This document shows, in pieces, positions 1-64,000 of a DNA stretch of 64,000 nt (positions within the stretch are counted from its first letter, which is position 1; every line of letters begins with the position of its first letter). Both the position numbers and the translations under genes were made by a program. Origin of the DNA: Escherichia phage PECP14; the sequence record OQ870555.1. The stretch is one strand, 5' to 3'. The notes beneath the pieces are model-generated. The model saw only the letters and a list, made by a program, of their open reading frames with translations, was not told the DNA's origin and searched no databases.

Positions 1-1565
1 TTAAATTTGGTGGAGTTCCTATCGGAGATTATAAGATCAGAATATCTGGTCAAGTAACTATGCCTGATGGTGTTACAGTTGATTCTTCTGGTTACTATGA
101 GTTCCCTAGTATTCTAACTGTAGCTTATAATTTTGTTCCTCCTACTGCACCTATCGATATTGTTTTTAAAGCTGCACGAATTGCTGATGGTAAAGAACGA
201 TATGATGTTAGAATTGAGTGGGATTGGGAACGCGGTGCTGGTGCTAATGTTCGTGAGTTCTTGGTTACTTATATAAACTCCGAAGAATACGCTAAGACTG
301 GCTGGGCTAAAGCTCAAAAGATAAACGTGGGGGCTGCTAGAGCTGCAACGATTATATCATTCCCATGGAAAGTTGAACATACCTTTAAGGTTTCATCAAT
401 TGCCTGGGGACCAAATAAGCAAGATATAACAGAATCAGCTCCTGTAACATTTATTCTGAATGAGGATACTCCTCTAGATAACAGTTTTGTCAATGAGACG
501 GGTATTGATGTTAACTATGCCTTTATTAAGGGTAGTATGAAAGATGGGGAAATCTGGAGACAGACATTCTTAATTGATGCAGCTACTGGTGCTATTAACA
601 TTGGTCTGCTCGATGAAGAAGGAAAAGCACCTATTTCTTTCGACCCTATAAATCGTGTTGTTAACGTTGATGGTAAAGTAATTACTAGAGATATTAATGC
701 TGCGAACTTTATCATGACTAACTTGTCTGGTAAAGATAATCCAGCAATTTACACTCAAGGTAAATCTTGGGGAGATAATAACTCTGGTATTTGGATGGGT
801 ATGGATAATACCTCTGCCAAAGCGAAACTAGACATTGGTAATGCTACACAATGGATACGTTATGATGGTACTACTCTGCGCATCTCTAGTGGTGTAGTAA
901 TTGGAACGCCAAATGGTGACGTAGATATTGGAACTGGTTTACAAGGTAAGCAAACAGTATTTGTTTATAAGTTAGCAACATCTTTACCGGCCAAACCGCT
1001 AGAACAAGATTATCCGCCTCCTGGTTGGTCAAAAACTCCACCTAACCGTACAGATATGACACAAAATATCTATGCGACTACAGGTACACTTGATCCAGTT
1101 ACTAACAAACTTCTTGAAGGTACTAGCTGGTCTGATGTAGTTCAGTGGAGTGGTACTGAAGGTACTATAGGACATGATGGACAGCGTGGTCCTGGGATGT
1201 ACTCCATGGGTATTCCTGGACTAGGTGGTTGGGATGATGGACAAGCTAACGCATTCTTCCAAAATAACTTTGGAAAACCTCCGGTTAAGTATGATGTTCT
1301 AACACAATTTAACAGTAATGCTCCGCAAACAGCATTTACCCGTCAATGGAACGGAGCTGGATGGATTAACCCTGCAATGGTTCTTCATGGCAATATGATT
1401 GTTAATGGGACTGTTACTGCGGATAAGATTGTGGCAGGAAATGCCTTCTTATCGCAAATCGGTGTTAATATAATCTACGATAGAAATGCTGCATTATCAG
1501 GGAACCCTGAAGCATACTACAAGATGAAGATAGACCTAAATAGTGGGTATATCCATATAAGGTAA
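1..1565 (+). CDS. tail/baseplate structural protein, 5'-partial (pb4-like by position)
   Basis: Frame of ORF 60..1565 is open to the window edge (no in-frame stop in 3..59), so the gene probably starts upstream; beta-rich FN3-like segments; sits just upstream of the fibre genes. Confidence 0.55.
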
Positions 1566-1570
1566 TTATA

Positions 1571-1993
1571 ATGAGTACAGAAAACCGAGTTATTGATATT
1601 GTTGTTGATGAAAAAGTACCTTATGGTCTTATCATGCAATTTATGGATGTTGATGATAGTGTATATCCACCAACAGAAGTTCCTGTTAACTTGACGGGGT
1701 ATTCTCTCCGAGGGACTATTAAGTCTAGTTTAGATGAGAACGCCGAGGTTCTAGCTAATTTTAAAGCTCGTGTTATTGATGCTGCTCAAGGTGCTGCTGC
1801 AATTAGTCTTTCTGTTGCAGACGTTACAAATATTGGTGAAAAAGCATCTAAAGAACGTGATAAGTACAACCCAAGACAACGTTTTGCAGGTTATTATGAT
1901 ATCCTAATGACTCGTGATGTGATTGGCTCTGAAGTCAGTTCTTTCCGTATTATGGAAGGTAAAGTATACATCAGCGATGGAGTAACTCAATAA
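1571..1993 (+). CDS. small tail protein (140 aa), p132/collar-like by size and position
   Basis: ATG at 1571 five nt after the upstream stop; ORF abuts the fibre gene (TAATG overlap at 1993). Confidence 0.45.
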
Positions 1994-4900
1994 TGGCACT
2001 TAAAACTAAAATTATTGTACAGCAGATTCTGAACATAGATGACACTACAACTACTGCTAGTAAGTATCCTAAATATACAGTAGTTTTAGGTAATTCTATT
2101 AGTTCTATTACTGCTGGTGAATTAACTGCTGCTGTAGAAGCCTCTGCTGCTTCTGCTGCGGCAGCAAAAGATTCTGAAATAGCAGCTAAGGAATCTGAAA
2201 CAAATGCTAAGGACTCGGAGAACCTAGCTGCAATTTATGCTACTTCTTCTGAAACATCTGCAACTCAATCTGCGGCATCTGCCGCGGAAGCTGAGAGACA
2301 AGCTGGTCTGTCACAAAAGAGTGCTGAAGCATCCGCTACATCGGCGGAAGAATCTAAAGGATTCAGGAATTCTGCTGAATTAGCTGCTCAAAATGCGGAG
2401 ACCAGTCGTAGACTTGCCGAACAAGCTAAAACTGCGGCTCAACAAGCTCAGACAGCTGCAGAAACTGCTAAGACTGGTGCTGAAACAGCAAAAGCAGGTG
2501 CAGAAGCTGCTGCTACAACTGCTGGAGAACATGCTGCTTCCGCTAAACAATCAGAATTAAATGCTAAAGAATCAGAAACTAATGCGGCTGGTTCTGCTGT
2601 AGAAGCAGGAGATAAGGCTGTAGATGCTACTACTGAGGCAAATCGTGCTAAGGCTGAAGCCGATCGCGCAGCTCAGATTGTAGATAGCAAGCTGGATAAA
2701 GAAGATATATCTGGTTTCATCAAAGTTTATAAGACAAAAGCAGAAGCTGATGCAGATGTTGCAAATCGTGTTCTGGGTGAAAAGATTCTAGTCTGGAACC
2801 AAACTGATTCAAAATATGGTTGGTATAAGGTTGCTGGTACTGCTGAGGCTCCTGTCCTAGAATTAGTAGAAATTGAACAGAAACTCGTATCAATCAATAA
2901 CGTTCATGCAGATGATGCTGGTAACGTACAGATCACTCTTCCAGGAGGTAACCCTTCTTTATGGTTAGGTGAAGTTACTTGGTTCCCTTACGATAAAGAT
3001 TCGGGTGTTGGATACCCTGGTGTTCTGCCAGCTGATGGTCGTGAAGTACTTCGTGTTGACTATCCTGATACTTGGGAAGCCATCGAAGCTGGTCTAATTC
3101 CTTCTGTTTCAGAAGCTGAATGGCAGGCCGGTGCAACTCTCTACTTCTCCACTGGTGATGGTTCCACAACCTTCCGTTTACCAGATATGATGCAAGGGCA
3201 GGCTTTTCGTGCACCTACTAAGGGAGAAGAAGACGGCGGTGCTATTAAGGAACAGATTCCTTATATCACTACTGTGAATGGAATTGGTCCTGCTGATGAT
3301 ACTGGAGCTATTAAGCTTCCTTACGTGGCAATGGTCAATGGAACTATTCGTCCAGATGAGAACGGAAATCTAGCACTAGGTAACGTAGTAACCAAAAACG
3401 TTTGGAACGGTACTGATGGAGAAGTCTTACTAAGGGGTGCATTTGGTTTAGGTGGTGCTGGTATAATTCTTAATGAACCAGATCTAGTATCCTTCTTTAA
3501 AGCAATGCGTGCTTTCGGTTCAGGGTATTATAGAAATGATAACGAGAGTAACTTAGTAATCCCTAAGTATTCTGCTGGATTCTACTCTAAAGTTGGAGAT
3601 ACCCATACCTTTATTTGTTCTGCCTATAGCAATGGTGTTGCTTTTGTAGCTTCTGCTTCTGATAGAGATTTAGATGAAGAATCTACAGTACATACTAATA
3701 TTCTTTATGGTACTGCAAATAAGCCTGATTTAAATAATGATACTCAAGGTGTCTTAGGTCTCGATAAAGGAGGAACAGGAGCTTCTACAGTTAGTTCTGC
3801 CAAAACTAACCTAGAAGTGGATAGAATAAAGCAGCTAGTAGGAGGAACACATATAACCTCTCAGGATCAAAATATAGTGTTTATGGTTCAGGACACTAAA
3901 ACCTGGGGGGTATACGACCATTCTGAAAACAAGTGGATATCTTTACCTGTTGAACATGGGGGTACTGGAGCTACTGAGCCAGTTCAAGCTAGAAAAAATT
4001 TAGGGGCTGCAAGTGCCGGTATTAACTCCGATATTACTCAGCTACGTAATATGGAGGGTTGGCCTCTTAGCATTAAGAACGGTGGTATTATTACTCGTAA
4101 ATACCACGCAGTTCCTTCGGATGGGTTTTACTTAGGATCGGAAGTTTTTTCTGCTCAGGTCCAACTGGATAATTCAGAGGATCCAGATACCCCTCGTTTA
4201 GAGGCATTATTTTACGCTGAAGGTAACTATGCCCAATCTCGTACTGAAAGGGCTACAGTAGCTGCTTATAGGCGTACTGCAGATGGTTCGTTAACTGCTA
4301 CTAAATATGCTAACCTGTACATGGATTCAGGGGCTTGGAATGCAGAACGTATGCAAGCTCTAGGGTATTCTAAAGGTTGGGACGATGATTCCTTTGGTTT
4401 CCTCGCTCCTTTTCAAGCTTCTGATGTAACGGGCAATGATCATGGATTCGTACCTATTATTAGTGCTATGACTCAATCCACAGGTGGCTACCCAATGAGG
4501 GCTACTACTGGATTAATATCTCGAGGTACTAGTACTTGGCCTGCCTATGCATTTAGACTTCGTGGAGATTCTAATTGGGGATGTACCTATCAGTTCCACA
4601 TGACAGGGGATATTGACGGATGGGGGTCAGACTATAATAACGTTGTCTTTAACTTTACTTACACAAAAAATGCGGTGTCGGATATCAATCTAAAAGATAA
4701 TATTCAAGACGTATCGGGTGAAGAATCTCTTGAAAACATTGAAAAAATGGAGTTCAAGAAATTCACCTATAAGTTTGATAAGAAAAAGAGTATTAGACGT
4801 GGTGTTATTGCACAACAAATAGAGTTGATTGATCCTCAATATGTTAAAGCTATTGGCAATCCTGAAACCGACGATATTACTTTAACCCTAGATACCAATC

Positions 4901-5076
4901 CATTGTTAATGGATGCTTTAGCTGCTATTAAGGTATTATCTGAAAGAAATAAGTCTCTTGAGACTAAACTACAAGAGATGTCTACTGTTATTGAAAACAT
5001 TAACGAAAAGCTTAATTTGATGACTAGATTATCAAATATAGAAGCAGAGTTAGATAAAATGAAAGGTACTAGTTAA
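1993..5076 (+). CDS. L-shaped tail fibre protein A with C-terminal intramolecular chaperone (S74-type) domain
   Basis: 1027 aa; N-terminal Ala/Ser/Glu-rich helical repeats; C-terminus ...SDINLKDNIQDVSGEESLENIEKMEFKKFTYKF...GVIAQQIELIDPQYV... matches the self-cleaving chaperone module of T5 pb1-type fibres. Confidence 0.8.
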   Translation: MALKTKIIVQQILNIDDTTTTASKYPKYTVVLGNSISSITAGELTAAVEASAASAAAAKDSEIAAKESETNAKDSENLAAIYATSSETSATQSAASAAEAERQAGLSQKSAEASATSAEESKGFRNSAELAAQNAETSRRLAEQAKTAAQQAQTAAETAKTGAETAKAGAEAAATTAGEHAASAKQSELNAKESETNAAGSAVEAGDKAVDATTEANRAKAEADRAAQIVDSKLDKEDISGFIKVYKTKAEADADVANRVLGEKILVWNQTDSKYGWYKVAGTAEAPVLELVEIEQKLVSINNVHADDAGNVQITLPGGNPSLWLGEVTWFPYDKDSGVGYPGVLPADGREVLRVDYPDTWEAIEAGLIPSVSEAEWQAGATLYFSTGDGSTTFRLPDMMQGQAFRAPTKGEEDGGAIKEQIPYITTVNGIGPADDTGAIKLPYVAMVNGTIRPDENGNLALGNVVTKNVWNGTDGEVLLRGAFGLGGAGIILNEPDLVSFFKAMRAFGSGYYRNDNESNLVIPKYSAGFYSKVGDTHTFICSAYSNGVAFVASASDRDLDEESTVHTNILYGTANKPDLNNDTQGVLGLDKGGTGASTVSSAKTNLEVDRIKQLVGGTHITSQDQNIVFMVQDTKTWGVYDHSENKWISLPVEHGGTGATEPVQARKNLGAASAGINSDITQLRNMEGWPLSIKNGGIITRKYHAVPSDGFYLGSEVFSAQVQLDNSEDPDTPRLEALFYAEGNYAQSRTERATVAAYRRTADGSLTATKYANLYMDSGAWNAERMQALGYSKGWDDDSFGFLAPFQASDVTGNDHGFVPIISAMTQSTGGYPMRATTGLISRGTSTWPAYAFRLRGDSNWGCTYQFHMTGDIDGWGSDYNNVVFNFTYTKNAVSDINLKDNIQDVSGEESLENIEKMEFKKFTYKFDKKKSIRRGVIAQQIELIDPQYVKAIGNPETDDITLTLDTNPLLMDALAAIKVLSERNKSLETKLQEMSTVIENINEKLNLMTRLSNIEAELDKMKGTS

Positions 5077-7061
5077 TGTCACGTAATTTAATGCCAAAAA
5101 GTGGGGCTATGGCCCCATATGTTGTAGTTAATAGAGACGCCGCAGTTGCCGGCGTTTTCTCTGTTGATGGAGAAGCTGGTGCTGTTGTGCTAACTTCCAA
5201 ATACCTGCAAATCTCTAAGTATACTACTGATAAAGCTGCTACTGATGCAGCTATCAATAATATTAACGAGTCGATTGGTAATATTAATACTGCATTAGGA
5301 GGTGTTAATACTACTTTAGATACTAAAGCTGCTAAAGGTGCCAATAACGATATTACAGAATTAAATGCACTTACTAAAGCTATTAAAATTTCTCAAGGTG
5401 GTACTGGGGCAGTAACGCTAGAAAATGCTAGAGCAAATCTACAAGTAGAACGCCTACGTCAGCAAGATAACGGAACTTTTATTACCTCTCCTGACGGTAA
5501 ATATTCTTTATTTATCTATAATAGTGGAGATTTTGGTTTAATTAATAGTGCTAGTACAGCAGTTAGTGCTATGAAAGTTGCTTTCGGTGGTACGGGTGGA
5601 ACTACTCCTAAAACTGCAAGAAAAGGCCTTAATGTCCCTGTTGGTGCCTTGGCTGAGATAGTACCTGATGGAGATAACGTATTGAACTATGTAGCTGTTG
5701 CTGGCCAGAGTGGGTATTATTCCTCTGGTGACGCAATAGTTAACGGGCCTCCCAAGCAAGAGGGTTGGTGGACGTATAACTTCCACTGTCATGGAGTAGA
5801 CATAAATGGTGTGGCACAATACGGTATACTTCGTGCAGTTGGATTGTCTGGTAGTTCCTGGGTTAACGTTCTTGATGGTACTGATAACTGGAGAGGATGG
5901 CAGGAACAATTTAATGTTCAAACTACTGTTCAAATCTCTAATGGGGGTACTGGTGCTCAGAGTGTAGGACAAGCAAGAAGTAATCTTGGAATTGGTGAAA
6001 CTGATATTCCTGTTTTTAGGGGTGTGAATCTTATTGAAAAGAATGGTGCTAATTCCGGCATTCTTTACCTAATAAACAAGAACGCAGAAGGTGTGCAACT
6101 TTCATATTCCAGGATCTACAATGAAATTCAAGGAGCGACCGCTAAAGCAACAATACAAGTAACAAGAGAAGGTGGTGATAATAACTATTATCAATTTGAC
6201 GAGCATGGTAATGCACTAAACTATAACTCTATAACAGTAGGTCGTGGTATTGGTAACGCTCTTGGTGATAATTCATTGGTTATTGGTGATACTGACACTG
6301 GCTTTAAATGGGGTGGTGATGGTATTATTCAAATTCATTGCAATGGTAGTAATATTGCATCTTATGAAGCGCACAATATGCATATTAATGGATTACTTAC
6401 AATATGGCCTACTGAGAATAACGCAAATGGGGTTAGAGTTTCAGGCGCTAGAACTGGTGGCGGTAATGCGTTAATTGGGGGTCAAATTGCTGGCGGCGGC
6501 TGGGATGGTTGGCGAGATCGCGCATCTGGTCTACTTGTTGAACTACCAGGTGATGATGCCGCATCAAACATATTCAAGGCTGTTAGGTGGGGCGGTGATT
6601 GGGCTGCTGGTCTTGATGTTGTAAGATATGGTGCTGGAGGTTGTGAGGCGCACCTTAATATAAGAGGTGCAACTTACACATTTAATGATGCTGGGTATGC
6701 GTCTGCTGTTCAGTGGGTTAACACATCCGATATTCGCCTGAAAGCAAATCTAAAAGAGATTGAAAGCGCTAAAGAAAAAGTGAAATCGATTAAGGGTTAT
6801 ACTTATTTTAAGCGTAATAATCTTGATGAAGATGAACACTCTATTTATTCTGAGGAAGCGGGTGTAATAGCTCAGGATGTGCAGGCTGTTTTGCCGGAGG
6901 CTGTTTATAAAATCTCTAACAGTGAGTATTTAGGTGTAAGTTATAGTGGTATTACCGCTCTCCTAGTTAACGCTTTTAATGAACTTAATGAAGTTGTTGA
7001 AAAGCAGCAGCAAGAAATTGATGAACTTAAGAAATTGGTAAAACAATTACTTGATAAGTAA
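5076..7061 (+). CDS. second L-shaped tail fibre protein (LtfB-like) with C-terminal intramolecular chaperone domain
   Basis: 661 aa; Gly-rich beta-helix-like body; C-terminus ...SDIRLKANLKEIESAKEKVKSIKGYTYFKRNN...AGVIAQDVQAVLPEAVYK... is a second copy of the chaperone module. Confidence 0.75.
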   Translation: MSRNLMPKSGAMAPYVVVNRDAAVAGVFSVDGEAGAVVLTSKYLQISKYTTDKAATDAAINNINESIGNINTALGGVNTTLDTKAAKGANNDITELNALTKAIKISQGGTGAVTLENARANLQVERLRQQDNGTFITSPDGKYSLFIYNSGDFGLINSASTAVSAMKVAFGGTGGTTPKTARKGLNVPVGALAEIVPDGDNVLNYVAVAGQSGYYSSGDAIVNGPPKQEGWWTYNFHCHGVDINGVAQYGILRAVGLSGSSWVNVLDGTDNWRGWQEQFNVQTTVQISNGGTGAQSVGQARSNLGIGETDIPVFRGVNLIEKNGANSGILYLINKNAEGVQLSYSRIYNEIQGATAKATIQVTREGGDNNYYQFDEHGNALNYNSITVGRGIGNALGDNSLVIGDTDTGFKWGGDGIIQIHCNGSNIASYEAHNMHINGLLTIWPTENNANGVRVSGARTGGGNALIGGQIAGGGWDGWRDRASGLLVELPGDDAASNIFKAVRWGGDWAAGLDVVRYGAGGCEAHLNIRGATYTFNDAGYASAVQWVNTSDIRLKANLKEIESAKEKVKSIKGYTYFKRNNLDEDEHSIYSEEAGVIAQDVQAVLPEAVYKISNSEYLGVSYSGITALLVNAFNELNEVVEKQQQEIDELKKLVKQLLDK

Positions 7062-7064
7062 AAG

Positions 7065-7096
7065 AAAACCCCAGTGGATTTCCACTGGGGTTTATT
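7065..7096. terminator. bidirectional rho-independent terminator between convergent tail and replication modules
   Basis: AAAA-CCCCAGTGG-ATTT-CCACTGGGG-TTTATT: perfect 9-bp stem, A-run before and T-run after, between the stop at 7061 and the minus-strand stop at 7098. Confidence 0.8.
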
Positions 7097-7097
7097 A

Positions 7098-7364
7098 TTA
7101 TCTGCTGCCAGCAATAACACCTAAGTTAAACACTGCTAACATAGCTCTAAGAGTAGGATCTTCTGAATTGCTACATAGTTCGACAAAAGCCTCTTCATCC
7201 CACTGGATTACATTGCCTTCACGATCTACCTTAAGAACTACGTTATTCACATCCGGTTCTGCTACCATAACATGATGATACGTAGCGGGATGTTCAAATG
7301 ATCCTATCATATTAGGATCAGCAAAATTATTTACTTCCTGAGCTTCCAAAGCCGCCTTCTCCAC
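7098..7364 (-). CDS. hypothetical protein (88 aa, GTG start)
   Basis: ORF track; overlaps the dUTPase 3' end; no recognisable domain. Confidence 0.4.
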   Translation of the reverse strand: MEKAALEAQEVNNFADPNMIGSFEHPATYHHVMVAEPDVNNVVLKVDREGNVIQWDEEAFVELCSNSEDPTLRAMLAVFNLGVIAGSR

Positions 7365-7773
7365 GATCAGTCTCCTCTAGTTCGTCAACGATTTCAAAAT
7401 GATGAGTTGAGTAGTGTGGTAGTACTACTAGCTGACAAAGTCTCTCGAAATTCTCCAGAGTTTGCATTTCAGAACCGTAGTTAAACAGGTTCATCTTAAT
7501 AGTACCACGGTAGTCTGAGTCGATCACTCCTGCGGTATTTGCGATCATTAGTTTACGCTTACCTAAAGAGCTGCGAGGAACTACCAAACCAAACCAACCT
7601 CGCGGAATTTCCACCGCGACACCGGTGTCAATCATAAGGGATTTGCCTGGTGCAATAGCACGTAAATCTGCCGCAAGGTTAGTACCAAAGAATGCACGCA
7701 GATCCATACCTGCGGCATCATCAGAACCAATCCTCGGCATGCAATCTGGATGAGTTAGTTTAATTTTAATCAT
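7327..7773 (-). CDS. dut: dUTP diphosphatase
   Basis: 148 aa; dUTPase motifs (..AGMDLRA.., ..IANTAGVIDSDYRG..); ATG at 7773 overlaps the upstream stop. Confidence 0.85.
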   Translation of the reverse strand: MIKIKLTHPDCMPRIGSDDAAGMDLRAFFGTNLAADLRAIAPGKSLMIDTGVAVEIPRGWFGLVVPRSSLGKRKLMIANTAGVIDSDYRGTIKMNLFNYGSEMQTLENFERLCQLVVLPHYSTHHFEIVDELEETDRGEGGFGSSGSK

Positions 7774-8645
7774 TGTCCTGCGATCTCCAAAATATCTTTC
7801 GTAAACTTATCTAATACGTCTTGACCCACAGCAGCAATAGCATCTACACAATAGGTCGGTAAATCAACCAGAATCAGATTTCGGAAAAGCAACTCCTCCG
7901 ATGCGTTCAGATTCTGTATATATTTCTGTTTCCCAGGCAGAGGGAGTTGATCAATAATATCCAGAACATTACCAAATTCACGGATAATATTATAACCACG
8001 TTTTGCACCGATGCCTTCAACACCACGGATGTTATCACCAAGATCTCCCATAATTGCTTTCAGAGAGATAAACTGATCTACATCGTCAACGTTATGATGT
8101 TCATACATATCACGAAGATGGTACTCACGACGTGTGGTGAAGGAGAAGCGAGAAACTCGATCAGTTAATAGAGTATCCCAGTCACCATCAGTAGAGATCA
8201 GCCAAACGTGATCATATAAATGACCAATGAGCTTAACAATATAAGCTGCCATATCGTCTGCTTCTACACCACGAATAGTGAAAGTTGGGAATGTGGTTTC
8301 ACACAACTCGAAAGCATCACGAAGATACTCGAAGAACTGTTCATCTAGTGCTTTCTCTTCTTCTGTACGTTGAGCATACTTTTCATCACGGTTGCCCTTA
8401 TAATCAGGAAGGTGCTCTAAACGGAATACAGACTTTCCTTTATCACCGAGAACGATTGTAGTTCTAGCTGAGTAGGATTTTGCGAGAGATTGAATTGTAG
8501 AAACATAACTTGAAGCGAAGGGTTTCTTACTATTATTATGTTTGAAGCGGAAGCCTAAGTTAGTTCCATCAACAATCATTAGGTTGCGACGAGAAGCCAG
8601 CTCAGCTTCTTCCTCTTCAATAAATTTTCCCCAGGATTTACTCAT
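7770..8645 (-). CDS. flap endonuclease / 5'-3' exonuclease (T5 D15-like)
   Basis: 291 aa; PIN-like N-terminus (MIVDGTNLGFR...), helix-3-turn-helix (...GDLGDNIRGVEGIGAKRG...). Confidence 0.8.
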   Translation of the reverse strand: MSKSWGKFIEEEEAELASRRNLMIVDGTNLGFRFKHNNSKKPFASSYVSTIQSLAKSYSARTTIVLGDKGKSVFRLEHLPDYKGNRDEKYAQRTEEEKALDEQFFEYLRDAFELCETTFPTFTIRGVEADDMAAYIVKLIGHLYDHVWLISTDGDWDTLLTDRVSRFSFTTRREYHLRDMYEHHNVDDVDQFISLKAIMGDLGDNIRGVEGIGAKRGYNIIREFGNVLDIIDQLPLPGKQKYIQNLNASEELLFRNLILVDLPTYCVDAIAAVGQDVLDKFTKDILEIAGQ

Positions 8646-9127
8646 TATTTAATTAAGTCCTCAACAGATGCGTGATGTAACCACGGTTCGAATAACCCGA
8701 TTACGATTTCCATGTCTTTCTTATTTAACACCATATGGGTACGACTCATTAAGTTGTCGACCATAGGGTCTGAGCTATCCAAAGCAATTAACCACTGTCC
8801 TCTGTCTTTCTTGAATATTAAGGCTGGTTTGGAGTTCATCTGTTCACCTTCACGGGAACACTGCTGCCACCACTTCTCTAGAGTGGATTCACCAACGTTA
8901 AATAAATTACTTGATATGTTATCATCTTTATACCACTTAACTTCGAAGCAGTATTTACTAATGTGTCCGCTTTGTGGTGGAAGGTAGATGTCACCCTTCA
9001 GTCCATGGCTCTGGCCAAAAGCACCAGAACCTGGAACACGTTCCCACTCAAGACCTGTACGTTCACGTAGTATATCTCTTACCTGATATTCACCACGTTT
9101 ACCTTTCTCTCTACTATCTACGGCCAT
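8645..9127 (-). CDS. hypothetical protein (D14-like position)
   Basis: 160 aa ORF coupled between the flap endonuclease and SbcC-like genes. Confidence 0.5.
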   Translation of the reverse strand: MAVDSREKGKRGEYQVRDILRERTGLEWERVPGSGAFGQSHGLKGDIYLPPQSGHISKYCFEVKWYKDDNISSNLFNVGESTLEKWWQQCSREGEQMNSKPALIFKKDRGQWLIALDSSDPMVDNLMSRTHMVLNKKDMEIVIGLFEPWLHHASVEDLIK

Positions 9128-9130
9128 GTT

Positions 9131-10969
9131 TTATTCTAAGTAGGAAAATCCTTCTGCATCTTTTTTGACAGTAATCTTATGGGCTACTGGATGCGTATGC
9201 CCATGAGAAACAATGATAGAATTCAGACTATCTTCCTCATTTAATAATTCAACGAGAGTATCAAGTCCTTTCGTATCAATAAAGCTAATAACTTCGTCAA
9301 GGAACAGAAGATTAATATTAACTTTACTAATAGATGTTAACAGCATTCGAATAGCTAACAGAGTTGCTAGGTTAATTCTACTCTGCTGACCAGTAGAGCA
9401 GTTCTCCATACTGGTGCGGTTTCCATCATTGAAGATTACTACTTGTAATTTAGTTTCATCAAGTTCAAATCCAAGTGCGAACTTACCACCAGTCATAATA
9501 GAAAGATATTTATTAATCAATTCCTCAAATACTTTCACACTATGCTCTAATTTATATCCTACCAGATTTTTCAATGCAGTGATCAGAATATCAAGATCAG
9601 CAACAGCTTCTGATACTCCATCCAGTTTGGACGTTATCTCAGACATTTCTGCCTCAGCTTTCTCAATCTGTTCTAGTTTCGCTTTATATTTTGCATTGGC
9701 TAACTCGACATTTGCATTATGCTCTTTGGCAATTGCAACTTTAGAACGTCCATCTGCGATTTCCTGTTCTAATTGTCGGATTTGCACCTGTAGGATTTGC
9801 ACATTGAGTTCTTCAAAAGAAGCATCACTCATTGAATTTTTGAACTCGTCCCTAGCTGCTATTGCCTTATCCAAAGCATCCTTAGCTCTAGTATATGCAG
9901 TGTACTCGACTTGTTCTTTCTTCAACTGCTCCAATGTAGCTTCAAGAGATTGTTTCTCTTTAAACAGAGGATCATATTCTGTTCTAGCCATATCCATTGC
10001 TTTTTGAGCAGCAGTTGTATCAAGATGCGTACCACAAGTAGGACATTCAGTATTTGAAGCCTCTTGCTTAAACTTCTGATAACGTTTCTTGACTTCTCCC
10101 GCACGTGAGGTAACAATCGTTAAGTCACGCGTAACACTTGAGATCTCTTCAGATTGGTCAGTGGGCGCAGGGAAATTTTTGAAAGGCTCGAAAGATTGTT
10201 CGGCAACTTGTACAGCTTTGTCCAAATTACGGAGTTTAGTAATATTAGCCTCTTGTGACTTGGCTAATGCCGCCTTAATTTTCGATTCAGTAAGTTCTTG
10301 TGCTAATGGTTCTTCATCAAACTCTGGAACTTCAACTGGCTCTTGTAAACTTCCGAGATTGCCTTTTCCGTTGAGGATCTTCGTAATTACGGCCATCTGG
10401 CCTTGCAAGTTACTTAACGTACTTGCCACTTCTTTACGATCAGCCTTAATAGTTTCTGACATCTCTTTATACTGTTCCTGATTGAACAGATTAACAAGAA
10501 AAGCTTTACGTGTCGCATCAGTTGCTTTGAGGAAGTCTAGATTGGAACCTACAGATTGATAGATCAGTTTAGTGAATGTTTGGAAGTCACCACCCATAAT
10601 CTCTTCAATCATCTTATACGTTTGAGTTGCTGTGTGTCCACTGATATCTTCTCCATTCTTAATCAGTGTAACCTTAGCAGTTGATTTAACTACTTTATGC
10701 AATTCATACTCATCTTCATCTTTCGAGAAGTAAGCATGCATATCATACTCTTTCTTCGGAGAACCCCAAGAGAATAGGGCGTCCTTCTTGATACCACGTG
10801 AGTTCTTGTTATAAAACAATTCCTCAATAACAGTAGCAATAGTGGACTTCCCTAGACCGTTTCCTCCGATTAACTGAGTAACTGGATTCTTATCGAAATG
10901 AATTACGATATCCTTACCGTAAGACATAACGTTGCTGAATTTTAGTGTCTTAATTATAATCTTTGACAT
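9131..10969 (-). CDS. SbcC/Rad50-like ATPase (D13-like)
   Basis: Walker A GGNGLGKST, long coiled coil, ABC signature CSTGQQSRINLA, Walker B LFLDEV; track ORF starts at a TTG at 11044, ATG at 10969 (MSKIIIKTL) preferred. Confidence 0.8.
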   Translation of the reverse strand: MSKIIIKTLKFSNVMSYGKDIVIHFDKNPVTQLIGGNGLGKSTIATVIEELFYNKNSRGIKKDALFSWGSPKKEYDMHAYFSKDEDEYELHKVVKSTAKVTLIKNGEDISGHTATQTYKMIEEIMGGDFQTFTKLIYQSVGSNLDFLKATDATRKAFLVNLFNQEQYKEMSETIKADRKEVASTLSNLQGQMAVITKILNGKGNLGSLQEPVEVPEFDEEPLAQELTESKIKAALAKSQEANITKLRNLDKAVQVAEQSFEPFKNFPAPTDQSEEISSVTRDLTIVTSRAGEVKKRYQKFKQEASNTECPTCGTHLDTTAAQKAMDMARTEYDPLFKEKQSLEATLEQLKKEQVEYTAYTRAKDALDKAIAARDEFKNSMSDASFEELNVQILQVQIRQLEQEIADGRSKVAIAKEHNANVELANAKYKAKLEQIEKAEAEMSEITSKLDGVSEAVADLDILITALKNLVGYKLEHSVKVFEELINKYLSIMTGGKFALGFELDETKLQVVIFNDGNRTSMENCSTGQQSRINLATLLAIRMLLTSISKVNINLLFLDEVISFIDTKGLDTLVELLNEEDSLNSIIVSHGHTHPVAHKITVKKDAEGFSYLE

Positions 10970-11927
10970 ATTTAGCAGCTCTAGCCAAGATTCTATCAAT
11001 GTCGTCTTGAGACAGCTTTTCAACTTCACGGAAGTAAAGCTCAAGCTCGCCTAACATATCAAGATCAACAAGATTTAACTTAGCATCTTTAGTAACTCGA
11101 TGGTTAATCTTTTTATCTAAGAGATCGGAATCTTTAATAGACTTTAACTGAACGACGTCACCAGTGACTTCATAAATTACACGGTCATAGTCACTAGGCT
11201 CCATTTCCTCACCAACTCCGATTGTTTTACGAATCAGTTGTGGTAAGTCACCAAGTTCAATCCATTCTACTTTTAATGTGTCGGTATCAATGATAAAACA
11301 ACCATTTGTACCTTTTGTTCGTTCTCTATGGAACGATGTAGTTAATGGAGATCCTGGATAAAGAAGTCTAGTAGAACCAACAGTTTGACTATTAGTATAA
11401 GAATGTAAATCGCCAGCAATTACAGTGTCATAACAGTTATACCTCGTTAGATCAATCTCTGGTTTTACATGTGGAGGGATTTCACCACGAACATGCGTGA
11501 AACATAGTTTTGATTCAGATGGTTTCCACTTTGGTTTGTGGATTTCATCATAAGGGATAATATCAAATTCAGGAGAACGATATGGTTTAGTAATGACTTC
11601 CCAATTTCCGTTTGTTACTTTATTAATAACTCCTGCATAATGATACAGACATGAAATAGTTTTAGTTAACATTTCATGGTTCCCAGTGAAGATCTTGCCT
11701 GAATGGTCAAGTCTTGACATGAACTGTTCAAGAAGTTCTATTTCTTCCGACGATGGGTCGGCAACATCAAGAATATCACCACCAGCAATATGCAGATCAC
11801 AGTTATGATTATGGAATATGTCATTTAACCGTTCTCCTAGCATCAGGAAGCGACGCTTCTGCCATTCCTTTGGAACTTTATCTTGTCCTAATTTGATATG
11901 ATGATCAGCACTAAATAGTATTCTCAT
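10950..11927 (-). CDS. SbcD/Mre11-like nuclease (D12-like)
   Basis: 325 aa; calcineurin-like phosphoesterase motifs (FSADHHI, GDILD, GNHE); directly upstream of the SbcC-like gene. Confidence 0.8.
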   Translation of the reverse strand: MRILFSADHHIKLGQDKVPKEWQKRRFLMLGERLNDIFHNHNCDLHIAGGDILDVADPSSEEIELLEQFMSRLDHSGKIFTGNHEMLTKTISCLYHYAGVINKVTNGNWEVITKPYRSPEFDIIPYDEIHKPKWKPSESKLCFTHVRGEIPPHVKPEIDLTRYNCYDTVIAGDLHSYTNSQTVGSTRLLYPGSPLTTSFHRERTKGTNGCFIIDTDTLKVEWIELGDLPQLIRKTIGVGEEMEPSDYDRVIYEVTGDVVQLKSIKDSDLLDKKINHRVTKDAKLNLVDLDMLGELELYFREVEKLSQDDIDRILARAAKYVKDYN

Positions 11928-11966
11928 AAGTTAAAAAGAAAGGGAGCCGTAGCTCCCCTTGGTTTA

Positions 11967-12740
11967 TTAGTCGTCCAGATCGCTAGCAGCTTCAGCGTCG
12001 ATGCCTTTCTGAGAACCAGCATCACCACCAGACTTAGTGTCACCGCCGTCTTGCTTCTCACGACCTTCCATGAAGGCGAGAATAGCTTCTTTCTGCTCTT
12101 CGTAGGACGGAACCGGGTAGGTTTCTTCCAGAGAAGGAACTTTTTCAAACTTGATGAACTCACCAGTATCATCACACATAGCTTCACCGAGAATATCGGC
12201 ATCTGCGGCGTGCAGTTTAGCTTCTGCGCTAGTAGGATCTTTCAGAGCCATCTGGAACTGCATTGCTGCGATCTGCTGTACATCGTACTCAGTATCGAAG
12301 CCTTTACCTTTCTTCTCGATAGAAATATCGATATCGAACGGGTCGGACAGTTTCAGCTGCTTCATGATAGACTGGATGCCTTTCAGGATAGTAGCTTTAA
12401 CTTCCATAACTTTCAGTTTGTTATCAGAACGGTCGATAACGAAAGCGATGTAGTTTTTCTTCGGTTTCAGCGGAACACGATTACCATCTTTGTCCAGCTC
12501 TTTCTCGAAGAAGCCCATTTCGTGAATCGGGTCAGCTTTACCGCGAACGAAGCTCTCTTTAGTACGGTTGAAACGCAGGCACTCAAACGGAGCTGCATTA
12601 CCATCTTTGTTAGTCAGCCAGTAGACATAACGTGGAAGAACACCAGAAACGATACGAACACGAGTTACACCGTTGTTGAATTTCAGGAAGTCGATTTTAT
12701 CGTTAGAACCGCCAGTAGTTTCGCCCCAAGACTTAGCCAT
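11967..12740 (-). CDS. putative ssDNA-binding protein (acidic C-terminal tail)
   Basis: 257 aa; strong RBS AGAGGAAA; acidic tail ending ...DAEAASDLDD; G+C-richer codon usage suggests high expression. Function is inference. Confidence 0.5.
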   Translation of the reverse strand: MAKSWGETTGGSNDKIDFLKFNNGVTRVRIVSGVLPRYVYWLTNKDGNAAPFECLRFNRTKESFVRGKADPIHEMGFFEKELDKDGNRVPLKPKKNYIAFVIDRSDNKLKVMEVKATILKGIQSIMKQLKLSDPFDIDISIEKKGKGFDTEYDVQQIAAMQFQMALKDPTSAEAKLHAADADILGEAMCDDTGEFIKFEKVPSLEETYPVPSYEEQKEAILAFMEGREKQDGGDTKSGGDAGSQKGIDAEAASDLDD

Positions 12741-13095
12741 ATTTTATTTCCTCTTTAAAGATTATCTTCGATTTATTGATTGCAATTAGTGGGTTAGTGT
12801 CGATTACAGAACGTGGTATCCATATGGGAACATATTGCATGTCCAAACTCGGATCGTTTGTAAACTTATATTCGGCATAATTTCGTAGACTTAGAATTCC
12901 TAGATATTCTGCCAGTTGTCTATTAGACAATTTGTAAGGGTTATCAACAATAGTTGATTCATTCAAGATGAATGAAGAACCGACCAGTAACTGGTGAGCA
13001 TCAGGCTCTGCAAGCATTCTATTAAATAGCTTGACAATCAGGTCGGAGTTTCCTCTAGCTAAGAGGTAAATTCTCTCGTAATCAAAGAATTTCAT
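12733..13095 (-). CDS. hypothetical protein
   Basis: 120 aa; preceded on the minus strand by a promoter module and RBS (..TTGATGAGAGACAAAAATG). Confidence 0.5.
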   Translation of the reverse strand: MKFFDYERIYLLARGNSDLIVKLFNRMLAEPDAHQLLVGSSFILNESTIVDNPYKLSNRQLAEYLGILSLRNYAEYKFTNDPSLDMQYVPIWIPRSVIDTNPLIAINKSKIIFKEEIKYG

Positions 13096-13235
13096 TTTTG
13101 TCTCTCATCAATTTATGTATATATTATACATTAAATCGGGAGGATTTGACAAGTACAATTTTTATTTTTCTGCTTCGGACTTTCTTATCAATCCGAAACT
13201 TTCTCTCTCAAATTTATGAGTATATTATACAATAA

Positions 13236-14588
13236 TTATGAGCAGTTGCCAAATGCAATTTTAGCTAATTGTACTGCTTTCTCCGGAGTCATAGTAATAG
13301 TTTTCCATGCATTATTGCGATACACGGCCATACGTCCAGAAGCCTGTCTTAAACCAGTACCTCCTTTCATAATTAAATCTACAACAATCGGATCTAGCTT
13401 TCCGTCAACAATACGTTGAACGCGGCCTGCTAACTGTTCTATGAGAGATTCATTATTAATGAGACTTCCCATTATTAAACAAGACAGCTCGTTAAGAGAA
13501 ATACCTTCTGAGAAGATACTCTGAGCTGCTGCAAGCACACAGGGTCCGCCCTCCGCTACATCTTTCTGGATTCTCAATCGGTCATCCAAAGGAGTTGCAC
13601 CTATAATCTCATAGGTTGTAACACCACGTTGTGCGAGAGCTTCTAATATTGTTTGGATTAGTTCCGTCCTATCACTTACAAAGAGAACCTTATGCCCCAT
13701 AGACACATATAAATGTGCTAGGTTTATAATAGTTTCCCGATATTCAGGATGATTATATACATCATTAGCACGTAGTGCCCACGGTACGTTCTGGTTTCCT
13801 GATAACTCGACAGGTACGGAGTACCTATGGATTGTGGGTGGAACAGTGTTATTAACAGGGGGACTAAAGATCTTATATCCAAAGAAATCTTTGAACATAA
13901 CTTGTAGCCCATCTTTACGTTTTAATGTACCTGATAGACCGATCTTGTAGCGAGCACATGAGATCTCTAGGAAATTAGTGAAAGTTGTAGCTACACAGTG
14001 GTGAACTTCATCAACTATAACAGTACCGAATACCTTAGAAAGATTATTCGCATGTTTGTTCACTGTTTGTATATTACTGACCACGATTGGTGGATCAATG
14101 TTATACTTTCCAGAACCTATAATACCCGGCTCGAATCCAAACCATTTACGAACTTCTGCAGCCCACATTTCACGAATGGATGTGTTAGTGCAGATTACCA
14201 GAGTTTTCTGGCCAAACTTATATGCAAGAGCTAGAGCTAGGATAGTTTTACCAAATCCAGGCTTACCATTAATAATACAGGTATCATCGCACTCTTCATA
14301 TATAGGAAGCTGATCTTCTTCACGTAGCTTGAACTGAGGTTCTGGTATTTCTACCGGAGCTAATGTGCGTTTATCAACTAATTCGTATTTTACTCCCTTA
14401 GCATCTAGTAAATCCAGACGCGTAATGGGAATCCACTTAATCTCTTTAGCAACAACACCACTATTCTTATACATAATAGGGTATTTACTAGTCATTGTCT
14501 CGATGTGATAAGTGGTTTGCTTACTACAATAATCCCAGAGTTCATCATCGGGCTTGAAATAGGCTTTATTAGATATAACAACCTTCAT
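13236..14588 (-). CDS. SF2 DNA helicase (D10-like)
   Basis: 450 aa; Walker A GKPGFGKT, DEVHH box, C-terminal helicase domain. Confidence 0.75.
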   Translation of the reverse strand: MKVVISNKAYFKPDDELWDYCSKQTTYHIETMTSKYPIMYKNSGVVAKEIKWIPITRLDLLDAKGVKYELVDKRTLAPVEIPEPQFKLREEDQLPIYEECDDTCIINGKPGFGKTILALALAYKFGQKTLVICTNTSIREMWAAEVRKWFGFEPGIIGSGKYNIDPPIVVSNIQTVNKHANNLSKVFGTVIVDEVHHCVATTFTNFLEISCARYKIGLSGTLKRKDGLQVMFKDFFGYKIFSPPVNNTVPPTIHRYSVPVELSGNQNVPWALRANDVYNHPEYRETIINLAHLYVSMGHKVLFVSDRTELIQTILEALAQRGVTTYEIIGATPLDDRLRIQKDVAEGGPCVLAAAQSIFSEGISLNELSCLIMGSLINNESLIEQLAGRVQRIVDGKLDPIVVDLIMKGGTGLRQASGRMAVYRNNAWKTITMTPEKAVQLAKIAFGNCS

Positions 14589-15082
14589 AATTTTATTCTA
14601 AGTCTAGGAATTTCAGGCTCCTCTTGATGGACTTGATAAATAACAGGGCTATTATTTACCAGAATATAGCTTATATAAGCTGGAACATAGGATAGCACGA
14701 ATGGATACGGGACTTTAGCCACATAGCATTGATACTTTCCATTATAAATTCTTGCAGAATGCAGAACTTTAGATGTGATAACATCATAGAACGTAGTTTT
14801 CTTCCAGTTAATGAGATTTCCATCAGAATCTATGAACTGGCTACGCTTTGACCCAACTAATTGGGACAACATTGATATTCTACCACGAATAGGATAGAGC
14901 TTATAAGGTAATTCTTTCCGCTTCTCAAATAAGGCTAACCTACGTTGAGAGAATGTGCCAGGCAACTCCCTGTTATCCAGCACATATTTATTATATCTTG
15001 TTGTAATTACGGAATAATCACCTTCCTGCTCAATTGATACAAACGCCCGTAAAGCATATACGGGCAATTTGAAATCAAGCAC
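14585..15082 (-). CDS. hypothetical protein (GTG start)
   Basis: 165 aa ORF starting 5 nt after the polymerase stop. Confidence 0.45.
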   Translation of the reverse strand: MLDFKLPVYALRAFVSIEQEGDYSVITTRYNKYVLDNRELPGTFSQRRLALFEKRKELPYKLYPIRGRISMLSQLVGSKRSQFIDSDGNLINWKKTTFYDVITSKVLHSARIYNGKYQCYVAKVPYPFVLSYVPAYISYILVNNSPVIYQVHQEEPEIPRLRIKL

Positions 15083-17642
15083 CTAAAATCCTTTTCACAT
15101 TATCCAGATCTTTACATACAGCAATAAACTTATCATCCTTGTACTTGCTGTGGTCTGGATGCTCTTTATCCATTGCAGCTAACTTCTTATACTCGAAATC
15201 TGCATCGAGTAATACACCCTTAACATAACGAGTATACTCATCATCATCAATACAAGCGATTGATGGGTGCTGTTTCTTCATCTTACCACAAGAGTAGTCA
15301 CGAGAACCACCTTTCTCAGAATCAGAATCAATACCGATTGGGCAGCCAGGGATACTAATACCACGATCCTTCTGGATGTTACGAATCAGAATCTCGTTAT
15401 ATTGATCAATCAGATCTTCACGTACAATAGCAACCACGGAGTCGTGAACCAACATGACGATCTTCATCTCTTTTCCTAGACCCAGGGACAGGATTTCCTC
15501 ATCCGCATCAATAGCACCTAACAACAGGCTATCAGAAGATGCAGACTGAATGATTGCGTTAAATCCAGAACGGATTTCTTCACCCTGAACACCGCGATCT
15601 TCGGAGTGGATATTGTGCAGACGACGCTTACGACCAAAGTGACTATAGATGAATCCAAAGTTCTTGATCTGATCGTGGCACTTATCAATCCAACGCTTAA
15701 GCTGAGGGAACTGACCGAAGTAAGTTTCGATATAGTCCTTCGCATCTGCAACGGTACATTCAACAAACGGTTCGCCTGTCTTAGCAGCCTGTTCCAGAAG
15801 AGCTTCGTTAACAGAATGAGCTACTTTAGCTGGGCCAGAACCATACAGAATACCGAAGGTAATTGCCTTAGCAGCCTGACGCAGAGCTGGGAACAGCTTC
15901 TTAACATCACGTGGTTCACAGGTCAGTTTAAATACCATGTGTGCGATGTTTGAGTGGAAGTCAGGGTATTTATCAGGCTCATTCTTCATGTTGATAAATA
16001 CTTGTTGCATGTTTCTGTCACCAGACAGTACAGCAGCGTAATAAACTTCCGCAGTTGTTAAGTCCCATGCGATTACACGATATCCAGGGGGAGCTACTAC
16101 ACAACCCTTAATAATAGATTCATCACGTGGTAACTGTTGCAGGTTTAGCTTACCAGAAGAACTCAGACGACCAGAAGTAGTCATGTGTTCGTGGAAACCG
16201 GTACGAATGCAACCATCTGCATCGATGCTCAGAAGAATCTTCTCAACATAAGTAGAGATCAGCTTAGTCAGCTTACGAATCTCTAGCAGAGTTTTCGCAA
16301 TCGGGTGCTGAGTAGCCAATTCATTCAGAGCTTCTGCGTTTGTAGAATCTGCACCTGTATCTGTCAGTTTACCAGTTGGAGTCAGACCAACATAATCAAA
16401 CAGAAGAACACGAAGTTGCTTAACAGAGTTCGGGTTAAATGCTTCGTTCTGATCTTTCTCTAGCTGAACGACTTCTGGATAAGTATACAGCTTTTCACGA
16501 GCCTTGTTCAGGTTGTGAGTTAACTGATACTGAGCTTCTTTCAAGCGATCAACAGAAATTGGTACACCACGATCTTCAACACGTTGCAGGAATACGCAAC
16601 CAGGCATCAGAACATCATAGTATAGACTGCGAAGTTTTTCATTCTTCTCAATTTTCGGTAAGAAGAAGTTATGCAGACGCAGAGTAGCATCGGTATCTTT
16701 TGCAGCATATGGCCACATAATATCAAATGGAATCAGATCATAGCTGAAATCCTCTTTTTTGATCTTATGTGCCTTGCAATAATCATCCTTGAACTTATCC
16801 AGTTCAAAGTCGTAATCGCCCATGTCAGTATACTTCATAGCCAGAGATTTCAGGCCGTGGGTACCACGACGTTCATCGAGAACATAGTGTTGTAACATGG
16901 TATCATGAAGTCTACGCTCTTTATGTGCTTTCTCAAAGGAAAGTCCTAAATGATAGGAATAAAAGTGCATATCGAACTTCAAGTTATGAAAAACGATCTG
17001 ATGATTCTTGCTATCCAGAATTTTCTGGAGATAATGTACAGCTACTTCGGTGATGCTGTCAGAGTCAATATAAACACCCTGATACTCTTGGTGAGACATA
17101 GAAACACCAAGCAGATAACCATCACGAGCGTACAAAGCTGAGGTTTCGGAGTCGAATGCGACAGGTCCGATAACCATGTTATACACCATCTTAATGTATT
17201 CTTCAGCTTCGTCTGGATCAGTAATAGGACGATAATCACCAGCTTTTGCAATCTTCTCACGACCATTAATAATGTCATGAATACTTTCTACAGTTGCATC
17301 GAAAACTGGTTTCATTTCAGGTTTAAAGTGTAGCTGAGCTGGACTAATACTTGCAATCCAGTTGGCATAGCCGCCATGCTCTACACGTTTACCAGTATAA
17401 TCACCGATACCTTTCTTACCTGCGAAATACAGGAAAGGTTCAGCACCAACTAGTACAACAAAATCGTAATCGTTCGGATCGAACGGGTTAACTGGAGTTC
17501 CGATTGTAATATGCTTTTTCAGCAAACGGCCAGATAACTTCTCGTTACACATATGGAATACATCAACTTCCTCACCGTAAAGCTGGAAGTGTTTATCATA
17601 ACGAGTGTTATTTAGAGCTTTATCAACTACTGCAATTTTCAA
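15075..17642 (-). CDS. DNA polymerase, family A (T5-type, with 3'-5' exonuclease domain)
   Basis: 855 aa; exo motif FDSETS, Pol A motifs (...RQAAKAITFGILYG..., ...LVHDS...); TTG start with strong RBS AAGGAG 7 nt upstream. Confidence 0.9.
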   Translation of the reverse strand: MKIAVVDKALNNTRYDKHFQLYGEEVDVFHMCNEKLSGRLLKKHITIGTPVNPFDPNDYDFVVLVGAEPFLYFAGKKGIGDYTGKRVEHGGYANWIASISPAQLHFKPEMKPVFDATVESIHDIINGREKIAKAGDYRPITDPDEAEEYIKMVYNMVIGPVAFDSETSALYARDGYLLGVSMSHQEYQGVYIDSDSITEVAVHYLQKILDSKNHQIVFHNLKFDMHFYSYHLGLSFEKAHKERRLHDTMLQHYVLDERRGTHGLKSLAMKYTDMGDYDFELDKFKDDYCKAHKIKKEDFSYDLIPFDIMWPYAAKDTDATLRLHNFFLPKIEKNEKLRSLYYDVLMPGCVFLQRVEDRGVPISVDRLKEAQYQLTHNLNKAREKLYTYPEVVQLEKDQNEAFNPNSVKQLRVLLFDYVGLTPTGKLTDTGADSTNAEALNELATQHPIAKTLLEIRKLTKLISTYVEKILLSIDADGCIRTGFHEHMTTSGRLSSSGKLNLQQLPRDESIIKGCVVAPPGYRVIAWDLTTAEVYYAAVLSGDRNMQQVFINMKNEPDKYPDFHSNIAHMVFKLTCEPRDVKKLFPALRQAAKAITFGILYGSGPAKVAHSVNEALLEQAAKTGEPFVECTVADAKDYIETYFGQFPQLKRWIDKCHDQIKNFGFIYSHFGRKRRLHNIHSEDRGVQGEEIRSGFNAIIQSASSDSLLLGAIDADEEILSLGLGKEMKIVMLVHDSVVAIVREDLIDQYNEILIRNIQKDRGISIPGCPIGIDSDSEKGGSRDYSCGKMKKQHPSIACIDDDEYTRYVKGVLLDADFEYKKLAAMDKEHPDHSKYKDDKFIAVCKDLDNVKRILGA

Positions 17643-17704
17643 ATTTAGTCTCCTTTTGGTAAGTAAGTATAACTTCAGTGTTTCTTCTCTAACTTACCAA
17701 TATA

Positions 17705-18595
17705 TTATACCAAATCTTTGAGCGATTCGGCAACTAAAATTTCAATACGTTGAGCCAACATATCGATCTCTTCTTTATTTAAATCACCTGGGTCTTTGCC
17801 TTCTGGAAGAAGGAAGTTACCAACTACAGGTGTTAAACGTGTTTTTGTACGAATTAGCTTCGCTAGTGCTTGAGCAGCTTTATTACCAGAGGCATCATTA
17901 TCTAATAGGATAACTACTACTCTTACTCCAGCAATAATGTAAGGACTGAACTTATCAGCAATGTTATCAGATGTAAACTGATGTGTACCAAAGCAGCAAG
18001 AAGCATAATCCACACCGTTATCTTCTAGATTTAACATATCAAAGATACCTTCAACTAGAACAAGAACTGGTGTATTATATCGTACAGGGAAAATCGGTGG
18101 TGAAACTTGTTTTGGTTTTACTAAGTATTTAGGAGGGGCAGAACCGTTTATAGAACGTCCCAGAAATAGGATATTGCGTCCAACAGCATCTGTTATTGGG
18201 AATACAATTCTGCCTTCCCAGTCTGCTTGATGTTGGAAAGCAAAATATTTCTTCAAGGTCTTAGAACTGATACCTCGGAAATCACCTTCGAAAAGGTAAG
18301 CAGATTCAGGAATTGCAAGATTCGTAGATCCATTCCTAATCTCTGAAATCTTTTTACGTACTTGTGACAATCTTGGTGACTGTCTGTACTGAGTCTCATT
18401 AAAATAATGGTAAATGCTCGGTATTCCTCTACCGAAGCCACAACTCAAGCAGTGCATAATACCTGATTCAGGATCAATACGCAAACTTGGGTGTTTATCA
18501 TCATGATCTGGATTGAGACAACAGATGAGGATGTCCCCACCTGTGTCTTTGTATTCAATGCCTTTCAGATCAAGTAGTTCTGTTATTCTACTCAT
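17705..18595 (-). CDS. DNA primase (DnaG-like, zinc finger + TOPRIM)
   Basis: 296 aa; Cys cluster CLNPDH...CLSCGFG, TOPRIM-like VLVEGIFD and LLDNDASG. Confidence 0.8.
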   Translation of the reverse strand: MSRITELLDLKGIEYKDTGGDILICCLNPDHDDKHPSLRIDPESGIMHCLSCGFGRGIPSIYHYFNETQYRQSPRLSQVRKKISEIRNGSTNLAIPESAYLFEGDFRGISSKTLKKYFAFQHQADWEGRIVFPITDAVGRNILFLGRSINGSAPPKYLVKPKQVSPPIFPVRYNTPVLVLVEGIFDMLNLEDNGVDYASCCFGTHQFTSDNIADKFSPYIIAGVRVVVILLDNDASGNKAAQALAKLIRTKTRLTPVVGNFLLPEGKDPGDLNKEEIDMLAQRIEILVAESLKDLV

Positions 18596-20064
18596 ATATC
18601 GCTGGCCTGTTCACCTGTTGAATTTTCAGCTTTGTCTTTCTTAGCACGTTTAGGTTGAGCTGGTTTATCCTTTTCAATAGGAATAACGAACTCAGCTTCC
18701 ATTTGCGCAATATCTTCCATTGCTAGGTTGGTAGTATTATCCATTCGCAGAGTTTCCCAGTTCATCTTAGGCATAAACTTCACACTATCAGAGGAACGAG
18801 TCTTAACGAAGTCAAACATAATAGCACCTTGACCGTTATCAGCTTTTGCAGCATTAAGATTAGCAGCCATATCTGCGGAATCAAGAATCCCTTTAGACAT
18901 ACGCGTTCTACCATCTTGGTCAATCTGGTAAGGGGCAACACCAGCCACGTTATGTTTCTGGCAGATAGATTTGAAAGATGAACTAACAACCATCTGTTCT
19001 TTCCAGTCATACATATCAATGGTCTTTGAATCTGGAAGTCTTGTTTGGTTAATATAGTCTAGAAGAGCTACAGTAACCTTATCACCATACTTAGCAACTA
19101 GTTTATTTAATTCTACGTCAACCGTCGTAATAGACAGTTCAGGATCGTAAACGATGATCATAGGAGTGTGAAGCTCATAGCCTTCAAGGAGTTTACTTTC
19201 CATATCATAGAAGTCACTCATTTTAGCCATAGTGTATTGCTTAACGAAGTTATCGAAAAGCTCTTCACCACCATTAAACATCCTAGCCCTAGTTCTGGCT
19301 AATCTCAACAGAGCAGCACCTTCAAGAGTGTTATTACGCATTGCTAATGCAGATACTCCAGCTAACATAGCCAGATTACGTCTAAACACTTCGTGCTCTT
19401 TCATCTCAATTGAGAAGTATGGAGCAATGTCTCCATTCAAATATTGCTGAACCTGTATGTTTGAACAGATAATGGATTTACCAGTACCACGCCAACCACC
19501 AAGCAGTAACGTTTCTGTGCGAGCTAAACCAATTTGAGCGTCGAACTCATTACAAATACCAAGAGCGATCAAGTTCAGTTTGGTATCTTCTTCTCTCTGG
19601 AAAATACGCATTGTGTCTGCGTTGAATACCTTTCCAGTATTCGTTACTTTCTCTTCTAATTTTAAGTGAAGGGAGGCAACTCGGTTGAGAATTTCTCCCT
19701 GATCCAGCATTGTTAAATCTTGAAGCACGTCTGTTTCTAGAAGTTTCAGGAATAGATCCTGTGTATATTCGGCTTCTAGGACTTCAAGCGCCTGTTCCAT
19801 GCTCACTTCTGGAATTTGAGTGTTAGCTAAGACGACAAGAGCTTGAGAAAGGCGGGCGTTCCTATTGGCCTCAAGCATCAGTGCGTCAATGGACGGCATT
19901 GCGTTATATTTCTTATAATAATTCTGGACGGCTTGGTAAATTGAGGAGAAAGCGTCATTAAAATGATCTTTATGCAGTTTTGAGAATGTTTCCAATGCTA
20001 TTTGCTTCTGTTCAGAAGCGAGAAGCATCTTCAACACTACAGCTTGCACGTTAAACAAGGTCAT
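18592..20064 (-). CDS. replicative DNA helicase (DnaB-like)
   Basis: Walker A GGWRGTGKS; track ORF starts at 20115 inside a terminator-like hairpin, so ATG at 20064 is preferred (start uncertain). Confidence 0.75.
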   Translation of the reverse strand: MTLFNVQAVVLKMLLASEQKQIALETFSKLHKDHFNDAFSSIYQAVQNYYKKYNAMPSIDALMLEANRNARLSQALVVLANTQIPEVSMEQALEVLEAEYTQDLFLKLLETDVLQDLTMLDQGEILNRVASLHLKLEEKVTNTGKVFNADTMRIFQREEDTKLNLIALGICNEFDAQIGLARTETLLLGGWRGTGKSIICSNIQVQQYLNGDIAPYFSIEMKEHEVFRRNLAMLAGVSALAMRNNTLEGAALLRLARTRARMFNGGEELFDNFVKQYTMAKMSDFYDMESKLLEGYELHTPMIIVYDPELSITTVDVELNKLVAKYGDKVTVALLDYINQTRLPDSKTIDMYDWKEQMVVSSSFKSICQKHNVAGVAPYQIDQDGRTRMSKGILDSADMAANLNAAKADNGQGAIMFDFVKTRSSDSVKFMPKMNWETLRMDNTTNLAMEDIAQMEAEFVIPIEKDKPAQPKRAKKDKAENSTGEQASDI

Positions 20065-20146
20065 TCTCCTTTGCACGCTTTCGTGCCTTCTAAATGCAAA
20101 AAGGGGAAGGAGCATAGCCCCCTCCCCTTAGGTTTAATTTACCAGA

Positions 20147-20914
20147 TTATTCAGCAGCCGCAGCTTTTGCATCCAGTTTAGCACGCTTAGCGGCACCATC
20201 ATAGTCCTTAGCAACCAGACCACGACGAGACAGCATAGATTTAACACCGCGCTCAGACTTACCAGTTTTCTCAGCGATCTCAGCAACAGTCATGTTAGCC
20301 AGATCCAGACCTTCTAACAGATCTTCACGAGTTTTAGCACTTGAAGTTTCCTGTACCGGCATAGCAGCGATACGACCTTCACGAAGCAGACTCAGAGCTT
20401 TACCACGGATCTGCTTAATATTGCGACCGAAGTGAGCAGCGATAGCTTCAATAGTAGCACCAGCAACAACCTGATTAACGAAATCAGTTTCTTCGTCAGG
20501 AGTGAAGGAACGAACAGCAGCAGCTTTTTCGGTTGGCTTAACAGAAGCAGTCATTTCCAGACTCAGGATCTTACCCTGTACCTGCTTAGCACCGAACTGA
20601 CCACCAGCTACAGCAGCAGCGATTTCAGCGTAAGTATACTGACCAGCATGAGCGTTCAGGAAATCAACCAGTTCAGCTTCCTGCTCAGGAGTCCACGGGG
20701 ATTTCTGTACTTCGTTTGCTTTCTGTACTTCGAAACCTTCTTTACGCAGCTTAGAGCCAACAGAGCGAGCGGTAACGTCTTTGCCAGTCTCGGTAGCCAA
20801 TTCAGCAGCGATAGCAGCTACTTGTTCTTGAGAGATTACAGCAACACCCAGAGCAGTGGCTTTTGCTTTCAGAGACTCGGTTACACCTTCTACGTTCCAG
20901 TTCAGTTTAGACAT
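20147..20914 (-). CDS. DNA-binding protein with four tandem helix-turn-helix-like repeats
   Basis: 255 aa; about 60-aa units each containing ..(T/Y)..AEIA..G.......G...S..G... ; strong RBS GGAGAAAAATAATAATG. Confidence 0.55.
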   Translation of the reverse strand: MSKLNWNVEGVTESLKAKATALGVAVISQEQVAAIAAELATETGKDVTARSVGSKLRKEGFEVQKANEVQKSPWTPEQEAELVDFLNAHAGQYTYAEIAAAVAGGQFGAKQVQGKILSLEMTASVKPTEKAAAVRSFTPDEETDFVNQVVAGATIEAIAAHFGRNIKQIRGKALSLLREGRIAAMPVQETSSAKTREDLLEGLDLANMTVAEIAEKTGKSERGVKSMLSRRGLVAKDYDGAAKRAKLDAKAAAAE

Positions 20915-21686
20915 TATTATTTTTCTCCAATAGTTCTTTAATCGACAGGATTTCTATCCCATTCGTTTCGGCTTTCTTATAAGATGAGGAAGAACGTTTT
21001 GATTCATCCTCACAGATTAGGTATTTGACGTCTTTGGTAACGGACTTCTTAACCGTATATCCTAGACTTTCTAAATAGTTTGTTGCATCCGTTCGATTTG
21101 CAAAATCTTGCAAAGATCCGGTAATACAGACCGTGATTCCATTTGGCTGGGTAACTAAATCATCTGTAATGATGATATCCGCTTTAGCACCTCGAATACC
21201 TGTTGAGAATTTCCACGGTAATTCAATAACATCCTTGCCTTGTGGGGAATTTAGCCAGGTTTTGTAATTTTCTCCAGCCTTGCCGTCAGCCTTCACATCG
21301 TGGAAGCTAGTGCAATTTTGGGACAGTTTCTTTGCTGCAACCTCTCCAATAAGAGGAATTCCTAAAGAACCGAGAACTGAACCAAAGTCAGTGTCTCCGC
21401 GAACCTTAGTATTTAACTCGCTAATCAATTTAGCGGCAACCTTGCTACCCACAGCTCCGACCAAATCTTCTTCGGTCAGGTAAAACAGTTCTGAGATCTT
21501 AGTCAGCTCCAGCTTCTCAATAGTTTTCGGGCCAAAGCCCTTTAACTTCATTTTTGTGCAGAAGTTCTCGATTAACTTACTTGATTGCGCTGGACAGTTG
21601 GACTTATTCCTACAGAATAATTGCCCGTTGACAAGATCTAGCTTAGAACCACAAGAGGGACATTGTGTTGGAATTTCGATTTTCAT
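20907..21686 (-). CDS. NAD-dependent DNA ligase, C-terminal subunit (Zn finger, HhH, BRCT-like)
   Basis: 259 aa from ATG at 21686; C4 zinc motif CPSCGSKL...C..C; complements the adenylation subunit upstream. Confidence 0.8.
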   Translation of the reverse strand: MKIEIPTQCPSCGSKLDLVNGQLFCRNKSNCPAQSSKLIENFCTKMKLKGFGPKTIEKLELTKISELFYLTEEDLVGAVGSKVAAKLISELNTKVRGDTDFGSVLGSLGIPLIGEVAAKKLSQNCTSFHDVKADGKAGENYKTWLNSPQGKDVIELPWKFSTGIRGAKADIIITDDLVTQPNGITVCITGSLQDFANRTDATNYLESLGYTVKKSVTKDVKYLICEDESKRSSSSYKKAETNGIEILSIKELLEKNNNV

Positions 21687-21716
21687 CAAATTTCTTCCTT
21701 ATCAATTTATATAAAT

Positions 21717-21745
21717 ATTATAACAAGTATTTAAGCATTTAGCAA
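21717..21745 (-). promoter_or_regulatory. early promoter module (minus strand) upstream of ligase C-terminal subunit
   Basis: Minus strand reads TTGCTA-17 nt-TATAAT followed by ATAAATTGATAAGGAAG RBS leader. Confidence 0.6.
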
Positions 21746-21809
21746 CTACAATTTTAACTAACTTTGCTTACCCTCGCCATAACTTTCTATCCCTCAACTG
21801 AATGATAAT

Positions 21810-21838
21810 AGTATATACCTAAGCGGCGAAAATGTCAA
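21810..21838 (-). promoter_or_regulatory. near-consensus sigma70 promoter (TTGACA-17-TATACT), minus strand, in the ligase inter-subunit spacer
   Basis: Minus strand reads TATTGACATTTTCGCCGCTTAGGTATATACT. Confidence 0.55.
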
Positions 21839-21888
21839 TAACCACTTTATAATTCCGACATGGTAAACGGGTAGCAAAGGGTTACGAA

Positions 21889-22860
21889 TTAGTCGTATAC
21901 TCGCTCTACTATACAAGGGATTACACCACCAGCACGAATCACTCGAATCTGGCAACCGATCTCTAAATCGAGAGCGTTAATATAATCAACGTTATTAAGA
22001 GTTGCTTTAACGATTGTGGCATCATCAATAATCACCGGCTCGAAATAACCAACTGGAGTTACTTTACCAGAAGCCCCTACTTGCCATTCAACTTTAACAA
22101 GTGTGGTAATTTCGCCTTCTTCATCCTCTTTAATAGCAAATGCGCCACGAGGAAATTTATTAGTCCAACCTTCACGGAAGAATTTGTTGTTATCATTAAT
22201 ACGAACAACTTTACCATCTGTCGGAATCCATTTAAAGAAGGAACGAACATTAACAACTGTCAAGAAGTTCTCATTCTCTAGCCAAAGCATATCTTTTAAA
22301 TAGGCTTCTGTAATACCGACTGTTTCCGCTGAACACTGGATACCATATGCAACGAAGATTAAACCACCTTCACCAATACGTTGGATGAAATCATCGCTGT
22401 CTTTCAGGTTAATAGCACCTGAAGCGTAGTTACGTTTGTTCTCTACTTCTTTAGTAATGAGAACTTCACCAGTGATTTGAGTTGGAACTTTTTGGGAAAT
22501 AGTTTTAGGGATGTTCAGCATTTTAACATTATGCGTTACATCATTCCCTAGAATACCGTTACCACGAGTTAACGCTTGAACAAATTCACCATTAATATAT
22601 AATAGAGAAATCGCACAACCATCTAACTTATCAGTTTCAACCTGACCTAATGGATTGAATGGAGCTTTATCACCGCGACCGTAATAGACTTTCTGCAAAG
22701 AATACATACGATACAAATGAGGAATATCACCTTTCGGTCCGATTTCTTCCTCCAGTGGGAATCTTTTAATCAGACGATCATATTCTTCATCGGAAATAAG
22801 ACTCATTCCCTGGTAGTACGCTTCTTGACAACGTTTGATAAAGTCTTTTACATTATTCAT
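21889..22860 (-). CDS. NAD-dependent DNA ligase, N-terminal adenylation subunit
   Basis: 323 aa; adenylation lysine motif KLDG (VETDKLDGCAISLLY); OB-fold region. Confidence 0.8.
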   Translation of the reverse strand: MNNVKDFIKRCQEAYYQGMSLISDEEYDRLIKRFPLEEEIGPKGDIPHLYRMYSLQKVYYGRGDKAPFNPLGQVETDKLDGCAISLLYINGEFVQALTRGNGILGNDVTHNVKMLNIPKTISQKVPTQITGEVLITKEVENKRNYASGAINLKDSDDFIQRIGEGGLIFVAYGIQCSAETVGITEAYLKDMLWLENENFLTVVNVRSFFKWIPTDGKVVRINDNNKFFREGWTNKFPRGAFAIKEDEEGEITTLVKVEWQVGASGKVTPVGYFEPVIIDDATIVKATLNNVDYINALDLEIGCQIRVIRAGGVIPCIVERVYD

Positions 22861-23053
22861 CGTCTGCGATTTCCATTTTGAGTTCTTTGTTATACTGAGC
22901 AGCCATACCAGCTAAATCAGCAGCTTCTTTCAACCACGCATCTTTGTACGCTTTCTGGTTTGGAGTGCCGATACTATCCTGGTAATTGATTCTTGCTATG
23001 GAGAGCAAATTAAGTTTTGCTTGAATCTTTGGAAGTGTTATTGTCATTGCCAT
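22853..23053 (-). CDS. hypothetical small protein
   Basis: Start moved to ATG at 23053 (MAMTITLPK) behind a promoter module and GAGAGGAT RBS. Confidence 0.45.
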   Translation of the reverse strand: MAMTITLPKIQAKLNLLSIARINYQDSIGTPNQKAYKDAWLKEAADLAGMAAQYNKELKMEIADDE

Positions 23054-23138
23054 AATTGATCCTCTCATCAATTTATATAAATATTATATATGAAAACTGA
23101 GTCGAAAGCAAGTACATTTATAAAGAAAAAGCCAAGAA

Positions 23139-23447
23139 CTAGGCATTCTTGGCTTTGAGTTCTTCAGCTCGTTTCTGTACTTCATGCAAGACCTCGGATT
23201 CACTGAGGATTTGCGTAAAAGCGTAGAATAGCTGTGATGTAGTTTCTAGGGTATAAGGAAAAGAGAAGCCGGATTTCGTTGGAAACCACTCTCCAGTAAT
23301 ATCTTGGAGCCAGTAACGAATTCCCATGTATAGATTCCCACGAAATTCAGATACGGTTAGTCTTACTTGTTCCCCCTCCTTCTCCCAAAGCATGATGGAC
23401 TGGTCGTCAACGTGTCCTTCATAGTTTTGATTTACCTGATCGCTCAT
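23139..23447 (-). CDS. hypothetical protein
   Basis: 102 aa ORF with ATG start. Confidence 0.5.
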   Translation of the reverse strand: MSDQVNQNYEGHVDDQSIMLWEKEGEQVRLTVSEFRGNLYMGIRYWLQDITGEWFPTKSGFSFPYTLETTSQLFYAFTQILSESEVLHEVQKRAEELKAKNA

Positions 23448-23497
23448 TTACATATCCCAAATACACAAAAAGCCCCATATAGGGGCTAATTGGTTTC

Positions 23498-23794
23498 TTA
23501 TCGGCCTACTGGAGAAGCACGATCTAACTCTGACTGGAGGCTCGTCACACGGCGAACTTTCGCAACAGGAATGAAACGGAAGCTATCGTTAGTACGAGAG
23601 AAAACGAGGATTTCATCTTCTTTCGGCTTACGGATGCGCTCACGTTTAATACGCTCAGCCAGGTATTTATCCTGAGCTGGATCAAATTCCATTGTACCCT
23701 GAAGGTACGTGGTTCCTTTCTGACGAAGTTTTTCGTAATGAAGATAAAACTCACCAAATTTTTCGCATTGAGCAATAATTTCAGCTTTATTCAT
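23498..23794 (-). CDS. hypothetical protein
   Basis: 98 aa ORF with RBS AAGGAAT. Confidence 0.5.
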   Translation of the reverse strand: MNKAEIIAQCEKFGEFYLHYEKLRQKGTTYLQGTMEFDPAQDKYLAERIKRERIRKPKEDEILVFSRTNDSFRFIPVAKVRRVTSLQSELDRASPVGR

Positions 23795-23830
23795 AACTGT
23801 ATTCCTTGTGTTGGTGGATTTATCTAAGAA

Positions 23831-24241
23831 TTACTTAGTGATAGCTCGGATAGCTTCTGCCAGATGAGCAGCTGCTTTACCGGTCAGCTTGTCGATGATT
23901 GCGTCGTCCAGGAAGTCCGGTGCTAAGCCAGCATCAGAGAATGCAGAGCGAAGATCGGAGTGAGCCTGAGCTTTGGAAGTACGAGAACCACCAGAAGCTT
24001 TTTCTCCAGTAGATGCGCTTGATTTAGAAGTAGAGCCAGCAGCTTTCTTGATATACAGACCTGCTTTGGTCAGCTTCATACGGAAACCGTTCGGAGTTAC
24101 ACCATTTTCCTGAGCAATTTCGCTAACAATTTCCATGCTAACGCCCGGACGCTCATCTTCTGGGAATTGCTCCATACGAGCAACGTAGTCGGAAGACATT
24201 TTTTCGAACAGTTCATCAGTCCACTGAGTTGGAGTAGTCAT
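23831..24241 (-). CDS. hypothetical protein
   Basis: 136 aa ORF with ATG start. Confidence 0.5.
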   Translation of the reverse strand: MTTPTQWTDELFEKMSSDYVARMEQFPEDERPGVSMEIVSEIAQENGVTPNGFRMKLTKAGLYIKKAAGSTSKSSASTGEKASGGSRTSKAQAHSDLRSAFSDAGLAPDFLDDAIIDKLTGKAAAHLAEAIRAITK

Positions 24242-24348
24242 ATTTTTCGATTTCCTTAATTAAGAATTAAACAGAATAGTTCTTTCAAACTATGAGAATA
24301 TTATATCAAGAATTACAGGATTAAGCAACTGAAATTTTTCAGTAACTG

Positions 24349-24603
24349 CTACACATCTAGTTCAACGATCTCCCAATCGTTGGCCAGAGCTTCGTCTAGA
24401 GTTAGCTCAGTGGTTTTCCACGATGCATCGTCTAGCGTGAGTTTAGTGCGTCCATCTTTAGACCACCACCATGTAAATTCTACGATGTCATTATTATCAA
24501 CATCTACTTTGATAATAGTAGTAGAATAAGTATTGTTTTCCCAGCTATCTCGCTGGAGATATTTTACATCTCCAGCTTTTAACAGATCAGTTAGTTTACT
24601 CAC
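24349..24603 (-). CDS. hypothetical protein (GTG start)
   Basis: 84 aa ORF coupled to the upstream gene. Confidence 0.45.
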   Translation of the reverse strand: MSKLTDLLKAGDVKYLQRDSWENNTYSTTIIKVDVDNNDIVEFTWWWSKDGRTKLTLDDASWKTTELTLDEALANDWEIVELDV

Positions 24604-25300
24604 GGCGTTTTCCTTTCTCTTTATCGAGTTTCAGGGCAGCTTTAACAGCTTCATTAACCAACGTGATAACTTCTTCACGACTCCACTTAAAGCCTAGAGC
24701 TTTAACGTCAACACCCAGCTTTTCCAGATGTTTAACAGAAGCTAATTCGTAGTGCATATAGTGCACGTTCTGTTGTTTACCTTCTGATAACAACCAAACA
24801 CGATAACAACCAACTGGATTAGTCATTGCTTTCTTGATCTCACCAATACACTGATAGCCAGGAACCCAAACAAGTTCACCAACTTCAAACTCTTCTGCCA
24901 TTGCATCATCAGGAATCAGCGGAGGATTCAATGGATCAACAATATCGTTTAAACGAAGCAGAGCACCATAACGTTCCAGAACAGATTTAATCATCGCTAC
25001 AGAACGATAGTTACGATCAGCAATTTCTTCAAAAGAATCACCAGAAAGATACTGTTCAATTACGTTTGCAAGCTCAACACCCTCAATCAGTGTTCCGCGC
25101 TTCTTCTTTTTCATTTCCGCAACTTGAACCTGACGATCTCTCCATTCTTCGATCATTCGTTCCATAGTTGGGTTAGAAGAAACACCGAGCATTTCACATG
25201 CTGCTTTCTTAGTACCACCATTCTCCAGATGTTCAATAACCTTTTTAAAGGTTTCATCAGGGATTTCATGGATAAGTTTCTTTCTACGAGAACCAGCCAT
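24596..25300 (-). CDS. hypothetical protein (234 aa)
   Basis: ATG start; N-terminal HTH-like segment (..GGTKKAACEMLGVSSNPTM..). Confidence 0.55.
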   Translation of the reverse strand: MAGSRRKKLIHEIPDETFKKVIEHLENGGTKKAACEMLGVSSNPTMERMIEEWRDRQVQVAEMKKKKRGTLIEGVELANVIEQYLSGDSFEEIADRNYRSVAMIKSVLERYGALLRLNDIVDPLNPPLIPDDAMAEEFEVGELVWVPGYQCIGEIKKAMTNPVGCYRVWLLSEGKQQNVHYMHYELASVKHLEKLGVDVKALGFKWSREEVITLVNEAVKAALKLDKEKGKRRE

Positions 25301-25369
25301 ATTTAAACTCCTCTCTCAAATTTATGAATCTATTATACAGAAAATTTTTCCTGAAAGCAAATAAAATTT

Positions 25370-25603
25370 TTATGATTCTTTGAGCAAAGAAGCAAGTTCA
25401 GCATAGACTTTATCTAACTCAAAGCCAATGCGAAGAGACACACGAGTCTTCCGTTGTTTAAGTAACCATATGGAGACATTAGGGATGCCAGCGAGACGAG
25501 GTGGTACAACCCTACATAGTTTCTCCGCAGTATCGTAAACAGAAGTTTTACGTTCTTTTATGGGAAACTTCCTTGTTTCCCACTTTTTATTCTTCACTGT
25601 CAT
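25370..25603 (-). CDS. hypothetical small basic protein
   Basis: Start moved to ATG at 25603 with RBS GGGAG; overlaps upstream gene end by 17 nt. Confidence 0.4.
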   Translation of the reverse strand: MTVKNKKWETRKFPIKERKTSVYDTAEKLCRVVPPRLAGIPNVSIWLLKQRKTRVSLRIGFELDKVYAELASLLKES

Positions 25604-28376
25604 TTCTAGCTCCCAATTCAGCAAGAGCTTCCTCATGCATCTGACGTTCTTCATCTGTCATAAACTTAACTGGAATCGGCATACATTCGATCTTACAGTA
25701 AGTTCTGTACCAGTCCACAATCTTTTCCGTATCCAGATCTTTACCGATACCCATCATGCCAAGATACATACGAGCATATTTTGGGTTAGCGCTCTGACCT
25801 GTCTTAAGGAAGAAATCCTTCTTCTTATTCTTAAGAGCTTCGATAAACGGTTTGATTGTTACGTTTGAACACTTTTTAATATCTTCCCAGAACATCTCGT
25901 GCATCTTATGGAAAAATGCAGCTCGATCATTCGGTTTATCCTTGATATACTGTTCAACGTGTTCCACTGTTACATCTTTAATAGAATCCAGATGATAATA
26001 GCGAACCAGAAGTAACTTGGCTTCATAGGCATCTGCATGACGTGGTGCGCAATATTCAGGAGTTGAGTGCAGAATAGCTTTGATTCGCTCTTCTGTATAC
26101 TCTTTGCCTGCACCTTCGATAGTCCCCCAGCTTTCACTGAAGATATCAATAGTTGCACCTTGATCGAGAAGATAATAACGCAAAGTACTGGTATAGTTTC
26201 TAGATTCCAGCTCACGACGGCGTGCGTACAGTTGCTGAGCTAACTCAATCCAACCCTCGTCAATATTATATTGCTCGGAACCCGCAGAGAATCCACTCGT
26301 AGATTTATCAATAAAATAATAAATGTTCTGAGCACCACGGTCGCGCCTGATTGCTTGAAAACGCATGTTTGGCGCTTGGTTTGAGGTTCTAGTGATTACG
26401 AATACGTTATCAAAATAGTTAAAGTCAACACCACTCGTTACAGATGGACTACATAATAAACAATCAATCTGTTGATCAATTAGCTCATTAGTTGTATAAT
26501 CCAGAATACGTCGGATATCTACATCAGACGTAGAGTTTGAGTGAATTTCTTTAACTAACGCACCAGTATTACGACGTAATGCCATTCCCTTCTCATTCAG
26601 TTCATCCGGGCCACAGTCAGATACTAGGATTGATTTCTCCCCCATCTCTAAAGATGTTTGAAGTGCAACCCAAATACTGGATTCATCAGGGAATTCATAA
26701 GCATGAGCTTTCGCCAGCATTTTACGGTGGTGATTATAAAATGCGACTGGTTTATCAAAATCAATCAAAGAACCATAGGCTTCAATCGTTTCTGCACTGA
26801 TATCACCATCGGATAAGATAACAGTTTTAGCAGTAATAAGGATATCACGAAGAACCTGAATACATTCACGACGGTTTTTAACAACCGGAGCGAATAACAG
26901 ATCATTCATTACTGCGTCACATTCATCAATAAAGATCGTATCAATCTGACCCACAAAGCTCTTGAACTTATGGATAGAGTGAATAGTTGAAGACATACGA
27001 TCAATGGCACCACGTTTGAAGTTCAGCATATCAACTGACTTATCATACTGACCAGCACCGAATTTCTTCGCGTTAGAAGATACAAGTGCCCTAGTATTTG
27101 TGATTGCAATAAAGTTTCCTGGAAGAACACCTGCATCTAGCCACTTAGTTACTGCTGTAGTTTTACCCGTACCAAGACTTGCCTTAACAAATGTTAAATG
27201 TCCTTTTGGGGGTACAATGTTAATTTTCAGGTACGGAACTTCTGGTGGAGAATCTGTGTCTAGACGTTTTAATGGTACACCTTTTAAGTTTGGTGGAATC
27301 TCACGTTTGGAGTTATTTACAAAGGCTTTGAGAGCCTGCTTACGACCGTTATTAAAGTAATCTTGAATATTACGACTATTATCTTTAGTCGCAATATACT
27401 CAGATAAAGCTGGTTTAATCTCACGTTCTAACCACGTAAAGTCAACACCATCTTCTAACGCTCTGTGATAAAGTTTTGGGATAATACGCAGGTACACTCC
27501 ATCCTCAGCTTCTTCTAGTTCGCTGATGGTTTCTTCCACTTTATCAGATGCAGCCTTCTTGCCTTTAATTTGATCAAGTAAGGAGTAGAACTCTTCTTTA
27601 AACTCACCTCTAGTTGTTTCAAAGTCAACTAGGTTATTAGGTAGATTCACCTTCGAACCCTTAACATATACAAGACGTGGTTTATTCTCCGCTTTAAACG
27701 GATCGACTATACCATCATCAAATAAGGGATCTGCAAAATAGTGAAGCTGAACAGAAGAATAATAAGCTAAGTCAGCAATATCAAAGCCATACTTTTGCTT
27801 ACTACTGTCATTGATAGATGTAAATAAGAACTTTAACTGTCCCTGCGTTACCTTGACATTAGATTCTAGCATTAAGTGCATTCGGATACCTGGTTTTAAT
27901 CCAGCCGAAGACGATGCATGGGCAATAAACCCTGCATCAAGAGGAAACATATCCTCACTAATACTATTCAACATCTTAATAATATGACGTGCCATGCCAA
28001 CAAGATTAAACTTGTCATAGCCACCAGTATCTACAATACCATCCACGTCCATAGCAATAATATGACTAGGATTGGATACGTTAAAGTTTCCCCTGGTACG
28101 ACGCACATTATCTTTTGGAGCTAAACATTTACCACGAATAGCTACAATATGCGGGTCTTTGGTAAGACGACGCATGATAGGTAACATTTCAGCAAGGTTT
28201 TGCGGGTCAAGTTCTTCAAGTACATCAAATTTGAAGGGCATGGAAGCTGGTTTACCTTCTGGATGCTCTTTAGAGAATCGCTTTGCAAAGGTGTAATCTT
28301 CCACTTTGATCTCTTTCCAGATGCCAGTGGCTTTATCTCTGGAAAATCCTGCGTGACCTTGTAGGATTGAGAACAC
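25587..28376 (-). CDS. large Walker-A/B ATPase, putative replication-initiation or helicase-like protein
   Basis: Walker A SLGTGKTT, Walker B IFIDECD; first 41 codons of the track ORF are low-complexity, GTG at 28376 with RBS AGGAG is the likelier start. Confidence 0.65.
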   Translation of the reverse strand: MFSILQGHAGFSRDKATGIWKEIKVEDYTFAKRFSKEHPEGKPASMPFKFDVLEELDPQNLAEMLPIMRRLTKDPHIVAIRGKCLAPKDNVRRTRGNFNVSNPSHIIAMDVDGIVDTGGYDKFNLVGMARHIIKMLNSISEDMFPLDAGFIAHASSSAGLKPGIRMHLMLESNVKVTQGQLKFLFTSINDSSKQKYGFDIADLAYYSSVQLHYFADPLFDDGIVDPFKAENKPRLVYVKGSKVNLPNNLVDFETTRGEFKEEFYSLLDQIKGKKAASDKVEETISELEEAEDGVYLRIIPKLYHRALEDGVDFTWLEREIKPALSEYIATKDNSRNIQDYFNNGRKQALKAFVNNSKREIPPNLKGVPLKRLDTDSPPEVPYLKINIVPPKGHLTFVKASLGTGKTTAVTKWLDAGVLPGNFIAITNTRALVSSNAKKFGAGQYDKSVDMLNFKRGAIDRMSSTIHSIHKFKSFVGQIDTIFIDECDAVMNDLLFAPVVKNRRECIQVLRDILITAKTVILSDGDISAETIEAYGSLIDFDKPVAFYNHHRKMLAKAHAYEFPDESSIWVALQTSLEMGEKSILVSDCGPDELNEKGMALRRNTGALVKEIHSNSTSDVDIRRILDYTTNELIDQQIDCLLCSPSVTSGVDFNYFDNVFVITRTSNQAPNMRFQAIRRDRGAQNIYYFIDKSTSGFSAGSEQYNIDEGWIELAQQLYARRRELESRNYTSTLRYYLLDQGATIDIFSESWGTIEGAGKEYTEERIKAILHSTPEYCAPRHADAYEAKLLLVRYYHLDSIKDVTVEHVEQYIKDKPNDRAAFFHKMHEMFWEDIKKCSNVTIKPFIEALKNKKKDFFLKTGQSANPKYARMYLGMMGIGKDLDTEKIVDWYRTYCKIECMPIPVKFMTDEERQMHEEALAELGARNDSEE

Positions 28377-28992
28377 AACAATACTCCTATGTTGGTTATT
28401 CGGATATCTTTCTTTAGGACTATTCAAAAGAATAGAACAACTATTACTACCATTTACACAAACATTAATCATCATCAAGCAGTATGAATAAGTTATCATA
28501 CCTCAGTGCTGCGCTCTCTTAACTCTTATCCAGATCAGAACCTAGGTCATTGGCCGCTAAGCCGATTCTGATTGCCCTCACTATCCTATTGGTAGGTGGC
28601 TACTGGACGTGTCACCATTCGCTGCTCTTTTCGTTCGCACCCCCATATAAAGCTCTGCCTATATAACGAGCTAAATATGCACGGTTTGGATTTACCTTTC
28701 CGAATTCAGGGTACGCAGATCACTTAATTGATAATTAACTAATGCAGTATAAACACTAGTAATAGTTAAAACAACCCTTAATGGGGCAGCCTAACTGTTC
28801 CGTATTGCGGATTGTAAACAAGAAAAATTAGCAAAATCAATTTTTACTAATGTCTCTCAATTCAATATAAATATTATATCAAGATTTTGAGCATCCTGCA
28901 AGTAAAATTTTTCCGAAGGTGCTATCAGTGTCTTTGAGCACAGAGAAAACCGAGTCAAAACGACTCGGTAATCAGGATTGAGCTAATGAAAA

Positions 28993-29388
28993 TCAATCAT
29001 CATTTAGGCCTGGGACATAGATTCCAATGCGATTTAATCGACCTTTAGCTTCTTCGAGAATATCTTCGGTGTACTCCCAAATATCATCTTCTACTTGCAA
29101 AAGATAAGGGGATTCACCAGTTTCGGGGTCACGTGTAATGGCTAAACCACGTGGATGGAATATAGAGAAGTTGAGGGCAACAATCAAGCCCATGCTGGAC
29201 AATTCATTCCAGTCAGCTTCCCAACCATCATCTTCATCTTCGTCCACAAAGACACCTACACTAGGGTCTGTTACAGAAGTAAACGGAAATGTTACACTAA
29301 CCTTGTCAACCCCCAACCAACGTGCAAGGAGCCCCTCAGCACGCTCTACCAAACTAGGATCTATCTGACGCCAAAATACTTGTTCCAT
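28993..29388 (-). CDS. hypothetical protein, tandem paralogue A
   Basis: 131 aa; RBS AGGAGG; shares ...G(L/M)(I/V)(V/F)ALN...R.G..(V/I)PGL... with the next gene. Confidence 0.55.
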   Translation of the reverse strand: MEQVFWRQIDPSLVERAEGLLARWLGVDKVSVTFPFTSVTDPSVGVFVDEDEDDGWEADWNELSSMGLIVALNFSIFHPRGLAITRDPETGESPYLLQVEDDIWEYTEDILEEAKGRLNRIGIYVPGLNDD

Positions 29389-29397
29389 TCTGCCTCC

Positions 29398-29826
29398 TTA
29401 AGCAGTTAAACCTGGGATCATATACCCGAAACGACGAAGTTTCTGAATCCCCTCATTTACTTCTTCGGGCGAGTATGACCAGCCCTCACGTTCATTTACC
29501 TGGAAAGCAGGAGCTTCACCAGTGCGATAATTTACAATAAGACGGTGATTTGCAGGCATAAACAGCTTATGGTTCAAGGCAAAAACCAGACCCATTTCAT
29601 CAAGTTCTTTCCAGTCTACAATCTCTTCTACTCCCTCGCCTAAATCCACACTAACTCCAATACACGGAGCTTCCTCTAGCGGGCCTTTAAAGGATAAGAA
29701 GATATCGTTATTCTCACACCAAATCTTGAGCAGATTGATGGTTTCATTATACATACCATTAGGGAGAGAGCGCCAGAAGTTGAGAAGCATAGGATTTACC
29801 TCTTTCATGAAAATATTATTGAACAT
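29398..29826 (-). CDS. hypothetical protein, tandem paralogue B
   Basis: 142 aa; same conserved blocks as the 131-aa neighbour. Confidence 0.55.
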   Translation of the reverse strand: MFNNIFMKEVNPMLLNFWRSLPNGMYNETINLLKIWCENNDIFLSFKGPLEEAPCIGVSVDLGEGVEEIVDWKELDEMGLVFALNHKLFMPANHRLIVNYRTGEAPAFQVNEREGWSYSPEEVNEGIQKLRRFGYMIPGLTA

Positions 29827-29828
29827 GC

Positions 29829-30344
29829 TTATACCTTAAGTTTCTGAAGAGCCTTACACATTTCAAGATCTGGACTAAATTCCAGCATATAGCTGATAGC
29901 ATTTAAATCTTGAAGGTTTATTCCAGTCCTGCCATTTACAATAACAGTAGGAAATTGGTACATCATAGCACCAGCATCATCTAGGACGCACCAATGCTTG
30001 AGCTTATGTTTTTCTACGAAACGTAAGACAGAATTACCCCGAGATAAACCACCTCCAGTAAAATCTGTTGTACCAAGAAAACGATCGATCAAACCGAGTC
30101 CGGTCATAATCTGAACGTTCTCCATTTCATTTCGTACAGAAAACCATGAAGATACCCCAACAATCATTATTGGGGATGGCTTAAGAAAGTTCTGAAAAGC
30201 CTGGAGTAATGGCTTGTAAACCCAATCACCACCAAAGAATAGCTTCTCACTATCTGGAGCATGATGGTGAGAGATGCTCGAATTGAGCACCCCATCAATA
30301 TCCAGGAAAATCACAGGAGTATTACTTATTTCCACCAGTAGCAT
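29829..30344 (-). CDS. HAD-superfamily phosphatase-like protein
   Basis: Motif VIFLDIDGVLN near the N-terminus; start uncertain (30368 or 30344). Confidence 0.55.
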   Translation of the reverse strand: MLLVEISNTPVIFLDIDGVLNSSISHHHAPDSEKLFFGGDWVYKPLLQAFQNFLKPSPIMIVGVSSWFSVRNEMENVQIMTGLGLIDRFLGTTDFTGGGLSRGNSVLRFVEKHKLKHWCVLDDAGAMMYQFPTVIVNGRTGINLQDLNAISYMLEFSPDLEMCKALQKLKV

Positions 30345-30507
30345 CCCACGTCCAGACTTTAACTTCATCAGTAAAAGGAACTGGAACCTTCAATTCACCT
30401 TTACCCCACATAACAGATAGGAACAGAGAATAAATGGTAATCATACCGATTAGGTTGACAAACCATACTAGACCTTTCCAGATACCCTTAAAAATCTTCT
30501 TCACCAT
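30322..30507 (-). CDS. small membrane protein
   Basis: Start moved to ATG at 30507 with RBS AAGGAGGGAG; one hydrophobic helix. Confidence 0.4.
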   Translation of the reverse strand: MVKKIFKGIWKGLVWFVNLIGMITIYSLFLSVMWGKGELKVPVPFTDEVKVWTWDATGGNK

Positions 30508-30670
30508 ATTCTCCCTCCTTAATAAGGAACTCTTTCCATTCTGCTGTATCCTCATAGATAACGCAGAAATCATCACTCTTCCATGAGAAGTCATCAGTAG
30601 CAAATTCGAAACGGTAGCACCAACTACCGTCTGGCCATACTAAAAGATCACACATGCTTTTCTGGGACAT
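30488..30670 (-). CDS. hypothetical small acidic protein
   Basis: Start moved to ATG at 30670 with RBS GGAGGG inside the end of the Sir2-like gene. Confidence 0.4.
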   Translation of the reverse strand: MSQKSMCDLLVWPDGSWCYRFEFATDDFSWKSDDFCVIYEDTAEWKEFLIKEGEYGEEDF

Positions 30671-31499
30671 AAATATTTCCCTCCATAAAAGCTTCAACTT
30701 GATCAATAAAGTGTTTATTACCAAAAACTTCGGCAGCTCCAGCACGCCATACAGTAACACCACGTTTCTCATACTCAAGCTGTTCGTCATAACGAACTTG
30801 TGGGTTAACAACCATCATCTTAGTTCCACGACATACAGCAGGAAATAGCTCCCAGTTGAAGTCGATTACTTGGTTGCTACAACCTACTACAATAACCATA
30901 TCATTGCTAGTAAGTGTATCAAACAGGTTAATCTGACCCATATACCACGGAGCCGTCTCACCAAAGAATGTTACGTTTGGTTTTACCCATTCGTAATCCT
31001 CAGGGGCAATCGCAGTATACCCAACATCTTCGATGATTTGGTTGCGACCCTGACGATAGATCACCTCTTTCAAGTACCCGTGAGCGTGAATGATTTCATC
31101 ACGAGGGATACCAGCACGTTCCAGAAGGTCATCAACGTTAGTAGTGAAGTTCTTCACGCTATCCTCACCATAACGCTGGAACCATTCTGCAATTCGCAGA
31201 TGGGCAATGTTAGGCTCAACAGTCTGTAATTCCTGACGACGCATGTTGTAGAACTCATGAGTCTTGAGATACAGATCGTTACCATCTTTATCAATGCCAG
31301 GGAAACGAGCACTGAAGTAGTTAGGATCATCTTCACCACAGAAGCGACGGAAGCCAGCTTCAAAGTTAGGCAAGCTACATACTTCCTCTAGATCGTACTC
31401 ATCCCACAAGGATTTCCCACTAGCAGTATCAGTACGGAAAGCACGAACACCACTATCTACACTCAAACCTGCACCACTAACAACGATTAGTCTACGCAT
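30648..31499 (-). CDS. Sir2-family (sirtuin-like) NAD-binding protein
   Basis: 283 aa; N-terminus VVSGAGLSVDSGVRAFR matches the sirtuin GAG(I/L)S..SGI..FR motif; later TTNVDDL...HG resembles the NID/HG block; no Zn-Cys cluster seen. Confidence 0.7.
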   Translation of the reverse strand: MRRLIVVSGAGLSVDSGVRAFRTDTASGKSLWDEYDLEEVCSLPNFEAGFRRFCGEDDPNYFSARFPGIDKDGNDLYLKTHEFYNMRRQELQTVEPNIAHLRIAEWFQRYGEDSVKNFTTNVDDLLERAGIPRDEIIHAHGYLKEVIYRQGRNQIIEDVGYTAIAPEDYEWVKPNVTFFGETAPWYMGQINLFDTLTSNDMVIVVGCSNQVIDFNWELFPAVCRGTKMMVVNPQVRYDEQLEYEKRGVTVWRAGAAEVFGNKHFIDQVEAFMEGNIYVPEKHV

Positions 31500-31693
31500 T
31501 ATACGATTCCTTGCTTGAATCCTTCGATGATATTTTGGAGCAGAATTGCTTCTTCTGGGCGAACCTTCTCTTGCTTAATAAGCATATCCAAACCAGCAAT
31601 ACAGGTAGCTACTCCAGCATTATACCCAGCATTCCACTGCTCCATGAGCATATTTTCTAAATTACTTTTTAGATTCTGATTCAAGAAGTCCAT
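31499..31693 (-). CDS. hypothetical small protein
   Basis: Start moved to ATG at 31693 with RBS GGAGG; stop overlaps the Sir2-like start (TAATG). Confidence 0.4.
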   Translation of the reverse strand: MDFLNQNLKSNLENMLMEQWNAGYNAGVATCIAGLDMLIKQEKVRPEEAILLQNIIEGFKQGIV

Positions 31694-31865
31694 AAAGTTT
31701 TTCCTCCAATTCCATAATACGATTTTCGTAAGAAGCACGCAGCTTCTCGATGGACAAAGCACGAACTGTAACTTCATCTGAATTGATCGCTAGCTGAGCT
31801 AGATCTTCTGTTTCCATACGTCCGTTGTAAATTAAGCGATATTTAAGATGTTTTACGTTTTTCAT
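31662..31865 (-). CDS. hypothetical small protein
   Basis: 67 aa ORF with ATG start. Confidence 0.4.
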   Translation of the reverse strand: MKNVKHLKYRLIYNGRMETEDLAQLAINSDEVTVRALSIEKLRASYENRIMELEEKLYGLLESESKK

Positions 31866-31874
31866 TCTTGTTCC

Positions 31875-32156
31875 TTAGTTCTGTACTGTAAATTCATTCT
31901 TATCACAGTGAGCATAATAATACCCATACATACGATAAATTTTCACAGCCTTAGTAGACCCCTTCGATTCTTCATAATCAATCCAGAGCCACTTGTCTTT
32001 ACCTACATAATGTACCCGAAACTTCTTAACTTTCTTATCATTCCATGTTGCAACAACACGACGATAATCAAATCCGCCCAACCAATCTAGAGCCTTACGT
32101 TCTTCACTAGGCTCTCCAAGATGGGAAACATCTACTTTTGGAAGCAATTCGCTCAT
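31875..32156 (-). CDS. hypothetical protein
   Basis: 93 aa ORF just downstream of nrdD on the minus strand; no radical-SAM CxxxCxxC motif, so not an NrdG activase. Confidence 0.5.
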   Translation of the reverse strand: MSELLPKVDVSHLGEPSEERKALDWLGGFDYRRVVATWNDKKVKKFRVHYVGKDKWLWIDYEESKGSTKAVKIYRMYGYYYAHCDKNEFTVQN

Positions 32157-32254
32157 AGCTTTCTCCTCTCAAATTTATAAATCAATTATACATAAGTTTT
32201 AGCTCGAAAGCAAATAAAATAAAAGCCAGGTCGACTAGCAACCTGGCTGATTCA

Positions 32255-34129
32255 TTATTTAGCGCGAATGTCTTGATGTTTCACTCGACCCATAACCTCA
32301 TGTTGTTTACCTGGGTTAAACGGACGAGCACCTGGATTTCCAAGATATCCACAAACTCGACGAGTTACCTCAAGAGTCTCAGGATCATGATTGCCACAAA
32401 TTGGGCATTTGAAACCATCCTCAGAAGCTATAGTTTCACCCAAGAACCCACATTCCCCACAAGAGTCTACTGGAGTATTAATACCGAAGTAATGAACTTT
32501 ACTTGCAGCATAGTTAATAACCCATTCCAGTGCATCAGGGAATCGTTTCATATCCGGTAATTCCACATAGGAAATGCACCCACCAGAAGCAATAGGAGTA
32601 AAGTTAGACTCATAATCAAACTTCACATTTGGAGCAACCTTACGTTCTACATCAAGGTGATGGGAATTAGTGTAATATCCTTTAGCCAGAATATCTTCAT
32701 GCTCTGGGAAATACTCACGGTCTAGGCGACAGAAGCGATCACATAGAGATTCAGATGGTGTAGCATACAGACTATACCCTAATTGAGTCTCTTCCTTCTT
32801 CTGATCAGCACGATCACGCATGTATTGTAGCACACGTTGAACGAACTTGATACAAGACTCAGACATTGTATCTACATCTTTACCAAACATGAGCTGCAAC
32901 ATTTCGTGGCAACCAATATATCCTAGAGATACAGAAGCACGCTTGTAGAAATGATCAAATACATATTCATCTGGCCCCAGACGTAATCCAAAGGCTCCTG
33001 ACATATAGAGGATGGGCGCAGCTTTAGCTTGAATGTATTTTAAGCGATCAACCCTCCACTCCAATGCTTTTAACGCGGTATCCACACGCAGCTCAAGCAG
33101 ATCGAAGAATAGATCAATATTTCCTTCCGCTTCGATAGCGATTCGAGGAAGGTTTACGGAAACAACGCCTAAGTTGTTACGACCAGAAGTTTCACCATCT
33201 TCCGCAGCAGCCAGGAACGAACGACAGCCCATAGAGACTTTGTAGTCCCCCGTAACTTCTACAACCTTATCATAACTGATGTAGTCAGGATACATACGTT
33301 CAGCAGTACATTTCATAGCTAACTTCTTGATATCATAGTTAACATCACCAGGTTTCATGTTTACGCCCTCACGCAAAACAAATACCAGTTTAGGGAAGAT
33401 AGCTGTACGTTTATTGATACCCAAACCATCCATACGTACTTCTAGTATTGCTTTCTGTACAAGACGTGCTTCCCAAGAAGTTCCTAGACCAAAACCAAAG
33501 GTAATAAACGGACTTTGACCATTAGAGTTGAACATCGTATTGATTTCATACTCCAGGCCCTGACAGGCATCGTAAACTTCTTTCTCAGTCATTTCCGTAG
33601 CCATTACAGATGCTTTGGCTTCATCCTTAGTCCAACGCTTTGCAAACGCATGATTCTTATCATAAGACTTACGAACATAAGGAGCCAATACTTCATCTAA
33701 TCGGTCTACAGAAGTACCCCCATATTGATGTGAACTAACCTGAGTGATAATCTGAGCTGTGATAGCAGCCGCAGTAGTAATAGAGTTTGGTGTACTGATT
33801 TCAGCATTACCAACCTTCATACCATTCTTCAACATATCTTCCAAAGCAACCAGGCAACAGTTAGTCATACCTAATGCAGCGTAATCAGCATCATGGAAGT
33901 GAATATCACCAATCATGTGAGCATTTCGAATCTGGATTGGCATTTCTTCCAGAATCAGATATTTACTCAATTCCCCTGCAAGCATATCCCTTTGTGTAGG
34001 GAAACGTTCTGAGGGCTTATTGGCATTATTAAACAGCAGCTCTTCATCTGCTGAACCTTCGATAATTTCTTTGCAGTTTCGAATCAAGGACTGCATTCCT
34101 TTATACTTTAGTTCTTCATTGCGATTCAT
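32255..34129 (-). CDS. nrdD: anaerobic ribonucleoside-triphosphate reductase
   Basis: 624 aa; C-terminal glycyl-radical motif RVCGYLG and Zn-ribbon cysteines (CGECG...CPICG); RBS GAAGGAGGG. Confidence 0.9.
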   Translation of the reverse strand: MNRNEELKYKGMQSLIRNCKEIIEGSADEELLFNNANKPSERFPTQRDMLAGELSKYLILEEMPIQIRNAHMIGDIHFHDADYAALGMTNCCLVALEDMLKNGMKVGNAEISTPNSITTAAAITAQIITQVSSHQYGGTSVDRLDEVLAPYVRKSYDKNHAFAKRWTKDEAKASVMATEMTEKEVYDACQGLEYEINTMFNSNGQSPFITFGFGLGTSWEARLVQKAILEVRMDGLGINKRTAIFPKLVFVLREGVNMKPGDVNYDIKKLAMKCTAERMYPDYISYDKVVEVTGDYKVSMGCRSFLAAAEDGETSGRNNLGVVSVNLPRIAIEAEGNIDLFFDLLELRVDTALKALEWRVDRLKYIQAKAAPILYMSGAFGLRLGPDEYVFDHFYKRASVSLGYIGCHEMLQLMFGKDVDTMSESCIKFVQRVLQYMRDRADQKKEETQLGYSLYATPSESLCDRFCRLDREYFPEHEDILAKGYYTNSHHLDVERKVAPNVKFDYESNFTPIASGGCISYVELPDMKRFPDALEWVINYAASKVHYFGINTPVDSCGECGFLGETIASEDGFKCPICGNHDPETLEVTRRVCGYLGNPGARPFNPGKQHEVMGRVKHQDIRAK

Positions 34130-34481
34130 TATACCCTCCTTCTCTAACTAAGACTACTATTATAACTCATTCGAAGGCGGATGTCAACAATATTTTACTA
34201 TAAAGTTCTGTAACATGATCTGAGTCAAAAAATTTTATTTGCCAACCTCTACTAAAAATAGTATAATCACGCACCCGTGTACGCGATATAAAATGATTAT
34301 CTAGTACCATACATCTCCCAGTAAAAGCAAGTAAATTTTTTATTTAAATGCAATATCATAGGCTTATTTAAAATTGTAGTTGCCTTTTACTGTATATAAT
34401 GGTATAATATATTTGTAAGTTGATAAACAAGATCTTTTTGTTGATCCTCTGTTAGCGAAGTACACTATAGGAGTGTTATTT

Positions 34482-35234
34482 ATGGGAAAACCGCGTCAGA
34501 AAAGAGAGAACCGTAATGGTTCAAGAAAGCGTAGCAACAAGTACGAGAGTAACGTAATTCAGGCTGACTTTTCGAATGATTACGCCAATCCAGTTGCTAA
34601 ATCCCTAGTTGGTAAAAACCGTGAGCAAAAATCATATATCAATATGATCAAGAATAACACAGTGACTGTGGGTATTGGTGAACCAGGTACTGGTAAAACC
34701 TTCATCCCGTCAGTTCTTGCAGCTCAGGAACTCGTAGACATTCACTCAGATATTGAGCAAGTGATCCTCGTGCGTCCGAACGAACCTCTAGGTAAATCTC
34801 TTGGTATGCTCCCAGGTGATCTGGCAGAAAAGCTAGAGCCTTGGTTGGAACCAATAGCCGATGGCATGAAATGGGCAATCGGTGATCACGCCTACAAAGG
34901 ATATGTCGAACGCCAGAAAATTAAATTCCTGGCTATCGAACATGCCCGTGGCCGAACTTTCAACAACTCCTATGTAATTGTCGATGAAGCTCAGAATATC
35001 TCCGTTGAAGCAATGATCTGTCTCCTGACTCGTGTCGGACAGGATTGCCGTTTAATCATCTGTGGAGATATCGCTCAGAAAGACATTAAGGGTGACTCCG
35101 GTCTAGCACTTCTTATGGAAGTCTATGAGAAGTACGAGAACGCCCCTTTCTCAATGATCGAACTAATTGATAACGTTCGTTCTGTTGAGTCTAAAGCATT
35201 CTACGATATCTTTAAGGATATGGGGAAGGTATAA
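34482..35234 (+). CDS. phoH: PhoH-like ATPase
   Basis: Walker A GEPGTGKTF, Walker B VIVDEAQN; ATG at 34482 with RBS AGGAG. Confidence 0.85.
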   Translation: MGKPRQKRENRNGSRKRSNKYESNVIQADFSNDYANPVAKSLVGKNREQKSYINMIKNNTVTVGIGEPGTGKTFIPSVLAAQELVDIHSDIEQVILVRPNEPLGKSLGMLPGDLAEKLEPWLEPIADGMKWAIGDHAYKGYVERQKIKFLAIEHARGRTFNNSYVIVDEAQNISVEAMICLLTRVGQDCRLIICGDIAQKDIKGDSGLALLMEVYEKYENAPFSMIELIDNVRSVESKAFYDIFKDMGKV

Positions 35235-35235
35235 T

Positions 35236-35478
35236 ATGGGAAACGTCGTACATCTGCACCGCAAAACTAAGATCCACCGTACTTCACTGAGTGCTGCTAA
35301 TATGATTACACGCAAAGAAGGGGAAGAAAGTCCAAAGACTTCCCTAGCGTGGAAAATTGTAGCCTCTAACCCAAACCGGCCATTCAATTATAACGAACTT
35401 TCAACATCAGTAGATATTCTTCTGAGGGCGAATGCGAAAGCAAAAGTAATTAATCAAGCCGAAAAACTAGACTGGTAA
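35236..35478 (+). CDS. hypothetical small basic protein
   Basis: ATG at 35236 (MGNVVHLHRK) with RBS GGGGAAGG. Confidence 0.5.
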   Translation: MGNVVHLHRKTKIHRTSLSAANMITRKEGEESPKTSLAWKIVASNPNRPFNYNELSTSVDILLRANAKAKVINQAEKLDW

Positions 35479-35599
35479 TATAGAAGGCCTGGGTATGAAA
35501 ATACTCGGGCCTTTTCTATCAGAAAATTTTATTTGCCAAATGACTGAGAATAAAGTAAACTATTTCCTTAATCCTGATAATTACAAAAAGGAAAGCCAA

Positions 35600-37930
35600 A
35601 TGAGCCATCGCATCGAAAAAGTAATTAAACGTGACGGTACTGTTCAGGACTTTGCTCCTGAAAAACTCAATGATTGGGCCGCATGGGCATGTAAAGATAC
35701 TGACGTAAGTTGGTCTGCCGTAGTTATGGCTGCCCTGAAAAATCTACCCAAAGGTGTTGTAGACTCCGATACACTCCAAGATGTGTTAATTAAAGCCGCT
35801 GAAGGTCTTATCAAAGACAATCCAGCATATGATACTGTAGCAAAGGAATTACGTCTTGCGCAGATGCGTAAACGCCTATATGATTCCTTCGAACCACCTT
35901 CTCTGCGTTTCTTCCACGATCATATGGTTCGTGTTGGCGCTTGGGAAGACATGAGTGCATGGATTAGCGATGATCAGTTTGACGCTCTGAATCAAGTTAT
36001 TGACCATGATCGCGATCGTTTATTCACCAGTGGTGGACTGAAACAGTTCTTCGACAAGTATTCCCGTCGTAATATTGCAACTGGTGAAATTTATGAAACC
36101 CCGCAGTTTGCCTACATGGGTATGGCAATGGCGATGTTATCTCAACCTAACTGGACAATTCTAGATGCAATCGACCTCTACAATGCAATGTCGCTCCACA
36201 AAATCAACGTTCCTACGCCGCCACTGGTTGGCCTGCGCTCTAGTGACCGTGGATTTGCTAGTTGCTGCCTCGTGGATTCCACTGACACTCTGGATTCAAT
36301 CGACACAGCCGAGCACATCGTCTTCAAAATGGTCGCAGCCAGAGCGGGAATCGGGTATCATCTTGAAAGCCGATCAATTGCTGATCCGGTGCGAAATGGG
36401 GCATTCCCGCATTCCGGAAAACTGCCATATTATCGACACATTGACCGTTCAGTAAAAGCTAACACTCAGCAAACCCGTGGCGGTTCTGCTACTGTGTCTT
36501 ATCCATACTTCGATCCTGAAATCATTCAGTTGATGCAGGTTAAACAGCAACGTGCTACAGACGAGAATAAAATCGATAAAATGGATTACTCTCTGAGCTT
36601 TAACAACCTTCTGTTAAAACGTTACCTGAAAAACGAAGATATTACGCTAATGTCCTACTTCTACGCACCAGAAGTTCATGAAGCGTTTTATGGCGAAGAT
36701 GAGGCTAAGTTTGAAGAAATCTACATGGCAGCGGAGAAACGTGTGGCATCTCTTACAAAGATCGACCACGAAGGGAAAACAATTCCAGCAGCTCCTAGAA
36801 TCTCTGCAAAAGAAATCCTAGATACTTGGTTACGCATCCGTATGGAAACAGGGCGTATGTACGCTCATCATATTGGTGAATCTAACCGTCATGGTAACTT
36901 CCTTGACCCGATTCGTATGACCAACCTTTGTGTAGAGATTACTCAGCCTACTCGTCCATTCCAGCACATTACGGAACTGTACAAAACTGCGGATCAATTA
37001 GATGATATGCGTCCAGAAGATATTGGTGAAGTATCTCTGTGTAACTTAGGTGGTGTTGTACTTGGACGCATGGAATCTCTGGCTGAGTGGGAAAAAACTT
37101 GCTACATCCTACTGAAATTCGTTGATACAATTATTGAAATTCAGGATTATCCGTTCCCAACTATGGAATATACAGCTAAGAAACGTCGTAATGTTGGTAT
37201 TGGCCTGATGAACGCAGCAGGTGCAATGGCAGCAGAAGGTCTGGCTTATGAAGGTATTGAAGCCCGTAACTGGATTCACCGTGAGGCTGAAAAACTGTCT
37301 TACTTCCTGCATAAAGCCTCTGTACGCCTAGCTAAAGAACAGGGTGCATGTGAGTGGTTTGATCGTACTAAACCATCTAAAGGAATTCTGGTAATCGACA
37401 CGTACAAGAAAACTGTTGATGAACTGGTATCCGTAGGTCTAGAAATGGATTGGGAGTCTCTGCGTGCAGATATTCTGAAATATGGTATGCGTAATTCTGT
37501 TCTGACTGCTCAGATGCCAGGAGAAAGTTCTTCTGTTCTGCTAGGAGTTACTAACTCTATCGAACCGCCTCGTAAGATTGTATCTATCAAGGGTAGTGCA
37601 GTGAATAAAGTAATTGCAATTGCTCCAGGTGCAACCGATTGGGAAACGTTAATGAGCTATAAACTGGCTTATGATGTAGATCGTATCGAGTGGATCAAAT
37701 GGGTAGCAACTATGCAGAAATTCTTCAGTCAGTCTATCAGTACGAATATGTACTATGACTACACCAAGTTTGATAATGAAATCATTCCTGGCCCAGTAGT
37801 AGTTCGTGATTTCATGACTGCTGTTAAGTATGGGTGGAAAACTTTCTACTATGCAAACTTCAATACCGCAAATGGTGGAGGTGCTGGAGAAGAAGCAGCC
37901 GGTTGTGCATCCGGCGGTTGTACTATTTAA
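35600..37930 (+). CDS. nrdA: ribonucleoside-diphosphate reductase alpha subunit
   Basis: ATP-cone N-terminus (MSHRIEKVIKRDGTVQDF), catalytic region with NLCVEI; ATG at 35600 with RBS AAAGGAAAG. Confidence 0.9.
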   Translation: MSHRIEKVIKRDGTVQDFAPEKLNDWAAWACKDTDVSWSAVVMAALKNLPKGVVDSDTLQDVLIKAAEGLIKDNPAYDTVAKELRLAQMRKRLYDSFEPPSLRFFHDHMVRVGAWEDMSAWISDDQFDALNQVIDHDRDRLFTSGGLKQFFDKYSRRNIATGEIYETPQFAYMGMAMAMLSQPNWTILDAIDLYNAMSLHKINVPTPPLVGLRSSDRGFASCCLVDSTDTLDSIDTAEHIVFKMVAARAGIGYHLESRSIADPVRNGAFPHSGKLPYYRHIDRSVKANTQQTRGGSATVSYPYFDPEIIQLMQVKQQRATDENKIDKMDYSLSFNNLLLKRYLKNEDITLMSYFYAPEVHEAFYGEDEAKFEEIYMAAEKRVASLTKIDHEGKTIPAAPRISAKEILDTWLRIRMETGRMYAHHIGESNRHGNFLDPIRMTNLCVEITQPTRPFQHITELYKTADQLDDMRPEDIGEVSLCNLGGVVLGRMESLAEWEKTCYILLKFVDTIIEIQDYPFPTMEYTAKKRRNVGIGLMNAAGAMAAEGLAYEGIEARNWIHREAEKLSYFLHKASVRLAKEQGACEWFDRTKPSKGILVIDTYKKTVDELVSVGLEMDWESLRADILKYGMRNSVLTAQMPGESSSVLLGVTNSIEPPRKIVSIKGSAVNKVIAIAPGATDWETLMSYKLAYDVDRIEWIKWVATMQKFFSQSISTNMYYDYTKFDNEIIPGPVVVRDFMTAVKYGWKTFYYANFNTANGGGAGEEAAGCASGGCTI

Positions 37931-37938
37931 TAAAAACA

Positions 37939-37964
37939 AGGAGATCTTCGGGTCTCCTTTTTCT
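37939..37964 (+). terminator. rho-independent terminator after nrdA (UUCG tetraloop)
   Basis: AGGAGATC-TTCG-GGTCTCCT followed by TTTTTC. Confidence 0.7.
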
Positions 37965-37976
37965 TTGAAATTTTAC

Positions 37977-38005
37977 TTGCTAATCGCTACCAGATTTGCT
38001 ATAAT
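37977..38005 (+). promoter_or_regulatory. early promoter module ending 6 nt before the HNH endonuclease ATG
   Basis: TTGCTA-17 nt-TATAAT, then ATCTAT-ATG; implies a leaderless or very short-leader transcript. Confidence 0.6.
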
Positions 38006-38011
38006 ATCTAT

Positions 38012-38509
38012 ATGAAATTAACACAGAGTAGATTAAAAGAGCTAATCTCCTATGACCCTGAAACTGGCGAATTTACCTGGCTCCCAAGAAAAACTTTAGC
38101 AAAGCATTTATGGAACGCTAAAGCAGGAACCTATGATAAATTAGGGTATCTTCGTATAAAAGTTGAAGGAGTTCAATATTTAGCTCATCGCCTAGCCTTC
38201 TTGTATATGACTGGAGAAATACCAGAAGGAAAAATTGACCATAAAGATACTAATCCGTCTAATTGCGCCTGGGATAATCTCCGTGAAGCCACGAGTTCTC
38301 AAAATTCTATGAACTCGTGTGCAAGATCGGATAACCAGCTTGGAATGAAAAATATTCGTGTAAAAGGCACTTCATTTCAGGTTAGGATAGGCAAAGACGG
38401 CAAATCTTATACAAAAACTTTTAAAACCCTAGAAGAAGCTATAGAATGGAGAGACACCAAACTACTAGAACTTCATGGGGACTTTGCAAACAACGGAGAA
38501 GCTAAATGA
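38012..38509 (+). CDS. free-standing HNH homing endonuclease with AP2-type DNA-binding domain
   Basis: 165 aa; HNH core (...LAHRLAF...KIDHKDTNPSNCAWDNL...), AP2-like C-terminus (NIRVKGTSFQVRIGKDGKSYTKTFKTLEEAIEWRD); between nrdA and nrdB, 4-nt overlap with nrdB. Confidence 0.8.
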   Translation: MKLTQSRLKELISYDPETGEFTWLPRKTLAKHLWNAKAGTYDKLGYLRIKVEGVQYLAHRLAFLYMTGEIPEGKIDHKDTNPSNCAWDNLREATSSQNSMNSCARSDNQLGMKNIRVKGTSFQVRIGKDGKSYTKTFKTLEEAIEWRDTKLLELHGDFANNGEAK

Positions 38510-39651
38510 CTACTTTACTTAACTTAGAATGGGATCATACTAACGCTGATCTTTTCCTCGGTGATTCTTTGGGTATCGCAGATTATGTGCGTGTGGCACA
38601 CCCCGAACTAGAGCGATTAGCTCTGTTGCAGCGTTCCCAGTTCTGGACTGAAACTGAAATTAGTCTTGAAGCTGATAAAAAGCAGTGGGGTAATCTCCCA
38701 CGTGATATTCAGGAAATTACTCTCCTGAACTTAGCATGGCAGACCCAAACAGATTCTTTCATTAGCCGTGCTCCTGAAGCAGCTATTATGCCGCTTGTAA
38801 GCCGTCCTGAATTGGAGGGTATGCTCAAGCAGTGGAGCTACTTCGAAGATCTGCACAGCCGTGCGTATAGTAATATTATTCGTAACGTTCTGACTGATCC
38901 AGCAGAATTTATTGATTCTGTAACTAAAAACCAAGAAGCATTTGCACGTATCGCAGATTCTGTTGAACTGTTTGATGAATTGTATCTGTTAGGTCAGTAT
39001 TTCCTTGCAGTACGTGATCATCGTGGTGATAATACTTATCCAGAAACTGAGTTCCCTGAAGTTAAACGTGAAACTCAGGCTAAGCTGTTAGATGCTTACT
39101 TTGCAATCTACGGTCTGGAAGCAATGCAGTTCTACGCATCCTTTGCATGTACCTTTGCTCTAGCAGAGAACGATATTCTGCAAGGTATTGCTAAGAACCT
39201 GCAATTAATCGCTAAAGATGAAGCTCTACATACTCAAATGTCTAAAGCTATCATCCAGATTATGTTCCAGCAGTTTGATAAAGATCTGGTAGACGAAGCA
39301 TTAGCTAAAGCACCAGCACAACTCCTAAAAACTCTGAAAACTGAGATTGAATGGGGTCACTTTATCTTTAAAGGCCGTAGTCTGATTGGTTTGAACGCAG
39401 AACTGCTTGAAGAATACCTTTACTTTGTAGGACGTAACGCATTTATGCACATTGGTGTAGAATGGCCAAGCCACTTACCTGTAATTACTAAGAATCCGAT
39501 TCCGTGGATCATGAACTGGTTGGATACTACTTCTCTACAACCTGCTCCGCAAGAGATTCAGATTGGTGCAGCCTACCGCGTAGGTCAAGTCACAGAAACC
39601 TCTGCTGATACTCTGAAAGATCTTGGCAACGAATTTGAGGGTATGTTCTAA
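38506..39651 (+). CDS. nrdB: ribonucleoside-diphosphate reductase beta subunit
   Basis: 381 aa; diiron/tyrosyl-radical ferritin-like fold (..EDLHSRAYS.., ..KDEALHT..). Confidence 0.9.
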   Translation: MTTLLNLEWDHTNADLFLGDSLGIADYVRVAHPELERLALLQRSQFWTETEISLEADKKQWGNLPRDIQEITLLNLAWQTQTDSFISRAPEAAIMPLVSRPELEGMLKQWSYFEDLHSRAYSNIIRNVLTDPAEFIDSVTKNQEAFARIADSVELFDELYLLGQYFLAVRDHRGDNTYPETEFPEVKRETQAKLLDAYFAIYGLEAMQFYASFACTFALAENDILQGIAKNLQLIAKDEALHTQMSKAIIQIMFQQFDKDLVDEALAKAPAQLLKTLKTEIEWGHFIFKGRSLIGLNAELLEEYLYFVGRNAFMHIGVEWPSHLPVITKNPIPWIMNWLDTTSLQPAPQEIQIGAAYRVGQVTETSADTLKDLGNEFEGMF

Positions 39652-40181
39652 TGATAGCAGCAATCTATGCAACTGGGCCGAATGGGGAGTTCGGCCTCAA
39701 TGGTAAGCTCCCCTGGGGTTCTTTCAAAGAAGAACTAGATATCTTCTATGCTACATTGGATTCTCTAGCACCTGATAATATTATTGTAGGAGCAGGAACT
39801 TGGTTAGCCTTCCCTGAGACTCTGCAAAAAAGAATACTAGGAGATTCTGACCTATTTATTTATGCAAATAGACCACTACCTAACTCTGTAGGATCAGCTA
39901 CACGCATAAGCAACATTGGATACCGTCTGCCTGATTTTCTCAAGGAAGAGGTAACTGTAGTATTAGGGGGAGCAACTCTGCTTCTTGAAATGTATGTCAA
40001 AAATCATCTAGATATGGCGTATATCTCTACTATTACTTCAGCCACACCATTATCCGCTGATGTACATCTGCATCATCATATTACTTTAACTAATTCAATG
40101 GCAACTAGAATGGACTATGTGGCAGGACAGAATGCAGATAAAACGCTTTCATTCTTACAAGAATTGGTGATATTTAAATGA
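39651..40181 (+). CDS. frd: dihydrofolate reductase
   Basis: 176 aa; N-terminal DHFR pattern ([22 protein letters not shown]); lies beside thyA. Confidence 0.75.
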
Positions 40182-41032
40182 AGCAATATATTGAAACTGG
40201 AAAACGTATTCTTGAAGAGGGTGTATGGGTAACGAATCCTAGAACAGGGGTTCGTTGCCTAACCATTATTGATGCAGACTTTACCTTTAACGTAGGGGCG
40301 GGAGAACTGCCGCTAGTAACTACTCGTAAAGCATTTGCTAAACAAGCAATAATGGAAATGATCGGATATCTCCGTGGGTACGACTCAGCAGCACAATTCC
40401 GCGCTATTGGTGTTAATACATGGAATGCTAATGCAAATGAAAATATTGCCTGGCTAGGTAATCCATTCCGTAAAGGCGAGGATGATATGGGACGAGTCTA
40501 TGGTGTTCAAGGACGTCATTGGACTAATTCTGATGGTATGGTATTTGATCAGTTAGCCAAAGTCTATCATAATTTGAAGAAAGGGATTGACGATCGTGGA
40601 GAAATTTTAACTTTTTGGAACCCTGGGGAATTTCGTAAAGGATGCTTACGTCCATGTATGCATACCCATCAATTCTCTATTTTAGGTGATACACTATACC
40701 TAAACTCTTTCCAGAGGTCTAATGATTTCTTGCTGGGCCAAGTATTTAATATGGTGCAATGTTATGCACTTCTAGCTATTATGGCACAGATTACAGGTCT
40801 TAAGCCAGGTATTGCTCGTCAAAAGATTATCAATCTTCATATCTATGAAGATCAGTATAATGTTCTGATGGAGCACAAGCAATTCGATCGTAAACCTTTT
40901 GCATCTCCTACTTTAGAAATCAATCCAAATATCCAAACTTTGGATGATGTATTAACGTGGGTAAATAAGGATGATTTTACTGTTCGTGGCTATGAACACC
41001 ATCCTGCTATTGCATACCCATTCACAGTCTAA
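40178..41032 (+). CDS. thyA: thymidylate synthase
   Basis: 284 aa; ThyA blocks (...[10 protein letters not shown]..., ...SNDFLLG...). Confidence 0.9.
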
Positions 41033-41037
41033 TTCAA

Positions 41038-41062
41038 ATAGCCCTTCGGGGCTATTATATTT
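41038..41062 (+). terminator. rho-independent terminator after thyA (UUCG tetraloop)
   Basis: TAGCCC-TTCG-GGGCTA followed by TTATATTT. Confidence 0.7.
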
Positions 41063-41071
41063 AAATTTCAT

Positions 41072-41100
41072 TTGCTTACTGAGTGAAATTCAAATATAAT
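41072..41100 (+). promoter_or_regulatory. early promoter module
   Basis: TTGCTT-17 nt-TATAAT, then ..ATAAATTGGAGACACTT-ATG. Confidence 0.65.
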
Positions 41101-41124
41101 ATATTTTATAAATTGGAGACACTT

Positions 41125-41379
41125 ATGGGACTCTTTAAAAAGAAAGTTTATTTAACACAAAGTCAAGAACGCAGGTTCTTAGCTCTGTCTCAGTATTACC
41201 ATTTACCTTTCGATCATTTCATAGAACGGGCGTTAGAACAATTCCTAGAAAAGGAATTAAGGGCAATTAGACCTGAACCGCCAAGAGCACCAAATGATGC
41301 ACAGAGAGGTCATCCACGTATCCCACCTATGCCGCCAGTTCCACCAGCGACTAGGGTCATTATAGAAGGTGATAAATAA
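41125..41379 (+). CDS. hypothetical protein, possible ribbon-helix-helix DNA-binding protein with Pro-rich tail
   Basis: ATG at 41125 (MGLFKKKVYLTQSQERRF...) downstream of the promoter; C-terminal PEPPRAPND...PPMPPVPP. Confidence 0.5.
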   Translation: MGLFKKKVYLTQSQERRFLALSQYYHLPFDHFIERALEQFLEKELRAIRPEPPRAPNDAQRGHPRIPPMPPVPPATRVIIEGDK

Positions 41380-41648
41380 TGTCTATTCTTTTATCTGCTT
41401 TAGAAGCAAAGCAAAATACTATTGCTAGTATTAAAAAGGAAGTAATTGATCTGGAATCACTTATCGCCGTAGAAATCGATAAAGCCATTAAAGATAAAGA
41501 ATTTAACTGCCACATCCAGGGACTGACTGAATACTCAGAAAACGCTAGAAATAGCGTTATGCAAAAACTTAGCAAACTAGGTTATGTTGTAGAAGCTAAG
41601 TATGAACAGCGTGAAGGTTTTTGGCTTGAAATTGATTGGAGCAAATAA
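41379..41648 (+). CDS. hypothetical protein
   Basis: 89 aa ORF coupled by TAATG to the upstream gene. Confidence 0.5.
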   Translation: MSILLSALEAKQNTIASIKKEVIDLESLIAVEIDKAIKDKEFNCHIQGLTEYSENARNSVMQKLSKLGYVVEAKYEQREGFWLEIDWSK

Positions 41649-42124
41649 TGTCGGTTTTCCACATATATACAGATGGTGCATGTAAAGGCAATCCTGGTTT
41701 AGGTGCGTGGGGATTTGTTGTCTATAATGATAATGATGATCGTATTGGCTCTAAATCTGGCTTTAGCCCTAAAACTACTAATAACGAAATGGAACTTACT
41801 GCAATTGTAGAAGTTCTTCGTTGGTCTACTAAGAAAGATAATCGTCCAGTAATTATCTACACTGATTCTGCTTACTGCAAAAATGGTATGGAAAGCTGGA
41901 TGTGGTCTTGGCAGAAGAAAGGCTGGAAGAAGGGAGATGGTGAAACTCCTCTCAATTTAGAACTCTGGCAAGAAGCGTTTAAACTAACTCAACAGTATAT
42001 TAATTTCCATGATACTAACCCAACCTTTGTTAAGGTTAAAGGTCACTCAGGTATTCGTGGTAATGAAGAAGTTGATGCTCTATGCAATACTGTAATTACT
42101 GAGCAAGAACTTGATGAGATGTAA
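41648..42124 (+). CDS. rnhA: ribonuclease H (RnhA-like)
   Basis: N-terminus HIYTDGACKGNPG, then ELTAI..., ...YTDS..., ...GHSG...NEEVD; ATG at 41648 with RBS GGAG. Confidence 0.8.
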   Translation: MSVFHIYTDGACKGNPGLGAWGFVVYNDNDDRIGSKSGFSPKTTNNEMELTAIVEVLRWSTKKDNRPVIIYTDSAYCKNGMESWMWSWQKKGWKKGDGETPLNLELWQEAFKLTQQYINFHDTNPTFVKVKGHSGIRGNEEVDALCNTVITEQELDEM

Positions 42125-42144
42125 TAAATAAATTAAAAATTCAC

Positions 42145-42173
42145 TTGCTTAAAGCCCTCGAATTTAGTATAAT
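42145..42173 (+). promoter_or_regulatory. early promoter module
   Basis: TTGCTT-17 nt-TATAAT upstream of the 92-aa gene. Confidence 0.65.
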
Positions 42174-42200
42174 ATTCGTATTGAAAGTGAGGAGGGCTTT

Positions 42201-42479
42201 ATGCGAATTTACAACTCAAATTCATTAGGATTTAAACCTTTGAGAAAACGCGCACAATCTCCGCGTCAGATCAGAAAGGCAAATATTGGTGAGCCAGAAA
42301 CTAGGCTTCCACCACCTCCGGAGCAACGTCTAGTTTACCTAGACGAAGAATTAGCCGAAAGGGAACGCAAAGCTCAAGAAGAAATTGAGCGTAAGAAACT
42401 ATGTACTGCTCCTGCATATAATAAGGGTGGTTATCAGTACGTTTCCAGTGAGGAACAAGCTAAGATGATCGGCAGATAA
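42201..42479 (+). CDS. hypothetical protein
   Basis: 92 aa ORF with RBS GGAGGG. Confidence 0.5.
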   Translation: MRIYNSNSLGFKPLRKRAQSPRQIRKANIGEPETRLPPPPEQRLVYLDEELAERERKAQEEIERKKLCTAPAYNKGGYQYVSSEEQAKMIGR

Positions 42480-42495
42480 TTTTTAAAAAATTCAT

Positions 42496-42524
42496 TTGCT
42501 AAACGCTTCAAAATTTCGTATAAT
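42496..42524 (+). promoter_or_regulatory. early promoter module
   Basis: AAAAATTCATTTGCTAAACGCTTCAAAATTTCGTATAAT. Confidence 0.65.
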
Positions 42525-42563
42525 ATATCTCATAAATTGATTAACAAAAAAGGAAAACAAATA

Positions 42564-43079
42564 ATGGCTAAGCAGAAAAACGCAAAAACTCAGGCAGCTC
42601 CGGCAGTTAAAACTTTCGCTCAGACCGAAGCCAATCGTAAGGCTCGTCTGGAACGTCATCTGCGTAAGCATCCTACTGATGCTCAGGCTCAGACTGCCCT
42701 GAAGTCTGCGGCTCCGGTTCGCCAGAAGCCGAAGGCCAAGAACTCTACTCGCGCAACTGCTAAGCAGGTTGTGTTCATCAAGGGTGAAGGTCATAAGTCT
42801 GTACCGGTAACTCTGAGCTTTAACGGCGGTGCTGAGATGTTCGCCCGCAACGGTATGGCTCTGAAAGACTACGAAAAAGCAGTCAATCAGAAGCGTAAGC
42901 CAATGGCTGACGTAATACGTGAATCCCGTGGACAGTTTGGCTCCGTTAAACCGAATATTTTCGGTGTAGAGTATAGCCGTGACAACGTTCGCGCTCTGTG
43001 CTACGGTATCGGTATTAAGTTTACTGGTGCTTCTGATCGTAAATCCGCTAAACCTACTCGTAAGCGTAAAGCGAAGTAA
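42564..43079 (+). CDS. hypothetical basic protein (171 aa)
   Basis: ATG at 42564 (MAKQKNAKTQ...) with RBS AAAAGGAAAAC; Lys/Arg-rich ends. Confidence 0.55.
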   Translation: MAKQKNAKTQAAPAVKTFAQTEANRKARLERHLRKHPTDAQAQTALKSAAPVRQKPKAKNSTRATAKQVVFIKGEGHKSVPVTLSFNGGAEMFARNGMALKDYEKAVNQKRKPMADVIRESRGQFGSVKPNIFGVEYSRDNVRALCYGIGIKFTGASDRKSAKPTRKRKAK

Positions 43080-43140
43080 TGATTGATGGGGCGAAAGCCC
43101 CATATACTAACTCTTTCTCTGACTAATTAAGGATATTTTT

Positions 43141-43356
43141 ATGTTCTCTAAGAAACCACGTTCCGTTACTGAAATCGTTGCTTCCTTTACCACTATTACT
43201 GATGAACTTCAAGCTCGTATTGAAGCTGACCAGAAAACTGCTGCTGATATTCAGAAACAGCAGGAAGAACTCGCTCTGAAACTGGCTGAAACCAATAAGA
43301 GTGAAAAATCTGCTCAAACTATTAAGGAAAATATCCTTAAACTGCTGGACAAGTAA
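43141..43356 (+). CDS. hypothetical coiled-coil protein
   Basis: 71 aa ORF, ATG start. Confidence 0.5.
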   Translation: MFSKKPRSVTEIVASFTTITDELQARIEADQKTAADIQKQQEELALKLAETNKSEKSAQTIKENILKLLDK

Positions 43357-43364
43357 TTTAAATC

Positions 43365-43390
43365 AGGGGGCGAAAGCCCCTCTTATTTGG
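43365..43390 (+). terminator. rho-independent terminator (GNRA-type GAAA loop)
   Basis: AGGGGGC-GAAA-GCCCCT followed by CTTATTT; a sister hairpin GGGGCGAAAGCCCC sits near 43087-43103. Confidence 0.6.
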
Positions 43391-43397
43391 AGAAACT

Positions 43398-43610
43398 ATG
43401 CGTAACTTCGTTGCAAAGAATGATTTTAACCGTGCTAGCACTCACAAGTCTGCTAGAGACTACACTCGTCTTTCTAAACATGAGCTTCTAGAAGAAATCA
43501 TGGAAGAAAACTGGGATGTTAGTGAAAATGGAACAGACCTGTTTGAAGAAGAGGAACTTCCTCTGAAAGACCCCAAACAGTGGGAGTCTATTAAAGAGAC
43601 AGCTCTTTAA
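43398..43610 (+). CDS. hypothetical acidic protein
   Basis: 70 aa ORF with RBS GGAGAAA. Confidence 0.5.
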   Translation: MRNFVAKNDFNRASTHKSARDYTRLSKHELLEEIMEENWDVSENGTDLFEEEELPLKDPKQWESIKETAL

Positions 43611-43640
43611 TAGTTTTCTACAACAATAAAGGACATAATT

Positions 43641-44342
43641 ATGAAATTCAAGCCCTTTGGTATGCTGGACATTGAATCTCTAGGTACTCCAGGAAATTGC
43701 GGTACTACTCATATTGCAATGCCTTCTTTCGCTTTTGTAGCGATGCACGGAATTGATAAAGATCCTGATCTGGTATTCGTTACTCTAGACGTTCAAGATC
43801 AGCTTAATGCGGGTGCTAAGGTAACTGCCTCTACTATTGCATTCTGGATGGATCAAGCTAAAAACAGTCCATCTGCGCTCCATATTATGGAGGCTCTAAA
43901 TGGTCGTAATCCTAAACTGATTGCCTTCCGTGATGGTAAGCATCACTGCACTAATGACGTAGGCTCTAATTATGCTGCCTTCTCTATGGCTCAGAACATT
44001 ATGGAATTGTCTCTAGGAGATAATGCTCTGTATTACGGCAATGGCCCAGAGTTTGATATGACAATCTACTCTGCAAATACGTTCCATGCCGGAACCCATG
44101 AAGAAATAGTTCCGTGGAAATTCTGGAACTTAGGTAACGTTCGATCTTTCCGTAATCAGTGGATGCAAGCTGGTTATAGCTATAAAGATCTAGAAGCCGA
44201 AGGTGCTAGCTGGGCAAAAGCTAAAATGGAAAAGATGGACACCATTCGTTATGGAATCTATCCTGTGAAGCATGATCCAGCATTCGATGCTTTAGTTGAA
44301 AGTTATTGTGTAGCCGTCATGATCGAAAAAATCAAAATTTGA
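43641..44342 (+). CDS. DEDDh-family 3'-5' exonuclease-like protein
   Basis: 233 aa; Exo I MLDIESLG, Exo II YYGNGPEFDMTIY, Exo III KHDPAFDALVESY (H-x4-D). Confidence 0.65.
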   Translation: MKFKPFGMLDIESLGTPGNCGTTHIAMPSFAFVAMHGIDKDPDLVFVTLDVQDQLNAGAKVTASTIAFWMDQAKNSPSALHIMEALNGRNPKLIAFRDGKHHCTNDVGSNYAAFSMAQNIMELSLGDNALYYGNGPEFDMTIYSANTFHAGTHEEIVPWKFWNLGNVRSFRNQWMQAGYSYKDLEAEGASWAKAKMEKMDTIRYGIYPVKHDPAFDALVESYCVAVMIEKIKI

Positions 44343-44343
44343 T

Positions 44344-44372
44344 TTGCTTTCAGCTCCAAAATTCTGTATAAT
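44344..44372 (+). promoter_or_regulatory. early promoter module
   Basis: TTGCTT-17 nt-TATAAT, then ..ATAAATTTGAGAGAACAACAAAAGGAAAACAATT-ATG. Confidence 0.65.
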
Positions 44373-44412
44373 ATATTCATAAATTTGAGAGAACAACAAA
44401 AGGAAAACAATT

Positions 44413-44595
44413 ATGCCAGTATCTAAAAACGTCCGTAAAAATGGTAAAGTAGCAAAACGTAACCTGGGTCTGCGTCGTATGGCTGAACGTCAGTCCGGCA
44501 TCCAGAAAATCTTTAACGTACTGAATCGCGCCAATCCGAATATTGATAACAGTTCTGATACTGTTCTGCGCACTCTGCTGGCAATCGGTCTGTAA
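44413..44595 (+). CDS. hypothetical small basic protein
   Basis: 60 aa ORF downstream of a promoter module. Confidence 0.45.
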   Translation: MPVSKNVRKNGKVAKRNLGLRRMAERQSGIQKIFNVLNRANPNIDNSSDTVLRTLLAIGL

Positions 44596-44649
44596 TAGAC
44601 CGTTTTTAAAACAAATTCAAATCTCAAACTTCATATAAGGAAGCAAATA

Positions 44650-45288
44650 ATGACTACTCGTATCTCTAAAACTCGTGCTCTGGCAACTATCAAGTCTCTG
44701 GAAGCTAAAATCCGTAAAGCTACTGAACAACAGCTTTTGATTGCTGTTGGTGAAGGTAAAGACAAGAATCAAGTTGTCGTTGGTGCTGCAATCGAAGTAG
44801 ATGCTCTGTCTACTCGTATTAAAACTGATTTCCAGTCTCTGCTGGATATGATGACCCAGCGTGATCATCTGAAAGCAGCGCTGATCAAGAGCAATGCTGA
44901 AACTGTTGTAGAGATCGGTTCCCGCTCTATGACTGTTGCGGAAGCAATCGAAGCTAAGCGTTCTATGGAACTCAAAGCTCAGTTGCTGGCTAACATGCGT
45001 AAGCAGTTCCATGCTGCTACTGTTAAGTTTAACACTCAGAAGGCTCAGTTTGATGCCAAGTATGAGCGTTTGCAGGATACCATGGCTACCCGCGACAAGA
45101 AGACTTCCGAGGATGAAGTTAAGATGCAGCTTAACCTGCTGGAACTCAAGAACACTCCGTTCCTGATCGATCCGCTGGAGCTGGAAAAGCTGATCAAGCA
45201 ACACGACGAAGAATACCAGGACTTTGCAACCAACGTTGACTTTGTTCTGTCTGAGTCCAACGCCTCTACTTTTATCGAAGTAGAGTAA
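44650..45288 (+). CDS. hypothetical alpha-helical protein
   Basis: 212 aa ORF with RBS AAGGAAG. Confidence 0.55.
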   Translation: MTTRISKTRALATIKSLEAKIRKATEQQLLIAVGEGKDKNQVVVGAAIEVDALSTRIKTDFQSLLDMMTQRDHLKAALIKSNAETVVEIGSRSMTVAEAIEAKRSMELKAQLLANMRKQFHAATVKFNTQKAQFDAKYERLQDTMATRDKKTSEDEVKMQLNLLELKNTPFLIDPLELEKLIKQHDEEYQDFATNVDFVLSESNASTFIEVE

Positions 45289-45672
45289 TAATTTAAAAGA
45301 CTAGTAAATCGGTAGACGAAAGCCCAAGCATCTTACCTCGCAGCAGCGGTTGAAATACGAGGTTAAATAAGACCGCTGACCATACTATAAAGTATAATCT
45401 ATTGGAGATTATGTTTATTACATCAGACATTTAATCTGACACGTAAAAACAAAAGGTCGTTGGTAGTACCAACACAACTTCAAAGATCAACGCTCAAGTA
45501 TGAAAGCTGAAAAGTTAAAAGCACTCAAACTTCTAACCTTCTAAAGCTAAAAGATGCAAAGTATTCGTTGATGATTCAAACCCTAGATCAAAGGTACATG
45601 GCTCATAAGATATGGCCTGTGGCGCCTCTAGGCTGTTTATCGGTTTACTAGTCTCTCAATTTAAAAATGTAT

Positions 45673-45701
45673 TTGCTAATTAGTTTAGTTTTCTGTATAA
45701 T
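45673..45701 (+). promoter_or_regulatory. early promoter module
   Basis: TTGCTA-17 nt-TATAAT, then ..TTTAAATTGATGAGACGAGG..ATG. Confidence 0.65.
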
Positions 45702-45731
45702 ATATTTTTAAATTGATGAGACGAGGCTATT

Positions 45732-46049
45732 ATGATTTTTCATATTCTGATTGATGATGTGCGTAACCTTCATGGAATGGACATTATCATTCGAACCCCC
45801 GAAGCCGCTGTTGAGTTTCTGAATAAAACCGATACCACAGGTCATTTCGTTTATATGGATAACGATCTGGCTGTAGATGGTATGGAAGGTTATCAAATTC
45901 TTCGTTTACTCCTAGAATTTGGTCAGAGACCCAAGAAAGTGGTACTAGTAACCTCGAACCCAGTAGCTAAAGAGACCATGCGTAATGATCTCTTAGACGA
46001 AGGGTATCAAGAAAGCCCTAATCGTATTGAGTACGATTGGCCGGAGTAA
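45732..46049 (+). CDS. hypothetical protein, possible receiver (CheY-like) fold
   Basis: 105 aa; alternating hydrophobic/acidic pattern (IFHILIDDV...YMDNDLAVDGMEGYQILRLL...VVLVTSNP) resembles a stand-alone receiver domain. Inference only. Confidence 0.5.
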   Translation: MIFHILIDDVRNLHGMDIIIRTPEAAVEFLNKTDTTGHFVYMDNDLAVDGMEGYQILRLLLEFGQRPKKVVLVTSNPVAKETMRNDLLDEGYQESPNRIEYDWPE

Positions 46050-46054
46050 ATAAA

Positions 46055-46504
46055 ATGAAGGCAGCTTTGCTTTTAATAGCTGCCCTAACCTATAGCTTCA
46101 ATAGTCATGCGACCTACGACTCAAAGCAGATTGATTGCATTGCAAAAAATATCTACTTCGAAGCACGAGGTGAGGGCACTAAAGGAATGATCGCAGTTGC
46201 ACAGGTTACTAAAAACCGTGTTAACTCTGGTACTTTTCCTGATTCTTACTGTAAAGTAGTATATCAGTCTAACCAGTTCTCTTGGGTGGCCAAGAGACCA
46301 AAAGTTGATAAAACCGATGAGGCTTGGCAAGTTGCTAAGAATTTAGCTAGAGTGATATACTACGTTGATTTACCACAAGATCCAACACATGGAGCGTTAT
46401 ACTTCCATAGTGGTAAAGATAAACCGTACTGGACAAAGAAGTTTAAGAAAACAACGAAGATTCAAGGCCATACGTTTTACAAGCCTGTGGTTAAGAAAAC
46501 TTAA
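46055..46504 (+). CDS. secreted cell-wall hydrolase, SleB/Hydrolase_2-like
   Basis: ATG at 46055; signal peptide MKAALLLIAALTYSFNSHA; domain ...CIAKNIYFEARGEGTKGMIAVAQVTKNR...SYCKVVYQSNQFSW.... Confidence 0.65.
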   Translation: MKAALLLIAALTYSFNSHATYDSKQIDCIAKNIYFEARGEGTKGMIAVAQVTKNRVNSGTFPDSYCKVVYQSNQFSWVAKRPKVDKTDEAWQVAKNLARVIYYVDLPQDPTHGALYFHSGKDKPYWTKKFKKTTKIQGHTFYKPVVKKT

Positions 46505-46513
46505 AAAATTCGA

Positions 46514-46542
46514 TTGCTTAAAGCCTTAAATTTCTGTATAAT
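46514..46542 (+). promoter_or_regulatory. early promoter module
   Basis: TTGCTT-17 nt-TATAAT, then ..ATAAATTAATGAGAGGAAGCG..ATG. Confidence 0.65.
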
Positions 46543-46573
46543 ACTTTCATAAATTAATGAGAGGAAGCGAAAT

Positions 46574-46744
46574 ATGAAATCAGTTGTAATTATTGGTGTT
46601 AATACTCGTGGTATCCGTACTACGAAAACAGTTAAAACTACTAACGTTGCTGAAATTACTACAAACCCTAAGAAGTTTGATTTCGCCAAAGTCTCGGCAG
46701 TTATGACAGAACAATCTTTTAACCAAGCACTGGGAATTAAATAA
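46574..46744 (+). CDS. hypothetical small protein (56 aa)
   Basis: Not in the supplied track (under 60 aa); ATG with RBS GAGAGGAAG; coupled by TAATG to the next gene. Confidence 0.4.
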   Translation: MKSVVIIGVNTRGIRTTKTVKTTNVAEITTNPKKFDFAKVSAVMTEQSFNQALGIK

Positions 46745-47193
46745 TGGAAGAGAATATTCTAGATGTTTTGCGTAGGGCTTTGCAGGAATCTAAGGTTGAT
46801 GGTTCTGATAAAGAAGTAGCTAAAAGCTACCAGACCATAATCGGAGATCTTCAGCGTGTTGATAAAGACTTCATTACTTCTGAACAGTTTGTATCTTATC
46901 TAAAAGCTCAACTGAAAAGCATTAATCAGACGAAAGCTAAACTTCACGGTCAAGACCTTGATAATTATAGCTTGCAGTCTGCTCAGTATGAATATATACT
47001 GAACAAATGGTTACAACAGTATCTGCCGCCTCAGCTTTCTGATTCTGAGATTCGCAAATACTTTGCAGAATTAGTTAAGTTGAACCCTGGGATTACGAAG
47101 GGTATGCTGATGAAAGCGATTAAGGAAGAATTCCCTGGTCGTTATGATGGTGGTATTGCTGCTCAAGTTGCTGGCGAATTCAATAAAAATTGA
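46744..47193 (+). CDS. GatB/YqeY-domain protein
   Basis: 149 aa; ...NKWLQQYLPPQLSDSEIRKYFAELVKLNPGITKGMLMKAIKEEFPGRYDGGIAAQVAGE... matches the YqeY pattern (yLPqqLs.eE...GRaDG). Confidence 0.6.
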   Translation: MEENILDVLRRALQESKVDGSDKEVAKSYQTIIGDLQRVDKDFITSEQFVSYLKAQLKSINQTKAKLHGQDLDNYSLQSAQYEYILNKWLQQYLPPQLSDSEIRKYFAELVKLNPGITKGMLMKAIKEEFPGRYDGGIAAQVAGEFNKN

Positions 47194-47194
47194 T

Positions 47195-47223
47195 TTGCTA
47201 AACGCTTCAAAATTCTGTATAAT
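47195..47223 (+). promoter_or_regulatory. early promoter module directing transcription into the ORF-free segment
   Basis: TTGCTA-17 nt-TATAAT; the -35 overlaps the YqeY-like stop codon. Confidence 0.65.
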
Positions 47224-48057
47224 AGATTCATAAATTAGAGAACAGCGAGCCGATTACGCTGAGTGAGTTTAGTGATTCCTAATAGGATAGCTATTCCACT
47301 GAATAGAGTCGGTGAGTTGGAGACTAGTAAGTACTCTGAGAGAGGCTACGAGCTAACGCTTATTGCTATTGATAGGGAACTGAAAATCTGCGGAAAACTC
47401 GGGAGCTGTCCCGAAATCTCGTAAACTCTTCTCTAGTTTATGTTAGTGGGGTGTCGAACTGACTTATGTGATAACACTGCCAGATGCTCACAGGCTGACA
47501 TTGAGCTTTACTGCTCCTTCTGGAAAGAATCGGATAACTCGGGCTTATACCGGATAAGCATTCGCTGCTGGAGTACATACTATGACGGTTCAGGAGGTAC
47601 GCCACCTGATCAGTATTAGGTTAGAATCGAAACAGCTAAACCACGAGGAAACCTGACGGCCTCAACCAAACTCGGAACTCGGGATCACTGCCTAGTGTGT
47701 ACCCCGTTTAACCTGAGACTAGGCATCCAGCTTCGCATCGAAAATCGGAGGTGCGATTCTAACAGACCGCGTAACTATGAGAGTGGGAAACGCTGACATG
47801 AGAGATGTCACTAATGGTGCCCAATAGTACAGGTAATTCGCGATAATTCCTGTTGAGCGGCAGCAGTAGGCTGGGAGTCATGACCTAAGCCTAACCGAGT
47901 TCTTCACATACGGAGAACATAACCACAAAGTCACCCTGACTTAAACTGGAAGATATTGTCTGACGGAAGGGCTGCAGAGCTTAATCTGAGGGGGCTGACC
48001 CTACCTACCGTCGGGTATCTTTAAGAGCTTTTATAAGAGTTCTTAAAAATACCTAAA
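47224..48057 (+). ncRNA. candidate large structured non-coding RNA (ORF-free, promoter-driven, ends at tRNA-Arg)
   Basis: No ORF of 60 aa or more in any frame between 47194 and 48158; visibly more G+C-rich than flanking DNA; recurring AACTCGG(G) motif and several short hairpins. Identity unknown. Confidence 0.4.
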
Positions 48058-48132
48058 CGGGGTGTAGTCTAAGGGATAGGCAGGAGTCTTCTAAATTCCT
48101 TTATGCAGGTTCGAATCCTGTCACCTCGGCCA
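48058..48132 (+). tRNA. tRNA-Arg (anticodon UCU)
   Basis: Hand-folded: acceptor CGGGGTG/CACCTCG, anticodon arm GGAGT-CTTCTAA-ATTCC, T-arm GCAGG-TTCGAAT-CCTGT, encoded CCA. Confidence 0.75.
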
Positions 48133-48158
48133 ATTTTATTAACTGCTAGGAAAATAAA

Positions 48159-48359
48159 GTGAAAACACGATATATAGTAAAAGTAGTAGGTGAACATTCA
48201 CAAGTAAATACCACCGATGTTACAGCGCTAGCATTTGAAGTAGTCTCCGGTATAGTCATATTTCATAACGGAGATATCAAAGCTCCTGAATTTGCTGTGG
48301 ATGCTAGCCTGTTTATTTCTGCAACTAAAGTAACTGTAGTAGCTAACTCTTCTAAATAA
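48159..48359 (+). CDS. hypothetical small beta-rich protein upstream of the SPFH gene (GTG start)
   Basis: 66 aa ORF ending 11 nt before the SPFH gene. Confidence 0.45.
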   Translation: MKTRYIVKVVGEHSQVNTTDVTALAFEVVSGIVIFHNGDIKAPEFAVDASLFISATKVTVVANSSK

Positions 48360-48370
48360 TAAGGAAATAT

Positions 48371-49315
48371 ATGTTTACTAAAAACACTAAAGAACTGACT
48401 TCCGATCAAAAAGTAATTCGTACTATTAAACGTTGGGGTGTTGGTGCTGTAGTTGGTCTTGGCGCTCTTATTCTGGCTCTCAATTCCTATACAGTTGTTC
48501 AGGACGGTACGGTTAAAACTCAGACTTTCCTGGGTAAAGTTAGTCCTAATCCTGTATTGCCGGGGTTCCATATTGTCAACCCATTCGCCTCTTTTGATAC
48601 TTTTAGTACGAAAGATATTTCTATGAAACTGGATAAACTTCAGGTTCCTAGCCAGGATAAGTTTAAGTCTACAGTTGACATTACCGTTATGTTGCAGTTT
48701 GATGGTGCTAAAGCTCCTATGAACCGTGTTAACGCAGGTACTCAGGATCAAGCTCTGAACAAGTACGTTGAAGAGAAGATGCTGTCTACGATTCGTGAGT
48801 TTGGTAAGTCTGTACCAAAAGCACAAGATCTGTTCGACGCTAAGATTCAGGCTCAACTGCAAACCGCTATTCAGCAAGAAGTAGAAGAGTATGCGCGTCC
48901 TTATGGTTACACCGTTAAGCAAGTATTCCTTCAGGATATTACTCTGCCACCGGTAATCATGGAACAGGTACAGAACACCAAAGTTCGTGAAGAACAAGTT
49001 AACGCTGCAAAAGCTGAACTGGCTCGTGTTGAACAAGAAGCACAGCAGAAAGTTAAGCAAGCTGAGGCAGATCGTTCCGCTCGTGAAAACATGGCAGTAG
49101 CTAACGAACGTGACGCAGATGCTAAACTGTACGCAGCTAAGAAAGAAGCTGAAGCTAACGCCGCTCTGCAACGTACCATTACTCCTGAAATGATTCGTTG
49201 GAAGCAGCTGGAAGTTGAAATGCTTCGTGCTGAAAAATACCAAGGGGGTGTACCACAGACTGTTGTCGGTACTGGCTACGATGGTCAAATGATCATGGAT
49301 ATGCGTAACAAGTAA
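48371..49315 (+). CDS. SPFH/band-7 (stomatin/prohibitin-like) membrane protein
   Basis: 314 aa; N-terminal TM helix (WGVGAVVGLGALILAL), SPFH body, C-terminal Ala/Glu/Gln-rich coiled coil; RBS AAGGAAAT. Confidence 0.75.
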   Translation: MFTKNTKELTSDQKVIRTIKRWGVGAVVGLGALILALNSYTVVQDGTVKTQTFLGKVSPNPVLPGFHIVNPFASFDTFSTKDISMKLDKLQVPSQDKFKSTVDITVMLQFDGAKAPMNRVNAGTQDQALNKYVEEKMLSTIREFGKSVPKAQDLFDAKIQAQLQTAIQQEVEEYARPYGYTVKQVFLQDITLPPVIMEQVQNTKVREEQVNAAKAELARVEQEAQQKVKQAEADRSARENMAVANERDADAKLYAAKKEAEANAALQRTITPEMIRWKQLEVEMLRAEKYQGGVPQTVVGTGYDGQMIMDMRNK

Positions 49316-49338
49316 TAGTTACACGTAATCTTCGAACC

Positions 49339-49375
49339 AAGCCCGCGTTTCCTTCGAGAGCGCGGGCTTTTCTGT
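49339..49375 (+). terminator. rho-independent terminator after the SPFH gene
   Basis: AAGCCCGCG-(13-nt loop)-CGCGGGCTT followed by TTCTGTATTT. Confidence 0.7.
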
Positions 49376-49385
49376 ATTTAAGGCA

Positions 49386-49430
49386 AAAGAAAAAGCCCCT
49401 TACCTTTCGGCAGGGGCTTTTGTTTTTTGG
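49386..49430. terminator. bidirectional terminator between convergent plus- and minus-strand genes
   Basis: AAAAAGCCCCT-(loop)-AGGGGCTTTTGTTTTTT, A-run upstream and T-run downstream. Confidence 0.7.
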
Positions 49431-49635
49431 TTTAGAACCATACTCTCTTGTTACAACAACCACTCATACGGGAGACCAATCTTGACTGAAAATCTACTCT
49501 AGGGGGCAGGATAAGAGTAGGCTTAAAGGCAAACGGATTGAACACCGGTATTTGTGTAAACATTGCTGGAGAGCAACAACGTGCTACAGGTATTGGGCAG
49601 CACGAAACAGATTTTCTGCAACACATAATTCCTCC

Positions 49636-50052
49636 TTAGGAGTTATTACCGCCATTTTGAGCTTTTGCAACTTGGCTTTGGCAGAAGCTATTAAACTTAC
49701 CCATAAGTGCTACAAGCTGTTTCCCATCCTCTGTCTTTGCGAAGTCTTCGAAAAGGGCTAGTACTGCCTGTCCTTCCGCAGAAACCTGCGGTTGTTGGGT
49801 TTGTTGCTGAACTTGCTGCTGAGGCACCTGTTGCTGCATTTGTTGAGGCATTTGCGACTGCCCGCTCATTTGCTGCATCATTTGCATAGGACTCACACTT
49901 CCAGGGTTTTGCTGGAGTTGCTGCTGCATCTGTTGCGCTTCTGCTAAACGCTGTTGCAACTGTTGTAGGTAAGGGTTATCCAGACCCGGAATGGGCTGCT
50001 GAGAGCCCATTGGTTGATTAAATCCGTTGTTCACAAAACCATATTTACTCAT
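49636..50052 (-). CDS. Gln-rich low-complexity protein
   Basis: 138 aa, about 35 percent Gln; RBS GGGGAGGAG before the ATG. Confidence 0.5.
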   Translation of the reverse strand: MSKYGFVNNGFNQPMGSQQPIPGLDNPYLQQLQQRLAEAQQMQQQLQQNPGSVSPMQMMQQMSGQSQMPQQMQQQVPQQQVQQQTQQPQVSAEGQAVLALFEDFAKTEDGKQLVALMGKFNSFCQSQVAKAQNGGNNS

Positions 50053-50074
50053 AATGGGCTCCTCCCCTTAAAGA

Positions 50075-51076
50075 TTAGGCTGGTACTTTAGCCTGTAGAG
50101 CTGCTAGAGTCTGAGTAATTGCACCCAGGCTTACAGCGATTTGATTGATTACCTGACCGTTTGCACCGCTACCTGCAGCGATTGCTTCACGCAGACGGCA
50201 TTCATTCAGTTCGTCTTGGATACGCGCAGTAGTTACACCAGCAATCGCAGTCTGAAGTTCGCAGCAGCACTCAGCAAGCTGACGTTCGATAGCGTTCTGG
50301 TTAGCACACATCTGAGCCTGAACAGCGGCAAACTGGTTGTTAGTCTGAAGAGACTGCTGGAAAGCAATCTGGGCAGAGTCAAACTTGTCTTGTGCACGAG
50401 CGATCTGGTTAGCAGCGAAAGCTTGATCCATCTGGCGAGAAAGATCGAACTGACCCTGAATAACGTTACGAGTTTCCTGACAGATCTGGTTGGACAGGTT
50501 AGCACCAGTACCATACACAGTAGTCAGAATCTGTTGAGTGCTAGAAGCTTGAGCAGCACCTACACCATTAACAGCGCTCAGAACAGCACCAGTACCTTGA
50601 TTCGCTTCGGTACGAGCAGTGTTGATTGCAGCTAGAATACTTGCAGTATCCTGGTTAGATAGGATAGCATCCACAGCAGTTCCCTCAGCGGCAACACCAG
50701 CACCACGTCCGAAACCACCGAAACCACCGAATCCGCCTGTTAATAGAGCACCAATCAGGATAGCTCCGAATAGACCCATACCTTCACCGCCGAAAGCACC
50801 ATTTGCTACTGCTGGGTAACCACCCATCAGACCTGGGAAGCCGCTAGTGAATACGTTTACTGGTTCTTGCATTTTATGTTTCCTATGTTTATGACAGCCC
50901 TCATGGTCGTCATCTTCATCATCTTCATCGTCATCATCGTGATCACGATGTTTCTTTTCGTAGGCCTTGACCTTCTCCCACTTATGTTTGTCTGATTCCT
51001 CATGACGTCTCAGTTCTGCTGCGACTTCACTGACGGTCTCAGGTTTCTTAGTTGCTTCTTCTGTCATTTTTGACAC
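50075..51076 (-). CDS. acidic His/Asp-rich protein with glycine-zipper membrane segment and Gln/Ala-rich C-terminal region
   Basis: 333 aa; HRDHDDDDEDDEDDDHEGCHKHRKHK; LFGAILIGALLTGGFGGFGGFG; C-terminal ECCCELQ and CRLRE; RBS AGGAGGTG. Confidence 0.55.
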   Translation of the reverse strand: MSKMTEEATKKPETVSEVAAELRRHEESDKHKWEKVKAYEKKHRDHDDDDEDDEDDDHEGCHKHRKHKMQEPVNVFTSGFPGLMGGYPAVANGAFGGEGMGLFGAILIGALLTGGFGGFGGFGRGAGVAAEGTAVDAILSNQDTASILAAINTARTEANQGTGAVLSAVNGVGAAQASSTQQILTTVYGTGANLSNQICQETRNVIQGQFDLSRQMDQAFAANQIARAQDKFDSAQIAFQQSLQTNNQFAAVQAQMCANQNAIERQLAECCCELQTAIAGVTTARIQDELNECRLREAIAAGSGANGQVINQIAVSLGAITQTLAALQAKVPA

Positions 51077-51273
51077 CTCCTAGTATATAGAAAATGTGTG
51101 TCTCTTTGATCACTCATCTATAACATATACTTTACACTACCCCAGCGAAAATGTCAAGGGGTCTTTAAAAATTGCCCCCGGATTTTTAGTGGGATAACAA
51201 TTTCTGGACCTCACCACTCACCTGCTACCCTTAAGTGCCCTGCGATTTTCCACTAAAAAGTTTAAAAATTCGA

Positions 51274-51302
51274 TTGCTTGAATGCTAAATTCTCTGTATA
51301 AT
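51274..51302 (+). promoter_or_regulatory. early promoter module upstream of the NadR-like gene
   Basis: TTGCTT-17 nt-TATAAT, then ..ATAAATTTGAGAGAGGAATCAAAT-ATG. Confidence 0.65.
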
Positions 51303-51332
51303 ATATTTATAAATTTGAGAGAGGAATCAAAT

Positions 51333-52388
51333 ATGATTAAGACTGGTCTAGTAATTGGTAAGTTCGCACCATTAACGCGTGGTCATATTAACCTAATAAA
51401 CACAGCAGCAACTATGTGTGAACGAGTTATTGTTGTAGTTAGTCATGATAATCGTTGGCTGGATAAGCAGAACACACGTGATCAGGAAGTATTACAGTTA
51501 AAGAATCGACTTCGTTGGTTAGAACAAACTTACGCGGATATTGAGCACGTTTCGGTAGAGTACATTATTGAAGATGATATTCCTGAATATCCGAATGGTT
51601 GGCCGGAATATGCTAGAATCCTTAATGAAAATTATGGACATTTGCCTGAGATCACCATTTTCTCTAGCGAACTAGACTATGATGCAGAATATAAGAAATA
51701 TCTGCCGAAGTTTGGTCATTATATTGTAGATTCTGATCGGACTCGTGTTCCAATCTCAGCTACAATGATTCGTAATGATCTTATGAAGTATTGGGAGTTT
51801 CTTCCTAGCGTAGTTCGTAAAGATTACGTGCGTAAGGTTGTAATCATTGGGACTGAAAGCTCAGGCAAAACAACTTTAACAAAGTACCTTGCGAAATTAT
51901 ATAATACTTCGTGGGTAGAAGAATATGGTCGTACTTACTGCGAAGTTGATCTAGTTGGTAATGAAGAACTCCTGACTAGCGAGGACTATAATAAAATTGC
52001 ATTCAGGCACAAAGAGCTAGAGTTTGAGGCAGAACGTACTGCAAATAAGATCATGTTTGTAGACACAAATGCTTTCATTACAGAGTTTTATCACAGACTT
52101 TACGAGCATCGTAAAAATCCGGTTGTAACAGCTATTGCTAAAGAAGAGCATTATGATTTAGTTATAGTTTTAGCACCTACTGTTAAGTGGGTAGATGATG
52201 GTTTACGTATTAACTCCGATCGTTCAATTACTTCTGAACTGTTCGAGCAGATGAAGAAAGAATTTCCTAATCAGTTTCCAGAAGGGCGTACTGTATATAT
52301 TGACTCCCCGGACTATAAGGTTCGTATGGACGAAGCAGTAAACGCAGTAGACTGGCTGATTCATCACTTTAACGTTGGAGAGTTTTAA
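51333..52388 (+). CDS. nadR: bifunctional NMN adenylyltransferase / ribosylnicotinamide kinase (NadR-type)
   Basis: N-terminus GLVIGKFAPLTRGHINLI (nucleotidyltransferase H-x-G-H); central P-loop VVIIGTESSGKTTL (kinase); ATG at 51333. Confidence 0.8.
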   Translation: MIKTGLVIGKFAPLTRGHINLINTAATMCERVIVVVSHDNRWLDKQNTRDQEVLQLKNRLRWLEQTYADIEHVSVEYIIEDDIPEYPNGWPEYARILNENYGHLPEITIFSSELDYDAEYKKYLPKFGHYIVDSDRTRVPISATMIRNDLMKYWEFLPSVVRKDYVRKVVIIGTESSGKTTLTKYLAKLYNTSWVEEYGRTYCEVDLVGNEELLTSEDYNKIAFRHKELEFEAERTANKIMFVDTNAFITEFYHRLYEHRKNPVVTAIAKEEHYDLVIVLAPTVKWVDDGLRINSDRSITSELFEQMKKEFPNQFPEGRTVYIDSPDYKVRMDEAVNAVDWLIHHFNVGEF

Positions 52389-52389
52389 T

Positions 52390-53067
52390 ATGACTAACTA
52401 TCTTGTAAATGACTTTAAAAACTGGAAACCTTTGGAATATCTGTGGCTGTTTATAGCAGTCGCCTTTATTAGTTTAGCTAACTATAATGGTACAGCTCTA
52501 GATTGGGCTACTGCAATAACCAACGTGGTTTGTGTTATTCTGGTTGCAAAAGGACGTGTTTCCAACTATATTTGGGGCTTAGTTGGTGTTCTTACCTATG
52601 GTATTACAGCTTTAAACGCAGATCTTTATGGTAACGCTGCACTAAACCTGCTATACTACGTTCCTATGCAGTTTTATGGAATGTACTTATGGCATAAAAA
52701 TAAGCCAAGTAATCTGCCAGATGTTCCAACTAAGGTTCTGACTAAAGCCCAAGCTCTGCTGACTCTAGGGATTCTAGCAGTAGCCACGTTAGGGTATGGT
52801 AGTTTCTTAGCTACTACGGCTGATCCATTCCCAATGTTGGATGCATTTACTGCGGTAGGTAGTGTGATCGCTATGTGGCTTATGGTTAAGCAGTATGCCG
52901 AGCAGTGGCTGATCTGGATTGCTATTAACATTGGTACTGTATATATTTGGCTTGTAACTGCCCAGTCTACGGGTGCTTCTTATGCAATCCTAGCAATGTG
53001 GCTGGTGTTCTTAGGTAACTCTATTATGGGAGCCTATAAAGGCTACTTTGTAAGAGTTAACAAATAA
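52390..53067 (+). CDS. pnuC: nicotinamide riboside transporter (PnuC-like)
   Basis: About 225 aa with multiple TM helices and a WxxxxP-type region; start overlaps the nadR stop (TAATATG). Confidence 0.7.
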   Translation: MTNYLVNDFKNWKPLEYLWLFIAVAFISLANYNGTALDWATAITNVVCVILVAKGRVSNYIWGLVGVLTYGITALNADLYGNAALNLLYYVPMQFYGMYLWHKNKPSNLPDVPTKVLTKAQALLTLGILAVATLGYGSFLATTADPFPMLDAFTAVGSVIAMWLMVKQYAEQWLIWIAINIGTVYIWLVTAQSTGASYAILAMWLVFLGNSIMGAYKGYFVRVNK

Positions 53068-53074
53068 AGTAGTT

Positions 53075-53100
53075 ATAGCCCTCTAAGCGAGGGCTATTAT
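53075..53100 (+). terminator. rho-independent terminator after pnuC
   Basis: ATAGCCCTC-TAAGC-GAGGGCTAT followed by TATAC. Confidence 0.65.
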
Positions 53101-53114
53101 ACAGAAATTTTCAC

Positions 53115-53143
53115 TTGCTTTATATAGAAAATTTCTGTATAAT
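53115..53143 (+). promoter_or_regulatory. early promoter module
   Basis: TTGCTT-17 nt-TATAAT, then ..ATAAATTTGAGAGAGGAATCAAAC-ATG. Confidence 0.65.
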
Positions 53144-53173
53144 ATATTTATAAATTTGAGAGAGGAATCAAAC

Positions 53174-53470
53174 ATGAAACACATTGTACTTGCATTGACT
53201 CTAGTATCTACTTCTGTATTTGCTGCTCCACAACAGGAACTTTGTCAAGTTCAAGTTTGTAATAAGCTAGAACGATTTACTCTAGACATTTGGTCGCACA
53301 TTAAAGATAATATGGGTGAACAGTGTTTTGATATTGTTCTGCCAAAAGAACAAGCTGTTCCTGGGGCTGTTCTCAGCTCAGAATCACGTTGGTGGCAGGG
53401 TTCTTCTATCAACCCAACTAAGAAGTCAGTGACACGTATCAAACAAGTATATCAGTGCAATGTTCAGTAA
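53174..53470 (+). CDS. secreted small protein with signal peptide
   Basis: ATG at 53174; MKHIVLALTLVSTSVFAAPQQ signal peptide, several Cys. Confidence 0.5.
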   Translation: MKHIVLALTLVSTSVFAAPQQELCQVQVCNKLERFTLDIWSHIKDNMGEQCFDIVLPKEQAVPGAVLSSESRWWQGSSINPTKKSVTRIKQVYQCNVQ

Positions 53471-53478
53471 AATTTCAC

Positions 53479-53507
53479 TTGCTTAATGCCGAAATTTTCT
53501 GTATAAT
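53479..53507 (+). promoter_or_regulatory. early promoter module upstream of the tRNA-Ser/tRNA-Met pair
   Basis: TTGCTT (53479-53484), 17-nt spacer, TATAAT (53502-53507). Confidence 0.65.
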
Positions 53508-53521
53508 ATATTCATAAATTC

Positions 53522-53615
53522 GGAAGATTAACCCTAAAGGTAAGGGAGCTGTTTGCTAAACAGCCAGTAGCTGTGGAGACACGGTGTGCCAGTTCGAATC
53601 TGGCATCTTCCTCCA
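53522..53615 (+). tRNA. tRNA-Ser (anticodon GCU), class II
   Basis: Acceptor GGAAGAT/ATCTTCC, anticodon arm GCTGT-TTGCTAA-ACAGC, long variable arm, T-arm GCCAG-TTCGAAT-CTGGC, CCA. Confidence 0.75.
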
Positions 53616-53620
53616 AATTT

Positions 53621-53698
53621 GGTTCTCAAGCTCATTTGGTATGAGCCGTCGCCTCATAAGCGAAAGGTAGGTAGGTTCGAATCCTCCGGGAGCCACCA
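53621..53698 (+). tRNA. tRNA with CAU anticodon (Met, fMet or Ile-lysidine), copy 1
   Basis: Acceptor GGTTCTC/GGGAGCC with G-U pairs, loop CTCATAA, T-arm GTAGG-TTCGAAT-CCTCC (one mismatch). Confidence 0.7.
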
Positions 53699-53715
53699 AT
53701 TAACTAGGAGACTAT

Positions 53716-53901
53716 ATGTCTAGATTCTATGAAATGAAGAAAGCATTAGAAGAATGTCGGTGTAAGGATTGTCATGGTGGTGGTAGGCAGGATGATGCAG
53801 AACCTGGGGATATTTTCTGTAGAGAATGGGAATGTCCTACATGTAAAGGTACTGGTATCAACCCTGAATATGCAATTTGTCTAGACATTGAGCGAGGCTA
53901 A
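53716..53901 (+). CDS. hypothetical small Cys-rich protein (possible zinc ribbon)
   Basis: 61 aa; CRCKDCHGG...CPTCKG. Confidence 0.5.
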   Translation: MSRFYEMKKALEECRCKDCHGGGRQDDAEPGDIFCREWECPTCKGTGINPEYAICLDIERG

Positions 53902-54241
53902 GATGGATATTTTTACTACTCCGGCAATAAACCTTTTAGGTGTTGGCTTGTTCCAAGCTACGGTGTATCGTACTGATGATTCTACTGATGTGGTAACGTT
54001 CATCGTACCTGAGTTCTTCCTAGAAAAGTTCTTTGAAGAGTTTGAGCAGTTCCGTGAAGAACACAATGCTCATTCCGATATGGAAGATCTAGCAGCTATG
54101 TTCCCTGTGGTTTACGGCTATATCTTTGAAGGTAATGGCCTAGATCTTAATAAATCTGAACTCGTTGAACTTAATTGGGGCATCAATTTTGAAGTTGGCT
54201 CTCCATTCCCTCGATATTTCCAGGGTTTAGAGATTCGCTAA
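53888..54241 (+). CDS. hypothetical protein
   Basis: 117 aa ORF overlapping the upstream gene by 14 nt. Confidence 0.5.
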   Translation: MSEAKMDIFTTPAINLLGVGLFQATVYRTDDSTDVVTFIVPEFFLEKFFEEFEQFREEHNAHSDMEDLAAMFPVVYGYIFEGNGLDLNKSELVELNWGINFEVGSPFPRYFQGLEIR

Positions 54242-54249
54242 GATTACAT

Positions 54250-54326
54250 GGGGGTGTAATCGAATTGGCATAGGTACTGGACTTAAAATTCAGGTTTTGT
54301 GGGTTCGAATCCCACCACCCCTACCA
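54250..54326 (+). tRNA. tRNA, anticodon loop CUUAAAA (UAA, Leu-type) with short variable arm; isotype uncertain
   Basis: Acceptor GGGGGTG/CACCCCT, anticodon stem CTGGA/TTCAG, T-arm GTGGG-TTCGAAT-CCCAC, CCA; D-arm folds poorly by hand. Confidence 0.5.
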
Positions 54327-54477
54327 AATTAAGGAAATAAAATGAAAGCTATTAAGAAAGCACTACGTAAATTTATGTACTGTCGTTTTCATAGCATCAA
54401 GACTTCAACTAATGGTACGACTTATGATCGCTATGATCCTAAGTTTGGCTTACATTCTAAATAACTGGAGATAATAA

Positions 54478-54684
54478 ATGGCTAATCCTGAAATTACTGC
54501 ACAGCGCTTTATGCTGAAAGGTATTATTGCTGAAGCAGGCATGACAGAAGAAGTTGCAGATTTTCAAAAGCAGTTCCTAAATATTCTCACTCAAGCCAAA
54601 GAGCTAGGAGAGAAAGAACATGGCGCGGCTATTATGGCAATCACATTGGTTGGGCTTGATCTGGCAGAAGAATCAGGAGTTTAA
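54478..54684 (+). CDS. hypothetical protein
   Basis: 68 aa ORF with RBS GGAGATAATAA. Confidence 0.45.
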   Translation: MANPEITAQRFMLKGIIAEAGMTEEVADFQKQFLNILTQAKELGEKEHGAAIMAITLVGLDLAEESGV

Positions 54685-54714
54685 CTCCTCCAAGCAGAAA
54701 TTTTAAAAATGTAC

Positions 54715-54744
54715 TTGCTTTTTACTTAAGATTTCTGCTATAAT
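54715..54744 (+). promoter_or_regulatory. early promoter module
   Basis: TTGCTT-18 nt-TATAAT, then ..ATAAATTGATGAAGGAGTTAACGA-ATG. Confidence 0.6.
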
Positions 54745-54774
54745 AGTTATATAAATTGATGAAGGAGTTAACGA

Positions 54775-55050
54775 ATGTCAAAACGTGTTACTGCAACTGG
54801 TGTTGAAAGTGCTGTTTGTAAATCCTGGGGTGGCTGGGAAGGTGAGATTGAATGGCTTTATTTCTACGATGTAGAACTTCTGCCGGAAGTCAAAGCTAAA
54901 TGTGTGGAAGCTGGTATGGCTCCTGATGCAAAGGCTGATATCGAAATCACCATGACTAAGCTAGAAGGTCGTGTAATTACGCTCAATGATGATTATGAAG
55001 AAGTGTTCGAGCTTCCATTCAAACTGAGTGTCACCCCTAGCTTCGAGTAA
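54775..55050 (+). CDS. hypothetical protein
   Basis: 91 aa ORF with RBS GAAGGAG. Confidence 0.5.
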   Translation: MSKRVTATGVESAVCKSWGGWEGEIEWLYFYDVELLPEVKAKCVEAGMAPDAKADIEITMTKLEGRVITLNDDYEEVFELPFKLSVTPSFE

Positions 55051-55086
55051 CTGATATAGCACTGAGCAAGTTCTTTAAAATTTGAC

Positions 55087-55115
55087 TTGCTCAGTCCTTC
55101 AAAACTTGATATAAT
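55087..55115 (+). promoter_or_regulatory. early promoter upstream of a four-tRNA cluster
   Basis: TTGACTTGCTC...TGATATAAT; -35 read as TTGCTC, 17-nt spacer. Confidence 0.6.
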
Positions 55116-55179
55116 AGTTATCTAATTTGGAAAACATATTTAAAAGTGTTTAAACTAGTATTTGAATATTTCTAAATAT

Positions 55180-55270
55180 GTTGGATTAGTATCGTAGAGG
55201 TAGCGAAGCAGACTGTAAATCTGCCGACTCGGAAGGGTCTCGGGTGGTTCGACTCCATCATCCAACACCA
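55180..55270 (+). tRNA. tRNA-Tyr (anticodon GUA), class II
   Basis: Acceptor GTTGGAT/ATCCAAC, anticodon arm GCAGA-CTGTAAA-TCTGC, long variable arm, T-loop TTCGACT, CCA. Confidence 0.75.
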
Positions 55271-55277
55271 AATTTAA

Positions 55278-55354
55278 GTCCTGTTAGACAAACTGGTAAA
55301 GTCACTACCCTTTCAAGGTAGGATTTGCGGGTTCGATCCCCGCACAGGACGCCA
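55278..55354 (+). tRNA. tRNA-Glu (anticodon UUC)
   Basis: Acceptor GTCCTGT/ACAGGAC, anticodon arm CTACC-CTTTCAA-GGTAG, T-arm GCGGG-TTCGATC-CCCGC, CCA. Confidence 0.8.
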
Positions 55355-55362
55355 AATTCTGC

Positions 55363-55439
55363 ATTCCTAGAGTGTTACTGGACAGCATGTCGGTCTCCAA
55401 AACCGTACGGTCTAGGTTCGAGTCCTAGTAGGTTTGCCA
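55363..55439 (+). tRNA. tRNA-Trp-like (anticodon CCA) with imperfect acceptor stem; possible pseudo-tRNA
   Basis: Loop CTCCAAA, T-arm CTAGG-TTCGAGT-CCTAG, encoded CCA, but the best acceptor pairing carries two U-U mismatches. Confidence 0.4.
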
Positions 55440-55445
55440 ATATTT

Positions 55446-55520
55446 GCACCTTTAGCTGAGATGGATTAGCGCTTGCCTGAAGAGCTTGAGAGGTTGGATC
55501 GTTACCAACGGGGTGCACCA
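55446..55520 (+). tRNA. tRNA-Phe-like (anticodon GAA) with atypical stems
   Basis: Acceptor GCACCTT/GGGGTGC, D-stem GCTG/TAGC, loop CTGAAGA, unusual T-loop ATCGTTA, CCA; anticodon stem has two mismatches. Confidence 0.45.
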
Positions 55521-55537
55521 ATTTGAAGGAGATGCTG

Positions 55538-55810
55538 ATGCATCCTGAAAACTTCTTTATTTACTGTGCGGATAAGTCACTGAAACGCAGAATTAACAAA
55601 GTCTATCATTATCGTGCTAGTCAACAGCCTTATGTTTATGCTTTTGATGGAGAAACCATTCCACTAGAGCAGTTGGCTTGTGATTACATGGTATTGAAGA
55701 ACTTTGATGAGACAAAGATCTCAAGCGTTCATAATCGACAGAACCCATTAACGTGGAAGTATAAGAAGAAAAAGAAAGGCATCATATTTCTGAAAAATGT
55801 AGTTGCTTAA
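55538..55810 (+). CDS. hypothetical protein
   Basis: Track ORF starts at a TTG at 55523; ATG at 55538 follows RBS GAAGGAG. Confidence 0.5.
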   Translation: MHPENFFIYCADKSLKRRINKVYHYRASQQPYVYAFDGETIPLEQLACDYMVLKNFDETKISSVHNRQNPLTWKYKKKKKGIIFLKNVVA

Positions 55811-55831
55811 CCGCTTAAAGTTCTGTATAAT
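55803..55831 (+). promoter_or_regulatory. early promoter module
   Basis: TTGCTT-17 nt-TATAAT; overlaps the stop of the upstream gene. Confidence 0.65.
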
Positions 55832-55860
55832 TATTACATAAATTGAACTGGAGAAGCAAC

Positions 55861-56085
55861 ATGACAGAACAAGAATTGAAAGAACGTAAGCTGGTAATGC
55901 TTCGCTTACTAAACATTTTCTCTGGTATGGATGGTGGTATTGACTTCGTTAATCTACGTTGCTTTGTAGAAGAAGCAGAAGGTGAGGCTATCACTAGGAT
56001 TCTTAAACATATGGGTTTGTTATTAGATGTTGCTAATGTGGCTACTCAATATAAGCTCGAAGATTTACCGGAGCGTGTTAAATGA
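55861..56085 (+). CDS. hypothetical protein
   Basis: ATG at 55861 (MTEQELKERK) with RBS GGAGAAGC. Confidence 0.5.
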   Translation: MTEQELKERKLVMLRLLNIFSGMDGGIDFVNLRCFVEEAEGEAITRILKHMGLLLDVANVATQYKLEDLPERVK

Positions 56086-56273
56086 AAATGTTAGTTAAAT
56101 TTAAGTGTTGTGGTTCTGAACATATTTTCACTCGTTATAGAGAGTTTAAGATGTGTGAGTGTGGTAAGTCAGGCTATGATGCTGGAGATGGCTATTATGC
56201 TAGATCTATAGGACATTATAAAGATCTAGAGTTTACTAATCTCGAAAAGCAAGATAAATCGACCGTTGGCTGA
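56082..56273 (+). CDS. hypothetical small protein, possible zinc ribbon
   Basis: 63 aa; CCGSEH...CECG; 3' end overlaps the tRNA-Cys 5' end. Confidence 0.45.
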   Translation: MKMLVKFKCCGSEHIFTRYREFKMCECGKSGYDAGDGYYARSIGHYKDLEFTNLEKQDKSTVG

Positions 56274-56335
56274 ATGGCTTAGGCGGAGGCCTGCAAAACC
56301 TCCTTATGTGAGTTCGAATCTCATGCGGTCGTCCA
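56260..56335 (+). tRNA. tRNA-Cys (anticodon GCA)
   Basis: Acceptor CGACCGT/GCGGTCG, loop CTGCAAA, T-arm GTGAG-TTCGAAT-CTCAT, CCA. Confidence 0.65.
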
Positions 56336-56342
56336 AATTTTA

Positions 56343-56425
56343 GGGTCGTTAGCCAAGCGGTTTGGCGGTGGACTGTTAATCCATGTCGAAAGACAACGTA
56401 GGTTCGAATCCTACACGGCCCGCCA
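56343..56425 (+). tRNA. tRNA-Asn (anticodon GUU) with an unusually long (about 13 nt) variable region
   Basis: Acceptor GGGTCGT/ACGGCCC, D-stem GCCA/TGGC, anticodon arm GTGGA-CTGTTAA-TCCAT, variable GTCGAAAGACAAC (mini-hairpin), T-arm GTAGG-TTCGAAT-CCTAC, CCA. Confidence 0.65.
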
Positions 56426-56528
56426 TATTCTGTGTAGAGTTAAGTAAACCGGTAGCCAACCAGCTATCATTACTGATATCGAATTCAGTCACAGATACCA
56501 TTTTTCATTAACAACTGAGGAAATAGAT

Positions 56529-56714
56529 ATGACAACTCGTGCAATTGCTCGACTAGAAGCTGATCGTGATAATCTGATTAATAATATTAAGGTTCGTGGT
56601 AATATTATTAAGGCTCTGAAAGCTGAACTTCTTGAAGAACTTCAAGGTCAAGTAGAGCGTCGTGAAGCTCTAAAAGAGGTTGAGGAAGCTATCGAAAAAC
56701 TCAAAACTGAGTAA
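56529..56714 (+). CDS. hypothetical coiled-coil protein
   Basis: 61 aa ORF with RBS GAGGAAATAG. Confidence 0.45.
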   Translation: MTTRAIARLEADRDNLINNIKVRGNIIKALKAELLEELQGQVERREALKEVEEAIEKLKTE

Positions 56715-56723
56715 ATAAATTAT

Positions 56724-56800
56724 GCGATCGGGGCTGGCTTGGTAATGGTACTCCCCTGTCACGGGAGAGAATGTGGGTTCGAATCCCATCGGTCGCGCCA
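56724..56800 (+). tRNA. tRNA-Asp (anticodon GUC)
   Basis: Acceptor GCGATCG/CGGTCGC, anticodon arm CTCCC-CTGTCAC-GGGAG, T-arm GTGGG-TTCGAAT-CCCAT, CCA. Confidence 0.8.
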
Positions 56801-56814
56801 ATTTAGGCTATAGT

Positions 56815-57006
56815 ATGACACGCAAATATTTAGTTATTAAAGGTGAACATGCAGGACAAACTGTATACTCATTGAAATTTCATGATTATGGTTTAGCCTC
56901 AGATGATACTCGATATACTGGAATAGAGCATACAAGTGTAACATTAGACGAAACAGGTGATTATCCTAGTTTTACTATTCCTAAAGATTTCTTAAAAGAG
57001 ATTTAA
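56815..57006 (+). CDS. hypothetical protein
   Basis: Track ORF (from 56773) begins inside tRNA-Asp; ATG at 56815 (MTRKYLVIKG) preferred. Confidence 0.45.
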   Translation: MTRKYLVIKGEHAGQTVYSLKFHDYGLASDDTRYTGIEHTSVTLDETGDYPSFTIPKDFLKEI

Positions 57007-57007
57007 T

Positions 57008-57084
57008 GCTTCCATAGCTCAACTGGTTAGAGCTACCGCCTCTTAAGCGGAGGGTTGAAGGTTCAAGTCCTTCTGGGAGTACCA
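57008..57084 (+). tRNA. tRNA-Lys (anticodon CUU)
   Basis: Acceptor GCTTCCA/TGGGAGT (two G-U), D-stem GCTC/GAGC, loop CTCTTAA, T-arm GAAGG-TTCAAGT-CCTTC, CCA. Confidence 0.7.
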
Positions 57085-57287
57085 AACAAATAGAGTAAAG
57101 GCTACAGTAGGTGCACCCTTACGGACTGCTACACCGGACTCTATTCATTAACAAACATTCTAGCGTGGTGGAGAGGGGACACCAGCTTGCCGAGGGTAGA
57201 AGCTCGTTCGATTCGAGTGAAAGAATGGTTCTCGTAAATCCGCACAAGTGATAGCAGGTTCAAGTCCTGCCTAGATTGACTTATTAT
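57085..57287 (+). other. tRNA-like remnants / unassigned structured segment
   Basis: Two T-arm-like hairpins (GCTCG-TTCGATT-CGAGT near 57202-57218; GCAGG-TTCAAGT-CCTGC at 57254-57270) and an acceptor-like pairing ATAGAGT/ACTCTAT (57090-57146), but no complete cloverleaf or CCA in my folds. Confidence 0.35.
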
Positions 57288-57361
57288 GCGTTCGTAGTTA
57301 AAAGGTATAATTTTTGGTTGCCAACCAGAAGTTGAGGGTTCGATTCCCTCCGACCGCACCA
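57288..57361 (+). tRNA. tRNA-Gly (anticodon GCC)
   Basis: Acceptor GCGTTCG/CGACCGC, loop TTGCCAA, T-arm GAGGG-TTCGATT-CCCTC, CCA. Confidence 0.7.
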
Positions 57362-57609
57362 AATTTAGGTTTCTGCTTCCTAGAGAACGAACTCCTAGAT
57401 AAACAAGGTGATGAGTTTCCGGCCGGTTCTAGTCGCTGAAAATCCTCCCGACCAGGTAGGTGTAAGTAAACGAAAGTTTACTTATTAAGTAAGTCCGACA
57501 CATCGGCGGGTGTGTTCTAGTACTTAAAGAAGGTCTAGCAAACTTTCTCGCTAGCATGAGTTGATAGCTCGGTGACTTACCTAATAAGTAAATTTATTAA
57601 AAAATGTAG

Positions 57610-57638
57610 TTGCTATTTAGCTTAATTCTCTGTATAAT
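57610..57638 (+). promoter_or_regulatory. early promoter module upstream of tRNA-Pro / tRNA-CAU
   Basis: TTGCTA-17 nt-TATAAT. Confidence 0.65.
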
Positions 57639-57670
57639 ATATTTTATAAAGTGAGTTAACAAAGAATATT

Positions 57671-57748
57671 CTCCGTGTAGCTCAGTTTGGCCAGAGCGTT
57701 TCGTTTGGGGCGATAGGGTCGGGGGTTCAAATCCTCCCACGGAGACCA
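57671..57748 (+). tRNA. tRNA-Pro (anticodon UGG)
   Basis: Acceptor CTCCGTG/CACGGAG, D-stem GCTC/GAGC, loop TTTGGGG, T-arm GGGGG-TTCAAAT-CCTCC, CCA. Confidence 0.75.
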
Positions 57749-57754
57749 AACAAT

Positions 57755-57832
57755 TGCGGGTTAGATCTCTGGTAGAGATCGCTAGTCTCATAAGCTAGAA
57801 AGAGGTAGGTTCGATTCCTGCACCCGCTTCCA
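57755..57832 (+). tRNA. tRNA with CAU anticodon (Met, fMet or Ile-lysidine), copy 2
   Basis: D-stem GATC/GATC, anticodon arm CTAGT-CTCATAA-GCTAG, T-arm GTAGG-TTCGATT-CCTGC, CCA; first acceptor pair is a mismatch. Confidence 0.7.
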
Positions 57833-57853
57833 ATTCAATAGAAGGATTTCGAA

Positions 57854-58018
57854 ATGAAATTATTTCGCTTAAAAGTAAGTGATCTACGTTCTAGTAAAGA
57901 TCGTAAGAAGTATCTATTAGCCCATTACGGTAAAGATAAAAATGAAGTAATGGCGGAATTTGGTATTAATCATCCTTACTTGAAAGTCTACTCTATTAAA
58001 GAAGTATACATGTACTAA
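57854..58018 (+). CDS. hypothetical small protein (54 aa, not in supplied track)
   Basis: ATG at 57854 after GAAGGATTTCGAA; reads MKLFRLKVSDLRSSKDRKKY.... Confidence 0.35.
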   Translation: MKLFRLKVSDLRSSKDRKKYLLAHYGKDKNEVMAEFGINHPYLKVYSIKEVYMY

Positions 58019-58020
58019 AT

Positions 58021-58099
58021 AGATCGCTAGCTCAATTGGTTTAGCAGCACCCGGCTTTTAACCGGAAGGTTCTGGGTTCGAGTCCCAGGCGGTCTACCA
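58021..58099 (+). tRNA. tRNA-Lys (anticodon UUU)
   Basis: Acceptor AGATCGC/GCGGTCT, loop CTTTTAA, T-arm CTGGG-TTCGAGT-CCCAG, CCA. Confidence 0.7.
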
Positions 58100-58116
58100 A
58101 TTTAAAGGAATTTGTT

Positions 58117-58434
58117 ATGAATATTAACAAAGTTCTAGAAACAATATCAGAAATGTCTGGTAGAGCTGGAAAACGCTTTACTGAACTATGTATTAAAAAT
58201 CAAAAAGTACCAGAACATCAATGTCATTATTGTCGAGATTGTGAACAATACCATGAAATGTGTATGGTTGAAGATTGGGTCTGGAATCAGATAAGAAAAG
58301 AACAACCCAAAGATATTGTTCTATGTTTTACTTGTATGGAACGACGTTTAGGACGTAAAATTACTCTTAAAGATCTTAAACATGTTCCCTGTAACGCTCC
58401 TTACTTCATTGGCTTTAGAATGGAGAGATTTTAA
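58117..58434 (+). CDS. hypothetical Cys-rich protein (possible zinc-binding)
   Basis: 105 aa; CHYCRDCEQYHEMC...CFTCMERR; RBS AAAGGAA. Confidence 0.5.
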   Translation: MNINKVLETISEMSGRAGKRFTELCIKNQKVPEHQCHYCRDCEQYHEMCMVEDWVWNQIRKEQPKDIVLCFTCMERRLGRKITLKDLKHVPCNAPYFIGFRMERF

Positions 58435-58567
58435 TGACTATCTGGTTTTACTTAATGAAGCAGAAAATAAAAGATCCCTATGTATTCTCTGCCGATTTTA
58501 CAATAGGTATGTTTATAGCAGGTTTCTGTGAATTTGTAGTTGAAGCCTACATTATAGGAAGTCTTTT

Positions 58568-58641
58568 GCTCGGTTAGTTTAATGGGAGAACCCCGTCTTT
58601 ACACGGCGGTTGCGATAGTTCGATTCTATCACCGAGTACCA
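58568..58641 (+). tRNA. tRNA-Val (anticodon UAC)
   Basis: Acceptor GCTCGGT/ACCGAGT, anticodon arm CCGTC-TTTACAC-GGCGG, T-arm GATAG-TTCGATT-CTATC, CCA. Confidence 0.7.
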
Positions 58642-58660
58642 ATTAACTCAAAATAAGGAA

Positions 58661-59020
58661 TTGCAAATGCAATTATCAAGCAAGGTTCAAGGCTATTTCG
58701 GACATGTAACAATGGAGTTCGCTATCTCTAAAGGTTGGGACTTCGAACAAGATTTAGCTGAGTTCTACAAAGATATTGATCTGAACGTACCGTACATGGG
58801 ACTCTCAACTGGTCAAGAGATCACAGAAGCCGACGTGTTCAAGGCAAGTCAAGGTGAGGTAACACCTAGTTTTGCCGAGTTCTGGTTAGGTATCACACTG
58901 AAAGAAGATGCACCGGATAGTGGAGTACTAATGACTAGTATGCACTCTGGAAGCTCTGATTACCTTTTCGTTAGTGACGTTAAGGAAATACAAGAAATCT
59001 GCAAAAATGTACTTGCTTGA
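58661..59020 (+). CDS. hypothetical protein (TTG start per track; ATG 6 nt downstream)
   Basis: 119 aa ORF with RBS AAGGAATTG. Confidence 0.5.
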   Translation: MQMQLSSKVQGYFGHVTMEFAISKGWDFEQDLAEFYKDIDLNVPYMGLSTGQEITEADVFKASQGEVTPSFAEFWLGITLKEDAPDSGVLMTSMHSGSSDYLFVSDVKEIQEICKNVLA

Positions 59021-59041
59021 TGCTTAATTTCTTGTTATAAT
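59013..59041 (+). promoter_or_regulatory. early promoter module directing transcription into an ORF-free 0.36-kb segment
   Basis: TTGCTT-17 nt-TATAAT; overlaps the stop codon of the upstream gene. Confidence 0.6.
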
Positions 59042-59401
59042 ATTTATATAAATTGATGTGAAAATAGCTGCCTAGATATTAGGTGTATGACGTCTACACT
59101 AGCAGAGCTACCGAAAAAAGAGATCCTCAGGATAAACGCCGTAGCAAAATTAGTCTGATATCCATCAATTTAGTTCACTAAGGTATTAGCTCGACCTAGG
59201 ACTGGCTGCCAAAAAGCACGGTTGCAATTAGACCCATAATGGCGGGGGATACTTTGCAAGAAGTTCTAGATTAGTCCACTAGATTCAGCGGCAACTGAAT
59301 AGTGTATCGGGTTTGTGGAGAGCGGTTATCCTCTACTGGCTAATGTCTGAGGGTAATACGCACACCGAGCTAATAGCCTTAGTAAACTAGAAGGAATATC
59401 T

Positions 59402-59665
59402 ATGTTTGATCTTAAAGATATGGCTAAGAAACTAATGTCGCAACGTTATCAACAAAGAACCCTCCATAAACGAGTTTCCGATATGAAGAAACGTTGCAAT
59501 AATGCTAAGTATTATAATAGTCTTAATAAACTATCTGATATAGATCTTGCTAAAACTGAAGCAATATATAATCACTTAGTAGTAGAATCTGATATAGTGA
59601 ATAAAGATATTGCTAGGCTAGAAGCTCAGATTGTAGCAACTGTTCTCGATATGTATAGAGAATAA
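59402..59665 (+). CDS. hypothetical coiled-coil protein
   Basis: 87 aa ORF with RBS GAAGGAATATCT. Confidence 0.5.
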   Translation: MFDLKDMAKKLMSQRYQQRTLHKRVSDMKKRCNNAKYYNSLNKLSDIDLAKTEAIYNHLVVESDIVNKDIARLEAQIVATVLDMYRE

Positions 59666-59674
59666 ATAAATTTT

Positions 59675-59753
59675 GGGGAATGGGTCTGCATGGAGTGGAC
59701 ACCTCGCTTGCACCGAGGACATCAGAACGGTTCGATTCCGTTATTCTCCACCA
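59675..59753 (+). tRNA. tRNA-Ala (anticodon UGC)
   Basis: Acceptor GGGGAAT/ATTCTCC with G3-U70, anticodon arm CCTCG-CTTGCAC-CGAGG, T-arm AACGG-TTCGATT-CCGTT, A73, CCA. Confidence 0.75.
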
Positions 59754-59759
59754 AAATTC

Positions 59760-59835
59760 GGGGTCATAGGTTATTTGGTTAAACTTACTGCCTTGCAAGC
59801 AGTGGAACTCAGTTCAATTCTGAGTGACTCCACCA
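59760..59835 (+). tRNA. second tRNA-Ala-like (anticodon UGC), divergent sequence
   Basis: Acceptor GGGGTCA/TGACTCC also with G3-U70, anticodon arm ACTGC-CTTGCAA-GCAGT, T-arm CTCAG-TTCAATT-CTGAG, A73, CCA. Confidence 0.65.
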
Positions 59836-59854
59836 AACAAATTAAGGAAATAAT

Positions 59855-60073
59855 ATGGTATTCTTAGCAGCCTCTGTAGTTCTTGCAGCTTTAGCACTAG
59901 CTATCTATTTTAGAACTATTAAAGATTTAGCTAAAGAAAAGAAAACTTTCTTTACTGATTATTCTTGGGGCGCTCCATATACCGTCCGCTTTATCAGCTT
60001 AGAAGCTATGCTGATAATGGTATTCAGTGGTATAGGTTCCGTTGTTACAGGGTTACTATTTATTTCTAACTAA
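59855..60073 (+). CDS. hypothetical small membrane protein
   Basis: 72 aa; two hydrophobic segments; RBS AAGGAAATAAT. Confidence 0.5.
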   Translation: MVFLAASVVLAALALAIYFRTIKDLAKEKKTFFTDYSWGAPYTVRFISLEAMLIMVFSGIGSVVTGLLFISN

Positions 60074-60080
60074 ATAAAAT

Positions 60081-60161
60081 GGGGATGTGGCGAAATTGGC
60101 AGACGCGCTAGATTTAGGTTCTAGTCTTCGGGTGTGGGTTCGAGTCCCTCCATCCCTACCA
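60081..60161 (+). tRNA. tRNA-Leu (anticodon UAG)
   Basis: Acceptor GGGGATG/CATCCCT, anticodon arm CTAGA-TTTAGGT-TCTAG, about 9-nt variable region, T-loop TTCGAGT, CCA. Confidence 0.65.
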
Positions 60162-60335
60162 AACATTGGATTAACTCATGATGAAAACTCCTATAACTGA
60201 TATCTGGTTAGCTGTTAATACATTAACTAAAGAGTATGTGTTTATAGAGTATGGTCAGAGGTATGACCAAAAGATGTATAATCTCATACTTCCAGTATCC
60301 GCTAATGAAGTTTATGATTTAATCCTGAGATCTAC

Positions 60336-60426
60336 GGAAGAGCAAATCGATTAGGTGACGAAAACCACTTGGAAAGTGGCTGACTGGTAAAACGGCTTGA
60401 GAGTTCGAATCTCTCTTCTTCCGCCA
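60336..60426 (+). tRNA. tRNA-Ser (anticodon GGA), class II
   Basis: Acceptor GGAAGAG/TTCTTCC, loop TTGGAAA, long variable arm, T-arm GAGAG-TTCGAAT-CTCTC, CCA; 5' end overlaps a sub-60-aa ORF. Confidence 0.6.
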
Positions 60427-60433
60427 AACAACT

Positions 60434-60523
60434 GGAAGGTAGGACATAGTGGTATGTAACAGGTCTTGAAAACCTGCCCGCTGTAGCGATATGGTGATGG
60501 TTCGACTCCATTACCTTCCTCCA
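60434..60523 (+). tRNA. tRNA-Ser (anticodon UGA), class II
   Basis: Acceptor GGAAGGT/ACCTTCC, anticodon arm CAGGT-CTTGAAA-ACCTG, long variable arm, T-arm GATGG-TTCGACT-CCATT, CCA. Confidence 0.75.
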
Positions 60524-60541
60524 ACTAATAAGGAAAACCTT

Positions 60542-60745
60542 ATGAAACACATTGTTAAGTATACCGAAAGCGAACGTGGCTGGGGTGGTGAAATCTGGTA
60601 TCGTCCATTTGACACCGAGGCCGAAGCCTTGATGGAAGTTAATGATGTAAATAAAGATCTACCTAAAGATCATGTGCCAACATACTACATCCAAGCTGAG
60701 TATATTGGTGTTAAGGATAAGGTTCCCGAAGGTTACAAGTTTTAA
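60542..60745 (+). CDS. hypothetical protein
   Basis: Track ORF (from 60491) begins inside tRNA-Ser; ATG at 60542 (MKHIVKYTES) follows RBS AAGGAAAACC. Confidence 0.5.
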   Translation: MKHIVKYTESERGWGGEIWYRPFDTEAEALMEVNDVNKDLPKDHVPTYYIQAEYIGVKDKVPEGYKF

Positions 60746-60749
60746 ATAA

Positions 60750-61064
60750 TTCTTGAAGTATGCCGGAATCGGTAGACGGGGCTTCCTAAAGGGCGTAAGG
60801 GGAACATCCACTCCTCATAAGATACCCGAAAACGAGGCTGAGATAAATGGTCTATCTCGTGAAGGTTCAAGTCCTTCTGCTTCTTGATACATCAATGGCT
60901 CAAAGAGTAACGGTGCACCTTTCTAGAGAATTTCCTGGGCGAGAATCCAGGTGTAATCAACTAGTTGTTAGTGTGATGAGTTTCGGAGAGCCGCCACAAT
61001 TGAAGTCTTTAGAATGGGTATCGCCCTTTAGCCCCTCCGAAAGGGATAACTAGAGATTTCAATT
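60750..61064 (+). other. ORF-poor structured segment with an orphan T-arm-like hairpin and a 12-bp inverted repeat abutting tRNA-His
   Basis: GAAGG-TTCAAGT-CCTTC at 60861-60877 with no matching acceptor or CCA; arms GCCACAATTGAA (60993-61004) and TTCAATTGTGGC (61058-61069) separated by 53 nt; the 3' arm overlaps tRNA-His. Confidence 0.35.
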
Positions 61065-61141
61065 GTGGCTATATCATAATTGGTTAATGATCCTGATTGT
61101 GAATCAGGCCTATGTGGATTCGAATTCCACTAGCCACCCCA
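61065..61141 (+). tRNA. tRNA-His (anticodon GUG)
   Basis: Acceptor GTGGCTA/TAGCCAC, anticodon arm CCTGA-TTGTGAA-TCAGG, T-arm GTGGA-TTCGAAT-TCCAC, CCA. Confidence 0.8.
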
Positions 61142-61148
61142 AATATTG

Positions 61149-61222
61149 CGTCCTTATTTCAATGGAAAGAATGTAAAGCTACGAACTTTACGATCGGGGT
61201 TCGATTCCCTGAGGATGCACCA
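61149..61222 (+). tRNA. tRNA-Arg (anticodon ACG)
   Basis: Acceptor GCGTCCT/AGGATGC, anticodon arm TAAAG-CTACGAA-CTTTA, T-arm CGGGG-TTCGATT-CCCTG, CCA. Confidence 0.75.
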
Positions 61223-61246
61223 ATTAACTTATATAGGAACTAAAAT

Positions 61247-61447
61247 ATGGCTGATTTCTGCAAAGAATGCTCTATCGATATGTGGGGCAAAGATACTGGT
61301 GATCTTTCTGGTCTGATTACAGAAGCCGAAGTTAAAGAAGGCTATGGTGCTGTTGTAATCTGTGAAGGTTGTGGTATTATTCGTGTTGATCATAATGGTA
61401 AACGTCTAGAAGAACCAGATCCAATTGCCACGGTTCCTGTAGAATAA
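61247..61447 (+). CDS. hypothetical small Cys-containing protein
   Basis: 66 aa; CKEC...CEGCG; RBS ATAGGAAC. Confidence 0.5.
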   Translation: MADFCKECSIDMWGKDTGDLSGLITEAEVKEGYGAVVICEGCGIIRVDHNGKRLEEPDPIATVPVE

Positions 61448-61454
61448 AAATTAT

Positions 61455-61530
61455 TGGGATGTAGATCAATTGGCAGATCGTCGGCCTCTGACTCCGAAGG
61501 TTCCACGTTCGATCCGTGGCATCCCAGCCA
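61455..61530 (+). tRNA. tRNA-Gln (anticodon CUG)
   Basis: Acceptor TGGGATG/CATCCCA with U1-A72, loop CTCTGAC, T-arm CCACG-TTCGATC-CGTGG, CCA. Confidence 0.7.
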
Positions 61531-61536
61531 AATACT

Positions 61537-61612
61537 TGGAGAGTAGTGTAACGGTTAGCACAACGGCCTTTGACTCCGTTAATGGTAGGTTCGATTCCTC
61601 CTTCTCCAGCCA
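61537..61612 (+). tRNA. tRNA-Gln (anticodon UUG)
   Basis: Acceptor TGGAGAG/TTCTCCA with U1-A72, loop CTTTGAC, T-loop TTCGATT, CCA. Confidence 0.7.
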
Positions 61613-61618
61613 ATTTAT

Positions 61619-61693
61619 GCGTGATTAGTTCAGTGGCTAGAATAACTGGCTTCCAACCAGTAGACACGAGTTCGACTCTCGTATCCCGCACCA
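61619..61693 (+). tRNA. tRNA-Gly (anticodon UCC)
   Basis: Acceptor GCGTGAT/ATCCCGC, anticodon arm ACTGG-CTTCCAA-CCAGT, T-arm ACGAG-TTCGACT-CTCGT, CCA. Confidence 0.75.
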
Positions 61694-61709
61694 AATATAA
61701 GGAAACGTT

Positions 61710-61931
61710 ATGCACGTTTTTGAGTTTCGTAATAAAAACCCTAATAGACGAGTTTTAATTATTGGTGAAACATATCGAGCTTATGAGCAAGAAGATGGTT
61801 CGGTTTTATTAAATGATGAAAAGCAAGGCTATAGTTTTCATCCAGAAGAAACATATGAGGAATTTCGTACTAAGTTTCTTTTACCAGACTGGCTAGCAAT
61901 AGCTGAGCAAAGAGAACCCGAAGATGGCTGA
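61710..61931 (+). CDS. hypothetical protein
   Basis: 73 aa ORF with RBS AAGGAAACGTT. Confidence 0.5.
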   Translation: MHVFEFRNKNPNRRVLIIGETYRAYEQEDGSVLLNDEKQGYSFHPEETYEEFRTKFLLPDWLAIAEQREPEDG

Positions 61932-62098
61932 TAATCTAAAGCTAAAGGTAGATAAACAAATGAAGTGCGTTGAGGTTGAGTTGGGTGAAGAACGTTTAAA
62001 ACTCTCCTTCGAATTCTTACAACAGTTGGCTATGACAGTAATGTCTGATAAGTCTCCTGTATTTGAAAAAGAAATTCCGTTGAAATAACGGGTTTATT

Positions 62099-62173
62099 GC
62101 TCCTAAAGCATTGCTGGCAATGCAGTTGCCTTGTAAGCATCTGAACCGGGTTCGATTCCTGGTGGGAGCACCA
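62099..62173 (+). tRNA. tRNA-Thr (anticodon UGU)
   Basis: Acceptor GCTCCTA/TGGGAGC, loop CTTGTAA, T-arm CCGGG-TTCGATT-CCTGG, CCA; one mismatch in the anticodon stem. Confidence 0.65.
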
Positions 62174-62188
62174 AATTTAAAAATTCAT

Positions 62189-62217
62189 TTGCCTTCTCTC
62201 TTATTTCTTGTTATAAT
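62189..62217 (+). promoter_or_regulatory. early promoter module
   Basis: TTGCCT-17 nt-TATAAT, then ..TATAAATTAATGAGAGGGAAGGCAA-ATG. Confidence 0.6.
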
Positions 62218-62247
62218 ATTTATATAAATTAATGAGAGGGAAGGCAA

Positions 62248-62541
62248 ATGAAACGTTATCTTTCTGTCGTATTCCAAACGGGTGGTCAACGCTACACTTA
62301 CGAATTTCCTGAGTCTTGGAAAATCAAAGAGGGTGATCAAGTTGTTGTGCTAACACCTCGTGAAGGCTTCAAAGTAGTAACGGTTAAACAAGTATTTCCA
62401 AAAGATCACGAACCATCTAAGTCTATTAACTATAAGATGATTCATGGTCTGGTACGAAAAGTACCTAGAACAGAAGTCGAAGTAGATAAAACTGGAGAAG
62501 CTAAATACCAGTATACCTCTTACTTAGACGAAATGATGTAA
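62248..62541 (+). CDS. hypothetical protein
   Basis: 97 aa ORF downstream of a promoter module. Confidence 0.5.
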   Translation: MKRYLSVVFQTGGQRYTYEFPESWKIKEGDQVVVLTPREGFKVVTVKQVFPKDHEPSKSINYKMIHGLVRKVPRTEVEVDKTGEAKYQYTSYLDEMM

Positions 62542-62542
62542 T

Positions 62543-62618
62543 GCTCCGATAGTTCAAACGGTTAGAACAGGCGACCGATAATCATCAAATCTTGGTTCGA
62601 TCCCAAGTCGGAGTACCA
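62543..62618 (+). tRNA. tRNA-Ile-like (anticodon GAU), C at position 33 in my fold
   Basis: Acceptor GCTCCGA/TCGGAGT, loop CCGATAA, T-arm CTTGG-TTCGATC-CCAAG, CCA; anticodon stem has one mismatch. Confidence 0.55.
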
Positions 62619-62624
62619 AATTAT

Positions 62625-62700
62625 AGTTAGTTGGCAGAGTGGTTATGCACCTCCTTCATACGGAGTGACTACAGTGGTTCAAATCCACTACTAACTACTA
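62625..62700 (+). tRNA. tRNA with CAU anticodon, copy 3; 3'-CCA not encoded
   Basis: Acceptor AGTTAGT/ACTAACT, loop TTCATAC, T-arm AGTGG-TTCAAAT-CCACT; sequence after the discriminator is CTA. Confidence 0.6.
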
Positions 62701-63069
62701 AACAGAGGATCAGGTCATTGTACCAGATCCTGCTGAGAAGAGAGTCCACATTCTATAAATGCCCGGGCGTGACAGCAGGAAGTAGACTGCAACTCCATGC
62801 TATCCAGGAGTATAAATGTAGAAGCTAGGACTTTAGATAGACATTGTCTTAGCGTGAGCAATCACGTAGTTGCAACAGACCTGGAAGATCGCAACGTTAA
62901 AATCAAAGTTCCAGTGCTTATTTATCTAATCGAGACCATCAATCTCACCGGAATGCTAGCACCCCAACAGTAGCTAGTGATTAGATAATAAGCAAGCCTG
63001 CCTTCCAGTTTTTATCTTGCTTCTGGGTTAACAAAAAGCTGAGCCAAATTCTAACATCAGGGAGATCTA

Positions 63070-63438
63070 ATGAAAGCATATCAAAGTCTTAAGTCTGGCG
63101 TAATTAACATTGTTCATAACAATCAGATCATTCAACTATATTCTAAAGATGGTGAACTTAAACAGAAAGTTCTAGTCGAAGATCTAGAAGGTATCACACC
63201 TCACTTTGACCCTGAGGCCTTTCGCATTGTAGATGTGGAAGTGGTTCCTCAAGTCGAGGGTGGTCAGCACCTAAATGTCAATGTGTTAAGCCGTGATCAG
63301 CTTTTGGATGCACAGAAACATCCTGAAAAATATCCTCAGTTGACCATCCGTGTCTCTGGCTATGCTGTTCGATTTAACGCATTGACGCGTGAACAACAGA
63401 ACGACGTTATTAGTCGTACATTTACTCAGGCGATATAA
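63070..63438 (+). CDS. hypothetical protein
   Basis: 122 aa ORF with RBS AGGGAGATCTA. Confidence 0.5.
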
Positions 63439-63519
63439 TGGGGTTTGGATACGATTTCTCCCAGCTACGCAAGGTAGTCGAGCAAACTCCATTTATCTCC
63501 CAAGTTTTAGGAGAAATGT

Positions 63520-63813
63520 GTGGATCGAGCATTAAGACGCCATCACCGGCAACGTGTGAAAAACAATCGCAAGAAGTATTGGACAGTCTTCCCACATGAA
63601 GAAAGCCCTAAGCGGTTAGGCATTATCACTACCACTCCTTGCATCTGTTCTTGTTGGATGTGTGGGAATCCTCGCAAATACCATAAGAATAGTAAAGCAG
63701 GCATGAAAATCTCGGAGATTAAAAAGATGGATGCAATGATCTTAGGTATCGGATACGGCGAAGGTATTTCAAATGATGAATTTGATGGCTTCGTAGGTTT
63801 CGGTGAAGGTTAA
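63520..63813 (+). CDS. hypothetical basic, Cys-containing protein
   Basis: 97 aa; basic N-terminus RRHHRQRVKNNRKKY; CICSCWMCGNPRKYHK. Confidence 0.5.
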   Translation: MDRALRRHHRQRVKNNRKKYWTVFPHEESPKRLGIITTTPCICSCWMCGNPRKYHKNSKAGMKISEIKKMDAMILGIGYGEGISNDEFDGFVGFGEG

Positions 63814-63822
63814 TTAATAACA

Positions 63823-63858
63823 AACCCCAGCTATTGAATAAGTAGTCTGGGGTTTTCT
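63823..63858 (+). terminator. rho-independent terminator
   Basis: AACCCCAG-(16-nt loop)-CTGGGGTT followed by TTCTTG. Confidence 0.6.
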
Positions 63859-63877
63859 TGTATATAGGATTTTCGAA

Positions 63878-64000
63878 ATGAAAATTTTTAAAGTGAACTA
63901 TAGCGGCCTGTGGTTAGGTGGTACAGCTATTGTTGTTGCGGAAACTGCGGAAGAAGCAATCGAACTGGCTAGAAACCATAGAAGTTCTATAGAATTCGAG
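63878..64000 (+). CDS. hypothetical protein, 3'-partial (runs off the window end)
   Basis: ATG at 63878 after TTTCGAA; open to position 64000. Confidence 0.4.
   Translation, partial: MKIFKVNYSGLWLGGTAIVVAETAEEAIELARNHRSSIEFE

What the first reader, a model, noticed from the sequence alone, without database searches (positions are those of the whole stretch)
37977..38509. Free-standing HNH-AP2 homing endonuclease between nrdA and nrdB, with a promoter ending 6 nt before its ATG
A 165-aa HNH plus AP2 ORF sits exactly between the RNR alpha and beta genes and overlaps the nrdB start by 4 nt. T4 carries a mobile endonuclease (mobE) at the same nrdA/nrdB junction. Its promoter (-10 at 38000-38005) leaves essentially no leader before the ATG at 38012, suggesting leaderless expression or dependence on read-through past the nrdA terminator.
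Basis: partly seen in the sequence, partly recalled or inferred. Interest (0 to 1): 0.55.

Follow-up and report, generated by a model that had tools for sequence, protein, structure and literature searches.

The report
T5-like phage homing endonuclease gene
This is a selfish mobile nuclease gene, already annotated and published, wedged between the two ribonucleotide reductase genes of a T5-like phage; the one fresh point is that it has taken over the reductase promoter so closely that its message probably starts at its own start codon.

Summary
The ORF is 38012-38509 (165 aa). The terminator is at 37938-37959. The promoter is TTGCTA-N17-TGcTATAAT, with -10 at 38000-38005, six nt before the ATG. 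The ORF overlaps nrdB by ATGA.

The window is a T5-like phage, 99.9% identical to Salmonella phage fuchur. The gene is annotated there and was described in phage AKFV33 in 2012, with the T4 mobE parallel.

The protein is an I-HmuI-like HNH nuclease with conserved catalytic residues. Its C-terminal AP2 fold shows only at profile and structure level.

It behaves as a mobile element:
- About 60% of relatives have an empty junction.
- About 6% carry this allele.
- The rest carry one of at least four other alleles.
- The first ~195 nt of nrdB co-segregate with the allele, mostly through synonymous changes.
- dN/dS is about 0.04.

The element replaced the nrdB leader and supplies a new GGAG for nrdB. 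T4 MobE is not detectably homologous.

The new point is the geometry TATAAT-N6-ATG with no Shine-Dalgarno. It is kept in four diverged lineages, while sister alleles carry a leader, a Shine-Dalgarno and GTG or TTG. This points to leaderless translation, which is inferred and not shown.

The parts
35495..37930 (+). nrdA, the large subunit of class Ia ribonucleotide reductase; forms the left flank of the junction
   Evidence: Pfam Ribonuc_red_lgC 5.8e-120, lgN and an ATP-cone. The 3' end of nrdA does not co-segregate with the endonuclease allele.
37938..37967 (+). Intrinsic terminator after nrdA: a 9-bp stem with a 4-nt loop, then a T-run
   Evidence: -12.5 kcal/mol, z = -2.6. Identical in endonuclease-free relatives. 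Annotated in AKFV33 and HASG4.
37977..38005 (+). Native nrdB early promoter of T5 type: TTGCTA, 17-nt spacer, TGcTATAAT
   Evidence: The same sequence stands in front of nrdB in genomes with an empty junction. Annotated as a promoter in AKFV33. It fits the window's promoter template.
38012..38012 (+). Predicted transcription start, which is the A of the endonuclease ATG (inferred)
   Evidence: It is the 7th nt after the -10. In 21 of 32 window promoters that position is the A that opens the conserved ATAAATT initial transcribed sequence. The N6 spacing is conserved in four lineages.
38012..38509 (+). Free-standing homing endonuclease gene, allele A, 165 aa
   Evidence: Identity of 98-100% to annotated HNH or homing endonuclease genes in 28 phage records. 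dN/dS 0.04-0.09. AlphaFold2 mean pLDDT 95.7.
38177..38311 (+). HNH (His-Me finger) nuclease core, residues 56-100, with D76, H77, N89 and N98
   Evidence: Pfam HNH_3 1.2e-16. Alignment to I-HmuI 1U3E. These columns are invariant or nearly invariant in 66 homologs. Foldseek top hit is 1U3E at 8.8e-4.
38342..38491 (+). AP2-like DNA-binding domain, residues about 111-160: three strands and one helix
   Evidence: The family profile matches the AP2 domains of WRI1 (4.1e-9) and TEM1 (2e-5). 34 of 66 homologs match Pfam AP2. The model has strands 115-118, 121-128 and 131-137 and helix 140-158. Foldseek finds WRI1 and TEM1 AP2 only weakly (E 0.05-0.1). The protein alone gives no Pfam AP2 match.
38495..38498 (+). 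GGAG inside the last codons of the endonuclease, 7 nt before the nrdB ATG; a replacement Shine-Dalgarno for nrdB
   Evidence: Read directly from the sequence. GGAGAA is kept at this place in alleles A, B, B', phiLLS, Sugarland and L041. L043 has only GGA there (AAAGGATAA).
38506..39651 (+). nrdB, the small subunit of ribonucleotide reductase; forms the right flank
   Evidence: Pfam Ribonuc_red_sm 2.3e-35.
38506..38700 (+). Allele-linked tract of nrdB, about nt 1-195. It is inherited with the endonuclease and probably holds the target site in its immune form
   Evidence: Genomes with allele A are 95-100% identical to the window here whatever their background. Other genomes are 67-88% identical here, even when 100% identical further downstream. 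There are 34 differences between the A and empty consensus sequences in nt 1-195, against 3 in nt 196-300. Only two of them change an amino acid.

Best explanation
The ORF at 38012-38509 is one allele (here called A) of a family of free-standing homing endonuclease genes. This family occupies the nrdA-nrdB junction of T5-like phages (Demerecviridae).

The protein joins an I-HmuI-like HNH nuclease core to a C-terminal AP2-type DNA-binding domain.

The element sits immediately downstream of the native nrdB early promoter. It has replaced the 31-nt stretch between that promoter's -10 and the nrdB ATG, which carries the nrdB Shine-Dalgarno. Its own last codons (..AACGGAGAAGCTAAATGA) supply a new GGAG 7 nt before the nrdB ATG, so nrdB is still translated from the same transcript.

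The 7th nt after the -10 hexamer is the A of the ATG, and no Shine-Dalgarno precedes it. The endonuclease is therefore most likely translated from a leaderless early mRNA that begins with AUG. An alternative is a leader of only 1-2 nt.

In mixed infections the enzyme most likely nicks or cuts endonuclease-free or other-allele genomes within the first ~200 bp of nrdB. Repair from the donor genome then copies the gene together with about 195 nt of synonymously recoded nrdB.

Shown here: gene identity, domain content, intact catalytic residues, patchy distribution, allele-linked flank, purifying selection, promoter identity and the conserved geometry.

Inferred: the transcription start, leaderless translation, the cleavage site and active homing.
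For: Identity and annotation: the region is 99.9% identical to phage fuchur, and the gene is annotated as an HNH or homing endonuclease in relatives.

Domains and structure:
- HNH_3 1.2e-16 and phrog_99 1.9e-61.
- The catalytic D76, H77, N89 and N98 are aligned with I-HmuI and invariant or nearly so in 66 homologs.
- AlphaFold2 gives mean pLDDT 95.7, with 1U3E as the top Foldseek hit.
- The AP2 domain is supported by the family profile (4.1e-9) and by 34 of 66 homologs.

Patchy distribution: 38 typed loci gave 16 empty, 9 A, 7 B', 2 B, 3 C and 1 phiLLS-type. Allele A occurs in both Tequintavirus and Epseptimavirus at 98% identity or more.

Linkage and selection: nrdB nt 1-195 is linked to the allele by almost purely synonymous differences. 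dN/dS is 0.04 against STWB21.

Promoter: the same terminator and promoter precede nrdB in empty junctions.

Leaderless geometry:
- TATAAT-N6-ATG with a variable N6 and no Shine-Dalgarno is seen in the window, Sugarland/L042, L041 and L043. These proteins are 71-78% identical.
- Sister alleles B, B' and phiLLS carry 20-nt leaders with AAGGAG or GGGAG and start with GTG or TTG.
- The window's promoters start their conserved ATAAATT at the 7th nt after the -10.
- In E. coli, leaderless translation depends on a 5'-terminal AUG (PMC4965119).
- The first 50 nt of the predicted message are essentially unstructured.
Against: No experimental transcription start, protein or cleavage data exist for this allele, and no start-site mapping for T5-like phages was found.

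A start 1-2 nt upstream or downstream of 38012 would give a very short leader, or would miss the AUG altogether.

Read-through of the nrdA terminator could also supply message.

The allele-linked nrdB tract shows that the gene and its flank are inherited together. It does not prove that the enzyme cuts there.

The AP2 assignment fails for the protein alone against Pfam, and the Foldseek AP2 hits are weak (E 0.05-0.1).

The four lineages with the leaderless geometry form one clade. The geometry may therefore have been inherited once rather than repeatedly selected, although the N6 sequence has changed while its length has not.
Confidence: 0.75

Rival explanations
1. The gene is a mobile HNH endonuclease as described, but it is not expressed from a leaderless mRNA. 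Its message would come from read-through of the nrdA terminator, or from a start site a few nt away. The AU-rich upstream sequence would then allow weak initiation on 30S subunits without a Shine-Dalgarno. This would keep enzyme levels low, much as T4 mobE depends on upstream transcription.
For: T4 mobE has no promoter and is co-transcribed with nrdA (PMC2790892). The start site here is only predicted. The sequence upstream of the ATG is AU-rich.
Against: The terminator is strong and conserved. A strong promoter with an extended -10 lies immediately upstream. The exact N6 spacing and the ATG are kept in four lineages while the N6 bases change. Under a read-through model there is no reason for that constraint. 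The alleles with a leader use GTG or TTG, and only those without one use ATG.
Confidence: 0.2
2. The gene no longer acts as a homing element. It has been retained for another use, such as exclusion of competing T5-like phages or site-specific nicking of phage DNA. Its patchy distribution would then reflect ordinary recombination between mosaic phage genomes.
For: Purifying selection is strong (dN/dS 0.04). The closest solved relative, I-HmuI, is a nicking enzyme (own knowledge). The named T5 HNH enzymes F-TflI, F-TflII and F-TflIV have been characterised (cited in PMC3326045). T5-like genomes are highly mosaic.
Against: Five different alleles and an empty state share one precise junction. A sharply bounded, synonymously recoded flank travels with each allele. 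That is the expected footprint of endonuclease-driven gene conversion. Most relatives do without the gene. Exclusion of competitors and homing are in any case the same biochemical act.
Confidence: 0.1
3. The ORF is a decaying remnant of an endonuclease gene that is neither translated nor active, which would explain the missing ribosome-binding site.
For: It has no Shine-Dalgarno. Defunct endonuclease genes such as T4 I-TevIII exist at RNR loci.
Against: The frame is intact in all 28 records and in lineages only 71-78% identical. dN/dS is 0.04-0.09, and pN is 0.16 where pS is saturated. All catalytic residues are kept. The structure model is confident.
Confidence: 0.03

Closest known systems
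ORF96 of Escherichia phage vB_EcoS_AKFV33 (YP_006382395) and the identical or near-identical genes of fuchur, Sds2, SmurfNell, Spc35, Th1 and SB13
   Same: It is the same gene, 98-100% identical in nucleotides, at the same junction and with the same promoter and terminator. The AKFV33 paper places it between nrdA and nrdB and notes the mobE parallel (PMC3326045).
   Different: Essentially nothing differs. The published description does not mention the missing leader, the origin of the promoter or the linked nrdB tract.
T5 putative H-N-H endonuclease P-TflVIII (YP_006923), which is allele B' here
   Same: It occupies the same junction, downstream of the same promoter. It belongs to the same HNH plus AP2-like family and shares the LEEAIEWRD-type C-terminal motif.
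   Different: The AKFV33 paper puts its ORF96, which is 98% identical to the window's gene, at about 42% protein identity to it. It has a 20-nt leader with an AAGGAG Shine-Dalgarno and a TTG start, not a leaderless ATG. It is linked to a different nrdB 5' tract.
T4 MobE, a free-standing HNH endonuclease between nrdA and nrdB
   Same: It holds the same position between the two RNR genes. MobE nicks T2 nrdB at nt 122-126, and its recombination points fall within the first 189 nt of nrdB (PMC2790892). Here the linked tract spans nrdB nt 1-195, with differences most dense at nt 91-180.
   Different: No sequence similarity is detectable: BLASTP E = 40 and hhalign probability 0.07%. MobE has no promoter and is co-transcribed with nrdA, whereas this gene sits directly on a strong early promoter.
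I-HmuI (PDB 1U3E), an intron-encoded HNH nicking endonuclease of Bacillus phage SPO1
   Same: It is the closest solved structure: phmmer 9.4e-4, family profile 2.7e-7 and Foldseek 8.8e-4. D74, H75, N87 and N96 match D76, H77, N89 and N98.
   Different: I-HmuI is encoded in an intron, and its C-terminal DNA-binding part is not an AP2 domain. Overall TM-score is only about 0.4.
Leaderless mRNAs of enterobacteria and their phages, such as lambda cI from PRM
   Same: The message is predicted to begin at the A of an AUG, with no Shine-Dalgarno. AUG is strictly kept, as leaderless initiation in E. coli requires (PMC4965119).
   Different: The transcription start has not been mapped here. The gene is the first cistron of an early operon whose second cistron (nrdB) uses an ordinary Shine-Dalgarno.

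Membership tests
HNH / His-Me finger endonucleases (Pfam HNH_3, I-HmuI-like) | A beta-beta-alpha-metal motif that matches the family model above its curated threshold | tested here: met
   HNH_3 scores 60.4 bits against a cut-off of 24.8, E = 1.2e-16, over residues 56-100. The model has strands 74-77 and 90-93 and helix 95-100. Foldseek's top hit is 1U3E.
HNH / His-Me finger endonucleases (Pfam HNH_3, I-HmuI-like) | A catalytic His with its preceding Asp, and the structural and metal-binding Asn residues | tested here: met
   D76, H77, N89 and N98 align with I-HmuI D74, H75, N87 and N96. D76, H77 and N98 are invariant and N89 is at least 90% conserved in 66 homologs. The catalytic roles of the I-HmuI residues are taken from my own knowledge of that structure.
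AP2 DNA-binding domain (Pfam PF00847) | A match to the AP2 family model | tested here: inconclusive
   The protein alone gives no match, even at E = 10. However, 34 of 66 homologs match AP2, the best at 1.1e-12. The family profile matches the AP2 domains of WRI1 (4.1e-9), TEM1 (2e-5) and ERF1 (0.028) over positions 109-161.
AP2 DNA-binding domain (Pfam PF00847) | A three-stranded antiparallel sheet packed on one helix | tested here: met
   The model has strands 115-118, 121-128 and 131-137 and helix 140-158, with pLDDT of 91 or more through residue 160. Foldseek hits to the TEM1 and WRI1 AP2 domains are weak, at E 0.05-0.1.
Free-standing homing endonuclease genes | Presence or absence at one precise site among close relatives | tested here: met
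   In an evenly spaced sample of 57 informative records, 35 have an empty junction and 4 carry allele A. Of 38 typed loci, 16 are empty. The insertion borders are identical: after TATAATAT(C/T) on the left and at the nrdB ATG on the right.
Free-standing homing endonuclease genes | Flanking DNA inherited together with the gene (co-conversion tract) | tested here: met
   nrdB nt 1-195 follows the allele rather than the genomic background. This is a population signature and not a cross.
Free-standing homing endonuclease genes | Site-specific cleavage or nicking of the allele that lacks the gene | not testable with these tools
   This needs purified protein or in vivo mapping.
Free-standing homing endonuclease genes | Biased (super-Mendelian) inheritance in mixed infection | not testable with these tools
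   This needs phage crosses.
T4 MobE family | Sequence homology to MobE | tested here: not met
   BLASTP gives E = 40. Profile-to-sequence hhalign gives probability 0.07%. Only the genomic position and the likely target region are shared.
Leaderless mRNA genes | Transcript 5' end at the A of the start codon | not testable with these tools
   This is inferred from the geometry only. The ATG lies at the 7th nt after the -10, where 21 of 32 window promoters place the A of ATAAATT.
Leaderless mRNA genes | An AUG start (not GUG or UUG) and no Shine-Dalgarno | tested here: met
   All four lineages with the N6 geometry start with ATG and have no purine-rich motif in the N6. The alleles with a leader use GTG or TTG together with AAGGAG or GGGAG.

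The most novel reading that the evidence does not exclude
One clade of these endonuclease genes has fused its start codon to the transcription start of a strong T5 early promoter. The nuclease would then be made from a true leaderless mRNA from the first minutes of early transcription, while nrdB is translated from a Shine-Dalgarno written into the nuclease's last codons. Sister alleles at the same site use the opposite solution, a leader with a strong Shine-Dalgarno and a weak GTG or TTG start. Together they would form a natural pair of alternative ways of setting a low or early dose of a selfish nuclease. It would also be a rare conserved leaderless gene in a lytic enterobacterial phage.
Probability: 0.55. 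Interest if true: 0.45.

Novelty: already known. Interest (0 to 1): 0.3.

Why it matters
The gene itself adds nothing new. It is annotated in dozens of T5-like genomes, and its position and its resemblance to T4 mobE were published in 2012.

The comparative picture is a tidy natural experiment in homing endonuclease biology:
- One precise junction carries an empty state and at least five competing alleles.
- Each allele is tied to its own synonymously recoded 5' end of nrdB.
- There are two contrasting ways of expressing the gene from the same host promoter.

If the leaderless reading is confirmed, two things follow. It would give a simple, testable example of how a selfish gene inserts into an essential operon without silencing the downstream gene. 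It would also show that the RNR junction has been colonised independently by unrelated HNH lineages in T4-like and T5-like phages, which apparently aim at the same part of nrdB.

Tried and rejected
- Pfam AP2 on the whole protein and on the C-terminal 55 residues at E up to 10 gave no AP2 match, only a sub-threshold WGR hit. The AP2 claim therefore had to be tested through the family profile and a structure model.
- NCBIfam returned only meaningless sub-threshold hits.
- Homology to T4 MobE was rejected.
- I considered that the promoter came in with the endonuclease. This is rejected, because empty junctions carry the identical promoter and terminator.
- Linkage of the nrdA 3' end to the allele was looked for and not found.
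- The pseudogene reading is rejected by dN/dS and by residue conservation.
- Literature searches found no report of a leaderless homing endonuclease in an enterobacterial phage (the hits were actinophage or unrelated). They also found no transcription start map of T5-like phages.
- A structured 5' end that might hide the AUG or the nrdB ribosome-binding site was tested and not found; z-scores were -0.6 and 0.0.
- The gene was then read with the ORF listing.

Full report
**Observation**

nrdA runs from 35495 to 37930 and nrdB from 38506 to 39651, and both have strong Pfam matches. Between them lie these elements, in order:

- A hairpin terminator at 37938-37959 followed by a T-run. Its free energy is -12.5 kcal/mol, z = -2.6 against shuffles.
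- A promoter TTGCTA (37977-37982), a 17-nt spacer and TGcTATAAT, with the -10 at 38000-38005.
- Six nt, ATCTAT.
- A 165-codon ORF from 38012 to 38509. Its stop overlaps the nrdB start as ATGA.

The ATG at 38012 is the first canonical start after an in-frame TAA at 37931. No purine-rich ribosome-binding motif precedes it. Among the 32 promoters of the form TTGNNN-N16-18-TATAAT in the window, this is the only one with the start of a sizeable ORF 4-9 nt after the -10.

**What the window is, and what was already known**

The segment is 99.9% identical to Salmonella phage fuchur and 96-97% identical to falkor, Th1 and AKFV33. All are T5-like phages of the Demerecviridae. The ORF is annotated there as an HNH or homing endonuclease.

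In AKFV33 the record also annotates the terminator and the promoter. The AKFV33 paper states that ORF96 lies between nrdA and nrdB and is 42% identical to the T5 HNH endonuclease P-TflVIII. It also compares the gene with T4 mobE (PMC3326045). The core of the finding is therefore already in the literature.

**The protein**

- Pfam HNH_3 matches residues 56-100 at 1.2e-16, and PHROG 99 (HNH endonuclease) matches at 1.9e-61.
- The closest solved protein is I-HmuI (1U3E). In the alignment, D76, H77, N89 and N98 match I-HmuI D74, H75, N87 and N96. D76, H77 and N98 are invariant and N89 nearly so in an alignment of 66 homologs.
- The AP2 part is less direct. The protein alone gives no Pfam AP2 match.
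- However, 34 of 66 homologs do match AP2. A profile of the family matches the AP2 domains of WRI1 (4.1e-9), TEM1 (2e-5), ERF096 and ERF1 over positions 109-161, and matches I-HmuI over positions 39-106.
- An AlphaFold2 model with mean pLDDT 95.7 shows three strands and a long helix at residues 115-158. Foldseek ranks I-HmuI first at 8.8e-4, followed by weak hits (E 0.05-0.1) to WRI1 and the TEM1 AP2 domain.

The architecture of an HNH core plus an AP2-like domain is therefore supported.

**Distribution**

A search with the junction found 443 T5-like records. Rows were sampled at even steps down the ranking, and the span of each match gives the junction state. The 57 informative rows split as follows:

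| Junction state | Records |
|---|---|
| Empty | 35 |
| Allele A (the window's) | 4 |
| Allele B | 4 |
| Allele B' | 8 |
| Allele C | 5 |
| phiLLS-type | 1 |

The ORF itself is found at 92% identity or more in 28 records. These belong to both Tequintavirus (AKFV33, Spc35) and Epseptimavirus (fuchur, SB13, CitS1, SmurfNell, STWB21).

All the alleles belong to one protein family but are highly diverged.

**Whose promoter it is**

Empty junctions carry the identical terminator and promoter. After the -10 comes ATTCCTGAAATAGTGAGAAAGAGGAAAATCA and then the nrdB ATG. The promoter is therefore the native nrdB early promoter.

- Alleles A, B, B' and phiLLS-type all begin right after TATAATATC and end at the nrdB ATG, so they replace the nrdB leader.
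- Allele C instead sits upstream of the promoter.
- Each downstream allele ends with GGAGAA 6-9 nt before the nrdB ATG. In the window this is GGAG at 38495-38498, 7 nt before the ATG. The lost Shine-Dalgarno of nrdB is thus replaced from within the endonuclease's last codons. L043 is the exception among the lineages read, with only GGA at that place.

**Signature of mobility**

I compared 1.5 kb on each side of the junction across the 38 loci.

- The nrdA side shows no link to the allele.
- The first ~200 nt of nrdB do. Every allele-A genome is 95-100% identical to the window there, including AKFV33, whose nrdB further downstream is only 86-93% identical.
- Genomes without allele A are 67-88% identical there, even when the rest of nrdB is 99-100% identical. 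Examples are cott162 and SE24.
- Between the A and empty consensus sequences there are 34 differences in nt 1-195 and 3 in nt 196-300. Counts per 30 nt run 5, 2, 4, 8, 6, 6, 3, 1, 1, 1. Only two differences change an amino acid.

This is the expected footprint of gene conversion driven by a nuclease whose target lies in the 5' part of nrdB. It also matches T4 MobE closely. MobE nicks T2 nrdB at nt 122-126, and its recombination points fall within the first 189 nt of nrdB (PMC2790892). Yet MobE and this protein show no detectable similarity. The two phage groups seem to have been colonised independently at the same place.

**Is the protein made?**

- dN/dS is 0.09 against AKFV33 and 0.04 against STWB21, with 30.7 synonymous and 6.3 non-synonymous differences in the latter comparison.
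- Against Klebsiella phage Sugarland, synonymous sites are saturated while pN is 0.16.

The reading frame is under strong purifying selection, so it must be translated. This rules out a decaying remnant.

**How it is expressed**

The window's early promoters follow a rigid template: TTGCTT-N17-(c)TGTATAAT-N6-ATAAATT(T/G)GAGAGAGGA..ATG. The 7th nt after the -10 is A in 21 of 32 promoters and opens the conserved ATAAATT. From my own knowledge of the classical T5 promoter PN25, that A is the transcription start.

In the endonuclease promoter the same position is the A of ATGAAATT. The predicted transcript would therefore begin with AUG.

The comparative test is the strongest evidence. Four diverged lineages of this clade all have TATAAT, exactly six variable nt, then ATG, with no Shine-Dalgarno. 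Their proteins are 71-78% identical.

| Lineage | Six nt between TATAAT and ATG |
|---|---|
| Window type | ATCTAT (ATCTAC in STWB21) |
| Sugarland | ATTCAC |
| L042 | ATTCTC |
| L041 | ATCTGT |
| L043 | ATATTC |

The Sugarland annotators marked ribosome-binding sites for the neighbouring genes but none for this one.

The sister alleles at the same site are built differently. B, B' and phiLLS-type have 20-nt leaders with AAGGAG or GGGAG, and they start with GTG or TTG. The pattern is ATG only where there is no leader, and weak start codons only where there is a strong Shine-Dalgarno. That is what the known requirement of E. coli leaderless translation for a 5'-terminal AUG predicts (PMC4965119).

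The first 50 nt of the predicted message are essentially unstructured. This remains an inference, because no mapped 5' end is available. I put the leaderless reading at about 0.55-0.6.

**Verdict**

It is also ordinary in kind and already annotated and published. The corrections are that the promoter belongs to nrdB and that MobE is an analogue, not a homologue.

This analysis adds three things: the conserved leaderless geometry, the replacement of the nrdB ribosome-binding site, and the allele-linked recoded nrdB tract that points to the likely target. These are modestly interesting to people who study mobile nucleases and are readily testable. They do not change the classification.

Noticed in passing
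L017 152-3394 (IMGVR_UViG_2974606035, a T5-like phage with an empty nrdA-nrdB junction): Its NrdA is 1080 aa rather than 811 aa. It carries an in-frame insert that matches LAGLIDADG_3 (4.3e-14, residues 599-684). This is probably an intein inside nrdA, which would make it a second kind of mobile element at the same RNR locus.
   Followed up: partly
window, 32 sites on both strands (for example 44344, 51274, 53115, 25360-, 32213-): The early promoters follow a very rigid template that extends well beyond the hexamers: TTGCTT-N17-cTGTATAAT-ATATTT-ATAAATTTGAGAGAGGA, then 6-10 nt, then ATG. Promoter, initial transcribed sequence and Shine-Dalgarno therefore form one conserved cassette of about 70 nt that is reused in front of many genes.
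   Followed up: partly
L005 2034-2638 (cott162), L014, L034: Allele C of the endonuclease family sits upstream of the nrdB promoter and comes with a different nrdA terminator. The same intergenic region therefore has two distinct insertion points.
   Followed up: partly
window 38000-38020 compared with L002 2101-2125: The empty junction reads TATAATATTCCTGAAATAGTG and allele A reads TATAATATCTATATGAAATTAAC. The shared GAAAT suggests that the endonuclease start codon may have formed from the first transcribed nucleotides of the native nrdB message (CTG to ATG, plus 2 nt). This is speculative.
   Followed up: no
window 32255-34129 (-) and 34473-35234 (+): A 624-aa ORF on the minus strand has the look of an anaerobic ribonucleotide reductase (NrdD-like, with a C-terminal glycyl-radical-type motif). 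A PhoH-like gene lies just upstream of nrdA, as it does in the annotated relatives.
   Followed up: no
window 35495 (nrdA start): Relatives annotate nrdA with different starts, giving lengths of 776, 797 or 811 aa. The true start of nrdA in this group is unsettled.
   Followed up: no

What the first reader, a model, noticed from the sequence alone, without database searches (positions are those of the whole stretch)
41072..62217. One strong promoter plus RBS module reiterated at least 17 times across the early/tRNA region
A near-identical unit of roughly 60 bp recurs before most plus-strand genes and tRNA clusters (for example 41072, 42145, 42496, 44344, 45673, 46514, 47195, 51274, 53115, 53479, 54715, 55803, 57610, 59013, 62189). 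It comprises an AT-rich upstream block (AAAATTCA), TTGCTT/TTGCTA, a 17-bp spacer, TATAAT, then TATATTTATAAATTGAGAGAGG. Minus-strand copies lie near 21717 and 23078. This matches the classic strong T5 early promoter architecture. The repeats are also substrates for homologous recombination and may explain the modular gene content.
Basis: partly seen in the sequence, partly recalled or inferred. Interest (0 to 1): 0.45.

Follow-up and report, generated by a model that had tools for sequence, protein, structure and literature searches.

The report
Phage T5-type early promoters, rediscovered
The repeated ~65-bp unit is the well-known family of strong early promoters of T5-like phages, here in an Epseptimavirus genome; this is ordinary for the group, apart from one gene cassette whose presence or absence is bounded by two of these promoters.

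Summary
All 17 listed coordinates are exact. TTGCTW-N16-18-TATAAT occurs 20 times against 0.19 expected, and a matrix scan finds 27 modules: 9 on the minus strand (13152-32213) and 18 on the plus strand (34380-62189).

The window is a T5-like phage, 99% identical to phages Ob_P and GreteKellenberger. Of the 27 modules, 25 have a positional counterpart in phage T5. The same matrix finds 30 sites in T5, and 29 coincide with promoters annotated in the T5 RefSeq record (P-N25, P-N26, P-K28a, P-H207, P11, P13-P15 and others). So these are T5 early sigma-70 promoters: A-tract, -35, 17-bp spacer, TATAAT, AT-rich discriminator and N25-type initial transcribed sequence. A ribosome-binding site is present only where a protein gene follows.

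"Near-identical repeats" is overstated. Modules within the window are 57-60% alike, whereas orthologues in T5 are 87% alike, so this is a selected motif and not recent copies.

The recombination idea is only partly borne out. Breakpoints against seven relatives are no denser in modules than in other non-coding DNA; tRNA gene edges dominate. One clean case exists: a 1,842-bp nadR-pnuC cassette bounded by a 50-bp repeat of two promoters, and absent in phage STWB21. Already known; low interest.

The parts
13090..13167 (-). Promoter module, -35 TTGTCA at 13152, 18-bp spacer. Orthologue of T5 P31B. CDS start 21 nt after the predicted +1.
13190..13267 (-). Promoter module, -35 TTGGCA at 13252. Orthologue of T5 P31A. 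Lies in tandem upstream of module 13152.
17671..17748 (-). Promoter module, -35 TTGCCG at 17733, 18-bp spacer. Orthologue of the T5 promoter at 70987-71061, upstream of the DNA polymerase gene.
21683..21760 (-). Promoter module, -35 at 21745. Orthologue of T5 P-K28a, 99% identical over -50..+25.
23049..23126 (-). Promoter module, -35 at 23111. Orthologue of the T5 promoter at 65284-65358. A terminator-like hairpin lies directly upstream.
24266..24343 (-). Promoter module, -35 at 24328. Orthologue of T5 P-N26, 96% identical.
25298..25375 (-). Promoter module, -35 at 25360. Orthologue of T5 P-N25, 93% identical. Highest matrix score in the window (72 bits).
28839..28916 (-). Promoter module, -35 TTGCAG at 28901. 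Orthologue of the T5 promoter at 58999-59073. Followed by a long stretch without an ORF before the primase/helicase ORF.
32151..32228 (-). Promoter module, -35 at 32213. Orthologue of the T5 promoter at 55708-55782. A terminator hairpin lies directly upstream.
34365..34442 (+). Promoter module, -35 TTGCCT at 34380. Orthologue of the T5 promoter at 53638-53712 (phoH operon).
37962..38039 (+). Promoter module, -35 at 37977. Orthologue of the T5 promoter at 50061-50135. A terminator lies upstream. The ATG of the HNH ORF sits at the predicted +1.
41057..41134 (+). Promoter module, -35 at 41072. A terminator lies upstream. No matrix-level orthologue in T5.
42130..42207 (+). Promoter module, -35 at 42145. 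Orthologue of the T5 promoter at 46337-46411.
42481..42558 (+). Promoter module, -35 at 42496. Orthologue of T5 P-H207.
44329..44406 (+). Promoter module, -35 at 44344. Orthologue of the T5 promoter at 44393-44467.
45658..45735 (+). Promoter module, -35 at 45673. Orthologue of the T5 promoter at 43067-43141.
46499..46576 (+). Promoter module, -35 at 46514. Orthologue of T5 P-D/E33.
47180..47257 (+). Promoter module, -35 at 47195. Orthologue of T5 P16-17. Leads into about 830 nt without a convincing ORF and then tRNA-Arg; T5 annotates stable RNAX there.
51259..51336 (+). Promoter module, -35 at 51274. Orthologue of T5 P15a, 96% identical. Drives the nadR-like gene. Its -16..+27 part (51287-51336) is the left copy of a 50-bp direct repeat.
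51333..53067 (+). nadR-like NMN adenylyltransferase/kinase gene (51333-52388) and pnuC NMN transporter gene (52375-53067). This is the cargo of the promoter-bounded 1,842-bp indel.
53100..53177 (+). Promoter module, -35 at 53115. A terminator hairpin lies upstream. No T5 orthologue. Shares a 39-bp exact run with module 51274. The right copy of the direct repeat is 53129-53178.
53464..53541 (+). Promoter module, -35 at 53479. Orthologue of T5 P15b. No SD. tRNA-Ser starts 8 nt downstream of the predicted +1.
54700..54778 (+). Promoter module, -35 at 54715, 18-bp spacer. Orthologue of T5 P15c.
55072..55149 (+). Promoter module, -35 TTGCTC at 55087. Orthologue of T5 P14a. tRNA-Tyr starts 58 nt downstream of the predicted +1.
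55788..55865 (+). Promoter module, -35 at 55803. Orthologue of T5 P14b.
57595..57672 (+). Promoter module, -35 at 57610. Orthologue of T5 P13a. tRNA-Pro starts 26 nt downstream of the predicted +1.
58998..59075 (+). Promoter module, -35 at 59013. Orthologue of T5 P13b. Leads into DNA without an ORF; T5 annotates stable RNA2H there.
62174..62251 (+). Promoter module, -35 TTGCCT at 62189. Orthologue of T5 P11.

Best explanation
The 27 units are the early-class promoters of a T5-like phage (genus Epseptimavirus). They are read by unmodified host RNA polymerase carrying sigma-70.

Each unit has the following anatomy:
- An A-tract at about -45..-41. It resembles the proximal UP-element subsite and probably contacts the alpha C-terminal domain (inferred).
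- A -35 hexamer TTGCTW, a 17-bp spacer (18 bp in 3 modules) and a perfect -10 TATAAT.
- A very AT-rich discriminator, ATATTy or ATTTAT, with 14% G+C.
- A conserved purine-rich initial transcribed sequence starting ATAAATT(T)GA(G/T)GAG.

The initial transcribed sequence has been studied in the T5 N25 promoter. That promoter binds polymerase extremely tightly and is rate-limited at escape, and its native sequence is tuned for fast escape.

In 20 modules the transcribed block runs on to a protein-coding start. In 14 of them the start codon lies 18-25 nt from the predicted +1. Thirteen of the 20 have a Shine-Dalgarno core (GAGG-type) within +1..+20. There the unit works as a combined promoter, leader and ribosome-binding site. 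Of the other 7 modules, three lead straight into tRNA genes (8, 26 and 58 nt downstream of the predicted +1), three lead into long stretches without an ORF, and one (37977) has the ATG of a homing-endonuclease ORF at the predicted +1. None of the 7 has a Shine-Dalgarno core.

The modules form a conserved scaffold of transcription starts. Their order and position are the same in 8 relatives, with one module per ~1.3 kb, while the small genes between them vary.

What is shown: motif, statistics, orthology to annotated and named T5 promoters, and the selective-constraint profile. What is inferred: actual initiation, strength and timing in this phage.
For: Identity of the genome: 99% identical to Obesumbacterium phage Ob_P and Escherichia phage GreteKellenberger (Demerecviridae, Epseptimavirus).

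Motif statistics: 20 strict matches against 0.19 expected. 27 matrix hits at 28.9 bits or more, against a shuffle maximum of 1.2 bits.

Match to T5:
- The T5 RefSeq record annotates 75-bp promoter features at the syntenic positions.
- 25 of 27 modules have a positional T5 counterpart.
- The window matrix finds 30 sites in T5 positions 9,000-93,000, and 29 coincide with annotated promoters, including P-N25, P-N26, P-K28a, P-H207, P-D/E33, P11, P13a/b, P14a/b, P15a-c, P16-17 and P31A/B. The late promoter P-G25 is not hit.

Constraint, measured as the mismatch rate between window and T5 orthologues:
- -10 hexamer: 0%
- +1..+10: 4%
- -35 hexamer: 5%
- A-tract: 7%
- discriminator: 8%
- spacer: 17%
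- flanks: 21-26%

A transcription-level role for the +1..+7 block: ATAAATT is kept in modules that lead into tRNAs or non-coding DNA (5.3 of 7 positions, against 6.05 of 7 in CDS-leading modules). The SD core is found in 65% of CDS-leading modules and in none of the others.

Literature:
- All T5 early promoters identified share ATATT in the discriminator; 11 of 19 in-vitro promoters plus 4 more were seen by primer extension in infected cells (PMC7472727).
- N25 is escape-limited, its native initial transcribed sequence gives the fastest escape, and replacing +3..+20 (antiDSR) cuts full-length RNA about 10-fold (PMC12464699).

Distribution: the combined motif occurs in IMG/VR contigs of 96-128 kb, the size of T5-like genomes, apart from one of 73 kb and one of 14.5 kb. 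The order of modules is conserved in 8 relatives.
Against: - No transcription data exist for this phage, so activity, strength and timing are extrapolated from T5.
- Only 9 of 27 discriminators are exactly ATATT.
- Six modules have non-TTGCT -35 hexamers.
- In T5 only 11 of 19 in-vitro promoters gave primer-extension signals in vivo (PMC7472727), so some sites may be weak or silent.
- A generic sigma-70 consensus scan of 41-61 kb shows no excess (45 sites against 45.5 expected). The signal therefore rests on the family-specific motif.
Confidence: 0.93

Rival explanations
1. In addition to promoter function, the modules serve as portable recombination joints. Homologous exchange between two modules, or between a module and a cassette carrying one, inserts, deletes or swaps the genes between them. 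This would make them a T5-group analogue of the PeSL cassettes of T4-like phages and a main cause of the mosaic early/tRNA region.
For: One clean case:
- Window 48599-51336 aligns to phage STWB21 positions 1-2737 of locus L129, and window 53129-53951 aligns to 2688-3512.
- The two alignments overlap by 50 bp, which corresponds to the repeated -16..+27 part of modules 51274 and 53115.
- The result is a precise 1,842-bp nadR-pnuC indel.
- The same junction is present in phages HMD-P2, AZ21 and NG_S8.
- Modules 51274 and 53115 share a 39-bp exact run, against a null maximum of 29 in 200 simulations.

Broader signals:
- Two replacement junctions have both ends in modules: 51336/53493 and 57654/59003.
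- 10 of 16 modules in 38.7-63.8 kb carry a breakpoint, and breakpoints are 2.4-fold enriched against a uniform expectation (p=0.006).
- Among 565 module instances in 129 loci, 130 have one flank matching the window and the other flank novel.
Against: - Breakpoints are not denser in modules than in other non-coding DNA (8.8 vs 13.5 per kb, p=0.93).
- tRNA gene edges hold 36 of 92 breakpoints, a 9.7-fold enrichment.
- Any conserved island in variable DNA would look like a boundary in an alignment.
- Only 1 of 565 module instances is a module-to-module hybrid, and that locus was fetched on purpose.
- Three other adjacent-pair junction searches gave no single-piece allele among the best-ranked records.
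- There is no homogenisation among paralogues: 57% identity against 87% for orthologues, and 24 of 25 modules have their positional orthologue as the closest T5 module.
- Published comparisons attribute most differences among T5-like genomes to homing-endonuclease genes (PMC10644984).
Confidence: 0.3
2. The conserved +1..+20 block is mainly something other than an escape-optimised transcribed sequence. It could be an operator for a phage-encoded regulator that shuts early transcription off, or an RNA-level signal such as a translational enhancer or a processing site.
For: - The +1..+10 block is as constrained as the -35 hexamer (4% vs 5% orthologue mismatch).
- It is shared by all early promoters and not matched at the late promoter P-G25.
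- A T5 RNA polymerase-binding protein, gpT5.026, acts weakly on the discriminator contact and shifts the balance between early and late transcripts (PMC7472727).
Against: - The effect of the N25 transcribed sequence on productive transcription is seen with pure host polymerase and no phage protein (PMC12464699).
- ATAAATT is retained in front of tRNAs, where translation is irrelevant.
- No inverted or direct repeat symmetry typical of operators was noticed by eye in the module alignment; it was not tested.
Confidence: 0.12
3. The units are a dispersed repeat family spread by recent duplication or by a mobile element, and their promoter-like appearance is secondary.
For: - Many copies share a long consensus (56.7 bits over 79 columns).
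- There are 10 pairs with exact runs of 20 nt or more, against 1.3 expected, although 10 was reached once in 200 simulations.
Against: - Pairwise identity matches independent draws from the column frequencies: observed maximum 0.69, against a null mean maximum of 0.647 with sd 0.016.
- Each copy has its own conserved orthologue in T5, and module order is conserved in 8 relatives.
- Conservation is concentrated exactly on the functional promoter elements.
- No terminal inverted repeats or target duplications were noticed; this was not specifically tested.
Confidence: 0.02

Closest known systems
Early promoters of bacteriophage T5 (P-N25, P-N26, P-K28a/b, P-H207, P-D/E33, P11-P16). These are the "T5 promoters" of Bujard and colleagues, and N25 is the basis of the pQE/pDS expression-vector promoter.
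   Same: - The anatomy is the same: A-tract near -43, TTGCTW, 17-bp spacer, TATAAT, AT-rich discriminator and an ATAAATTTGAGAGAGG-type initial transcribed sequence.
- The genomic positions are the same: 25 of 27 modules are syntenic, with 87% mean identity over -50..+25.
- The module at 25360(-) is the N25 orthologue, 93% identical.
   Different: - The host genome is an Epseptimavirus, not T5 itself.
- Two modules (41072, 53115) have no matrix-level counterpart in T5.
- The window module 53115 arose with, or next to, the nadR-pnuC cassette, which T5 lacks.
- No experimental mapping exists for this phage.
PeSL (promoter-early stem-loop) regulatory cassettes of T4-like phages (Arbiol et al. 2010, PMC2839356; PMC4122927)
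   Same: - Both are strong sigma-70-type early promoters scattered through a gene-variable region full of small ORFs.
- At least one cassette indel here is bounded by two copies of the promoter, as described for PeSLs.
   Different: - A terminator stem-loop is an integral part of a PeSL. Here only about 5-7 of 27 modules have a terminator-like hairpin directly upstream.
- Breakpoints are not specifically enriched in modules relative to other non-coding DNA.
- Mini-circles were not tested.
- Sequence relatedness between the two motif families was not tested.
Canonical strong E. coli sigma-70 promoters with UP elements (for example rrnB P1)
   Same: Both have a near-consensus -10 hexamer, an optimal 17-bp spacer and an A-rich block at about -45..-41. 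The comparison with UP-element subsites rests on my own knowledge.
   Different: - The -35 hexamer is TTGCTT and not TTGACA.
- The discriminator is AT-rich, whereas rRNA promoters have GC-rich discriminators.
- There is no TGn extended -10: the TG sits directly against TATAAT.
- The conserved transcribed sequence has no counterpart in rrnB P1.

Membership tests
T5 early promoter class (sigma-70 dependent) | -35 TTGCTW (or a close variant), a 17±1 bp spacer and -10 TATAAT | tested here: met
   27 of 27 modules have TATAAT. 20 have TTGCTW; the remaining seven are one TTGCTC and six that keep only TTG (TTGCCT twice, TTGCCG, TTGCAG, TTGGCA, TTGTCA). 24 have a 17-bp spacer and 3 have 18 bp.
T5 early promoter class (sigma-70 dependent) | A+T-rich block upstream of -35, around -43 | tested here: met
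   Columns -45..-41 are A in 16-18 of 19 seed sites. 22 of 27 modules have at least 4 A in -45..-41.
T5 early promoter class (sigma-70 dependent) | ATATT-type AT-rich discriminator, stated for all known T5 early promoters (PMC7472727) | tested here: met
   9 of 27 are exactly ATATT. All have at most 2 G/C in 6 nt, and mean G+C is 14% against 41% for the window. A second conserved variant, ATTTAT, also occurs in T5 P11, P13b and P-K28a.
T5 early promoter class (sigma-70 dependent) | N25-type initial transcribed sequence (downstream sequence region) starting ATAAATT | tested here: met
   The mean match to ATAAATT at +1..+7 is 6.05 of 7 in CDS-leading modules and 5.3 of 7 in the others. The orthologue mismatch rate at +1..+10 is only 4%.
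T5 early promoter class (sigma-70 dependent) | Positional orthology to promoters mapped or annotated in T5 | tested here: met
   25 of 27 modules are syntenic with T5 sites. 29 of the 30 matrix hits in T5 fall on annotated promoter features, many of them named from in-vitro work.
T5 early promoter class (sigma-70 dependent) | Initiation by host sigma-70 holoenzyme with early kinetics in infected cells | not testable with these tools
   This needs TSS mapping or in-vitro transcription. No genome-wide T5 TSS map was found in the held literature.
PeSL cassettes of T4-like phages | The promoter is coupled to an adjacent terminator stem-loop as one unit | tested here: not met
   The automated criterion flagged 5 of 27 modules: 32213, 37977, 41072, 45673 and 54715. 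Judged by eye, strong hairpins lie directly upstream of 23111, 28901, 32213, 37977, 41072 and 53115. Either way, about three quarters of the modules have none.
PeSL cassettes of T4-like phages | Copies flank the insertions, deletions and replacements that distinguish close relatives | tested here: inconclusive
   There is one precise module-to-module indel and two replacements with both ends in modules. There is no enrichment over other non-coding DNA, and only 1 hybrid among 565 module instances.
PeSL cassettes of T4-like phages | Excised mini-circles carrying one cassette | not testable with these tools
   This requires PCR or sequencing of phage lysates.
Extended -10 (TGn) promoters | TG at -15/-14, one base upstream of the -10 hexamer | tested here: not met
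   The common TG lies at -14/-13, directly abutting TATAAT. The scan tool reports "TG_before_second: no" for the four family members it lists.
Recently duplicated dispersed repeat or mobile element | Copies are more alike than a shared motif requires, and copies lack individual orthologues | tested here: not met
   Paralogue identity fits the column-resampling null, apart from one pair. Orthologues are 87% identical against 57% for paralogues, and for 24 of 25 modules the best T5 match is the positional orthologue.

The most novel reading that the evidence does not exclude
The early promoter modules of T5-like phages double as recombination joints that let small gene cassettes be inserted, deleted or exchanged while staying under early transcriptional and translational control. 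The 1,842-bp nadR-pnuC cassette, bounded by a 50-bp direct repeat of the promoter's -16..+27 segment and absent at exactly that repeat in STWB21, HMD-P2, AZ21 and NG_S8, would be the first documented example. That would extend the PeSL principle from T4-like myoviruses to Demerecviridae, using a promoter-leader-RBS unit rather than a promoter-terminator unit.
Probability: 0.3. Interest if true: 0.4.

Novelty: already known. Interest (0 to 1): 0.15.

Why it matters
The main finding matters little as a discovery. T5 early promoters have been catalogued since the 1980s, are annotated in the T5 RefSeq record, and underlie common expression vectors.

Three things have practical value:
- Most records of T5-like phages examined here carry no promoter annotation (only the T5 RefSeq record did). 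The matrix derived here separates true sites (28.9 bits or more) from shuffled sequence (1.2 bits or less), whereas a generic sigma-70 scan shows no signal at all.
- The constraint profile between Epseptimavirus and Tequintavirus orthologues gives independent evolutionary support that the A-tract, the discriminator and +1..+10 are functional parts of the promoter.
- The promoter-bounded nadR-pnuC indel is a concrete, testable lead on how accessory cassettes move in this phage group.

Tried and rejected
- **Generic sigma-70 and terminator scan of 41-61 kb.** It found 45 promoter-like sites against 45.5 expected. It is uninformative because TTGCTT matches only 4 of 6 positions of TTGACA.
- **Idea that the modules are recent copies.** Rejected by the column-resampling null and by the orthologue/paralogue comparison.
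- **Idea that module 53115 drives a homologue of T5.076, which would indicate a simple insertion upstream of it.** My first translation used the wrong frame, so the blastp was not a valid test. The correct ORF (53174-53470) starts MKHIVLALT..., resembles a signal peptide and has no Pfam match. It was never compared with T5.076 in the right frame, and at DNA level the window and T5 do not align across this interval. The locus looks like a replacement relative to T5, and it is a clean indel relative to STWB21.
- **Hybrid-junction searches for module pairs 53115>53479, 54715>55087 and 57610>59013.** The best rows were two-piece, meaning the normal arrangement, or covered less than 80%. No deletion allele was seen. 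For the first two pairs, lower-ranked single-piece alleles cannot be excluded.
- **Rfam search of the whole window.** Only tRNAs were found. Nothing explains the non-coding stretches downstream of modules 47195 and 59013.
- **Repeat search in the long leader after module 28901.** Nothing notable.
- **Gentz & Bujard 1985 (PMC214212).** Not held in the library, so statements about the original promoter set rest on the RefSeq annotation, on citing papers and on my own knowledge.
- **Search for a genome-wide T5 TSS map.** None found.

Full report

Yes. The strict pattern TTGCTW-N16-18-TATAAT occurs 20 times in the 64-kb window. The expectation from 100 dinucleotide-preserving shuffles is 0.19, with a maximum of 1. 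This includes the two minus-strand copies (21717-21745 and 23083-23111). It also includes 62189, which has the variant -35 TTGCCT and therefore escaped the strict pattern.

Aligning the 19 sites with 17-bp spacers gives a 79-column matrix carrying 56.7 bits. A two-block scan with that matrix, allowing 16-18 bp spacers, finds 27 distinct modules scoring 28.9-72 bits. Twenty shuffled strands never exceeded 1.2 bits.

- Minus-strand modules: 13152, 13252, 17733, 21745, 23111, 24328, 25360, 28901, 32213.
- Plus-strand modules: 34380, 37977, 41072, 42145, 42496, 44344, 45673, 46514, 47195, 51274, 53115, 53479, 54715, 55087, 55803, 57610, 59013, 62189.

Transcription therefore diverges from a point between nrdD and phoH, around 34.3 kb (inferred from synteny with T5).

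**2. Anatomy**

Positions are numbered from the +1 predicted by analogy with T5 N25, which is the 7th base after TATAAT (own knowledge of the N25 start site).

| Element | Position | Sequence and variation |
|---|---|---|
| A-tract | -45..-41 | at least 4 A in 22 of 27 modules |
| -35 hexamer | -35..-30 | TTGCTW in 20; one TTGCTC; six keep only TTG |
| Spacer | -29..-13 | 17 bp in 24 modules, 18 bp in 3; weak consensus ending TTCTG |
| -10 hexamer | -12..-7 | TATAAT, invariant |
| Discriminator | -6..-1 | ATATTy or ATTTAT; 14% G+C against 41% for the window |
| Initial transcribed sequence | from +1 | ATAAATT(T)GA(G/T)GAGAGG |

The TG that often precedes TATAAT abuts it directly, so this is not the canonical TGn extended -10.

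Twenty modules precede a protein-coding start. In 14 of them the start codon is 18-25 nt from the predicted +1. It is 33-34 nt away in two modules and 52-122 nt away in four. Of the seven remaining modules:
- Three lead directly into tRNA genes: 53479 to tRNA-Ser 8 nt downstream of the predicted +1, 57610 to tRNA-Pro 26 nt downstream, and 55087 to tRNA-Tyr 58 nt downstream.
- Three (47195, 59013, 28901) lead into long stretches without an ORF.
- One (37977) has the ATG of an HNH ORF exactly at +1.

The +1..+7 ATAAATT block is retained in those seven modules (5.3 of 7 positions, against 6.05 of 7 in CDS-leading modules). A Shine-Dalgarno core within +1..+20 is found in 65% of CDS-leading modules and in none of the seven. 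So the universal unit is promoter plus initial transcribed sequence. The RBS is an add-on where a protein gene follows.

**3. What it is**

The window is a T5-like phage. A 6-kb piece is 99.2% identical to Obesumbacterium phage Ob_P and 99.1% identical to Escherichia phage GreteKellenberger (Demerecviridae, Epseptimavirus). It is 80-90% identical to Tequintavirus genomes.

The window's plus strand corresponds to the minus strand of T5. The T5 RefSeq record (NC_005859) annotates 75-bp promoter features throughout the syntenic region. Many carry the names from the classical in-vitro work: P-N25, P-N26, P-K28a/b, P-H207, P-D/E33, P11, P13a/b, P14a/b, P15a-c, P16-17 and P31A/B.

Twenty-five of the 27 window modules have a counterpart at the syntenic T5 position. 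The matrix built only from the window finds 30 sites in T5 positions 9,000-93,000. Twenty-nine of them fall on annotated promoter features, and the 30th lies next to the feature labelled P-F30. The late promoter P-G25 and other differently built promoters are not hit. The module at 25360(-) is the orthologue of P-N25, 93% identical over -50..+25.

The combined motif occurs in IMG/VR almost only in contigs of 96-128 kb, the size of T5-like genomes; the exceptions are one of 73 kb and one of 14.5 kb. Module order and position are conserved in eight relatives.

These are therefore the early promoters of the T5 group, a class that is already known and annotated.

**4. How it most likely works**

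Host sigma-70 holoenzyme recognises the -35 and -10 hexamers at optimal spacing. The A-tract probably acts like a proximal UP subsite (inference, own knowledge).

The literature gives three relevant points:
- The AT-rich discriminator is the feature reported to distinguish T5 early promoters from late ones (PMC7472727).
- N25 forms an extremely stable open complex and is rate-limited at escape.
- Its native transcribed sequence gives the fastest escape, and replacing +3..+20 lowers full-length RNA about 10-fold with pure host enzyme (PMC12464699).

The evolutionary constraint measured here agrees with this. The table shows how often window and T5 orthologues differ in each segment.

| Segment | Mismatch rate |
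|---|---|
| -10 hexamer | 0% |
| +1..+10 | 4% |
| -35 hexamer | 5% |
| A-tract | 7% |
| Discriminator | 8% |
| Spacer | 17% |
| Flanks | 21-26% |

Activity, strength and timing in this particular phage are inferred, not shown. In T5 itself only 11 of 19 in-vitro promoters gave primer-extension signals in infected cells.

**5. Repeats or motif?**

The phrase "near-identical unit" overstates the similarity. Paralogous modules are 60% identical on average over -45..+20 (range 42-82%) and 57% over -50..+25. Resampling the alignment columns independently reproduces the observed spread: the observed maximum identity is 0.69, and the null mean maximum is 0.647 with sd 0.016.

Each module is far closer to its positional orthologue in T5 (mean 87%) than to any paralogue. 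For 24 of 25 modules the most similar T5 module is the positional orthologue. So there is no sign of recent duplication or concerted evolution.

Two sub-types are conserved between orthologues:
- TCTG-TATAAT-ATATTy-ATAAATTTGAGAG
- CTTGT-TATAAT-ATTTAT-ATAAATTGATGAG

The one clear outlier is the pair 51274/53115. They share a 39-bp exact run, whereas the longest run in 200 null simulations was 29.

**6. The recombination idea**

I aligned the window to T5, GreteKellenberger, INF11, GEC_vB_N7, HdH2, UTK0010 and HildyBeyeler and collected the ends of collinear homology blocks. In 38.7-63.8 kb there are 92 unique breakpoints.

- Eleven lie in modules, which cover 5.0% of the region. That is a 2.4-fold enrichment over a uniform expectation (p=0.006).
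- Per kilobase, modules (8.8) are no richer than other non-coding DNA (13.5; p=0.93).
- tRNA gene edges hold 36 of the 92 breakpoints, a 9.7-fold enrichment.

When a breakpoint falls in a module, it is typically the point where upstream homology ends, between about -4 and +27 relative to the predicted +1. In those cases the promoter stays and the downstream gene differs. Any conserved island embedded in variable DNA would give this picture, so these data alone do not show recombination at promoters.

A direct test was more informative. I built an artificial junction from the upstream half of module 51274 joined to the downstream half of module 53115 and its ORF. It is found as one contiguous piece, with 100% coverage and 95% identity, in Salmonella phages STWB21 and HMD-P2. 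It is found from query position ~121 onward in coliphages AZ21 and NG_S8.

The locus comparison confirms a precise indel:
- Window 48599-51336 aligns to STWB21 locus L129 positions 1-2737 at 96.9% identity.
- Window 53129-53951 aligns to positions 2688-3512.
- The two alignments overlap by 50 bp, which corresponds to the repeated -16..+27 segment (window 51287-51336 and 53129-53178).

The 1,842-bp unit carries a nadR-like NMN adenylyltransferase/kinase gene, the pnuC transporter gene, a terminator hairpin and the upstream half of promoter 53115. It is therefore present or absent exactly at a direct repeat formed by two promoter modules. This is the signature of homologous exchange between them, although the direction (insertion or deletion) is unknown.

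The case is not general. Three other adjacent pairs gave no such allele among the best-ranked records. Among 565 module instances in 129 loci of T5-like phages:
- 301 have both flanks as in the window.
- 76 have a novel downstream flank.
- 54 have a novel upstream flank.
- Only the STWB21 case joins the flanks of two different window modules.

Published comparisons attribute most local differences among T5-like genomes to homing-endonuclease genes (PMC10644984).

**7. Comparison with known systems**

The modules are members of the T5 early promoter class. All sequence-level defining features were tested and met, and only biochemical activity is untestable here.

They work somewhat like the PeSL cassettes of T4-like phages, which are strong early promoters scattered through a hyperplastic region and sometimes bound indels (PMC2839356). 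They are not PeSLs, because the integral terminator stem-loop is present at only about a quarter of the modules. They are not extended -10 promoters, and they are not a mobile repeat family.

**8. Verdict**

The main interpretation is correct but already known. The "near-identical repeat" framing and the claim that the repeats explain the modular gene content are only weakly supported, with one clean promoter-bounded cassette as the exception. Overall interest is low (0.15). The most novel reading still open is that promoter modules serve as recombination joints in T5-like phages. I give it about 0.3 probability and moderate interest if true.

Noticed in passing
window 51287-51336 and 53129-53178 (repeat); 51333-53067 (cargo): A 1,842-bp unit carrying a nadR-like gene, pnuC, a terminator and half a promoter is bounded by a 50-bp direct repeat of the promoter's -16..+27 segment. 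It is precisely absent in phages STWB21, HMD-P2, AZ21 and NG_S8. T5 has an unrelated gene (T5.076) between the same two flanking promoters, P15a and P15b.
   Followed up: yes
window 38012-38509 (+): The ATG of a 165-aa HNH_3 homing-endonuclease ORF (Pfam E=1.2e-16) is the 7th base after the TATAAT of module 37977. That is the predicted +1, which leaves no room for a Shine-Dalgarno sequence, so the mRNA may be leaderless or the true start may lie further downstream. The ORF is absent in GreteKellenberger, which has 28 nt there instead. T5 carries a different gene annotated as an HNH endonuclease (hegH) at the same spot, with no DNA-level similarity there.
   Followed up: partly
window 55446-55517 (+): Rfam finds a 29th tRNA (33.4 bits) that ARAGORN did not report. 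It is probably tRNA-Phe, judged by synteny with relatives in which tRNA-Phe follows tRNA-Trp.
   Followed up: no
window 53500-62720: The edges of tRNA genes are the dominant homology breakpoints against seven relatives: 36 of 92 unique breakpoints, a 9.7-fold enrichment. The small ORFs between tRNAs are the variable cassettes, and HNH endonuclease genes are inserted between adjacent tRNAs in some relatives (for example between tRNA-Tyr and tRNA-Glu in GreteKellenberger).
   Followed up: partly
window 47230-48057 and 59048-59400 (+): Modules 47195 and 59013 lead into stretches without convincing ORFs. In T5 these are annotated as stable RNAs of unknown function (RNAX, RNA2H). No Rfam family matches them.
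   Followed up: no
window 28380-28866 (-): Module 28901 is followed by a stretch of roughly 370-490 nt without an ORF before the primase/helicase-like ORF (25587-28499). A repeat search found no notable repeats in it.
   Followed up: partly
window 51129-51157 (-): A differently built promoter-like site, TTGACA-17-TAAAGT, faces away from module 51274 and heads the minus-strand gene block 49.4-51.1 kb. It lies where T5 annotates promoter P12 and is not matched by the early-promoter matrix.
   Followed up: no
window modules 21745, 23111, 54715, 59013, 62189 versus the rest: There are two sub-types of the module: ATTTAT+ATAAATTGATGAG and ATATTy+ATAAATTTGAGAG. The sub-type is the same in the T5 orthologues (P-K28a, 65304, P13b, P11). 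I did not examine whether it corresponds to the two early regulatory classes (Ea and Eb) mentioned in the literature.
   Followed up: no
window 41000-60999: A generic sigma-70 consensus scan shows no excess over shuffles (45 sites against 45.5 expected), even though 14 strong family-specific promoters lie in that stretch. Generic promoter predictors would therefore miss or dilute this class.
   Followed up: yes

What the first reader, a model, noticed from the sequence alone, without database searches (positions are those of the whole stretch)
43641..44342. DEDDh 3'-5' exonuclease-like protein among early genes
All three exonuclease motifs are present (DIE, NGPEFD, H-x4-D) in a 233-aa protein expressed from the early block, separate from the replication module. 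It could be an RNase T or oligoribonuclease-like enzyme processing tRNA 3' ends (note the tRNA without encoded CCA), or a nuclease degrading signalling nucleotides. Both are inference.
Basis: partly seen in the sequence, partly recalled or inferred. Interest (0 to 1): 0.45.

Follow-up and report, generated by a model that had tools for sequence, protein, structure and literature searches.

The report
DexA-like 3'-5' exonuclease of T5-like phage
The gene is a real, well-conserved 3'-to-5' nucleic-acid-trimming enzyme of T5-like phages, related to the known DexA exonuclease of phage T4 and often mislabelled "metallopeptidase". It is an ordinary member of a known enzyme family whose substrate has not been tested.

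Summary
Window 43641-44342 (+) encodes a 233-aa protein with D10-I-E12, N134-GPEF-D139 and H211-x4-D216. These five DEDDh residues are invariant in 27 homologues. They align with the catalytic residues D7/E9/D119/H186/D191 of T4 DexA.

The common database label "metallopeptidase" has no support. The gene is under strong purifying selection (dN/dS 0.065). It is the last gene of a conserved module, DUF7022 - DUF7230 - exonuclease, that follows a site matching the T5 promoter P-H207. DUF7230 is fused to the exonuclease in Klebsiella T5-like phages, so it is probably a partner.

Its proposed roles are untested and not favoured. The protein is not a member of the RNase T or oligoribonuclease families. 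27 of 28 phage tRNAs encode CCA. Cyclic nucleotides lack the free 3' end that this chemistry needs.

Verdict: new member of a known kind, low interest.

The parts
43641..44342 (+). CDS, 233 aa: DexA-like / Rv2179c-like DEDDh 3'-5' exonuclease, orthologue of T5.087
43630..43633 (+). Shine-Dalgarno-like AGGA, 7 nt before the ATG
   Evidence: Read directly from the sequence.
43668..43676 (+). ExoI motif D10-I-E12 (metal ligands)
   Evidence: Invariant D10 and E12. They align with DexA D7/E9.
43845..43847 (+). Invariant W69 (STIAFWM helix), a motif conserved throughout this alignment and shared with DexA (STIEWW)
   Evidence: Invariant column in A2, which includes T4 DexA.
44040..44057 (+). ExoII motif N134-G-P-E-F-D139
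   Evidence: G135 and D139 invariant. D139 aligns with DexA D119.
44112..44144 (+). P158-W-K-F-W-N-L-G-N-V-R168 motif shared with DexA (PCKFWNQRDIR). W162 corresponds to DexA W152. R168 is invariant.
   Evidence: hhalign and hmmsearch alignments. Invariant R168. Role of DexA W152 from PMC12153337.
44271..44288 (+). ExoIII motif H211-x4-D216 (general base His plus metal ligand Asp)
   Evidence: H211 and D216 invariant. They align colinearly with DexA H186/D191.
43398..43610 (+). Upstream 70-aa ORF (DUF7230, orthologue of T5.088), a probable partner or detached N-terminal segment of the exonuclease. It is in the same reading frame and separated from it by TAA TAG.
   Evidence: PF23876 E 3e-6. 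Fused to the exonuclease in P0015/P0020/P0021/P0025 and in Klebsiella phage Roth49, a 1005-bp CDS. 530 phage records against 549 for the exonuclease, with the same host make-up. Frame shown.
42537..43079 (+). First gene of the presumed transcription unit: basic 180-aa protein, DUF7022 (orthologue of T5.089), function unknown
   Evidence: PF22887 E 2.4e-79. Same position in divergent T5-like contigs L006 and L007 and in T5.
42496..42524 (+). Sigma-70 promoter-like site TTGCTA-17-TATAAT, at the place of T5 promoter P-H207
   Evidence: Consensus scan, 10/12. Annotated 'P-H 207-like promoter' in phage S114. Annotated 'promoter P-H 207' upstream of T5.089 in T5.

Best explanation
The gene encodes a stand-alone, catalytically competent DEDDh (DnaQ-like) 3'-to-5' exonuclease of the Rv2179c-like/DexA family (Pfam PF16473). 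It is the Epseptimavirus orthologue of T5 gene T5.087.

Mechanism, by homology: D10, E12, D139 and D216 hold two Mg2+ ions. H211 activates the water that attacks the last phosphodiester bond of a strand with a free 3'-OH. Nucleoside 5'-monophosphates are released one at a time.

The gene is transcribed with the early genes as the last gene of a unit that follows a P-H207-like site: DUF7022, a 71-aa ORF, DUF7230, then the exonuclease. It probably works together with the small DUF7230 protein, which is fused to its N-terminus in Klebsiella T5-like phages.

The most likely substrate is single-stranded DNA or short oligodeoxynucleotides, as for its closest characterised relative T4 DexA. That would give a role in trimming DNA 3' ends or turning oligonucleotides into mononucleotides during phage DNA metabolism.

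Shown here: fold, family and conserved catalytic residues. Inferred: activity, DNA as substrate, partnership with DUF7230 and the physiological role.
For: Family:
- PF16473 scores above its gathering cut-off. T4 DexA belongs to the same Pfam family, E 2.4e-22.
- PHROG 255 'exonuclease', E 2.6e-52.
- 23 of 25 relatives in alignment A2 match PF16473.

Structure:
- AF2 model with pLDDT 90.1 and pTM 0.90.
- Foldseek against PDB also ranks DexA first.

Catalytic residues:
- D10, E12, D139, H211 and D216 are invariant.
- They align with DexA D7, E9, D119, H186 and D191. PMC12153337 names D7, D119, D191 and H186 as the catalytic motif, conserved with Pol III epsilon. It prints the glutamate as E12, but position 12 of DexA is Gly and the glutamate is E9.
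- The motifs W69 and PWKFWN..R168 are shared with DexA.

Selection and spread: dN/dS 0.065; 549 phage records.

Context: the gene sits among DNA-precursor and DNA-processing genes (nrdA, nrdB, frd, thy, rnh) in this window and in divergent T5-like phages.

Early promoter: P-H207 is annotated upstream of T5.089-T5.088-T5.087 in T5 and has a matching site here.

Partner: DUF7230 is always adjacent. It is fused in Klebsiella phages.
Against: - No biochemical or genetic data exist for T5.087 or any orthologue. Literature searches found nothing.
- Identity to DexA is only about 15-19%. The profile-profile probability is modest: hhalign 58%, E 1e-4.
- The DexA role of scavenging host DNA fits T5 poorly. 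In T5, host DNA degradation is driven by the pre-early protein A1, which is reported as essential and sufficient (bioRxiv 10.64898/2026.04.02.716235). T5 dephosphorylates and discards host nucleotides (established knowledge).
- The AF2 model of the natural fusion protein gives no confident docking of the DUF7230 part, pLDDT 43-70.
Confidence: 0.6

Rival explanations
1. It is a 3'-5' exoribonuclease. It trims the 3' trailers of the roughly 28 phage tRNA precursors, or degrades short oligoribonucleotides left by mRNA decay, in the way RNase T or oligoribonuclease do.
For: - The Pfam family is named after the exoribonuclease Rv2179c.
- 28 tRNA genes lie downstream on the same strand.
- Nearly all of them carry an encoded CCA followed by an A/T-rich trailer. 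In E. coli that kind of precursor is matured by 3' exonucleases (established knowledge).
- Some records annotate the orthologue as '3'-5' exoribonuclease'.
Against: - There is no match to any NCBIfam model, including the RNase T and Orn models. There is no Pfam RNase_T match at E<=1.
- The best structural match is a DNA exonuclease.
- The host already has redundant tRNA 3' trimming enzymes (established knowledge).
- The gene lies 3.7 kb from the nearest tRNA and about 9 kb from the main cluster. It sits in a separate transcription unit, with promoter-like and terminator-like sites in between.
- The neighbouring genes deal with DNA precursors.
Confidence: 0.25
2. It is a counter-defence nuclease, or a trigger sensed by defence systems. 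It would remove host-made linear nucleic-acid immune molecules that have a free 3' end. Examples are protein-primed poly-dA or oligo-dA (DRT9, Hailong), retron msDNA and linear di- or oligonucleotide signals.
For: - T5 is targeted by systems that make ssDNA: DRT9, retron-Septu and DRT1 (reviewed in PMC13434031; PMC13275509).
- Host ExoI, a 3'-5' ssDNA exonuclease, degrades DRT9 poly-dA in vitro.
- The gene is expressed early and is adjacent to small proteins of unknown function.
Against: - There is no PADLOC match.
- The reported T5 escape mutations or triggers lie in A1, DNA polymerase, D15 and gp58, not in this gene.
- Cyclic oligonucleotides have no 3' end and cannot be substrates of DEDDh chemistry (established enzymology).
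- The gene is part of the conserved core block of all Demerecviridae examined, not a variable accessory island.
Confidence: 0.08
3. It is a metallopeptidase, as most database records call it.
For: Many GenBank and UniRef records name the orthologue 'metallopeptidase'. The T5 record traces its call to InterPro IPR000834. From memory, unverified, that entry is the M14 carboxypeptidase family.
Against: - No peptidase family matches in Pfam at E<=1.
- The sequence has no HEXXH motif (read).
- The fold is an RNase H-like DEDDh exonuclease.
- RefSeq has already renamed the T5 protein 'exonuclease'.
- The same label is also attached to the unrelated 70-aa DUF7230 protein, which points to annotation spill-over.
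Confidence: 0.01

Closest known systems
Phage T4 DexA (exonuclease A; PDB 8KEL; PMC12153337)
   Same: - Same Pfam family, PF16473.
- Same five DEDDh residues.
- Shared motifs STI-x-(F/W)W and P-x-KFWN-x4-R, including the Trp that corresponds to DexA W152.
- Similar size, 227 against 233 aa.
- Both are stand-alone early genes of a large virulent coliphage.
   Different: - Only about 15-19% identity.
- The T5-like protein has about 20 extra residues between ExoI and ExoII. The model makes them a beta-hairpin (residues 92-106). It also has a longer helical segment between ExoII and ExoIII.
- It has a dedicated DUF7230 partner or fusion that T4 lacks.
- DexA's reported discrimination of 5hmC DNA, and its role in scavenging host DNA, cannot be transferred. 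T5 DNA has ordinary bases (established knowledge), and host DNA degradation in T5 depends on A1.
- DexA residues S87, D90 and D169 have no alignable counterparts.
Mycobacterium tuberculosis Rv2179c (PDB 4HEC), founding member of PF16473
   Different: It is shorter, 155 residues in the chain. It is a weaker match than DexA. It is described as an exoribonuclease of a bacterium, with no phage context. The Pfam alignment of the phage protein covers only profile positions 4-147 of 177.
E. coli RNase T and oligoribonuclease / human REXO2
   Different: There is no sequence-family membership: no NCBIfam hit and no Pfam RNase_T hit. Identity is 8-13%. The basic nucleotide-binding segments typical of RNase T were not identified.
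DNA polymerase III epsilon (DnaQ) proofreading subunit
   Different: There is no polymerase-binding tail or clamp motif. The phage polymerase has its own exonuclease domain, PF01612, in the 855-aa Pol A at 15075-17642.

Membership tests
DEDDh (DnaQ-like) 3'-5' exonuclease superfamily | ExoI D-x-E, ExoII D and ExoIII H-x4-D motifs in that order | tested here: met
   D10/E12, D139 and H211/D216 are invariant in 27 and in 25 homologues.
DEDDh (DnaQ-like) 3'-5' exonuclease superfamily | RNase H-like alpha/beta fold that superposes on solved DEDDh enzymes | tested here: met
DEDDh (DnaQ-like) 3'-5' exonuclease superfamily | Metal-dependent 3'-5' exonuclease activity | not testable with these tools
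   Needs purified protein. No published data were found.
Pfam PF16473 Rv2179c-like / T4 DexA family | Score above Pfam's gathering threshold | tested here: met
   31.9 bits against a cut-off of 27, E 1.3e-7. 23 of 25 relatives also match. DexA itself scores 79.9 bits.
Pfam PF16473 Rv2179c-like / T4 DexA family | Closest solved structure is a family member | tested here: met
Pfam PF16473 Rv2179c-like / T4 DexA family | Conserved non-catalytic motifs (W of STIxxW; PxKFWN...R) | tested here: met
   W69 and R168 are invariant in A2, which includes DexA. The motifs align.
Pfam PF16473 Rv2179c-like / T4 DexA family | Dimer or tetramer assembly with a Trp from the neighbouring subunit at the active site (DexA) | not tested
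   No multimer prediction tool was available. W162 is conserved, which is only suggestive.
T4 DexA functional type (HREX: 5hmC-DNA recognition, host DNA scavenging) | 5hmC-recognising residues W152 and D169, and tetramer residues S87 and D90 | tested here: inconclusive
   The W152 equivalent is present (W162). D169, S87 and D90 fall in regions that do not align. T5-type DNA carries no 5hmC (established knowledge).
RNase T (rnt) / oligoribonuclease (orn) | Match to the curated family models | tested here: not met
   No NCBIfam hit at E<=1. No Pfam PF00929 RNase_T hit at E<=1. The PDB sequence-profile search finds neither.
Known anti-phage defence or counter-defence nucleases | Match to PADLOC models | tested here: not met
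   No PADLOC hit at E<=1.
Metallopeptidase (database label) | Peptidase domain match or HEXXH-type zinc motif | tested here: not met
   Pfam finds only PF16473. There is no HEXXH in the sequence. The fold is that of an exonuclease.

The most novel reading that the evidence does not exclude
The exonuclease and the small DUF7230 protein form a two-part nuclease specific to Demerecviridae. DUF7230 has a basic N-terminus and an acidic tail. It is always adjacent to the exonuclease and is fused to it in Klebsiella phages. In this reading the small protein targets or restrains the enzyme, and the real substrate is host-made single-stranded immune DNA: DRT9 or Hailong poly-dA, or retron msDNA. The module would then be a counter-defence device, or the trigger that such guard systems sense, rather than a housekeeping nuclease.
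Probability: 0.08. Interest if true: 0.6.

Novelty: new member of a known kind. Interest (0 to 1): 0.2.

Why it matters
The practical value is modest.

- **Annotation.** It corrects a widespread annotation error: "metallopeptidase" in hundreds of T5-like phage records. It assigns T5.087 and its orthologues to the DexA/Rv2179c exonuclease family, with the catalytic residues named.
- **Partner protein.** It gives the first functional lead for DUF7230 (T5.088), through gene fusion and strict adjacency.
- **Why an experiment is worthwhile.** T5 does not recycle host DNA, so the textbook role of DexA does not explain why all Demerecviridae keep this enzyme under strong purifying selection. Its substrate is unknown and could be phage DNA ends, oligonucleotides, RNA 3' ends or defence-made ssDNA. 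Nothing in the sequence evidence points to a new mechanism.

Tried and rejected
- **phmmer against PDB sequences.** The top hits were designed armadillo-repeat proteins at E 5.6e-7. This is an artefact of summing six 4-bit matches of one 27-aa stretch to a repeat. No single stretch passes. Rejected.
- **Profile of 27 homologues against PDB sequences.** Nothing scored below E = 1. PCNA and a milk protein appear at E about 1 and are chance matches. Sequence alone does not reach DexA in PDB; the structure search was needed.
- **NCBIfam and PADLOC.** No hits.
- **AF2 of the natural DUF7230-exonuclease fusion P0020.** The aim was to see how the N-terminal part docks. That part has pLDDT 43-70, so no conclusion was drawn.
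- **Foldseek against afdb50.** The library was not available.
- **Literature searches** for T5p085/T5.085/T5p086/T5.086/DUF7230/PF16473, T5.087/088/089, 'phage T5' + DEDDh, and T5 escape mutants + exonuclease. No study of this gene was found.
- **Readthrough or frameshift joining DUF7230 to the exonuclease.** The two ORFs share a frame but are separated by two consecutive stops, TAA TAG. I judged programmed readthrough unlikely.
- **Metallopeptidase reading.** Rejected.

Full report
**What is there.** Window 43641-44342 (+) is an ATG-to-TGA ORF of 233 codons. AGGA lies 7 nt upstream of the start. No ORF of 40 aa or more lies inside the gene on the other strand.
- D10-I-E12 at 43668-43676;
- N134-G-P-E-F-D139 at 44040-44057;
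- H211-D-P-A-F-D216 at 44271-44288.

**Where the window comes from.** A 2.3-kb stretch around the gene is 99.7-99.9% identical to many Salmonella and Escherichia phages of the genus Epseptimavirus (Demerecviridae, T5-like). tblastn finds the protein in 549 phage records. These are almost all T5-like phages of Salmonella, Escherichia, Klebsiella, Yersinia, Pectobacterium and Serratia. A few distant hits fall in jumbo and Vibrio phages.

In the T5 reference genome the orthologue is T5.087 (44449-45150, 233 aa). Its product is 'exonuclease', with a note that the original call came from InterPro IPR000834. From memory, IPR000834 is the M14 carboxypeptidase entry. That would explain why most records call the protein 'metallopeptidase'. 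No peptidase family matches, there is no HEXXH motif, and the fold is not that of a peptidase. The label is an annotation artefact.

**Family.**
- Pfam gives a single match, PF16473 'Rv2179c-like 3'-5' exoribonuclease domain': E 1.3e-7, 31.9 bits against a cut-off of 27.
- PHROGs gives phrog_255 'exonuclease', E 2.6e-52.
- T4 DexA, fetched from NC_000866, belongs to the same Pfam family at E 2.4e-22.
- A profile of 27 homologues aligns to DexA with hhalign at E about 1e-4, probability 58%.
- A profile of 24 relatives built without DexA aligns DexA in three colinear pieces that contain ExoI, ExoII plus the PxKFWN..R motif, and ExoIII.
- A search of 1.84 billion representative proteins found 961 relatives at E<=1e-3. 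Of the 25 sequences in alignment A2, which draws on these relatives and includes the query and T4 DexA, 23 match PF16473.

**Catalytic residues.** D10, E12, D139, H211 and D216 are invariant in 27 homologues down to 36% identity. They are also invariant in a 25-sequence alignment down to 19% identity that includes T4 DexA. There they fall in the columns of DexA D7, E9, D119, H186 and D191.

The DexA structure paper names D7, D119, D191 and H186, together with a glutamate it prints as E12, as the catalytic motif conserved with Pol III epsilon (PMC12153337). Position 12 of DexA is Gly; the ExoI glutamate is E9.

W69 and R168 are also invariant. The motif PWKFWNLGNVR matches DexA PCKFWNQRDIR. It contains the counterpart of DexA W152.

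**Structure.** AlphaFold2 with the 27-sequence alignment gives pLDDT 90.1 and pTM 0.90.
- It is followed by ERI1 (13.8), REXO2 (13.6), Cap18 (13.5), RNase T (13.5), Pol III epsilon (13.1) and Rv2179c 4hec (12.1).
- Foldseek against PDB also puts DexA first and RNase T next.
- In BFVD the nearest viral models are T5-like orthologues. After those come phage proteins named DexA, exodeoxyribonuclease, DnaQ-like exonuclease or Rv2179c-like.

Compared with DexA, the T5-like clade has about 20 extra residues between ExoI and ExoII. The model makes them a beta-hairpin (residues 92-106). The clade also has a longer helical stretch before ExoIII.

**Selection.** Against the Tequintavirus orthologue (85% nucleotide and 90% protein identity), dS is 0.84, dN is 0.054 and dN/dS is 0.065. 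The protein is under strong purifying selection.

**Surroundings.** The - strand from 7.7 to 34 kb carries:
- the D15 flap nuclease;
- an SbcC-like ATPase;
- an SF2 helicase;
- Pol A with its own PF01612 3'-5' exonuclease domain;
- a DnaB-like helicase;
- NrdD.

The + strand from 34.5 kb carries nrdA, nrdB, frd, thy, rnh, several small ORFs, the exonuclease, a cell-wall hydrolase and then 28 tRNA genes.

Immediately upstream lie DUF7022 (42537-43079, a very basic protein), a 71-aa ORF and DUF7230 (43398-43610). A TTGCTA-17-TATAAT site at 42496-42524 corresponds to the site annotated 'P-H 207-like' in phage S114. It also corresponds to 'promoter P-H 207' upstream of T5.089-T5.088-T5.087 in T5. 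From memory, P-H207 is one of the classical T5 early promoters. A further promoter-like site (TTGCTT-17-TATAAT, 44344-44372) follows the stop codon, so the exonuclease ends its transcription unit.

The order nrdB-frd-thy-...-rnh-...-DUF7022-DUF7230-exonuclease-...-hydrolase is kept in metagenomic T5-like contigs whose exonuclease is only about 40% identical. The order from frd onwards is also kept in Serratia phage Kamaji.

**The DUF7230 link.**
- The 70-aa upstream protein is restricted to T5-like phages: 37 clusters and 530 phage records with the same host make-up as the exonuclease.
- In Klebsiella T5-like phages it is the N-terminal part of a 324-334-aa fusion with the exonuclease (P0015, P0020, P0021, P0025; Roth49 CDS of 1005 bp).
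- In this window the two ORFs share a reading frame and are separated by TAA TAG plus 24 nt. This looks like a split or fusion event, not readthrough.
- Fusion plus strict adjacency argues that the two proteins act together. This is an inference.
- AF2 on the fusion protein leaves the DUF7230 part at pLDDT 43-70 with one helix, so how it binds is unknown.
- The protein has a conserved basic N-terminus (MRNFVAKNDFNRASTHKS) and an acidic second half, 12 D/E against 3 K/R.

**Function.** The chemistry is safe by homology: two-metal hydrolysis from a free 3'-OH end, with His as general base.

The substrate is not settled. DNA is favoured for two reasons. The closest sequence and structure relative is the DNA exonuclease DexA, and the neighbours are DNA-precursor and DNA-processing genes.

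However, DexA's host-DNA-scavenging role does not transfer. In T5, host DNA breakdown is driven by the pre-early protein A1, which is reported as essential and sufficient (bioRxiv 10.64898/2026.04.02.716235). T5 also discards host nucleotides (established knowledge). DexA's 5hmC discrimination is irrelevant to a phage with ordinary bases.

My estimates:
- about 0.9 that this is an active DEDDh exonuclease of the DexA/Rv2179c family;
- about 0.5-0.6 that ssDNA or oligodeoxynucleotides are the physiological substrate.

An RNase T- or Orn-like role cannot be excluded, because Rv2179c is an RNase and RNase T and REXO2 are close in fold. Several points count against it:
- The protein is not a member of those families.
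- The host already supplies such enzymes (established knowledge).
- Only one tRNA lacks an encoded CCA, namely 62625-62697, which is followed by CTA.
- From memory, T4 tRNAs lacking CCA are matured by host RNase BN and the CCA-adding enzyme.

Degradation of cyclic signalling nucleotides conflicts with the need for a free 3' end. Only linear signals or defence-made ssDNA remain possible (poly-dA of DRT9 or Hailong, retron msDNA). No evidence ties this gene to them. There is no PADLOC match. Reported T5 escape mutations or triggers map to A1, the polymerase, D15 and gp58.

**Novelty and verdict.** The gene is a new, uncharacterised member of a known kind. Public resources already carry the exonuclease assignment for some records (RefSeq T5, PHROG 255, precomputed Pfam), and no publication deals with it. 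What is added here:
- the residue-level match to DexA;
- the rejection of the metallopeptidase label;
- the DUF7230 fusion and adjacency.

Interest is low, about 0.2.

Noticed in passing
window 43398-43610 (+): A 70-aa DUF7230 ORF (T5.088 orthologue) lies in the same reading frame as the exonuclease, separated from it by TAA TAG. It is fused to the exonuclease in Klebsiella T5-like phages (324-334-aa proteins). It has a basic conserved N-terminus and an acidic C-terminal half. UniRef also mislabels it 'metallopeptidase'.
   Followed up: yes
window 43588-43613 (+): An 11-bp-stem hairpin (CTATTAAAGAG-ACAG-CTCTTTAATAG) spans the stop codons of the DUF7230 ORF and is followed by TTTTCT. It is terminator- or attenuator-like and sits between the two ORFs. 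A GC-rich hairpin at 43366-43381 follows the preceding 71-aa ORF.
   Followed up: no
window 62625-62697 (+): This is the only one of 28 tRNA genes without an encoded CCA. It is tRNA(CAT), Rfam 52.5 bits, and it is followed by CTA. All 27 others end in CCA followed by an A/T-rich trailer.
   Followed up: partly
window 55446-55517 (+): Rfam calls an additional tRNA (33.4 bits, above the gathering score) that ARAGORN did not report, directly after tRNA-Trp.
   Followed up: no
window 42537-43079 (+): A very basic 180-aa protein (DUF7022, phrog_4516, T5.089 orthologue) is the first gene after the P-H207-like promoter. It is always found just upstream of DUF7230 and the exonuclease in T5-like phages. 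Its function is unknown. It may belong to the same functional module.
   Followed up: partly
window 43141-43356 (+) and 44650-45288 (+): Public records annotate these early-block ORFs as 'tail length tape-measure protein' (71 aa) and 'tail fiber protein' (212 aa, phrog_1491). That is implausible for their size and their location among early genes. The labels are probably coiled-coil-driven misannotations.
   Followed up: no
window 44344-44372 (+): A promoter-like TTGCTT-17-TATAAT lies immediately after the exonuclease stop codon. It is annotated as a putative promoter in phage S114 and in T5, and it starts the next transcription unit.
   Followed up: no
window 45732-46049 (+): A 105-aa ORF lies upstream of the cell-wall hydrolase. 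Its positional counterparts in related contigs (L006 7074-7529, L007 7486-7803) carry Pfam cREC_REC, a receiver-like domain. That is unusual for a virulent phage.
   Followed up: no
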